Shown here: piece after piece, positions 1 to 25,290 of the stretch | Layout of the letters: each line of letters begins with the position of its first letter | How positions within the stretch are numbered: the stretch's first letter is position 1 | Origin: Candidatus Methylomirabilales bacterium | GTDB taxonomy: Bacteria > Methylomirabilota > Methylomirabilia > Methylomirabilales > CSP1-5 | NCBI GenBank assembly: GCA_046758505.1 | Contig: JBHIAH010000036.1 | Location: forward strand, 1 to 25,290 | Length of the DNA: 25,290 bases | Reading direction: 5' to 3' | The notes under the pieces: model-generated | Databases searched by the model: none | The model's input: the letters and a program-made list of their open reading frames with translations, nothing else | What the model was told of the DNA's origin: nothing | Position numbers and translations under genes: made by a program

Positions 1-11
1 GGAAGGATGCC

Positions 12-725
12 ATGGATTCTCCCGTTGCCGCCACGCTCCTGTTCGGATTCGTCCTCGGGATGGAGCACGCCCTGGATGCGGATCACGTGGTGGCGGTCTC
101 TACCCTGGTGAGCGACAGCCGCCGCCTCTCTCGCTCCGCGCTGATCGGGATTTCTTGGGGTATCGGACATACTTTCACCCTCCTCGTCGCCGGAGTCCTC
201 GTTCTCCGATTTAAGGTACACATCCCGGCCAGCGTGGCCCTCTCGATGGAATTGTGCGTGGGAGTGGTCCTGGTGGTCCTCGGCGGACAGATCCTCTGGC
301 AATACCGACAGAAGAGGGTCCATGCCCACATCCATAGCCACGGCAGCGAAGCACATGTCCACTTCCACTCCCATGCCTCCGGCGGCGATCATGATCACGA
401 TCATGATCGTCCTTCCCTGGGGAGACCGCTGCTCGTCGGCATGATCCACGGCCTGGCGGGGAGTGCGGCTGTCATGCTTGTCGTCCTCACGACGGTTCAC
501 TCGGTGGCCCAGGGCCTTCTGTTTATCTCCCTCTTCGGCGTCGGGTCCACATGCGGTATGCTACTGATGAGTACCGTCATTGCCCTGCCGTTTGCCTGCA
601 CAGCAGGGCGGCTACAGCAGTTCAGCGAGGCCGCCCGGATCGCGGCTGGGGTGGTTTCGATTGCTGTTGGCCTCGCCATCATGATGAAAGTTGGAATGAT
701 GCAAGGGCTCTTTGCGTCGCTGTGA
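12..725 (+). CDS. UreH-like / NiCoT-related nickel-cobalt transport membrane protein with His-rich loop
   Basis: Contains the HALDADH motif (NiCoT-type HAxDADH), WGIGHT, a His-rich loop (HAHIHSH...HVHFHSH...DHDHDHD), GMIHGLAGSAA and about 6 hydrophobic segments. GGAAGGA lies just upstream. Confidence 0.8.
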   Translation: MDSPVAATLLFGFVLGMEHALDADHVVAVSTLVSDSRRLSRSALIGISWGIGHTFTLLVAGVLVLRFKVHIPASVALSMELCVGVVLVVLGGQILWQYRQKRVHAHIHSHGSEAHVHFHSHASGGDHDHDHDRPSLGRPLLVGMIHGLAGSAAVMLVVLTTVHSVAQGLLFISLFGVGSTCGMLLMSTVIALPFACTAGRLQQFSEAARIAAGVVSIAVGLAIMMKVGMMQGLFASL

Positions 726-807
726 CGACCGCAGGCTAAAGACCCCCGAGGCAAGCGGTCACCCCACGCCGGAGCCCGATCGAGGGAATGGAAGGGAGAG
801 GTGAACC

Positions 808-1572
808 ATGAGGAACACACGAACGATCCCGGTCTGGGTCCTGCTCTTCACTCTCTTGAGCGCGACACCGGCCGCCGCTCACGAGGCCACGCCTTACCAT
901 CCTTCCACCCGGCATAAAGCGCAACACAAGGGACCGACTCGCATCACGATGGAAGAGCTCCACCGGCATGGCGGAACACCGCCCGGGTGGACGTTCACCG
1001 TGCCGGCCGGAGACCCCCAGGCCGGGCGAGGGGTCTTTATCAAGCTGGAATGCTATTCCTGCCACCGGGTGGAGGGAGAGACATTCCCGTCGGGGGGCGA
1101 GCATAAGCCGGGACCCGACCTGACGGGGATGGGGGGTCATCACCCGGCCCCGTACCTTGCCGAGGCCATCCTTGATCCAAACGCGGTCATCGTCACGGGG
1201 CCCGGCTTTACCGGCAAGGACGGCCGCTCCATCATGCCCAGCTACGCCGATCTCTTGACCCTTGAGCAGTGGGTCAATCTGGTGGCGTATCTCAAAAGCC
1301 TCACCCCGGGCCATGCCCAGGGGGCCCATCCGCATGCGGCAAGGCCCCCATTCTACGAAGGGGAGGGGGAGGTCCGGCTGGTGAACCTGCAGGAGAAGTT
1401 CCTCGTGGTGAAGCACGGGGCGATCCGGGGGTTCATGGGGGCGATGACCATGGGCTATCCGGTGCGCTCGCCAGATCTTTTGAAGGGGCTCGAGAAGGGG
1501 GACCGGATTCAATTCACGATCGATGCGGAGAAAGAGGTGATCATTAAGATCACCCCGGTGAAGTCGCCCTGA
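808..1572 (+). CDS. Exported c-type cytochrome fused to a C-terminal CusF-like copper-binding domain
   Basis: Signal peptide ending AAA, GDPQAGRGVF..CYSCH heme motif, GPDL, distal MP and LVAYLKSL. The C-terminal GEGEV...KHGAIRGFMGAMTMGY...GDRIQF resembles the CusF OB-fold. RBS GAGGTG upstream. Confidence 0.8.
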   Translation: MRNTRTIPVWVLLFTLLSATPAAAHEATPYHPSTRHKAQHKGPTRITMEELHRHGGTPPGWTFTVPAGDPQAGRGVFIKLECYSCHRVEGETFPSGGEHKPGPDLTGMGGHHPAPYLAEAILDPNAVIVTGPGFTGKDGRSIMPSYADLLTLEQWVNLVAYLKSLTPGHAQGAHPHAARPPFYEGEGEVRLVNLQEKFLVVKHGAIRGFMGAMTMGYPVRSPDLLKGLEKGDRIQFTIDAEKEVIIKITPVKSP

Positions 1573-1695
1573 CTCTCCATATGTAATTCCCTTGACACGC
1601 GTTTCCCGGACATGGTACGTAAGGCGCCCATAACACGTCCCCGGAGTCGAGCCGTCACCCGTCAACCGTTTCTATTATTCTAGGAGGAGCCGGTT

Positions 1696-2025
1696 ATGCG
1701 AAAAGTACTCGCTTCTCTGATGGTTTTTCCGTTCGTTGTGCTCCTTTCCGCGCCCGTTGCCTTTGCCTTCGAATGTCCTAAGCATTTCAAGGAAGCCCAG
1801 GGGGCCATCGACCAGGCGGCGGCCGCCATGAAGAAGCTTCCCAAGGAGAAGCAGGGGATAGTCCACACCCTGATCGACGACGCCAAGATGCTCCTCACCT
1901 CGGCCAAGCACAACCACAAAAAGCCCGCGGCCGGGAAGTACGATCATGCCCGGGCCATCGCCAAGGCGGAGTCCGCCAAGGGTTACGCGGTGGCGGCGGA
2001 GATGCTCGCCGAGCGGAGCAAATAA
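1696..2025 (+). CDS. Small secreted helical protein of unknown function (possible metal-binding protein)
   Basis: Strong RBS AGGAGG, signal peptide ending AFA, and an Ala/Lys-rich amphipathic mature part starting FECPKH with five His in total. Followed by a terminator-like hairpin. Confidence 0.8.
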   Translation: MRKVLASLMVFPFVVLLSAPVAFAFECPKHFKEAQGAIDQAAAAMKKLPKEKQGIVHTLIDDAKMLLTSAKHNHKKPAAGKYDHARAIAKAESAKGYAVAAEMLAERSK

Positions 2026-2041
2026 GATCGGTCTCGACAGC

Positions 2042-2078
2042 GCGAAGGCCCTCCCGGTCATGCCGGGGGGGCCTTTGC
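2042..2078 (+). terminator. Probable intrinsic terminator hairpin
   Basis: GCGAAGGCCCTCCCGG-tcatg-CCGGGGGGGCCTTTGC stem starting 16 nt after the 2025 stop. The U-tract is short. Confidence 0.6.
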
Positions 2079-2135
2079 TGTCAGGGCGAGGGGACCGTGA
2101 CGGGATCGCGGTCGTGTAATGAGTGAGGGAATCCG

Positions 2136-2501
2136 ATGAGCAAGCGGGTATCGTCTCGATTGGTTGTCCGCGTGGGCCTAGCGGTGGTCTTTCTGTGGTT
2201 CGGGGTGGACAAATTCGTCACCCCGGAAGCCTGGATCGGGTGGATTCCGTCATGGCTCTACCGACTGATCCGGGAGTGGCAGAACCCCTTTCTCTATCTG
2301 CTCGGCGCGGGCGAGGTCATGATCGGGCTCGCCTTCCTCACCGGTTGGTACCTCAGAGTGGCCGCCACCGCGGCCTCCGTCTTCTTGGCCGCCGTCATTC
2401 TGTCCAGCCCATTCAGCGACATCACCGTGCGGGATATCGGCTTGCTCGGGGCCGCTGTCTCGCTCCTGCTCCCGGACGATCGCCACACGCCACCGCGGTA
2501 G
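2136..2501 (+). CDS. DoxX-family membrane protein
   Basis: RVGLAVVFLWFGVDKF..P, GAGEVMIGL and VRDIGLLG motifs with about 4 TM segments. RBS GAGGGA upstream. Confidence 0.8.
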   Translation: MSKRVSSRLVVRVGLAVVFLWFGVDKFVTPEAWIGWIPSWLYRLIREWQNPFLYLLGAGEVMIGLAFLTGWYLRVAATAASVFLAAVILSSPFSDITVRDIGLLGAAVSLLLPDDRHTPPR

Positions 2502-2612
2502 ACGGCACCACCCGGCGCATCATCCGGTCCAATCCCCTTTTGCCCAAACCATCGCCCAACTCCCTGCACCCCCGTGGGCGAGCGACGGGTCAGCCAAAAT
2601 CGGTGGGACCCA

Positions 2613-3539
2613 TCAGGGCGGAGAGAGCAGCCGGGGCGAGTCGCCCGGGAGGGCTGACGTCCGGCGTGTGCCCGGGGGCGCGGTGACCAGCAGGATCCCT
2701 GTCGCCACCAGGATCGCCCCCCCGAGCAGGTTGAGGCCGAGCGGCTCCTTGAGAAGCAACCAGCCGGCCAGCACGCCAAAGATCGGAATGGTGAAGAAAA
2801 AGGTCGTGGCCACCGAGGCCTCTGCTTCCCTCAGGACGTAATTCCACAGGGCCCACCCGGCCGTCGTGACCCCTAAGGCGACATACAGCAAGGCCAGAGC
2901 GAGGCGGCCCGTCACACGCCACGCGGTCCAGGGCTCCAAGACAAGGCTGAGGATCGTCGTCGCGAGGGCGCAGAGCACGACCTGCCAGAGCGTGAGGGCC
3001 ACCGGCGACACCTTAACCAAGAGCCGCTTGGCATAAATCGTCTGAAGCGCCCAGCAGAGTGCCGCCAGGAGCACGACGATATCTCCCCGCCTCCACGAGG
3101 CGGCCCCCGGAACATCGATCCGCGCCATCACGATCACCAGCACCCCTACAAAGGCCGCAGTGAGGCCCACCATCTTGCGGGAACTCAGACGATCCCCCGG
3201 CAGGAGAAAATGGGCCAGGATCGCCACCTGGATCGGCTGCGTATTCATAAAGACGGCCGACCGACTGGCCGCAGTCATCCCCGTCCCCCACGTCACCAAG
3301 ACCATGGTGAGGATAAACAATGCCCCCACCCTGAGGAGCTCGGGCACCAGGGCACGCGGAATCTCAAGAGAGGCACCCCGCCACCGAGCCCACAACCAGA
3401 GTCCGACCCCCCCCAAGGCGAACCGGGCGGCGACATAGCCGAACACCGGCGCGTCCCACAGCCCGACCTTGAGGGCCACGGCCACGCCGCCCCAGAGGAG
3501 GCACACGACGAGTAAGACAACGAGGAGCTTGAGTCGCAT
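2613..3539 (-). CDS. EamA/DMT family transporter
   Basis: About 10 TM helices in two repeats (LLWG..VALK, RF, TQPI, GD.., P.FGVL.GWLLLKE). Start trimmed to ATG 3539 (MRLKLL) because the longer ORF start overlaps the upstream gene. Confidence 0.85.
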   Translation of the reverse strand: MRLKLLVVLLVVCLLWGGVAVALKVGLWDAPVFGYVAARFALGGVGLWLWARWRGASLEIPRALVPELLRVGALFILTMVLVTWGTGMTAASRSAVFMNTQPIQVAILAHFLLPGDRLSSRKMVGLTAAFVGVLVIVMARIDVPGAASWRRGDIVVLLAALCWALQTIYAKRLLVKVSPVALTLWQVVLCALATTILSLVLEPWTAWRVTGRLALALLYVALGVTTAGWALWNYVLREAEASVATTFFFTIPIFGVLAGWLLLKEPLGLNLLGGAILVATGILLVTAPPGTRRTSALPGDSPRLLSPP

Positions 3540-3556
3540 CGGTTCCGGTGGGCCCC

Positions 3557-4426
3557 TTAGGGGAGCGAGAGTTGAAGCAACCGTCGTGGATCGAAACGCG
3601 CCCCGTGAAGGCGGGCGCCCCAGTGGAGGTGGGGGCCGGTGGCCCGGCCGGTCGCCCCGACCCATCCGAGGGTCGCTCCCTTGGCGACCTCTTGCCCCGG
3701 CGTGACCCGATATCCCTGCAGGTGAAAGTACATGGTGAAGAGGCCACCCCCGTGATGAAGGATTACTGAATTGCCGCTGAAGAACATCGCGCCGGCGTAG
3801 ACCACCACGCCGCGGTTACTGGCCCGGACCGGCGTCCCCGAGGAGGCGGCAAAATCGAGGCCGCTGTGGGGGCTTCGGGGTTGGCCGTTAATGATTCGCC
3901 GCAGCCCAAATTGGCTGCTCACGCGCGGGGCACCATCCAGGGGCAACACAAAGGCGTCCCATCGGTACGGTCCCGCCGTCCACTTCTTCCAGATCGCTGT
4001 CAGCACCGCCTGCTCCCGGTGAACCCGATCGAGGGTCGCCGCATCGAGTTCGACCATCCCTTTGGGCAGGGTGAGGCGCTGCACGGGAAAGCGTCCGTCT
4101 GCCACGGTGAGCCGGACCCGGCGGCGGTAGCGCCGCCCCGATACCCCCCGAGCCTCAACGACAAAGGGATATCGGCCGGGTGCGGTCGCGAGATCCACCG
4201 CCAGCAGGACGGTGTACTCCCTTCCGCGGGGACGCGCGGGGAGGCTGAGCCCCCGGAAGCGAGCATCGAGCCGGAGGAGGGGCTCGGGCGTGGTCACCGG
4301 GAGGAGGCGTAGGTCTCCCTGGACGACGGGTCCCTTGGGGACGTGGACCTGAAACCCTGCCCCCCACGCCGGCAGGGTCGCCAGCAGGAAGAGGCCCAGA
4401 GAGAGACCCGCCAGGCGCCGGGTCAC
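3557..4426 (-). CDS. Exported M23 family metallopeptidase (intact catalytic motifs)
   Basis: Signal peptide ending AWG, SSQFGLRR, HSGLD (HxxxD), YFHL and ATGPHLHW (HxH). Start placed at GTG 4426 because the longer start lies inside a repeat array; the start is uncertain. Confidence 0.85.
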   Translation of the reverse strand: MTRRLAGLSLGLFLLATLPAWGAGFQVHVPKGPVVQGDLRLLPVTTPEPLLRLDARFRGLSLPARPRGREYTVLLAVDLATAPGRYPFVVEARGVSGRRYRRRVRLTVADGRFPVQRLTLPKGMVELDAATLDRVHREQAVLTAIWKKWTAGPYRWDAFVLPLDGAPRVSSQFGLRRIINGQPRSPHSGLDFAASSGTPVRASNRGVVVYAGAMFFSGNSVILHHGGGLFTMYFHLQGYRVTPGQEVAKGATLGWVGATGRATGPHLHWGARLHGARFDPRRLLQLSLP

Positions 4427-4462
4427 CTCGGTCGCTCGCTGTTCCGGACCGCGATGCCGGAC

Positions 4463-4525
4463 GTCCACCGTCCACAGTCCACAGTCGGATCTGATCGCAA
4501 AGACCTCGGACCTCGCACCTCGGAC
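4463..4525. repeat. Inverted pair of degenerate heptamer arrays (GTCCACA / GACCTCG)
   Basis: gtccacc gtccaca gtccaca gtc (4463-4486) and gacctcg gacctcg cacctcg gac (4502-4525). Confidence 0.75.
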
Positions 4526-4557
4526 GGTACACCCGGCTGGGAGGCAACCGCGCCCTT

Positions 4558-5217
4558 CTAGGCAGAGGGGTTTGCCAGGCCTTTCATCTGTCGGACGACC
4601 CCAACCGGATCCGCGCTCTGAAACACGGCCGAACCGGCCACCAGGATCGATGCCCCCGCCTTGGCGATCCGGTCACAGTTCCCTACCTTGATCCCTCCGT
4701 CAACCTCGAGCTCGCACCGAAGCTGGCGCGCGTCGAGACGCCGCCGCATCTCTTCCACCTTCTGCTCCACCTCGGGGATGAAGGCCTGCCCCCCGAATCC
4801 GGGATTCACTGACATCAACAGGATCAGATCGACCTCGTGGATCACCGGATCGACGGCCTCGAGGGGGGTGGAGGGATTCAGGGCCACGCCAGCCTTCGTC
4901 CCCGTCTCCTTGATCTGCCGGATGGTGCGGTGCAGGTGGGGACAGACCTCGGCATGGACGGTCAGGCAGTCGCTTCCGGCCTTGGCCAGATCCGTGATGT
5001 AACGTTCGGGGTACTGCACCATCATGTGCACATCAAAGGGGACCGCTGTCCGCGGACGCAGGGATCGGATGACGCTCGCCCCATAGCTGATCACGGGGAC
5101 GAAGTGACCGTCCATCACGTCGAAGTGGAGGAGGTCGGCCTCCTGCTCGACCGCCAGGATCTCCTCGGCCAGCCGGCCATAATCCACCACGAGGACTGCC
5201 GGTGCGATCTTTACCAT
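4558..5217 (-). CDS. rpe: Ribulose-phosphate 3-epimerase
   Basis: IAPAVL, HFDVMDGHFVP, DVHMM, LNPSTP, MSVNPGFGGQ, EVDGG and VAGSAVF. RBS GGGAGG upstream. Confidence 0.97.
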   Translation of the reverse strand: MVKIAPAVLVVDYGRLAEEILAVEQEADLLHFDVMDGHFVPVISYGASVIRSLRPRTAVPFDVHMMVQYPERYITDLAKAGSDCLTVHAEVCPHLHRTIRQIKETGTKAGVALNPSTPLEAVDPVIHEVDLILLMSVNPGFGGQAFIPEVEQKVEEMRRRLDARQLRCELEVDGGIKVGNCDRIAKAGASILVAGSAVFQSADPVGVVRQMKGLANPSA

Positions 5218-5233
5218 TGCGGGCCTCCCGCCC

Positions 5234-5310
5234 GTTCATGGTTGAAGGTTCAGGGTTCAGAGTCCTCCAACACTTCCCCCACCGTGAACTATGAACTGTG
5301 AACCGTGAAC
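5234..5310. repeat. Inverted pair of degenerate heptamer arrays (GTTCAnn / nnTGAAC)
   Basis: gttcatg gttgaag gttcagg gttcaga (5234-5261) and cgtgaac tatgaac tgtgaac cgtgaac (5283-5310). Confidence 0.85.
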
Positions 5311-6021
5311 CTATTGGGCTACAACGAGCGTCACCTCCTCTTTCTCCTTGATCCGCGTCCCGAAGGAGGGGTCTTGCAGAACCACCCGCCGGGCCAGACC
5401 GGGAAAGGACTGGTACGTCACCCTCGGCGAAAGGCCCATCTCCTTCAGGATGGCTACGGCTTCTTCCTCTATCTGCCCGACCAGGTTGGGCATCACATAG
5501 AATCGCTCTGGTTCTCCCAGGCTGATCAGCAGACTCACCGCACTCCCCCGTCGGGCGGGGAAACCTGCGGGCGGATCCTGGGCGATCACGACGCCCCCCG
5601 GCAGCCGCGTGTGCACCTTGGCGGTCTGCCCCAAGAGCAGGCCCTGCTCTGCCAAGAGCCGCTGACTATCGGTAAGGGGCTGGCCCACCAGGTCCGGGAC
5701 CAATGTCTCGTCACTCCCCTTGCTGATGGTGAGACGGATCTCTTTGTTCCTGCGGACACGGGAGCCCCCCGAGGGGCTCTGCCGGATCACCGTGCCCTTG
5801 GGAAAGGCCACGTGGTACTCCTCACCGGCCATCCGAGGCTTGAGTCCCACCTCCCGGATCTGGCGGGCCGCCTCCTTCAGCTCCAACCCGATCACGACCG
5901 GGACATCGGTCCGGTCCTGCTCGAGGGAGAGATTCATGGCAATGTACCCGGAGAGGACGGCCAGGAGAAGGAGGCCGACCGCAACCCCGGCACCCTTCAG
6001 GACAGTGTGAAGCCAACGCAT
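5311..6021 (-). CDS. Membrane-anchored protein with three PASTA domains
   Basis: N-terminal TM helix, then three repeats beginning VPVVIG, VPDLVG and MPNLVG, each with a V..Q.P..G motif. ATG 6021 is preceded by GGAGGG. Confidence 0.88.
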   Translation of the reverse strand: MRWLHTVLKGAGVAVGLLLLAVLSGYIAMNLSLEQDRTDVPVVIGLELKEAARQIREVGLKPRMAGEEYHVAFPKGTVIRQSPSGGSRVRRNKEIRLTISKGSDETLVPDLVGQPLTDSQRLLAEQGLLLGQTAKVHTRLPGGVVIAQDPPAGFPARRGSAVSLLISLGEPERFYVMPNLVGQIEEEAVAILKEMGLSPRVTYQSFPGLARRVVLQDPSFGTRIKEKEEVTLVVAQ

Positions 6022-6036
6022 GAATCCCTCCACCCC

Positions 6037-7380
6037 TCAGTGTCGTCGCAGCCTGGCGGCAAAGTAGCCATCGGTATCATGACGGTGTGGCCACGTGGCG
6101 ACACACCCCTCGGTGAGCAACGCGCCTCTCCCCCCCCGAAAAAAATCGGGCAGGCTGTCTTCGCGACAAAACGCCGGATGCCGGGCCAAAAACCTCGCCA
6201 CGATCTCCTCCCCCTCCTCCGGCTCCCGACTGCACACCGCATACACGAGAACCCCCCCGGGGCGGAGGCAGTCCGCCGCGCCGTCCAGGATCGCTCCCTG
6301 CAACTCAGCCAGCCGAGAGATATCTGCCGACCCCCGGTGCCATCGGATCTCCGGGCGCCGCCGCACCGTCCCCAACCCCGTGCAGGGGGCATCCACCAGG
6401 ACCCGATCTGCCCACCCCGCGAACTGCCCGGCGGCCACGCGCGCATCCCCCCTCACCGGACTCGTGATCGTGGCGCCCAGACGTCGGCGCCCGTCCTGCA
6501 GGCGTCGGAGGGCCCGGGGACTCACGTCAAGGGCCACGACCTCTCCCCGGTTCTCCATCAGCATCGCGGCCAGGGCGGCCTTGCCCCCACCTCCCGCACA
6601 GGCGTCCAAGACCCGCTCCCCCGGTCGCGGATCCAACAGCCGCACGACAACGGCTGCGGCTTCGTCCATGACCCAAAACGCCCCCCGATCCCGGGCCGAG
6701 CCGGTGAGCAGCGTGCCTGCCTCCCGGACCCGAAACATGTTCGGAACCCAGGGGCTCGTCTCCCACGCCGCCCCCGCCCGCATGAGGGCTTCCTCCAGCC
6801 CGGCGACGCTTCCCCGAAGCACGTTCCACCCGATCCCGACGGGCGGAACCCGGTTGTTGGCTTGCATGAGCTGGAGCGCCTCGTCCCCCAACTGTTTTCG
6901 CCATCGCTCCACCAACCAGGGGGGGTGAGAGAAACGCACTGCCATTTCATGGACGGGGTCCTCGGGCAGCTCCTCCTCCCGCAGCGGGCCGCGTCGCGCG
7001 AGCGCCCGCAGGATGGCATTCACAAAGCTTCCCGCGCCCCGCCGCGCCACCCGGACCGTTTCGTGCACCGCCGCGTACGCCGGGATCCTGGTCAGATAAA
7101 AGAGCTGATACGCCCCCAGCCGCAGCAGATTCCTCACGTCGAGGTCGACGGCTTCGAGCGGACGATCCACAACGCGGGAGAGGAGAAAGTCAATCGTCCC
7201 CCGATGCCGCAGGACCCCGTAACACAGCTCCGTCGCCAGCGCCCGGTCGCGGGGATTCAGCCGCTGCCGCCGAAGCCGGGCGTCCAGCAGGACATTGGCG
7301 TAGGCCCGGTCCCGCTCAACCCGGACGAGGATCTCCAGGGCGAGCTGTCGCGGATTGTTGCCGAGTCGGGACGAAGGCAC
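6037..7380 (-). CDS. rsmB: 16S rRNA m5C967 methyltransferase RsmB/Sun
   Basis: NusB-like N-terminus (RQLALEIL...ELCYGVLR...LRLGAYQL), SHPPWL, LDACAGGGGK, DAPCTGLG, VYAVCS, EGEE and DGYFAARL. Start is GTG 7380 or 7404 (uncertain). Confidence 0.93.
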   Translation of the reverse strand: MPSSRLGNNPRQLALEILVRVERDRAYANVLLDARLRRQRLNPRDRALATELCYGVLRHRGTIDFLLSRVVDRPLEAVDLDVRNLLRLGAYQLFYLTRIPAYAAVHETVRVARRGAGSFVNAILRALARRGPLREEELPEDPVHEMAVRFSHPPWLVERWRKQLGDEALQLMQANNRVPPVGIGWNVLRGSVAGLEEALMRAGAAWETSPWVPNMFRVREAGTLLTGSARDRGAFWVMDEAAAVVVRLLDPRPGERVLDACAGGGGKAALAAMLMENRGEVVALDVSPRALRRLQDGRRRLGATITSPVRGDARVAAGQFAGWADRVLVDAPCTGLGTVRRRPEIRWHRGSADISRLAELQGAILDGAADCLRPGGVLVYAVCSREPEEGEEIVARFLARHPAFCREDSLPDFFRGGRGALLTEGCVATWPHRHDTDGYFAARLRRH

Positions 7381-8299
7381 TCCCCGCTTCGGTGTGGTAC
7401 CCACGGGAAAACTCCTCGGCCGTCATGACCCGCCTCCCCTCCGGCTGGAGAGCGGTGAGCAGCAGCATCCCTCTTCCCGTCGCTACCCCGATCCCCATCC
7501 CCTTATACACCCCGAGGATGGTGCCTGCTGCCTGCCGATGATCCTCCGGCACGGGTTGTGCCCCAAACACCCGCACCAATCGCCCTCGGAAAAAGGTGTA
7601 GGCCCCCGGCTCCGGGGCGAGCCCCCGCACGAGATTCCAGAGATCGACGGCGCTCCGGGACCAGTCGAGACACCCGATGTCCGGCGGAAGCTTCGGCGCA
7701 TAGGTGGCCTCGGCCTCGTTCTGGGGAACCCCGGTCACCTCCCCGTGCTCCCGGAGGCGCAACGCCTCGATGAGCGCCTCGGCGCCGAGCGCCGCCAGGC
7801 GATCATGAAGGATCCCCGCGTTATCCTCAGGAACGATCGGGATCTGCCGCTGCAGGACAATGGGCCCGGCATCCACCGCCTCGACGATCTCCATAACGGT
7901 GACGCCCGTCACCGTCTCCCCCCGGATCAGGGCCCACGGGATCGGGGCCGCCCCTCGGTACTTGGGCAAGAGAGAGGCATGCACATTCAGGCTCCCCCGG
8001 GGAGCGATCTCGAGGACCGCTCGGGGCAGGATCTGCCCGAAGGCGACCACCACAAGAACGTCGGCCTGCAACCGGCCCAGGTGGCCCACCACATCGGGGT
8101 CCCGGATTTCCACCGGCTGGATGACGGGAAGGCCGGCCTCCTCGGCCGCCTGCTTGACGGGGGGTTTGCGGAGCCGCTTCCCCCGGCCTGCGGGGCGATC
8201 AGGTTGGGTGACCACCGCCGCCACCTCATGCCCCACCTCCAGCACGCGGCGGAGCGACGGAACAGCGAACGCCGGCGTCCCCAGGAAAATCACCCGCAT
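7316..8299 (-). CDS. fmt: Methionyl-tRNA formyltransferase
   Basis: MRVIFLGTPAFA, VVTQPDRPAGRG, VVAFGQIL, NVHASLLPKYRGAAPI, DAGP, TYAPK and LQPEGRR. Confidence 0.97.
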   Translation of the reverse strand: MRVIFLGTPAFAVPSLRRVLEVGHEVAAVVTQPDRPAGRGKRLRKPPVKQAAEEAGLPVIQPVEIRDPDVVGHLGRLQADVLVVVAFGQILPRAVLEIAPRGSLNVHASLLPKYRGAAPIPWALIRGETVTGVTVMEIVEAVDAGPIVLQRQIPIVPEDNAGILHDRLAALGAEALIEALRLREHGEVTGVPQNEAEATYAPKLPPDIGCLDWSRSAVDLWNLVRGLAPEPGAYTFFRGRLVRVFGAQPVPEDHRQAAGTILGVYKGMGIGVATGRGMLLLTALQPEGRRVMTAEEFSRGYHTEAGSAFVPTRQQSATARPGDPRPG

Positions 8300-8757
8300 A
8301 GCGCCCGCACGGTCTCTTCCATGTGGTGCAGGTGCGTCCCTCCCCAGAAGATTCGCCCGCACTCCTCGCAATGAAAGAACACGTCATGATGCCGAAAGAC
8401 GTAGTCCGGGACACGCCCCGCGGCTCGGTCTTTCCTTAGGGGGGCGAGGGACCGATTACAGCGAAGACACCGGCTCCCAAGCCGCTCCCCAACCCTGAGC
8501 CCGAGTACGCCGGCCACCTGTCGTAGCTGGTCCCACACATGATCATGGTGGATAAAGAGGATCCGGCAGAGCCGACGCCGCAGGAGGATGCGCGTATCCC
8601 GAGTCAGGAGGATCCGTCCCTCGCGCATTGCGAGGGTGATCAGGTGCCCGTCCGGGGCATCTCGGAAATAGAGGGTGTCGTACCCCAGGATCCGAAGCCA
8701 CTTGGCCAACTTGCCCAGCATGCTATCGGCGACGAACCGGATTTCCTTCTCGCTCAT
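8290..8757 (-). CDS. Mut7-C RNase domain protein (PIN-like fold plus Zn ribbon)
   Basis: FVADSMLGKLAKWLRILGYDT, RILLTRD, SRCLRCN and CEECGRIFWGGTH. Confidence 0.92.
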   Translation of the reverse strand: MSEKEIRFVADSMLGKLAKWLRILGYDTLYFRDAPDGHLITLAMREGRILLTRDTRILLRRRLCRILFIHHDHVWDQLRQVAGVLGLRVGERLGSRCLRCNRSLAPLRKDRAAGRVPDYVFRHHDVFFHCEECGRIFWGGTHLHHMEETVRALCG

Positions 8758-8830
8758 GACCGGAATCTCCGTGCCAGGCCATCACCATACCATACCGCCC
8801 TCCTCCTGAACAGGGGGCAGCCCTCTCGGG

Positions 8831-9063
8831 AGCCGTCAGCCGTCAGCTATGAGGGGCAAACAGCTGCAAGGCTGGAAAGCTAGAATGCTTGGAGGCTCGA
8901 ACCCGAGAATGCCCACAGGTTTGCAAGGGAGAATCCCAGGAAGCCCGAAAGACTCTCCCGCTTCGTCCTCGGTAGCCTCATAGCTTACCAGCGTTCTCGC
9001 GTCCCAGCTTCCGAACGTTCTAGCGCTACTGACTGCTGATTGGTGATTGCTGACAGCTGATGG
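8831..9063. repeat. Nested inverted repeat arrays: outer 7-mers (TCAGC/GCTGA core), inner 8-mers (GCTnGAAn-like)
   Basis: Outer arms are agccgtc agccgtc agctatg (8831-8851) and ctgactg ctgattg gtgattg ctgacag ctgatgg (9029-9063). Inner arms are gctgcaag gctggaaa gctagaat gcttggag gctcgaac... (8863-8950) and tcggtagc ctcatagc ttaccagc gttctcgc gtcccagc ttccgaac gttctagc (8969-9024). Confidence 0.8.
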
Positions 9064-9065
9064 AA

Positions 9066-9097
9066 TTGACATTGACACGCTGTCCCTTTCGTACTAT
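9066..9097 (+). promoter_or_regulatory. Possible sigma70 promoter for the MgtE_N/CBS gene
   Basis: Tandem TTGACA TTGACA (9066-9077) and TACTAT (9092-9097). The spacing of 14 or 20 nt is non-optimal. Confidence 0.35.
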
Positions 9098-9122
9098 GTA
9101 GGCCGTGGTGGGAGGGGTCCCC

Positions 9123-10415
9123 ATGCAGCAGGAACCTCCAGAACGGATTACATTTCTGACGCGTCTGCAGTCGCGGCCGGTTTTGGACAGCCGCGGCAGG
9201 ACGGTGGGAACGGTGAAGGACCTCGGAGTGCTGTTCTGGGGAATCCACCCCCGGGTGGGTAAGCTGAGCATCGCCCGGGCCGGCGAGGGAGACTTGCTGC
9301 TCCCCTGGGACGTGGTGGCGGAGATGGCGGAGACGCCAAGAGGCCCCACCATCATCCTGGATCGCCCCGCCGAAGAGCTCACCCCCACCGATCTCCGGGG
9401 AGACGAGATGGCGCTCGGACGCAACATCCTGGACAAGAAAGTGATGGATACCCACCGTCACCGGGTGGTCCGCGTCAACGATGTGCAGCTCGAGTGGCGA
9501 GACGACGGCTACCACGTGGTGGCCGTGCTCGCCGGGATGCACAGCTTACTTCGCCGACTCCTCCCCGAGAGACTTTGCGAGAGGATCGTCTCGAGCTTCG
9601 GGGTCGAGATCCCCCGGGAGGTGGTCCCCTGGGAGCACGTCGAGCCCATCGAGACCGAACTGACCTGGGCACGAAAGCAGGCCGTCTACACGAAACTCGC
9701 GCAACTCCACCCGGCAGACATCGCCGATATCATGGAGGAGCTGAACCCGGGCGAGCGGGCGGCCATCCTCAACGCCTTGGACGCCGAGACGGCAGTCGAG
9801 GCCCTGACGGAGACCGAGGCCGAGGTCCAAGCCGGTTTGATCCAGATGCTCGAGCCGGAGAAGGCCTCGGACCTGCTCGAGATGATGGAGCCGGACGAGG
9901 CGGCGGACATCCTGGGGGACCTCCCCCAATCCAAGGCCCAAGAGTTGCTGCAAGAGATGGAACCGGCCGAAGCGGAAGATGTGGCGGAACTCTTAGAGCA
10001 TGAGGAAGACACCGCCGGTGGGATGATGACAACCGAGTACGTGGCTTTCCCTCCCGAGGCCACGGTGGGCCAGACCCTGGAGAAACTGAAGGCGATGGCG
10101 GAAGAGGTAGAGACCATCTACTATGTCTACGTGGTCGATCCGTCCGAGCGGCTGCTAGGGGTGGCCAGCCTGCGGGAGTTCATGATGGCCCGTGCCGAGC
10201 AGCGGCTCGACGAGATCATGACCCCGCACGTCATCACCGTCAAGCCCGAGGCCCCCCTCAGGGCGGTGGCCGAGACGCTGTCGAAATATAATCTCCTGGC
10301 CCTCCCGGTGGCGGATGCAGAAAGGAAGCTCGAGGGGATCGTGACCGTCGATGACGTCCTCGACGATCTGATCCCAATGATATGGAAGCAGCGGACGGCA
10401 AAAAAGTACATATAG
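9123..10415 (+). CDS. Soluble PRC-barrel + MgtE N-terminal + tandem CBS domain protein (no MgtE transmembrane domain)
   Basis: Two PRC-like segments (VLDSRGRTVGTVKDL; ILDKKVMDTHRHRVVRVNDV), LHPADIADIMEEL, MEPDEAADIL, EDTAGGMMTTEY, IYYVYVVD, KYNLLALPV and GIVTVDDVLD. The protein ends without TM helices. RBS GGAGG upstream. Confidence 0.9.
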   Translation: MQQEPPERITFLTRLQSRPVLDSRGRTVGTVKDLGVLFWGIHPRVGKLSIARAGEGDLLLPWDVVAEMAETPRGPTIILDRPAEELTPTDLRGDEMALGRNILDKKVMDTHRHRVVRVNDVQLEWRDDGYHVVAVLAGMHSLLRRLLPERLCERIVSSFGVEIPREVVPWEHVEPIETELTWARKQAVYTKLAQLHPADIADIMEELNPGERAAILNALDAETAVEALTETEAEVQAGLIQMLEPEKASDLLEMMEPDEAADILGDLPQSKAQELLQEMEPAEAEDVAELLEHEEDTAGGMMTTEYVAFPPEATVGQTLEKLKAMAEEVETIYYVYVVDPSERLLGVASLREFMMARAEQRLDEIMTPHVITVKPEAPLRAVAETLSKYNLLALPVADAERKLEGIVTVDDVLDDLIPMIWKQRTAKKYI

Positions 10416-10508
10416 GACGCTCTCAGCAGGAGGACCCTCCAGACCGCTCGGACGGTGATCTGCGCAATTGTGGCGCAGCGTCATGGGCCGGGCGGGGCGA
10501 GGCGCGCT

Positions 10509-11744
10509 ATGCGAATGGCGCACCGGCACAAGCGGCGGCTCCTCGTCTTTTTGTCGATCATGGGGCCGGGAATCATCACCGCCAGCGTGGATCAGGACGC
10601 GGGTGGGATCGCCACCTACTCCCTGGCAGGCGCCCAATACGGCTATACCCTGCTCTGGGCCCTCTTCTTGACCACCATCAGTCTCGCCGTCGTGCAGGAG
10701 ATGGGGAGTCGGATGGGGGTGGTGACCGGCAAGGGACTGGGGGAGCTGATTCGGGAGCGTTACGGCGTCCGCCCCGCCGTGCTAATCCTCGTGATCCTCG
10801 TCCTCGCCAACCTGGCCAACACCATCGCCGAATTCGCCGGGGTGGCCGCTGCCTTTGAGATCTTCGGCGTCCCCCGGTTTCTCTCCGTTCCCCTCACCGC
10901 TTGCTTCGTCTCCTGGCTCGTCGTACAAGGGACGTACGCCAGAGTGGAGCGGGTCTTCCTCATCGCAAGCGCCTTGTACCTGCTCTATGTGGTCTCCGCC
11001 GTCCTGGCCGACCCGCCCTGGGCCGCGGTCCTCCGCCAGACGATCCGCCCCTCCTTTCAGATGGATCGAAACTATCTCGTCATGCTGATCACGCTGGTTG
11101 GGACCACGATCGCCCCCTGGATGCAATTCTACCTGCAGTCCTCCACCGTGGATAAGGGACTCCGGTGGAGAGATTACAAGTACGCCCGCCTCGACGTAAT
11201 CATCGGAGCCTTCGTGGCCAGCGGCGTGGCCTACTTTATCATCGTCGCCTGCGCGGCCACGCTCAACGCGCACGGCATCCGTATCGAGACGGCCGTGGAT
11301 GCGGCCAGGGCACTCGAGCCCTTCGCCGGGCCGTATGCCAGCCTCTTCTTTGCCCTGGGGCTCCTCAATGCCTCGATCTTCTCGGCAGCCGTGCTCCCTC
11401 TGAGCACGGCCTATGCCACCTGCGAGGCTCTTGGCTGGGAGACCGGCGTGGACCGGCGTCCCCGAGAGGCACCGGAATTTTTCACCATCTACCTGGTCAT
11501 GATCGGGATCGGGGCCGCCACCATCCTCTGGCCCCATCTACCCCTCATTCCCATCATGTTCCTCTCCCAGACGCTGAACGGCATCCTCCTCCCGTTCACG
11601 CTGATCATCGTGCTCCAGCTGGTCAACGATCGCGAGATCATGGGAGAGGCGGTCAACTCGCCCCTCTTGAACCTCATCGGGTGGGGCACCGCCTTCTTGA
11701 TGTCCGCCCTCACCCTCCTCCTCCTACTCACCCTGATTTTCTGA
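10509..11744 (+). CDS. Nramp-family divalent metal transporter, NRMT (Mg2+-type) subgroup
   Basis: MGPGIITASVDQDAGGIATYS.AGAQYGY.LLW, QEM..RMGVVTGKGL and GTTIAPWMQFY with about 11 TM. The canonical DPGN and MPH motifs are absent. Start ATG 10509 or 10515 (uncertain). Confidence 0.88.
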   Translation: MRMAHRHKRRLLVFLSIMGPGIITASVDQDAGGIATYSLAGAQYGYTLLWALFLTTISLAVVQEMGSRMGVVTGKGLGELIRERYGVRPAVLILVILVLANLANTIAEFAGVAAAFEIFGVPRFLSVPLTACFVSWLVVQGTYARVERVFLIASALYLLYVVSAVLADPPWAAVLRQTIRPSFQMDRNYLVMLITLVGTTIAPWMQFYLQSSTVDKGLRWRDYKYARLDVIIGAFVASGVAYFIIVACAATLNAHGIRIETAVDAARALEPFAGPYASLFFALGLLNASIFSAAVLPLSTAYATCEALGWETGVDRRPREAPEFFTIYLVMIGIGAATILWPHLPLIPIMFLSQTLNGILLPFTLIIVLQLVNDREIMGEAVNSPLLNLIGWGTAFLMSALTLLLLLTLIF

Positions 11745-11960
11745 GGTCACTCCGCACGACCCGAGGGTGCAGAAGATTGGCGGCTGCTAGACTTTTGGAG
11801 AGGCTGATCCAACTTATTGGCATTTCTCAGAAAGGCCGCCGCTATTAATGGTGACTATGATAAGGAGATGCCTTATTAAAGTTGTTGAGCCAAAACCTTC
11901 ATAGCAACTTTTCCGTGTTAACTCTTTTGGCAAACACGCGGACGGAATTGATGAAAGTGG

Positions 11961-12104
11961 TTGGTCAAGGCGGTCATCTTGCGGGAGATCACGGGGCGAG
12001 AGTGGAAACGTGTATATTGCGCCGAGGAACTCCTGCGGCCCATCGAAGGACAATCGACACAATCCAGAAGGACACGATCGAGAGACGATCGGTCGCGACC
12101 ATGA
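11961..12104 (+). pseudogene. Probable 3' remnant of a Fic-family protein (C-terminal winged-helix tail)
   Basis: Manual translation from 11961 gives LVKAVILREITGREWKRVYCAEELLRPIEG, resembling the L...GIL.E.TG..RNRV(F/Y).A..(I/L)L tail of Fic proteins. In-frame stops lie just upstream and no Fic core is seen. Recognised by eye only. Confidence 0.5.
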
Positions 12105-12120
12105 GGTGAGTGGTTTCCCG

Positions 12121-12149
12121 GTGACAACGCCTTAGCTGTCCTTTATGAT
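12121..12149 (+). promoter_or_regulatory. Putative sigma70 promoter of radC
   Basis: GTGACA-17 nt-TATGAT, ending 38 nt before the GTG start. Confidence 0.55.
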
Positions 12150-12187
12150 GCACCCCAAACGATGATCCGGAAATTCAGGAGCGACCG

Positions 12188-12919
12188 GTGCGGCGACGAC
12201 GGTATCCGCGGGCGATCAGGGAGTGGCCGGAGGGAGAACGACCCCGGGAACGCCTCCTCAAGGACGGTCCCGAGCGTCTGACGACCGCCGAACTCCTCGG
12301 CATCCTGTGCCGCACAGGCGCGAAGGGCCGCAGCGCGGTCGACCTGGGTCGGGACCTCTTGCAAATCTTCGGGGGCCTGCGGGGACTCAGCGCCGCCAAC
12401 CCGCAAGACCTGCAGACCGTCAAGGGCCTGGGAAAAGCCAAGATTGCGCAACTGCAGGCCGCCCTCGAACTCGGGCGTCGCTCCCTGAGCGAGTCCAGGC
12501 GGATCCTCGGAAGAGTGCAGTCCTCCGAGGACGTCTACGCATTCCTGCGGCCAGAGATGCGGGACCTCACCAAGGAGGTCTTTCGCGTGCTGCTCCTCAA
12601 TGGTCAGAATGAGATCCTGCAGGTCGTCACCGCACACGAAGGGTCCCTCACCGAGAGCCCGGTCTACCCGCGCGACATCATGCAGCTGGCCAATCGCCAC
12701 CACGCCGCGGCCCTCATCTGTGCCCACAACCATCCATCGGGGAACCCCAAGCCCAGCGCCACGGACAAGGCGATCACCAAAGAGCTGGTCCACGCCGGCA
12801 AGATCATGCGGGTGAAGGTCCTGGACCACCTGATCATCGGGGACGATCGCTACTTTAGCTTTGCGGATGCCGGGCTGATTGCGCAGTTCGAGCGCGCCTA
12901 CGGTCGCCGCCGCCCCTGA
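12188..12919 (+). CDS. radC: RadC / JAB (MPN) domain protein
   Basis: IREWPEGERPRERLL, ELLGIL, HhH motif GLGKAK, E.FRVLLL, HNHPSGNPKPS..D, VLDHLII and YFSFAD. RBS AGGAG upstream. Confidence 0.95.
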   Translation: MRRRRYPRAIREWPEGERPRERLLKDGPERLTTAELLGILCRTGAKGRSAVDLGRDLLQIFGGLRGLSAANPQDLQTVKGLGKAKIAQLQAALELGRRSLSESRRILGRVQSSEDVYAFLRPEMRDLTKEVFRVLLLNGQNEILQVVTAHEGSLTESPVYPRDIMQLANRHHAAALICAHNHPSGNPKPSATDKAITKELVHAGKIMRVKVLDHLIIGDDRYFSFADAGLIAQFERAYGRRRP

Positions 12920-12926
12920 GACACGA

Positions 12927-12968
12927 GGCGGCCAGCTGTCAGCGATCGGCGTAAGGCGAAAGGCAGGA
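12927..12968. repeat. Orphan single arm of a degenerate heptamer array
   Basis: ggcggcc agctgtc agcgatc ggcgtaa ggcgaaa ggcagga, i.e. RGC at period 7, directly after the radC stop. Confidence 0.5.
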
Positions 12969-12984
12969 GCCGGATCTGCTGCGT

Positions 12985-13650
12985 TTAGATGGTTTGCCCG
13001 GGAATGCCGACGGGCAGCCCGCGGGGGAGCGTGCGGGCCCTCTCGAGGCGGTCGCACAGCGGGGTGTCGAACAACAGCTCAGGCAACGCCTCGGGCTCGG
13101 GATAGATGACCTGCCAATGTCCGGCGGCGATCTCGGCCCGCAGCTGCCCCGGCGCCCAGCCGGACACCCCCAGACAGGCAACCACCTGCCTGACCCCCGC
13201 CGTCCCCGCACCAATATCCCGCAGCACGTCGGCAGTCTGGGTGATCCCTACCACGCCCAGGTTCCAGGAACGCGGCCATTTCCCCGGGGGAGTGTGAATG
13301 AGGGAGAGAAGGCCACCCCGCCCAACGGGACCTCCGTACAGCACCTCCGACTCGGCGTATCGATCGAAGGTGGCGCGATCACGGAACTGGATTTTCATCC
13401 GGGCCATGATGCGGCCCAGGCTTCGGTGGCCCGCCTTGTTGACGATCAGCCCCTCGGTCCCTTGCGGCCCGTGCTCGAACAGGAGGACGACGGAGTCGCG
13501 GAACGGCGGGGTCCGGATCTTGGCGAGCAGCAGCGCCCCTGCGACCGGTGGTTTTTCCCCGGCCCGGGCGAAGCCCCGGGGAAGAAGGATGGAGAGGCCT
13601 CCCGCCCCCAGGGCGGAAAGGAACGCCCTCCGGTTCAAGCGCTGTGGCAT
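12985..13650 (-). CDS. YqgE/AlgH (DUF179) family protein with a Tat-type signal peptide
   Basis: LNRRAFL twin-arginine motif, hydrophobic stretch and ARA site, then F.DSVVLL.EH...G..GLIVNK, YGGPV and G.SGWAPGQL..EI..G.W. RBS AAAGGAG precedes ATG 13650. Confidence 0.85.
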   Translation of the reverse strand: MPQRLNRRAFLSALGAGGLSILLPRGFARAGEKPPVAGALLLAKIRTPPFRDSVVLLFEHGPQGTEGLIVNKAGHRSLGRIMARMKIQFRDRATFDRYAESEVLYGGPVGRGGLLSLIHTPPGKWPRSWNLGVVGITQTADVLRDIGAGTAGVRQVVACLGVSGWAPGQLRAEIAAGHWQVIYPEPEALPELLFDTPLCDRLERARTLPRGLPVGIPGQTI

Positions 13651-13729
13651 AGGGAAATCTCCTTTCCGGCAGAAAAGCAGTGCAGCTTTTCCCAGGATTC
13701 GGCACACAACATCCAGCAAGGGAATCGAG

Positions 13730-14170
13730 TCAGTGCCTTTGCCGGAGCGCCTCGATCCGGGCGCGGATAGCCGACGCCCCTGCCGACGTTGGCTCCAGCC
13801 GAAGAGACCGCTCATATAAAGCGATCGCATCGGCGAACTGGCCCTCCTCTTCGAACAGGAGGGCGAGGGCCCGGTGGAGCGCAGCGTCATCAGGGCTCAG
13901 GCGGAGGGCGGCCCGATATTCGCGAATCGCCTCCGCCCGCTTACCGAGCCCCGCATACACCTGCGCCCGCTCACGGTGCATCACGGAGGACGATCCCGGC
14001 CTCGACGGGACGAGTTCATGCCCACCCCACAGCGCCACGATGGCGATTCCGACGACCACGACGCAGACCGCTATCAGGAAAAAGCTGATCCGCCAATCGA
14101 GCCAGAATCGGCCAAGGGGAATGCGGCGTCCCCGCGGCACCGGAGTGTCAGGGGTGTTCGGCCTGGGCAT
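13730..14170 (-). CDS. Membrane-anchored TPR protein
   Basis: One TM helix (ISFFLIAVCVVVVGIAIVALW), then two TPR motifs (A..Y...G...EA...YR.AL.L.P; LA......G...DA...YE.SL.L.P). Confidence 0.8.
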   Translation of the reverse strand: MPRPNTPDTPVPRGRRIPLGRFWLDWRISFFLIAVCVVVVGIAIVALWGGHELVPSRPGSSSVMHRERAQVYAGLGKRAEAIREYRAALRLSPDDAALHRALALLFEEEGQFADAIALYERSLRLEPTSAGASAIRARIEALRQRH

Positions 14171-14199
14171 GGCTTTTCTCGTCGTTGGGTGACATGCCC

Positions 14200-14228
14200 A
14201 TGCTAAAGAAGAGCAGCGGCCTTGTCAA
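14200..14228 (-). promoter_or_regulatory. Putative sigma70 promoter of the TPR-YqgE unit
   Basis: Minus strand TTGACA (14228-14223)-17 nt-TAGCAT (14205-14200). Confidence 0.7.
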
Positions 14229-14274
14229 TGCCGTCCCACCGGCGTGTTCCGCGCGGCGCGAGACGAGTTTGGGG

Positions 14275-14303
14275 TTGCAAAATCGCCGTAAACGCGCTAG
14301 CCT
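14275..14303 (+). promoter_or_regulatory. Putative sigma70 promoter of the ftsEX operon
   Basis: TTGCAA-17 nt-TAGCCT, upstream of the GGGGAG RBS and ATG 14342. Confidence 0.6.
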
Positions 14304-14341
14304 CCGGCGAAAGCGGGAACGCGAGGACGCGGGGAGACGTG

Positions 14342-15004
14342 ATGATTCAGATGTTTCATGTCTCCAAGATCTATCCAAAGGAGGTGGTGGCCCTCTCGGA
14401 CATCACCCTCCACATCCAGAAGGGGGAATTCGTCTACCTCTGTGGCCCAAGCGGCGCCGGAAAAACCACCCTCCTGCGCCTCGTCTTTCGGGATGAACTG
14501 CCCACCTCCGGCCAGATTCTGGTGAACGGCCGCAATGTCGTCCGGCTTCGGGAGAGCAAGCTGCCATCCCTGCGGCGCAGCATCGGCGTGATCTTCCAGG
14601 ATTTCAAACTCCTCATGGACCGGAGCGTGTACGACAATCTCCACCTGGTCACCCGGGTCCTGGGAATCCCGGAGGCCATCAGCCGGCGCAAGATCGGCCG
14701 CCTCCTGAAAGAGGTCGGCCTGCTCCAGAAGGCCGATCAGATTCCCTACAAGTTGTCAGGCGGGGAGCAGCAGCGGGTCGCCATCGCCAGGGCCCTGATG
14801 AGCGACCCGGCGATCCTCCTGGCGGATGAGCCGACCGGGAACCTCGATCCGGATCTCGCCCTGGACGTCATGCGCCTCTTGGGGGAGGTGAACATCCGCG
14901 GGACCACGGTGGTCGTGGCCACCCACAACCCCAAGCTCGTCTCCGAGATGGGTCACCGCACCCTCGTGCTGAAGCACGGACGCCTGGTGGAGGAGATCCC
15001 GTAA
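14342..15004 (+). CDS. ftsE: Cell division ATP-binding protein FtsE
   Basis: [11 protein letters not shown], Walker [46 protein letters not shown] and VATH. Lies upstream of ftsX. Confidence 0.95.
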
Positions 15005-15323
15005 TGCCGTTCCAACTATTCACGCCAACCCGGAGAAACTGATGCACTACACCTACGCGCTGGTGAGCCAACCGGACAAGAGGATCTCCACAGGCAGCAC
15101 CAAAGACCTTCGGAATAGGGTCCGTGAACACGCGGAAGGTCGCATCCGCTCAACTGCATACCGACGACCCGTGACGCTAATCTACTACAAGGCTTGCCTG
15201 AGTGCCGACGATGCCTTGCGCAGGGAGCGATTCCTCATGACCGGTAAGGGGAAGCGTTACCTACGCCACCGCCTCACTTCCTTCTTCGCAGGCATTCGGG
15301 ACAAGAAGTTGGAACGGTACTAA
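15002..15323. mobile_element. Putative inverted-repeat-bounded GIY-YIG cassette inserted between ftsE and ftsX
   Basis: Left end TAATGCCGTTCCAACT (15002-15017) matches the reverse complement of AGTTGGAACGGTACTA (15307-15322) at 14/16, with an 11-bp perfect core. TAA occurs at both ends (15002-15004 and 15321-15323). Confidence 0.6.
15042..15323 (+). CDS. Small stand-alone GIY-YIG nuclease family protein (possibly degenerate)
   Basis: YTYAL.S...(S)TGST.DL..R..EH..G...ST..RRP..LIYY.AC....A.RRE.FL.TG.G pattern. RBS GGAG upstream. Confidence 0.85.
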   Translation: MHYTYALVSQPDKRISTGSTKDLRNRVREHAEGRIRSTAYRRPVTLIYYKACLSADDALRRERFLMTGKGKRYLRHRLTSFFAGIRDKKLERY

Positions 15324-15326
15324 CCC

Positions 15327-16229
15327 ATGTTCTGGGAGCGGTCCCGACACCTGCTGGACGAGACCTTCCTCAATTTCCGCAGGGGGGGGTGGGGGGTGGT
15401 GGCGTCCATCGGGGCCATCACCGTGGCCTTCCTGGTGGCGGGAATCTTCCTGCTCCTGACCCTAAACTTGAGCACCGTGGTGGTCCGGTGGGCGGAGGAC
15501 TTCCAGGTGGTCGTCTTTCTCCGCGACGGGATCACCCCGGCGCAGCGGACCTTTCTCCGGAAACGACTGGATGGAGAGATGGCGGTCCGCACGGTGACCT
15601 ATGTCTCGAAGGAGAACGCCCTGGCCGACTTCCGGAAACAGATCCGGGGCCAGGAAAGCCTGCTGGAGGGGCTCAAGACGAACCCCCTGCCCGCCTCCTT
15701 TCAGCTGCGGATTCGGAAAACGTACCAGACGGGCGCCGCCCTGGGACAACTCGCCGCCTCGCTCAAGCGGATGGAAGGTGTCGAAGACGTCCTGTACGGC
15801 CAGGAGTGGGTCGAACGTCTGGCCAGCCTGATCCAGGTGATGAAAGTCCTCGGGGTCGTCATTGGGGCCGTGTTGGGGGTTGCTTCCCTCTTTATCGTGG
15901 CCAACACGATCCGATTGGCCGTGTACGCCCGCGCCCAGGAAATCGAAATCATGCGCATGGTCGGGGCCACCCGGGCCCACATCCAGATCCCCCTCATCCT
16001 CGAAGGCACCGTGCAGGGCGGGCTCGGGGCCGCCTTGGCCTTGGGCCTCCTCTATGTCTTGTTCCGAGGGACCCTGTGGCAATTGGGAGCGTCCGCCCCC
16101 CTGCTCTTCCCCCAACCTGAACTGGGCCATTTCCTCGGAACCCAGTACCGGATGGCCATGGTCGGCGTCGGCGCGCTGCTGGGGGGCGTGGGCAGCTTGG
16201 TGGCGGCCCGACGGTTTCTCAAGGTGTAA
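15327..16229 (+). CDS. ftsX: Cell division permease FtsX
   Basis: TM1, periplasmic domain (YVSKENALADF, NPLPASF, GVEDVLYGQEW), IVANTIRLAVYARAQEIEIMRMVGAT, P..LEG and further TMs. Confidence 0.95.
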   Translation: MFWERSRHLLDETFLNFRRGGWGVVASIGAITVAFLVAGIFLLLTLNLSTVVVRWAEDFQVVVFLRDGITPAQRTFLRKRLDGEMAVRTVTYVSKENALADFRKQIRGQESLLEGLKTNPLPASFQLRIRKTYQTGAALGQLAASLKRMEGVEDVLYGQEWVERLASLIQVMKVLGVVIGAVLGVASLFIVANTIRLAVYARAQEIEIMRMVGATRAHIQIPLILEGTVQGGLGAALALGLLYVLFRGTLWQLGASAPLLFPQPELGHFLGTQYRMAMVGVGALLGGVGSLVAARRFLKV

Positions 16230-16238
16230 GAGGAGGGA

Positions 16239-17420
16239 ATGGGACGCGTCCACGCTGGCGTGGCGGTGGCGGTGGCGGCCGTGCTGTTGGTGCCGGGAGG
16301 TCTTCAGGCCCGTGAGCGTGGAACGCTGCGCGAGAAGAAGCAGAAGCTCCAGACACTGAAGAAAGAGATCGCGGCGGAACGGAAGAAAGCCAAGCAAACC
16401 GCTGCGAAAGAGGCGGCTGCCCAGGCGACCCTCACAAAGATTCGTCGGCAGCTTCGGCAGAAGACGCGCCAGCTCAAGACGCTGGAGATAAAACTCCAGG
16501 CCCAGGAGCGGGCCCTCCGCAGGCTGAAACGGTCGATCAGCCGGGCGGAGCACGAGCGGCAAAAGATCACCGAGCGCTGGGCCCGCCGCCTCCGGGCCGT
16601 GTATAAGCAGGGACAGTTTGGCGTGTTCCGCCTGCTCCTCTCTTCCGAGAGCCTGACCGACATGGCGCGCCGGATGAAGTACCTCCGGATCATCACCGCC
16701 CAGGACCGGATCCTGAGCAAACGGTACGCCTCCACCGTGATCACCCTCCACAAGAAGCAGGCCGCACTCACGTCCCGCCGGGCCGCCCTGGCGAGGAGCC
16801 GAAATCGCGTCCGGGCAACGGAGGGGGCCATCGCCGATGAGAAGTGGCGGCAGCGGATCCTGCTGGCCCGGCTCCGAGAGGAGAAGGAGGGCTACTTCAC
16901 CGCGATCCGGGAGCTCGAAAAGGCCTCCGCCCGTCTCCAGGATCTCATCACAACGCTCAGCAAACAGGCGAAGGCCCGGGCGCGCCTGTCGCCCGCCCCT
17001 CCGCGAGGGGCGTTTGCTGCATTAAAGGGCAAGCTCCCCTGGCCCACCAGCGGAAAACTCGCCTTCCGCTTTGGCCGGCAGGACAATACCAAGTTTCATG
17101 CCAGGATCTTCAACAAGGGGATTGGGATTCGCGCTCCCCTGGGCCGGCCGATCCAGGCGGTCTATGACGGCACGGTCCTCTATGCCGACTGGTTTCGGGG
17201 GTACGGCAAGTTGCTCATCCTGGATCACGGCCACGGCTTCTATTCGCTGTACGCCTACGCCTCGGACTTCCTGGTCCAGGTGGGCGAGTCGGTGCGGGCT
17301 AGCCAGCCCATCGGGCGCGTTGGGGAGACCGGGTCCCTCGAAGGGCCCCAGCTCTATTTTGAACTGCGCTACCAGGGAGAGCCGCAGGACCCTCTTGCGT
17401 GGCTTTCCCCCCGGCCCTGA
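16239..17420 (+). CDS. envC: Murein hydrolase activator EnvC-like (coiled coil plus degenerate M23 domain)
   Basis: Signal peptide, long coiled coil, KGKLPWP, GYGKLLILDHG and LYFELR. Zn ligands are degenerate (NKGIGI, SLYAYA, LYF) as in EnvC. Follows ftsX. Confidence 0.88.
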   Translation: MGRVHAGVAVAVAAVLLVPGGLQARERGTLREKKQKLQTLKKEIAAERKKAKQTAAKEAAAQATLTKIRRQLRQKTRQLKTLEIKLQAQERALRRLKRSISRAEHERQKITERWARRLRAVYKQGQFGVFRLLLSSESLTDMARRMKYLRIITAQDRILSKRYASTVITLHKKQAALTSRRAALARSRNRVRATEGAIADEKWRQRILLARLREEKEGYFTAIRELEKASARLQDLITTLSKQAKARARLSPAPPRGAFAALKGKLPWPTSGKLAFRFGRQDNTKFHARIFNKGIGIRAPLGRPIQAVYDGTVLYADWFRGYGKLLILDHGHGFYSLYAYASDFLVQVGESVRASQPIGRVGETGSLEGPQLYFELRYQGEPQDPLAWLSPRP

Positions 17421-17445
17421 CATTTTCGCCTGACCCGCCCCCCTG

Positions 17446-17454
17446 TGGTATACT
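17446..17454 (+). promoter_or_regulatory. Possible extended -10 promoter of ctpA
   Basis: TG-G-TATACT about 60 nt upstream of ATG 17517, which has an AAAGGAGG RBS. No convincing -35. Confidence 0.5.
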
Positions 17455-17516
17455 TCTTGTATATCCCAGGGGGCACCCCCCGGGAGGGGGACTTGCGTGC
17501 AAAGGAGGTTCCTACC

Positions 17517-18809
17517 ATGTTCTCCAGGATACAGACGGGGCGGATGCGCATTATATTGGTGATTGCGTTGTTGACCGTGATCATCGTGACCAGCGGCGTT
17601 CAGTACCGGGTCGTGGCTACGGAGGAGCCCTACGACACGCTCAAGGTCTTTACCGAGGTCCTCACGCTGGTGCGAAGCAACTACGTCGAAACCACGCAGC
17701 CCAAGAACCTGATCTATGGGGCAATTCGGGGAATGCTGAACACGTTGGACCCCCACAGCTCGTTCATGCCGCCCGACGTCTACAAGGAGATGCAAATCGA
17801 AACCCATGGGAGCTTCGGCGGATTAGGGATCGAGATCACGGTGCGGGACCGGTATCTGACGGTGGTCGCCCCCATCGACGGGACCCCGGCGGATCGGGCT
17901 GGGCTCCACGCCGGAGACCGCATCGTCCGGATCGACGGCGCCCCGACTAAGGACATGACGCTGATGGAGGCGGTCCGAAAGCTCCGGGGACCCAAAGGCA
18001 CGCAGGTGACCGTCACCATCCTCCGCGAGGGGACGGAACCCTTTGATGTCCCCATCACCCGCGACATCATCGAAGTCCACAGTGTCCGCCAGTCAGATCT
18101 CGGGGAAGGGATTGGATACATTCGGCTGGTCTCATTTCAGGAACGGACCCGCCGGGACCTGGAGGAGGCCCTCACCGAACTCGAGGAGAATGGCATGCGC
18201 GGCCTCGTCCTTGACCTCCGGAATAACCCCGGCGGCTTGCTGAGTCAGGCAGTCCAGGTGGCTGATCTCTTTCTGGAGAAGGGAAAGCTGATCGTCTATA
18301 CCGAGGGCCGGGCGAAAAATCAGAACCTGCGCTTTGTCGACGAACATGAGAATCCCCAGGGCTTCCCTCTGGTGATCCTGGTGAACAAAGGCTCCGCCAG
18401 CGCCTCCGAGATCGTGGCCGGAGCACTCCAAGACCATCAGCGGGCGGTCCTGGTGGGAACGCAGACCTTTGGCAAGGGGACGGTCCAGACGGTGATTCCG
18501 CTCAAGGACGGCTCCGGGCTCAGGCTCACGACCGCCAAATATTTCACCCCGAGTCAGCGGGCCATCGACAGGACCGGCATCGCGCCGGACATCGTCGTCG
18601 AGCCGCCGAAGCCGGCGACGACGGCCAAGACCCGGCCCCCAACCAACCGGCAGGGACGGACGATCGGCGAGCAGGAAGGCGACACCTCCCGGCCCCTGGG
18701 GCGGCGCGCCCCCGATCCCAAGAAGGATCCGCAACTCGAACGCGCCGTGGAGGTCCTGAAGGCGATCCTGATCTTCAAGGGGCCCCCGGGGACGATGGCT
18801 TCCGGCTAG
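17517..18809 (+). CDS. ctpA: S41 family carboxy-terminal processing protease
   Basis: LDPHSSF, PDZ motif FGGLGIEI, LDLRNNPGGLL, SASASEIVAGALQD, TFGKGTVQ, LTTAKYFTP, GIAPDI and DPQL. Confidence 0.95.
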   Translation: MFSRIQTGRMRIILVIALLTVIIVTSGVQYRVVATEEPYDTLKVFTEVLTLVRSNYVETTQPKNLIYGAIRGMLNTLDPHSSFMPPDVYKEMQIETHGSFGGLGIEITVRDRYLTVVAPIDGTPADRAGLHAGDRIVRIDGAPTKDMTLMEAVRKLRGPKGTQVTVTILREGTEPFDVPITRDIIEVHSVRQSDLGEGIGYIRLVSFQERTRRDLEEALTELEENGMRGLVLDLRNNPGGLLSQAVQVADLFLEKGKLIVYTEGRAKNQNLRFVDEHENPQGFPLVILVNKGSASASEIVAGALQDHQRAVLVGTQTFGKGTVQTVIPLKDGSGLRLTTAKYFTPSQRAIDRTGIAPDIVVEPPKPATTAKTRPPTNRQGRTIGEQEGDTSRPLGRRAPDPKKDPQLERAVEVLKAILIFKGPPGTMASG

Positions 18810-18824
18810 TCGGCAAGCCAAAGA

Positions 18825-18984
18825 AGCTGCCAGCGGCCAGCCGTCAGCAACCAATAAATGGCAGTCAGCCGTCCGCAGTCAGCAGTCAGCTTTAGAGTTG
18901 TTAGGGTTACTACGCATTCTTGCTGACTGCTGATAGCTGATCGCTGACAGCGGATATTTTGCTGATTGCTGACTGCTGATAGCT
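18825..18984. repeat. Double (nested) inverted heptamer arrays, TCAGC/GCTGA core
   Basis: Left arms agctgcc agcggcc agccgtc agcaacc (18825-18852) and ggcagtc agccgtc cgcagtc agcagtc agc (18860-18890). Right arms gctgact gctgata gctgatc gctgaca gc (18922-18951) and gctgatt gctgact gctgata gct (18961-18984). Confidence 0.88.
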
Positions 18985-18995
18985 TTTGGGAAGGT

Positions 18996-20057
18996 ATGGC
19001 TGACCTTATCCTGGGCATCGAGACCTCGTGTGATGAAACCGCGGCTGCGGTGCTGGAGGCGGGCGAAAAGATCCGATCCAACATCGTGGCATCGCAGGCA
19101 GGGCTCCACGCCCCGTACGGAGGGATCGTCCCCGAGCTCGCCTCCCGGCGCCACCTGGAGATGATCGGCCCGGTCATCCGGCTGGCGATCCGCGAGGCGG
19201 GGATGGACTTTGCCGACCTGAGCGGCATCGCGGTGACGGTCGGCCCCGGCCTGGTGGGCTCTCTCCTCGTCGGCGTGTCGGCCGCCAAGGCGTTAGCGTA
19301 CACCCTGGGAAAGCCGCTCGTGGGTGTCAACCACATCGAGGGGCATCTGACCGCCGGGCACCTTGACCATCCCCACCTCGGGACCCCCTATGTGGCCCTA
19401 GTCGCCTCGGGGGGGCACACGCACCTGTATCACGCGGCGGCTCCAGGGAAATACTCCCTGCTGGGCTGCACCCGAGACGACGCGGCCGGAGAGGCCTTTG
19501 ATAAGGTCGCCAAGATCCTCGGCCTGCCATACCCGGGCGGCCCCCAGGTCGAACGCGTTGCGCAGGCCGGCGATCCCCGCTCCGTCCCCTTCCCCCGGCC
19601 GATCCTCGGTCATGGATCGCTCGACTTCAGCTTCAGCGGACTCAAGACCGCGGTCATCCATTATCTCGAGAAGCGAGGGTCCAGGCCACCTCGGAGACGG
19701 GGCAGCCCCAAGGCGGGTGGCCGCGACTCCGCCCCGCTGCATCGCCAGCTCGTGGCGGACATCGCCGCCAGCTTTCAGCAGGCGGTCGTCGATGTCCTGA
19801 CGCGCATTACGATCAAGGCTGCCCGGCGCGTCAGCGCCAGGCGCATCCTCCTGACGGGCGGGGTCGCCTGCAACCAGACCCTTCGACGCCACCTGGCGCA
19901 CGAAGCCATCCGCCATGGAATCGAGGCGTACTGGCCCCGCCCCGAGCTCTGCACCGACAACGCCGCCATGATCGCCGCGGCCGGATCCGCCCGCCTCGGC
20001 CGAGGCGAGCTCGCCCCGCTCGACCTCAATGCCGCCGCGAATCTCCCCCTCTGCTAA
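18996..20057 (+). CDS. tsaD: tRNA N6-adenosine threonylcarbamoyltransferase TsaD
   Basis: ILGIETSCDET, GGIVPELASRRH, GPGLVGSL, VNHIEGH, SGGHT, DDAAGEAFDK, FSFSGLKTAV, GGVACN and CTDNAAMIA. Confidence 0.97.
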   Translation: MADLILGIETSCDETAAAVLEAGEKIRSNIVASQAGLHAPYGGIVPELASRRHLEMIGPVIRLAIREAGMDFADLSGIAVTVGPGLVGSLLVGVSAAKALAYTLGKPLVGVNHIEGHLTAGHLDHPHLGTPYVALVASGGHTHLYHAAAPGKYSLLGCTRDDAAGEAFDKVAKILGLPYPGGPQVERVAQAGDPRSVPFPRPILGHGSLDFSFSGLKTAVIHYLEKRGSRPPRRRGSPKAGGRDSAPLHRQLVADIAASFQQAVVDVLTRITIKAARRVSARRILLTGGVACNQTLRRHLAHEAIRHGIEAYWPRPELCTDNAAMIAAAGSARLGRGELAPLDLNAAANLPLC

Positions 20058-20062
20058 CCGAT

Positions 20063-20149
20063 AGTCGAGAGTCGAGCGCTCAGAGTCGAGAGACTTCAGA
20101 ACAATAAACGGAGACCCTGACTCTCAACTCTCGACTCTCCGCTCTCAAC
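20063..20149. repeat. Inverted pair of degenerate heptamer arrays (AGTCGAG / TCTCRAC)
   Basis: agtcgag agtcgag cgctcag agtcgag (20063-20090) and ccctgac tctcaac tctcgac tctccgc tctcaac (20115-20149), between the convergent tsaD and SurA-like stops. Confidence 0.85.
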
Positions 20150-20154
20150 GGAAG

Positions 20155-21135
20155 TTATTTGCCGAGACGGACATCGATGTAGGCCTTCGCCTTGATCTCC
20201 GCAAAGTACGCCTTCATCCGTTGCCGGAGCTTCTCGGCGAGGAGGCGTTGACGCATCTGCTCCCGGACCCTGGCAATCGGGACATCGCCGATCGTCCGCT
20301 CCTCCACCTTGATGATATTGAGTCCCGCACCGGTTTCGACCACCTCGCTGATGCTTCCCGGCTTCAGCGAAAAGGCGACCGACTCCAGCGCAGGGTCCAG
20401 TTCTCCCTTACGGATTACCCCCAGATCCCCCCCCTCCTGCGCCGCCGCACCGTCGGAATACTGCGCAGCGACTTGTGCGAAGTCGGCCCCGTCCTTGAGC
20501 TGCTCCAGCGCCTCCGCTGCGCGGGTCCGCGCCTGGGCGCGGTCGGCCGGGGAGGCTTGCCGGGGGAGGCGAACCAGAATATGGCGGATGCGGACGGAAG
20601 GGGCCTGTTGGAATTCATCCGTGTGGGCCTCGTAATACCGAGTCACCTCTTCCTCAGACACGAGGACGCTGGTCCGCACCTTCTTGATCAGGAGCCGGTC
20701 CACCACCAGCTGCTCCCAGACCTTGGTCCTGAACTCCCGCAGGGTGAGATTTTCCTGGGCGAGGGCGGCGGCGAACTCGACGTCGCTACTGAGTCCGTTC
20801 TGCCGCTTGATCTTTTCGAGGGTCGCCGTCACCTCGGCCCGATTCACGGTCACTTTCTCCTTCTTCGCCTCCTGGAGCTGCAAGCGCCGAAGGATCAGGG
20901 CATCGAGGATCTGCCGCTCGGTAATCTCCATTTGGCTCGCCCGGGCGTCCCCCGTGAGCTCCTCCCGGATCCGCTGTATCAGGGGTTTCTCCTCCTTTTG
21001 GAGCTCGCTCAGGGTAATCACCTCGTCGTTCACCACGGCAACCACCTTATCGATGAGGACGGGTTGCCCGGCCGCCGCGGCCCGCACCGAGATGAGGAGC
21101 GCCAGGAGCACAGGTGTTCGGTGCCGGCCCATCAC
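20155..21135 (-). CDS. SurA-like periplasmic chaperone / parvulin peptidyl-prolyl isomerase
   Basis: Signal peptide, IDKVVAVVNDEVITLSEL, SurA N-domain and a single parvulin domain (IRHILV, DFAQVAAQYS, GGDLG, AFSLKPG.IS). Start GTG 21135 overlaps the mfd stop, or ATG 21132. Confidence 0.9.
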   Translation of the reverse strand: MMGRHRTPVLLALLISVRAAAAGQPVLIDKVVAVVNDEVITLSELQKEEKPLIQRIREELTGDARASQMEITERQILDALILRRLQLQEAKKEKVTVNRAEVTATLEKIKRQNGLSSDVEFAAALAQENLTLREFRTKVWEQLVVDRLLIKKVRTSVLVSEEEVTRYYEAHTDEFQQAPSVRIRHILVRLPRQASPADRAQARTRAAEALEQLKDGADFAQVAAQYSDGAAAQEGGDLGVIRKGELDPALESVAFSLKPGSISEVVETGAGLNIIKVEERTIGDVPIARVREQMRQRLLAEKLRQRMKAYFAEIKAKAYIDVRLGK

Positions 21136-24100
21136 GTCTCCCCCGCCGCCCCGACGGACTCTCCGCGGGGCTCCAGCATCTGGTCAAGCAGGGCCTGGAG
21201 CCTGGCAATCCGCTCGAGCGCCGAGGCCCCATCACACCGAAGCTCTAGGGCATCCTCCTGCACATACCGGAGCGCACCCCCCATCGCTTGAAGGAGGCCG
21301 ACGACCCGCTCTGGCGAGACGGGGGGGGCTGGCCCAAAGGCAATCCGCACGCCGGGGGAGCGGGCGTCGATCTCCCTGATCCGGAGCATCCGGGCCCGCG
21401 CCTTCAGGTCGACGGCGCGCAACAGATGCTCAACCGGCAGGGGGGGAGGGCCAAACCGGTCCCGGAGCTCGCCGGCGAATTCCGCGCGCTCTGCTGCGGA
21501 GGTGGCCGCCGCGAGCCGCCGGTACAGGGTAAGGCGGACCGCGGCATCCGACACGTATGCCTCGGGGATGTACGCCTCGAGGGGGAGACGGAGCACCGGG
21601 TCCACTTCCACTCCACGATCCGCTCCCTTCAGCTCCTGGACCGTCTCTTGGATCAGTTGACAGTACAGGTCAAACCCCACGGCGTTAATGTGCCCATGCT
21701 GCTCGACCCCCAGCAGATTGCCCGCGCCCCGGATCTCCAGATCCCTGGCCGCAATTTTGAAGCCGGACCCCAGTTCGGTCAGTTCGGCGACGACCTGGAG
21801 GCGCCTTCGGGCACTGTCACTGAGGGCCTCCTCCCGAGGGACGAGGAGGAAGGCATGCGCCCGGAACCGGTCGCGGCCGACCCGACCCCGCAGCTGATAG
21901 AGCTGGGCGAGCCCGAATCGATCCGCGCGATTGATGATGATCGTATTGGCGGTCGGGATATCGAGGCCCGACTCGATGATGGCGGTACAGCAGAGCAGTT
22001 GATACCGCTTGGCGTAAAAGTCGCACATGACGCGTTCCAGCGCCTCCTCCCTCATCTGCCCGTGGGCCACGGCGATCCGCACGTGCGGCAGGAGGCGTTT
22101 GAGAAACCGCGCCATGGCGTGGATGCTCTCGACGCGGTTGTGCACGAAGAAGACCTGGCCGCCCCGGCCGATCTCTTCCTCGACCGCCTGCCGGATCACT
22201 TCGGGATCGAAGCGGGTGACAAAGGTGCGGATACTCAACCGATCTTCGGGTGGGGTCTCGATGGTGGACACATCCCGCACCCCCAACATCGCCATATGGA
22301 GGGTCCGGGGGATGGGGGTGGCCGTCAGGGTGAGGACATCCACCTCGGTGCGAAACTGCTTCAGGCGCTCCTTGGCGGCCACGCCAAACCGTTGCTCCTC
22401 GTCCACCGCAAGGAGACCCAGATCTCGGAAGCGCACGTCCTTCTGCAGCAGCCGATGGGTACCGATGACGATGTCGACGGTTCCGTCCCGAAGCCCTCGG
22501 AGCACCTTCTGCTGCTCCCCGCGGGTCCGGAACCGGGAGAGCATCTCCACGACAATCGGAAAGGGGGCGAAGCGATCCGAGAACGACTGGAAGTGCTGGA
22601 GGGCCAAGACCGTCGTCGGGACGAGTACGGCGACCTGTGTGCCGTCCATGACCGCCTTGAACGCGGCCCGCATGGCTACCTCGGTCTTGCCGTAGCCAAC
22701 ATCGCCGCAGATCAGGCGGTCCATGGGCTGCGGCCGTTCCATATCCCCTTTGACCTGCTGGATGGCGGTGATCTGATGTGCCGTCTCCTCAAAGGGGAAG
22801 GCGGCCTCGAACTCTCGCTGCCAGGGGGTGTCCGGGGCGAAACCATGTCCGTCGGCCACCTGGCGAGCGGCATAGAGCTTCAGGAGCTCACGCGCCATCT
22901 CGCGAATGGAGGCGCGCACCCGCTCCTTCGCCCTGGCCCACGCGCTGGATCCCAAACGATCCAGGGGAGGTCCGCCCGCAGCGGCGTCGGCGCCGACATA
23001 GCGTTGGATGAGATGCAGCTTGTCCACCGGGACGTAGAGCTTATCGGCGCCCGCATACTCGAGCAGGAGGTAATCTCCCTCCACCTCGCCCACCATGAGC
23101 TTCTGCAGGCCGTGAAACCGGCCAAGGCCATGATCCACATGGACCACGACATCTCCCGGCTGCAAGTCTGCGAATACCGCAAAGGGCCGGGCCTCTCGGA
23201 TTTTTGGCCGCCGGGCGGAGACCGCCCTGCGCGGGCCGAAGATCTCTGCCTCCGTGAGGTAGGTCTGTTTGAGGGGCGCAAAGTGAAAGCCGGCGCTGAG
23301 CCCCCCCTCCTGAATCTGGATCCGTCCGGACACGGGAGGCCCGTCGGTGACGGTCGCCCCGAGATCGTGCTCGCGCAGAACCTCCCACAGGCGCCGGGCC
23401 TGGGCCGTCCCCCGGGCGACGAGGGTGATGGCGCGGCCTTCCCGACGCCAGATCCCAAGATCGCGCGCCAGGGGCGTGAACCGCCCCTGATACGAAGGGA
23501 TCTGCGTGGTCTCAAACACGCAGGGGGCAGCCTCGGGTCCTGGGGCCGGCACAAACGGGAACAGATCGATCCGGGACCGGGAGGCGAGGGTCTCGTGGAT
23601 GTCCTTCCAGCGGTGGTGCGTCGCGGCAAGCGGGGGGAGCCCTTCTCCCCGATGCTGCGCGTACGCTCCGACCAGCAGGTCTCCAACCGCCTGCGCCCTG
23701 GCCGCCACCTGGTCCGGATCATCCCAGACGAGTATCGTGCCCGGCGGAAAATACTCCCACAGGGGGACCGTGTGCTGATAAAAGAAGGGCAGATACCGTT
23801 CGATCCCGGGCCCGCGCCTTCCCGCCTCGACCGCGTCCTGTAAGACGGGAGAGCCTTTTCCTCCTGTCCGTTGCCGCGCCAACCCGCGGGACTCCGGGCT
23901 CAGGAGGACCTCTGAGAGGGGGAGGATGGCTACCCCCCCCACGCGCTGCAGGGTCGCCAGCGAGCGTTGTGTCCCCACATCAAAGGTCCGGATCGATTCA
24001 ATCTCATCCCCAAAGAATTCGATGCGGACCGGATGCGCAAGATCCGGAACCCCGATGTCCAGGATACCCCCCCGGCGGCTATACTCCCCCGCCTGCTCTA

Positions 24101-24602
24101 CCTGGGGGACCGACCGATAGCCCCCCACCTCGAGGAGATCCACCACCTGCTCTGGAGGGACGATCCGGTGCGGATAGAGGTGCAGGGTGGCCGCATCCAG
24201 CGCGTCGGGGGGGAGGCGGCGACGAAAGAGGGCGTGGACCGGCACGACCAGCGCGGTGACGTCTTCGTCGCGAAGCTCACGGAGACGCCGCACCCGTTCG
24301 GCCCGGACCTCGAGCGGCGGCGAGACCGGCTGGAAGGGGGGCACGTCCGGTTCCGGAAAGAGGTGGACCCGGTCTCGGTCGAGGAAAAAGCGAAGGTCCA
24401 CCGCGAGCTCTTCTGCCTCCTTGAGGGAGGGGGTCACCACCACCAGGGGTCGCGAGAGTGTCCGGGCAACTTCCGCCACCACCAGCGCCCGGGCACTGCC
24501 CCACAGGCCGTGCAGCCGAAGGCGGCCGCCGTCCTCCACGAGATCCGGAAGGCCTTCCTGAAGCCCGAGAGCCTGAAGATCAACACATCGCCCCACGCTC
24601 AT
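21132..24602 (-). CDS. mfd: Transcription-repair coupling factor
   Basis: UvrB-homology region (GEYSRRGGILDI, RIEFFGDEIESIRTFD), RID (VVHVDHGLGRF), GDVGYGKTEVA, DEEQRFGV, TATPIPRT, QLRGRVGR, DLEIRGAGNLLG and TRCF tail. ATG 24602 is coupled by an ATGA overlap to the upstream stop, with RBS GGAGG. Confidence 0.97.
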   Translation of the reverse strand: MSVGRCVDLQALGLQEGLPDLVEDGGRLRLHGLWGSARALVVAEVARTLSRPLVVVTPSLKEAEELAVDLRFFLDRDRVHLFPEPDVPPFQPVSPPLEVRAERVRRLRELRDEDVTALVVPVHALFRRRLPPDALDAATLHLYPHRIVPPEQVVDLLEVGGYRSVPQVEQAGEYSRRGGILDIGVPDLAHPVRIEFFGDEIESIRTFDVGTQRSLATLQRVGGVAILPLSEVLLSPESRGLARQRTGGKGSPVLQDAVEAGRRGPGIERYLPFFYQHTVPLWEYFPPGTILVWDDPDQVAARAQAVGDLLVGAYAQHRGEGLPPLAATHHRWKDIHETLASRSRIDLFPFVPAPGPEAAPCVFETTQIPSYQGRFTPLARDLGIWRREGRAITLVARGTAQARRLWEVLREHDLGATVTDGPPVSGRIQIQEGGLSAGFHFAPLKQTYLTEAEIFGPRRAVSARRPKIREARPFAVFADLQPGDVVVHVDHGLGRFHGLQKLMVGEVEGDYLLLEYAGADKLYVPVDKLHLIQRYVGADAAAGGPPLDRLGSSAWARAKERVRASIREMARELLKLYAARQVADGHGFAPDTPWQREFEAAFPFEETAHQITAIQQVKGDMERPQPMDRLICGDVGYGKTEVAMRAAFKAVMDGTQVAVLVPTTVLALQHFQSFSDRFAPFPIVVEMLSRFRTRGEQQKVLRGLRDGTVDIVIGTHRLLQKDVRFRDLGLLAVDEEQRFGVAAKERLKQFRTEVDVLTLTATPIPRTLHMAMLGVRDVSTIETPPEDRLSIRTFVTRFDPEVIRQAVEEEIGRGGQVFFVHNRVESIHAMARFLKRLLPHVRIAVAHGQMREEALERVMCDFYAKRYQLLCCTAIIESGLDIPTANTIIINRADRFGLAQLYQLRGRVGRDRFRAHAFLLVPREEALSDSARRRLQVVAELTELGSGFKIAARDLEIRGAGNLLGVEQHGHINAVGFDLYCQLIQETVQELKGADRGVEVDPVLRLPLEAYIPEAYVSDAAVRLTLYRRLAAATSAAERAEFAGELRDRFGPPPLPVEHLLRAVDLKARARMLRIREIDARSPGVRIAFGPAPPVSPERVVGLLQAMGGALRYVQEDALELRCDGASALERIARLQALLDQMLEPRGESVGAAGET

Positions 24603-25090
24603 CCTCCGCCACCCCGGATGCGCTGGAGCAGCTCGCTGCTTGACGCCCCTTCCACATACGGCAACGTCTGAACCCGTCCCCCCCGACCCTCGACGATCTG
24701 CCGCCCGACCACTTGATCGACCGGCCAATCTCCCCCCTTCACGAGCAGATCCGGCTCGAGCGCCCGAATCACCCGCTCGGGGTCGAGATCCTCAAAGATG
24801 AGGACAAAGTCGACCGCGGCCAGGGCGGCGACCAGCTCGGCCCGCTCGTCCTGGGACATCACGGGTCGACCCGGCCCCTTCAGCGTGTGGACCGAGGCGT
24901 CACTGTTGATGGCCACGATGAGCACATCCCCCAAGCGCTTGGCCTGATCGAGATACCGGGCGTGTCCTCGGTGGAGCAGGTCGAAGCAGCCGTTGGTGAA
25001 AACCACCTGCTTTCCCTGTCGGTGGAGACCACGTGTCAGGGCGGCAAGCTCTTCCAGCGTCTTCATTTTTTGCGCATAGCCCGGCGCCAC
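24599..25090 (-). CDS. rfaE2: D-glycero-beta-D-manno-heptose 1-phosphate adenylyltransferase
   Basis: VFTNGCFDLLHRGH, NSDASV..LKG..RP, PDLLVKGGDW and SSS. Start GTG 25090 (after AGGAGAGG) or ATG 25066. Confidence 0.92.
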   Translation of the reverse strand: MAPGYAQKMKTLEELAALTRGLHRQGKQVVFTNGCFDLLHRGHARYLDQAKRLGDVLIVAINSDASVHTLKGPGRPVMSQDERAELVAALAAVDFVLIFEDLDPERVIRALEPDLLVKGGDWPVDQVVGRQIVEGRGGRVQTLPYVEGASSSELLQRIRGGGG

Positions 25091-25134
25091 CTCGCCTCTC
25101 CTTCGCCGTGCGCCGTTAGAGGCCTTCCCCTGGC

Positions 25135-25290
25135 TTACTTGGCAGGCTCCCCACCCGACGCTTCCCACTGTTCAATCACGGCGGCAGCGAGGAGGGGAAA
25201 CAGGATCTCGTGGTGGCCGGTGAGCGCATAGCCCTGACCGGCTCCCGCCACCGGCCGAGAGACGACGTTCTGCGTCGGGCGGTAGTGCTG
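25135..25290 (-). CDS. C-terminal fragment of a conserved hypothetical protein (continues beyond the window)
   Basis: Manual translation gives QHYRPTQNVVSRPVAGAGQGYALTGHHEILFPLLAAAVIEQWEASGGEPAK*. The frame is open to the window edge and codirectional with rfaE2. Family not confidently assigned. Confidence 0.7.
   Translation of the reverse strand, partial: QHYRPTQNVVSRPVAGAGQGYALTGHHEILFPLLAAAVIEQWEASGGEPAK

Follow-up and report, generated by a model that had tools for sequence, protein, structure and literature searches.

Intergenic inverted heptamer arrays in a Candidatus Methylomirabilales genome replace one another at fixed junctions and share an arm design with four-helix-bundle gene cassettes

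The STRRs of filamentous cyanobacteria are intergenic tandem heptamers that fall into several classes and have no settled function. REP/BIME elements are short palindromes that carry a GTAG-type foot and are linked to a RAYT transposase. Since 2007, bacteria have been recognized as having an excess of heptamer repeats, for which no explanation is accepted (cited in PMC4692102 and PMC4679880); the STRRs are among the cases cited in PMC4692102. As described in the text of Rehm et al. (2015, PMC4692102), the Xanthomonas GGGAATC and Nostoc GGGGA(C/T)T repeats are intergenic heptamers, mostly of four units, with 70-75 inverted pairs; one core word per genome was examined there, the repeats lay at conserved positions, and a G-quadruplex reading is offered. 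Stem P6b of the Nostoc tRNA-Leu intron consists of paired heptamers of Class I (TDNGATT) or Class II (NNTGAGT), and according to Kaasalainen et al. (2015, PMC4476775) one class repeatedly replaces the other wholesale with structure kept; nested insertions occur there at a single position. The S23p element of Coxiella burnetii is described as a PF05635 gene inside terminal inverted repeats that contain tandem heptamers (GACAGAT), located in rRNA helix 45 and excised by RNase III (PMC4990558). In Geobacter metallireducens, tandem units of 7-8 nt, three to five per site, form opposite-strand pairs at variable distance, and several classes occur in the one genome (PMC2700814). No paper in the literature searched, which took in few subscription papers, joins intergenic heptamer arms with four-helix-bundle cassettes. 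Four-unit inverted heptamers (Xanthomonas, Geobacter), class replacement (Nostoc trnL intron) and heptamer-flanked S23p (Coxiella rRNA) have each been published already; the papers found do not join them.

The window (the whole stretch of DNA analyzed, 25,290 nt of contig JBHIAH010000036.1 in assembly GCA_046758505.1) comes from a Candidatus Methylomirabilales bacterium (NC10, Ca. Methylomirabilota). A first-pass annotation had described five spacers with inverted period-7 arrays and a single arm at 12927. All five were found at the coordinates it gave; the single arm does exist as a left TCAGC arm, but a weak one, in which two units fit the family and which Tandem Repeats Finder did not flag. 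The elements are as follows.

4463..4486: GTCCA-family left arm in the tandem gap between rpe and the M23 peptidase gene; unit GTCCACA
4502..4525: GTCCA-family right (inverted) arm; unit GACCTCG; separated from the left arm by a 15-nt middle (4487-4501)
5234..5260: GTTCA-family left arm in the PASTA-rpe tandem gap; unit GTTCAGG
5281..5311: GTTCA-family right arm; unit ACCGTGA; touches the stop codon of the PASTA gene (5311-5313, minus strand)
8831..8847: TCAGC-family left arm in the divergent gap between a Mut7-C RNase gene and an MgtE-like gene
8848..9028: long middle, read by eye as holding a degenerate nested element of an 8-base family
9029..9062: TCAGC-family right arm, stopping right before a conserved, putatively promoter-like motif
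about 12930..12964: lone left arm, degenerate, of the TCAGC family, behind the stop codon of radC in the convergent gap with yqgE
18825..18890: pair of stacked left TCAGC arms, located behind the stop codon of ctpA
18922..18984: two stacked right TCAGC arms 5' of tsaD
20059..20092: GTCGA/GAGAGT-family left arm behind the tsaD stop codon, in the convergent gap with a SurA-like gene; unit GTCGAGA
20120..20149: GTCGA/GAGAGT-family right arm; unit ACTCTCA

Each of the six sites is flanked by protein-coding genes, and none is inside a 23S rRNA gene. The middles span 15-181 nt without a PF05635/TIGR02436 ORF, and the elements have matches at other loci (about 70-89% identity) that come mainly from the arms. 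The outer/inner layout of the 8831-9062 element recurs in one congener; a scan of 8700-9200 for consensus promoters and terminators returned no site. No array was flagged on the 3' side of radC in 11 congeners, and no arms were flagged beside the GIY-YIG ORF of the window.

Terminal inverted repeats built of heptamers, as in S23p-type sequences, are present in the window elements, and the Coxiella GACAGAT differs by one base from the GACCGAT unit of this genome; whereas S23p is described as an rRNA insertion, the window elements are intergenic and ORF-free. The Xanthomonas and Nostoc repeats as presented by Rehm et al. are likewise intergenic heptamers of about four units with inverted pairing. 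In contrast to the single core word per genome examined there, at least nine non-G-tract words coexist here and overwrite one another; the main units have no GGG tracts and hence no G-quadruplex-type G-tract. Nostoc P6b shares the class replacement and nesting but is, in the account given, a single locus within intron RNA with no protein-gene link, whereas many intergenic sites are involved here. The Geobacter sites resemble these arms in units and pairing, but the published account centers on them as IHF/HU regulator sites and leaves turnover and cargo unanalyzed. STRRs belong to another phylum, and their definition covers tandem arrays rather than paired cassettes that can be replaced.

Genome-wide, we counted 696 intergenic period-7 arrays, forming about 370 clusters, compared with a range of 14-21 across three third-order Markov controls; in the same genome, the remaining periods between 5 and 11 gave 26-84 intergenic arrays each. 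For 104 same-family neighbors within 300 nt, 80 were left-right, 3 right-left and 21 direct. Since the left and right labels were derived from such pairs, the informative figures are the 83 inverted versus 21 direct pairs and the one-way polarity within families (39:2 and 28:1). The pattern proposed from the window thus occurs across the genome far above chance, with inverted pairs exceeding direct ones. Its noted proximity of several arms to stop codons (within about 15 nt) also extends genome-wide: 97 of 139 outward left arms adjoining a stop codon begin within 15 nt of it, at a median of 8 nt. According to gene calls made in this analysis, arrays occupy 175/1004 tandem, 17/100 convergent and 5/134 divergent gaps of at least 60 nt, such that all three placements named by the first-pass annotation occur but the divergent one is rare. 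Contig ends are mildly enriched in arrays (21/298 versus 3% of random windows); an assembly artefact was ruled out because independently assembled genomes share alleles.

Arm design is constrained in unit number and core. Four units are the most common length (232/440 arms), followed by three (155) and five or more (53), a distribution unlike that of slippage arrays, and the four-unit peak was seen again in the loci of relatives. Core positions are invariant. The GTYNR register suggested earlier holds for the four window families but not for GACCG, GTGAT, GTNTT and TTCGA elsewhere in the genome; by column counts, a looser variable-purine-T register suits most families. Complementarity of arms to their own partners was lower than to shuffled partners (0.774 versus 0.803 and 0.729 versus 0.766; 0/500 shuffles as low), a deficit that persisted with arms oriented by transcription (12/1000 and 6/1000 shuffles as low) and in the loci of relatives (again 0/500). 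The regularly bulged hairpins that had been predicted therefore carry mismatches at a level beyond chance. Second genomic copies were found for 29/131 middles versus 5/131 control stretches, some of these matches being degenerate arms or another repeat family.

Comparison of orthologous junctions bore out the proposal that geometry rather than sequence is conserved: a single junction carries different families in different species. At tsaD-surA, five families were read by eye among 14 genomes, with lengths of 79-135 nt; this genome has the GTCGA/GAGAGT element in common with three congeners, and ten have four other families instead. Three families, also read by eye, occur at ctpA-tsaD, and two genomes with 96-99% identical flanks differ at both junctions. 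At PASTA-rpe, congeners carry families other than GTTCA, and the GTCCA element at 4463-4525 is present in this genome only, the 10 congeners parsed having a plain gap of 6-51 nt. Across five close relatives, 33/34 array-bearing tandem gaps were polymorphic, versus 27/62 plain ones. The stop codon differed in 111/202 changed pairs compared to 11/65 unchanged pairs, with pairs not independent of one another. New elements were nested within older ones. By eye, the compared alleles showed no target-site duplication; old spacers had been replaced, often along with the stop codon. Windows of 60 nt around tsaD-surA contained no long co-conversion tracts from distant species. A comparison of arm-core and middle substitution rates in close relatives was set aside as confounded, partial replacements having been counted as retained. 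A metagenome scan with TsaD recovered one close relative among 80 loci.

Arms of this kind surround four-helix-bundle (PF05635) genes, a family for which five-chain structures have been solved (2GSC, 2RLD). In relatives, arrays flank both sides of 28/44 untruncated four-helix-bundle genes, versus 12/455 similar-sized genes in this genome; bracketing in left-gene-right order by one of nine genus-derived families was found for 8/48 such genes, and the reverse order for none. Two junctions exist in filled and empty form (586 nt with the gene versus 265 nt; 563 versus 163 nt), the empty arms at both belonging to this genome. The flanking of four-helix-bundle genes that the first-pass annotation mentioned for other genomes was in this way confirmed in relatives. 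Because the arm family differs at both junctions, the empty allele does not equal the filled one with the gene removed. No PF05635 remnant was found in any middle, and descent of each element by gene loss is therefore unsupported; of the earlier suggestion of empty relics, the absence of genes stands, but the elements are still copied and turning over. Unpaired same-family arms 250-1500 nt apart enclose no genes in this genome; the one unpaired left-right pair at that spacing has no gene call inside. Three of 13 congeners have no four-helix-bundle match, and two of these (G004 and G008) still show turnover. Co-occurrence of arrays and gene by lineage is weak: arrays were absent from 19.8 kb of four genomes without the gene and also from 7.7 kb of a genome with nine copies, in a comparison of array density with gene content that covers 4-100 kb per family. 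GxxExxY, also suggested as cargo, was not found in any of the 14 genomes of the genus; it was found in 5/16 other genomes of the order, where the five flanks displayed contain 9-10-base repeats by eye.

Wholesale swapping, together with an arm design common to four-helix-bundle genes, makes it likely that the arrays are gene-less copies of a mobile cassette. Specifically, we favor, at somewhat better than even confidence, arm-bounded cassette copies overwritten by short-tract DNA recombination, and we infer how they move. The full form of the cassette would carry a PF05635 gene, the gene-less members being non-autonomous. Arms would be recognized as DNA, in duplex or cruciform form, with the five-chain four-helix-bundle protein, or a host factor that it recruits, as the likeliest binding partner. 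Copying and overwriting may proceed by recombination of short tracts between arrays within one genome, and exchange between relatives may use gene ends as homology. Elements would persist where stop codons, ribosome-binding sites and promoters keep working; mismatches might protect the inverted repeat from deletion or form part of recognition, and some old copies may be retained as ordinary mRNA hairpins. Several observations count against the cassette reading: a strict pattern paired only 160/440 arms, 102/131 middles are single-copy, and this genome, despite its roughly 370 clusters, has only one four-helix-bundle match, which carries an in-frame stop. The differing arm families at the filled and empty junctions, the lack of gene remnants and of enclosed genes, the congeners with turnover but no match, the weak lineage co-occurrence and the conservation of some retained alleles also count against it. 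Compared with a MITE, terminal inverted repeats are present as imperfect periodic arms, but many near-identical full-length copies are not, given the single-copy middles.

A rather unlikely alternative holds that the elements are RNA hairpins selected by the host as RNase III sites, 3'-end stabilizers or terminators, with interchangeable sequence and with four-helix-bundle genes riding inside, as in the 23S intervening sequence. The position of left arms just past stop codons and the depletion of divergent gaps are consistent with this, as is the report that RNase III cuts the Coxiella element where the first heptamer begins (PMC4990558). Purine-purine mismatches on the sense strand exceed pyrimidine-pyrimidine ones (105 versus 49), and the ctpA-tsaD element (18855-18990) folds with a z of about -5 on either strand. 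Some retained alleles also diverge far less than neighboring fourfold sites (8/79 versus 35/76, in pairs picked because they were similar), a sign that selection acts on these alleles after they are established. However, the sense strand showed no G·U excess (G·U 72 versus A·C 84), although ordinary hairpins used as a control did (38 versus 21), leaving an RNA-stem role, as the first-pass annotation had allowed, unsupported by this test. Partner complementarity is below chance, the 5226-5316 element folds worse on the transcribed strand (z -0.9 versus -3.2 on the opposite strand), the rpe-M23 junction functions array-free in 10 congeners, and one element is located in a divergent gap, with the conserved upstream motif of a gene on either side. 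Hairpin selection would, moreover, leave the arrival of whole new families unexplained. Sites of a host DNA-organizing or regulatory protein, as proposed in the published account for Geobacter metallireducens (PMC2700814), would fit the fixed unit number, invariant core positions and strand-neutral mismatches. We regard this as improbable: nine or more core words occur side by side and take one another's place at one junction in near-identical genomes, the neighbors are unrelated housekeeping genes, and divergent promoter gaps are depleted.

Even less probable, in our judgment, is an element with an RNA intermediate, in which an Avd-like protein and a borrowed reverse transcriptase would recopy the hairpin and the upstream gene end into the chromosome. 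A weak bAvd-like Pfam match (E 8e-7, below the cut-off) and the closeness of elements to stop codons suggest such a route, as did raised divergence of the stop-side over the start-side flank in a first set of 17 junctions (0.113 versus 0.037). That polarity was absent from new junctions (0.107 versus 0.16, n=5; pooled, stop exceeded start in 19/33, p 0.21) and was dropped after this failed replication. The PF00078 reverse transcriptase was not found in this genome (G000; 96.8% complete) or in 10/14 genomes of the genus, the 12 reverse transcriptase loci examined in congeners held no four-helix-bundle gene, and the arrangement that defines a diversity-generating retroelement, a reverse transcriptase beside an Avd gene, was not observed. 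No nuclease or reverse transcriptase tied to the elements was detected in the genomes searched. The last explanation, already disfavored and the least probable of all, is that polymerase slippage made these as plain simple-sequence repeats and template switching inverted them, no element being involved. Gains and losses of 7-nt units between alleles are compatible with slippage, which was proposed for the heptamer excess (Mrazek et al. 2007, as cited in PMC4679880), but four units are commoner than three and five are rare, template switching predicts perfect complements where the opposite was observed, and a small set of families turns up again and again, both in different species and around four-helix-bundle genes.

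A bolder extension of the cassette reading, which we offer tentatively and consider doubtful, is that an undescribed class of mobile DNA, driven by the five-chain four-helix-bundle protein, uses the arms as its recognition ends. Four inverted heptamers with obligatory mismatches would constitute a code of geometry instead of sequence, a cassette of any family could home into the site of any other and overwrite it without a transposase, stop codons and intergenic DNA would be rewritten at hundreds of loci per genome, and STRRs, Nostoc P6b switches and ORF-bearing rRNA intervening sequences would be unified. The genus provides data that are dense and comparable across genomes, and in them the repeats act as replaceable units tied to one uncharacterized protein family. 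Array-bearing spacers should be treated with caution, as poor phylogenetic or regulatory signals. If the cassette reading is true, an unrecognized process would rewrite roughly one of every six longer gaps between genes here, along with adjacent stop codons, and the 7-base repeats that lack an explanation in many bacteria would have a testable origin.

The genome containing the window (G000; window on contig C36) comprises 2.99 Mb at 62.8% G+C, and its Rpe is 82-86% identical to those of the closest titled relatives, Ca. Methylomirabilota (NC10) among them. All five paired elements reported in the window by the first-pass annotation were recovered as described; the single left arm at 12927 also exists but is weak. 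Housekeeping genes flank the window elements (M23 peptidase, rpe, PASTA protein, Mut7-C RNase, MgtE-like, radC, yqgE, ctpA, tsaD, and SurA-like). Three other features were observed in the window:

8848-9028, a family of 8-base repeats paired in the same fashion, also present in the ctpA-tsaD gaps of related genomes G002, G005, and G008
11745-12187 (+), a 440-nt gap of lower GC from an Nramp gene to radC, without a confident gene call
15042-15323 (+), a small GIY-YIG ORF (PF01541, E 2e-11) without flagged heptamer arms, set between genes for an ABC ATPase and a permease (probably ftsE and ftsX)

Genome-wide, with gap and gene counts carrying the errors of our own hexamer model for gene calling, we detected 696 intergenic period-7 arrays in 368 clusters, versus 14-21 arrays in Markov controls. 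Nine family patterns yielded 440 arms and overlapped 403 of 723 arrays; thus, more families exist. The GTYNR register proposed by the first-pass annotation for the window arrays is too narrow. Four-unit arms were the commonest (232 cases), followed by three-unit arms (155) and arms of at least five units (53). Among gaps of ≥60 nt, arms occurred in 175/1004 tandem, 17/100 convergent, and 5/134 divergent gaps. Same-family neighbors ≤300 nt apart were arranged left-right in 80 cases, right-left in 3, and directly in 21, and family was shared by 77/102 adjacent left-right pairs versus 26% expected. Inverted pairing therefore exceeds chance genome-wide, and the first-pass annotation withstands its own refuting condition on pairing. 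Slippage as the source of the arrays is the least probable explanation considered here. Arrays of periods 8 and 9 also exceeded the control (84 and 64 versus 10-29). An internally palindromic repeat of 190-200 nt (about 22-25 copies, including C1:146321-146518, C5:52445-52640, and C100:1941-2158 in G000) often lay between GACCG-family arms, and may be the reason that short-range pairs of these arms are absent; it was also present in the PASTA-rpe gaps of three congeners.

Elements at window junctions differed among congeners. Across 14 genomes of the genus, with families read by eye, the tsaD-surA junction held five families at a steady length of 79-135 nt, and ctpA-tsaD held three; at least three occurred at PASTA-rpe. 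Two genomes with flanks 96-99% identical nevertheless differed at both tsaD junctions. The rpe-M23 element was exclusive to G000, with a plain gap of 6-51 nt in 10 congeners (one more was unparsed). In the divergent Mut7-C/mgtE gap, a shared upstream motif on the mgtE side in nine genomes and a conserved motif facing the Mut7-C gene bordered a region variable in family, length, and nesting. These motifs are putative promoters; a consensus promoter scan of this region found none.

Replacement was then quantified in 12 of 20 stretches of the related genome G004 (20 kb each, the first seven picked for high array counts) against four relatives whose identity was roughly 85-98%. Tandem gaps of ≥60 nt were polymorphic in 33/34 array-bearing versus 27/62 plain cases, and in 7/8 versus 13/26 in the later-added set alone (p 0.10). 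Alleles were common to relatives in a mosaic pattern, new elements lay inside old arms, and older-arm remnants persisted. The stop codon differed in 111/202 changed versus 11/65 unchanged pairs. Near changed junctions (23 junctions), flank divergence was higher on the stop side (0.108 versus 0.063, p 0.017) and perhaps on the start side (0.040 versus 0.012, p 0.056). A one-sided replaced tract, present in the first junction set, failed to replicate. Within G000, most middles were unique; because 29/131 had a second copy versus 5/131 controls, some arm-plus-middle segments have been copied between loci. Some old alleles were well conserved (8/79 changes versus 35/76 at fourfold sites), which is consistent with later host use or narrow transfer. 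A role of the arrays as regulator sites seems unlikely to us. A separate MITE-like insert of 110-195 nt, bounded by terminal inverted repeats and accompanied by a TAG/CTAG duplication, was seen in G004 and relatives (L227 junction 16, L222 junction 15); the corresponding sites were cleanly empty in G005 at both junctions and in G008 at one.

Arrays were associated with four-helix-bundle genes, whose TIGR02436 matches occurred in 22/31 genomes of the order and 10/13 congeners. In a flank analysis of 50 such genes, a subset of these matches, untruncated genes had arrays on both sides in 28/44 cases and on at least one side in 41/44, versus 12/455 and 84/455 control genes. One of nine families bracketed the gene in left-gene-right order in 8/48 cases, and in reverse order in 0. 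The cargo protein belongs to PF05635, with 2GSC and 2RLD, both five-chain structures, as matches; its bAvd hit was sub-threshold. The suggestion that the arrays are empty relics fared unevenly: at two junctions, a congener carries the gene and G000 has empty arms of a different family. However, the sole G000 match (L001 1400-1900; C116:3930-4430) has an in-frame TAG between decayed heptamer arms, and searches of G000 found no gene remnants in middles, no GxxExxY genes, and no PF00078 match, which together argue against a simple relic story. A reverse transcriptase (RT) route, considered beside the PF00078 and bAvd results, appears very unlikely. Elsewhere in the order, GxxExxY genes of other families had inverted 9-10-base repeats on either side (L382-L386, by eye), and in G008 (L222 junction 4) a small GIY-YIG-like ORF, absent in G004, neighbored a tRNA gene along with a partial tRNA duplicate. 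An assembly break in G000 (C56 end/C121 start) separated a gene pair that, in G020 and G027, surrounds a four-helix-bundle cassette; several array junctions of G004 and G011 were N gaps, which may reflect mixed alleles within sampled populations.

Array stems were imperfect. Each heptamer had four or five nearly invariant positions and two or three variable ones, at which arms matched their own partner less than a random same-family partner (0.774 versus 0.803 in 39 elements; 0.729 versus 0.766 in 28 elements), with 0/500 shuffles as low. With elements oriented by transcription, 12 and 6 of 1000 shuffles were as low; the deficit recurred in relatives' elements (28 and 23; 0/500 shuffles as low). 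Either design or survival could account for this imperfection. On the transcribed strand of 54 tandem-gap elements, G·U and A·C mismatches numbered 72 and 84, versus 38 and 21 in ordinary hairpins of arm-free gaps; thus, the stems show no tuning for RNA stability. Sense-strand mismatches were strand biased (105 purine-purine versus 49 pyrimidine-pyrimidine). Fold scores of window elements ranged from z 0.0 to -5.7, and the transcribed strand was not consistently favored. We regard host RNA hairpins as a doubtful reading, ahead of the other rivals.

Taking the observed geometry, turnover, nesting, copying, and cargo link together, we lean toward the arrays being a DNA-level, non-autonomous cassette. 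Short-tract recombination would overwrite them, and the four-helix-bundle protein would be the likely reader of the arms; we infer which way descent ran between the filled and the empty forms.

By the membership tests applied, the window elements are distinct from rRNA intervening sequences and apparently from classical MITEs. They behave like heptamer systems described as four-unit inverted heptamers in Xanthomonas (PMC4692102) and Geobacter (PMC2700814), replacement of whole heptamer classes within the trnL intron of Nostoc (PMC4476775), and heptamers adjoining an S23p gene in the rRNA element of Coxiella (PMC4990558); a heptamer excess is also reported without explanation (PMC4679880). Our literature search found no paper uniting inverted heptamers, class replacement, and S23p-linked heptamers. 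The present analysis adds below-chance complementarity, the absence of a G·U bias relative to a control, and rates of replacement measured between close relatives.

Follow-up and report, generated by a model that had tools for sequence, protein, structure and literature searches.

The 107-bp RUP element of S. pneumoniae was assigned to IS630-Spn1 on the basis of shared ends and a TA target, and the Correia/NEMIS element, also of 107 bp, is an IS630-family MITE (both from excerpts of PMC2229807). Ssn nucleases are GIY-YIG proteins that cleave single-stranded DNA site-specifically and are bracketed by a genome-dispersed repeat (NTS/SRM), and the excerpted account remarks on their IS-like architecture and leaves open both the mobility of repeat-flanked GIY-YIG genes and what moves them (PMC11893778). 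In TIRtrons (TIRYT), a small nuclease gene lies between terminal inverted repeats that also form dispersed repeat families, which occur in Acidobacteria among others (PMC3733652, in part), and stand-alone Slx1-like GIY-YIG proteins are described, in the portion of PMC1564403 concerned, without inverted repeats. Full-text literature searches, which covered few subscription journals, listed no account of a GIY-YIG cassette with IS630 ends. A comparable arrangement is that of TnpB/Fanzor accessory nucleases and of passenger-carrying IS derivatives (tIS, MIC), in which a nuclease rides an element that is moved by another enzyme.

Here we describe a cassette of 321 bases, a real mobile element, which lies at the ftsE-ftsX junction of a 25,290-nucleotide stretch of DNA (the window) and whose sole gene encodes a small GIY-YIG nuclease. 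The cassette resembles RUP and Correia/NEMIS in having TA-flanked terminal inverted repeats in common with IS630, and short members of about 106 bp; it differs from RUP-type MITEs, as far as the excerpts describe them, in that the long member bears an intact, selected nuclease gene whose stop lies in the repeat, the short members have very diverse interiors, and four phyla are spanned. The likeness to the Ssn system, on the excerpted description, lies in a single-domain GIY-YIG protein (about 94 aa there; the cassette protein conforms to the ~95-aa pattern), a similar Tyr-Tyr-Glu spacing and bracketing by a genome-dispersed repeat. In contrast to Ssn/SRM, the cassette ends are a single pair of inverted arms without local folding, TA is duplicated at the target, and a DDE transposon with the same ends exists; the hairpin-forming flanking repeats of 20-50 nt that mark that system were not found in the 45-nt ends of 36 cassettes. 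The cargo of TIRtrons is, in the sections concerned, a HUH tyrosine transposase, whereas Pfam finds GIY-YIG only in the cassette, and 'GIY' occurs 0 times in the main text of the TIRtron paper (PMC3733652). The cassette is neither a TIRtron nor a single-site homing element. From TnpB/Fanzor, tIS and MIC it is set apart by a different fold, a total length of about 320 bp and the lack of any guide RNA in Rfam searches.

The cassette at the ftsE-ftsX junction

The features of the locus are as follows (window coordinates):

14342..15004, plus strand: ftsE, cell-division ABC ATPase (TIGR02673, 284 bits, above cut-off)
15002..15003, no strand: left copy of the duplicated TA target (from family flanks cTA...TAg and empty alleles)
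15002..15017, plus strand: left terminal inverted repeat, differing from the family end at one position
15024..15028, plus strand: sub-terminal motif, weakly conserved (end consensus)
15032..15035, plus strand: putative Shine-Dalgarno-like GGAG, 6 nt 5' of the GIY-YIG start
15042..15323, plus strand: GIY-YIG ORF, 93 aa, UPF0213/SLX1-like group (PF01541, E 2.4e-11)
15307..15322, minus strand: right terminal inverted repeat, encoding LERY and the stop of the GIY-YIG ORF
15321..15322, no strand: right copy of the duplicated TA target, the first two bases of the GIY-YIG stop codon
15327..16229, plus strand: ftsX (PF18075 and PF02687)

An earlier note on this DNA had proposed that 16-bp inverted repeats bound the GIY-YIG gene and that the cassette starts on the ftsE stop codon. 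Both proposals are borne out: the arms at 15002-15017 and 15307-15322 are complementary at 14 of 16 positions with a perfect 11-nt core, and the left arm, the left end of the cassette, begins on that stop. Within 1.5 kb there are 31 inverted repeats, this pair among them, and the significance of the pair therefore rests on the family (see below). The single change in the left repeat retains a stop codon; the motif at 15024..15028 is common to cassettes, short elements and IS630 ends, and the GGAG is also retained in the cassette remnants of two further genomes (G011 and G003). A gap of 3 nt separates the cassette stop from the ftsX ATG, just as it separates the ftsE stop from that ATG in empty alleles; the empty junction that the note predicted (stop, 3 nt, ftsX ATG) occurs in 11 of 13 same-genus genomes. 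The suggested duplication of TAA did not hold: family flanks show instead that TA is duplicated, inside a CTAG-type target. The semblance of a duplicated TAA arises because the left end has A in place of G at its first base, together with the host's next base.

Pfam detects only PF01541 in the ORF, and there is no transposase gene in the cassette. No structured RNA matched Rfam at E<=1 across seven loci and no guide RNA was found; whole-cassette folding is no better than that of shuffles (z -0.86), and the ends of the 36 cassettes form no local hairpins (median z +0.75 and +0.09 vs shuffles). A sigma-70-like site (10/12) lies at 14200-14228 on the minus strand, upstream of a TPR gene divergent from ftsE. 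Named loci of related elements point to Methylomirabilota as the probable phylum of the host. The four runs that contain window DNA (X1-X4) are hydrothermal-vent metagenomes, with no RNA run among those listed. Excision in the host population, for which the note proposed a check of reads, gained no support: in 4/4 runs the filled site is crossed by host contigs that show no differences, these contigs coming from one study that is possibly the source of the data. At 85% likeness a joint that skips 15002-15320 was seen, but it was absent at 88% and hence derives from a relative.

A family of cassettes and short elements in CTAG sites

A protein search with the window nuclease gave 81 matches at E<=1e-20, most of them exactly 93 aa long and with a terminal KLERH, the translation of the repeat. 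Same-type ends lie on both sides of the gene at 36 of the best 80 of 561 GTDB loci, distributed over Acidobacteriota, Gemmatimonadota, Methylomirabilota and Nitrospirota, vs 0/1145 control windows; with the empty alleles, this rules out a chance repeat. Both ends of other types were seen at 27 further loci of the best 80, a count that is circular since the end patterns were read from the same loci. Type-A ends all fall within one protein-tree group of 42 (support 90/90), and other clades have other ends. Cassettes are mostly 306-325 bp long, the neighbours of the 35 that were compared are unrelated, and several loci occur per genome. The mobility proposed in the note is evident from the empty alleles and from copies that are 97-99% identical, with boundaries exactly at the ends, at unrelated loci. 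In some genomes movement is recent: L163 and L167, on different contigs, are 99.4% identical over exactly the element, and G231 holds at least 7 cassette copies at 97-99% identity.

In the window's own genome (G000), about 20 elements have both of these ends; most are 105-106 bp long, and only the one at ftsE-ftsX holds a GIY-YIG gene:

Short same-ended elements: C1:138301, C2:87294, C3:103036, C6:3840, C13:31434
Short same-ended elements: C14:14309, C32:18385, C41:17592, C47:12311, C48:3152
Short same-ended elements: C51:12285, C62:7182, C81:10583, C126:2142
Longer elements, 211-246 bp: C14:24309-24519, C38:370-615, C42:21928-22148, C61:2549-2792

Thirteen of the 14 short elements listed are 105-106 bp long and several have unrelated interiors; a length that is conserved while the interior varies freely suggests that the distance between the ends is constrained. 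The longer elements have other repeats inside and, in three, variant ends. Overall, short elements measure 88-110 bp with a peak at 105-107 bp, and some are internal deletions of the cassette. At least 122 metagenome loci carry an exact end (43 with short flanks); most of their elements are 105-107 bp, and GIY-YIG sequence is present in 7 of the 122 listed. G231, whose marker completeness is 100%, shows 362 end matches and about 170 copies of an 88-bp element that is an internal deletion of the resident cassette, nine sampled copies differing at 0-2 bases.

Several further arrangements were observed. In G231 (L479-L498, L578-L617), an internal CTAG permits nesting, which gives 25-bp tandem repeats (L488, L489). 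In G263 (L443-L472), a related end type is matched 207 times; its elements are mostly 195 bp long, an intact GIY-YIG cassette is present as well, and the four DDE_3 elements of this genome bear other ends. Sister GIY-YIG genes of 84-89 aa in CPR, Planctomycetota, Bacteroidota and others (L150-L199; L421-L426 in G069) are bounded by a different end type, again containing a stop codon, which also forms hairpins of 46-56 bp, short for a transposase substrate; no transposase was found for the ends of these sister clades. Viral contigs gave 56 single matches and one paired short element, with no nuclease or transposase match. At L327:242-520, a fragment after one end tentatively resembles, by motif, the C-terminus of a REP-associated tyrosine transposase.

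Family ends read cTA-GTGCC...GGCAC-TAg, the base 5' of the left TA being C, and that 3' of the right TA being G, in 32/35 cassettes each, which identifies the duplication as the TA within a CTAG-type target. CTAG is rare in G000 (1419 sites vs ~10,200 expected), and 13/19 elements of this genome begin on a gene stop codon vs 371/1419 other CTAG sites (26%); in G231, 29/39 elements with full flanks (41 examined) are on stop codons. The note's preference for stop-codon junctions is thus real, but its restriction to essential operons is not: the neighbours, 11/12 of them annotated, include the RodA/FtsW, EF-G and ribonucleotide reductase families as well as AcrB, MOFRL, TrkH, TctB and HbpS-like families, so that housekeeping and accessory functions are mixed. 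Selection acting on insertions is a probable contributor to the bias, and active targeting may be another. Selection alone was considered as its cause and is not sufficient, stops accounting for 24% of CTAG sites outside genes vs 13/19 elements (p=5e-5, on crude gene calls covering only 80% of the genome).

The nuclease, the IS630 ends and the mover

The predicted structure of the protein is a lone GIY-YIG domain (pLDDT 88). Foldseek ranks UPF0213 and Slx1 highest, though no match reaches E<=0.001; by sequence profile, UPF0213 is matched at 2.8e-8. The C-terminal motif is one that we take to resemble cd10449 and not cd10448, the Ssn class. Stand-alone small GIY-YIG genes are numerous, with 2,653 clusters (50% identity) at E<=1e-10 with this profile. 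The window copy departs from the core residues of the family at A6, S16, I35, K50 and M66, including Y16S, and is predicted to be inactive because Y16, which is likely catalytic, is lost; in SsnA, the equivalent change Y17A abolishes cutting (PMC11893778, excerpt). The window copy is thus a decaying, probably inactive member of the family.

Selection on the gene runs in opposite directions between and within genomes. Between lineages, 27 ORFs (93-aa members only, first 78 codons, a sample biased toward intact ORFs) gave a median pS of 0.72, a median pN of 0.27 and a median dN/dS of 0.21 over the 151 unsaturated of 351 pairs. Within genomes, there are 19 non-synonymous changes to 1 synonymous among 10 copies in G231 (3 of them partial and without changes) and 18 to 2 among 3 copies in G071, pooled 37 to 3 (p=0.004 vs neutral). 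All 7 longest G231 copies have amino-acid changes, and the majority in G231 retains all eight core residues checked (Y5, Y16, G18, R26, H30, R41, E50 and E62). The opposite selection marks the gene as selfish: the cassette looks selfish rather than useful to the host, in keeping with the character that the note had ascribed to it. On the pattern of these two genomes, an active nuclease may aid the spread of founders and be selected against once resident.

The ends themselves are not confined to cassettes. At 1 of the 122 listed metagenome loci (L371), the exact end abuts an IS630 DDE ORF, and close relatives of this fragment occur in 5/251 genomes of the window's phylum. Four of these phylum elements, in a census of fetched regions, have both ends, are 1153-1162 bp long with cTA...TAg flanks, and differ from the family end by 1-2 mismatches in 15 nt; exact end matches among IS630 are limited to L371 and, in genomes, L418. 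Three of the four read out as two overlapping ORFs (HTH and DDE_3 by Pfam in two of the three), and the DDE ORFs terminate in KL(E/D)(R/Q)H inside the repeat, like the cassette ORF. Other IS630 elements of these genomes lie in cTAG as well. Relatives also occur in 2/301 genomes of the phylum of G062, and one further relative is a protein named from Acidobacteria. A first screen with NF033545 had returned only IS630 with other ends, the two-ORF subfamily not being among the loci examined. In L407, L409 and L411, the two ORFs overlap at an A-run, which is likely a programmed frameshift, and close homologues in the protein collection are DDE halves only (~190-250 aa). G062 (L225-L249) has two multi-copy elements of 1.35-1.40 kb, >99% identical, with a weak NF033545 match by the N-terminus.

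Mobility, the TA-in-CTAG target, ends shared with IS630 and with short elements, and opposite selection are established. The note's idea of movement free of any transposase fits poorly with these data: the cassette is not transposase-independent on its face, since full-length IS630-type transposons with two ORFs share its ends and target in the same phylum, and copies with a damaged nuclease have moved (L163 and L167 share five core substitutions). We consider it somewhat probable that the cassette is a non-autonomous derivative of IS630 and that its nuclease is selfish and accessory. The transposase of a same-ended IS630, acting in trans, would then likely cut and paste the cassette into the TA of CTAG, a reading that follows the same-ends argument by which RUP was assigned to IS630-Spn1. 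The nuclease would likely promote the spread of the cassette at a cost to the host, in an accessory role, for instance by cleaving element-end DNA or the site left vacant, and gap repair after such cutting would add copies in a TnpB-like manner. Because the ORF stop lies within the right repeat, insertion into a stop codon would rebuild the host stop and also provide a new one, as far from the next start as the old one had been; translation of ftsX would remain coupled, and the insertion would hence be tolerated.

The sequence features of such a derivative were found, but co-occurrence with its helper was not. Same-ended IS630 was found in 0/25 element-bearing assemblies, all metagenome bins, by profiles of both IS630 ORFs (positive control G158: 1e-112 and 1e-106). 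Metagenome bins frequently lose IS elements. G231 gave no PF13358 (DDE_3) match despite its 362 end matches, and G061, G062 and G264 have no same-ended IS630 despite long contigs. Conversely, the 5 genomes with same-ended IS630 have almost no short elements. Full cassettes occur in 4/20 element-rich genomes of the phylum vs 2/231 others (Fisher p=4e-4, kin not being independent), and same-ended IS630 in 0/20 vs 5/231, where only 0.4 overlaps are expected. Co-occurrence with the elements thus leans toward the nuclease over IS630 as the helper, without settling the matter, and absence of a helper does not discriminate, since G225, G239 and G038 are element-rich, with 35-60 exact ends, and neither IS630 nor GIY-YIG helper was found in them.

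Given the absence of a matching IS630 from the 25 assemblies, a self-mobilising role of the GIY-YIG protein is still in play. In its broad form, the 93-aa protein would be the mobilising enzyme, or an obligatory partner, of cross-phylum transposons of ~300 bp and their MITEs, having taken over IS630 ends, favouring stop codons and being toxic enough for hosts to select its inactivation; taken jointly, we regard this as doubtful. More narrowly, the protein itself would recognise the ends and copy the cassette and its short derivatives into CTAG with host repair enzymes, IS630 and the cassette merely sharing, or having swapped, ends. This is unlikely in our view, although element-rich genomes have cassettes or cassette-derived deletions and no matching IS630, the G231 short element being an internal deletion of the resident cassette. 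End type also tracks the protein tree (type-A all in the group of 42), purifying selection between lineages fits a transposase, and in the Ssn precedent, as excerpted, a 94-aa GIY-YIG protein sequence-specifically recognises its flanking repeat (PMC11893778). Against it, ends, target and C-terminal overlap match those of a real DDE transposon, the ends lack local hairpin folding, and the three genomes with 35-60 exact ends have neither helper. Moreover, we know of no strand-transfer or joining chemistry for the GIY-YIG fold.

It is improbable that an IS630 MITE captured the GIY-YIG gene as a plain passenger, one that is neutral for the host or benefits it in repair or defence. The ends in common with IS630, the conservation of the protein across phyla and its similarity to UPF0213 and Slx1 proteins would agree with such a capture; a dN/dS of 0.2 between lineages is unexpected for a neutral passenger, however, and the amino-acid changes in all 7 longest G231 copies, an excess over neutral that is significant when pooled with G071, also argue against such a passenger.

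History of the ftsE-ftsX site

G011 retains a 130-nt cassette remnant at ftsE-ftsX and G003 a 118-nt one. Filled alleles form no clade, G011 being nested among four empty genomes and 1.8% from G004, and a second organism, present in all four runs X1-X4, is also filled at the ftsE stop. The left stop of G011 is TGA, as in its empty sisters, which is not expected from a fresh TA insertion and favours an old occupant. However, the G011 remnant shows 0/9 four-fold differences from the window vs 0.37 in the ftsE-ftsX flanks (p=0.015), which favours a younger one. The G003 remnant has diverged as much as its flanks (4/7), and the second organism has at most ~8 synonymous differences over 68 sites, a bound from partial difference lists. 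Co-conversion of the flanks was not visible, though in two lineages the insert seems to be of more recent origin than the flanks. An old site with interior turnover and repeated precise loss would fit these data, as would repeated insertion, the two being inseparable here. In the second organism (P0003; window 15114), a short same-ended element is nested in frame inside the GIY-YIG gene and adds 34 aa, and L015, from another genus (G014), has a degenerate left end at the ftsE stop and no right end.

A homing endonuclease cassette specific to ftsE-ftsX or stop-codon junctions, spreading by cutting empty alleles, would account for filled sites in non-sister lineages and for the low divergence of the insert in G011 and the second organism, but it is highly improbable given the 35 compared cassettes among unrelated neighbours, not confined to one cognate site, the lack of visible flank co-conversion, a G003 remnant as diverged as its flanks and a protein that is a lone 93-aa nuclease domain.

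All three indel derivatives at the site (the G011 deletion, the G003 deletion and a 102-nt insertion) preserve the frame of the ORF; in G011 and G003 it stops 3 nt short of the ftsX start, and the derivative with the insertion aligns ungapped through the junction. An intact frame in three of three cases would arise by chance once in 27, a hint of selection for translational coupling, and these derivatives suggest how the element can persist within a cell-division operon. The family provides a defined test set, with a cassette and its short derivatives, a transposase that shares their ends, a target of 4 bp and a site known in its empty state, and a three-way comparison could separate a passenger, an accessory nuclease and a new kind of transposase.
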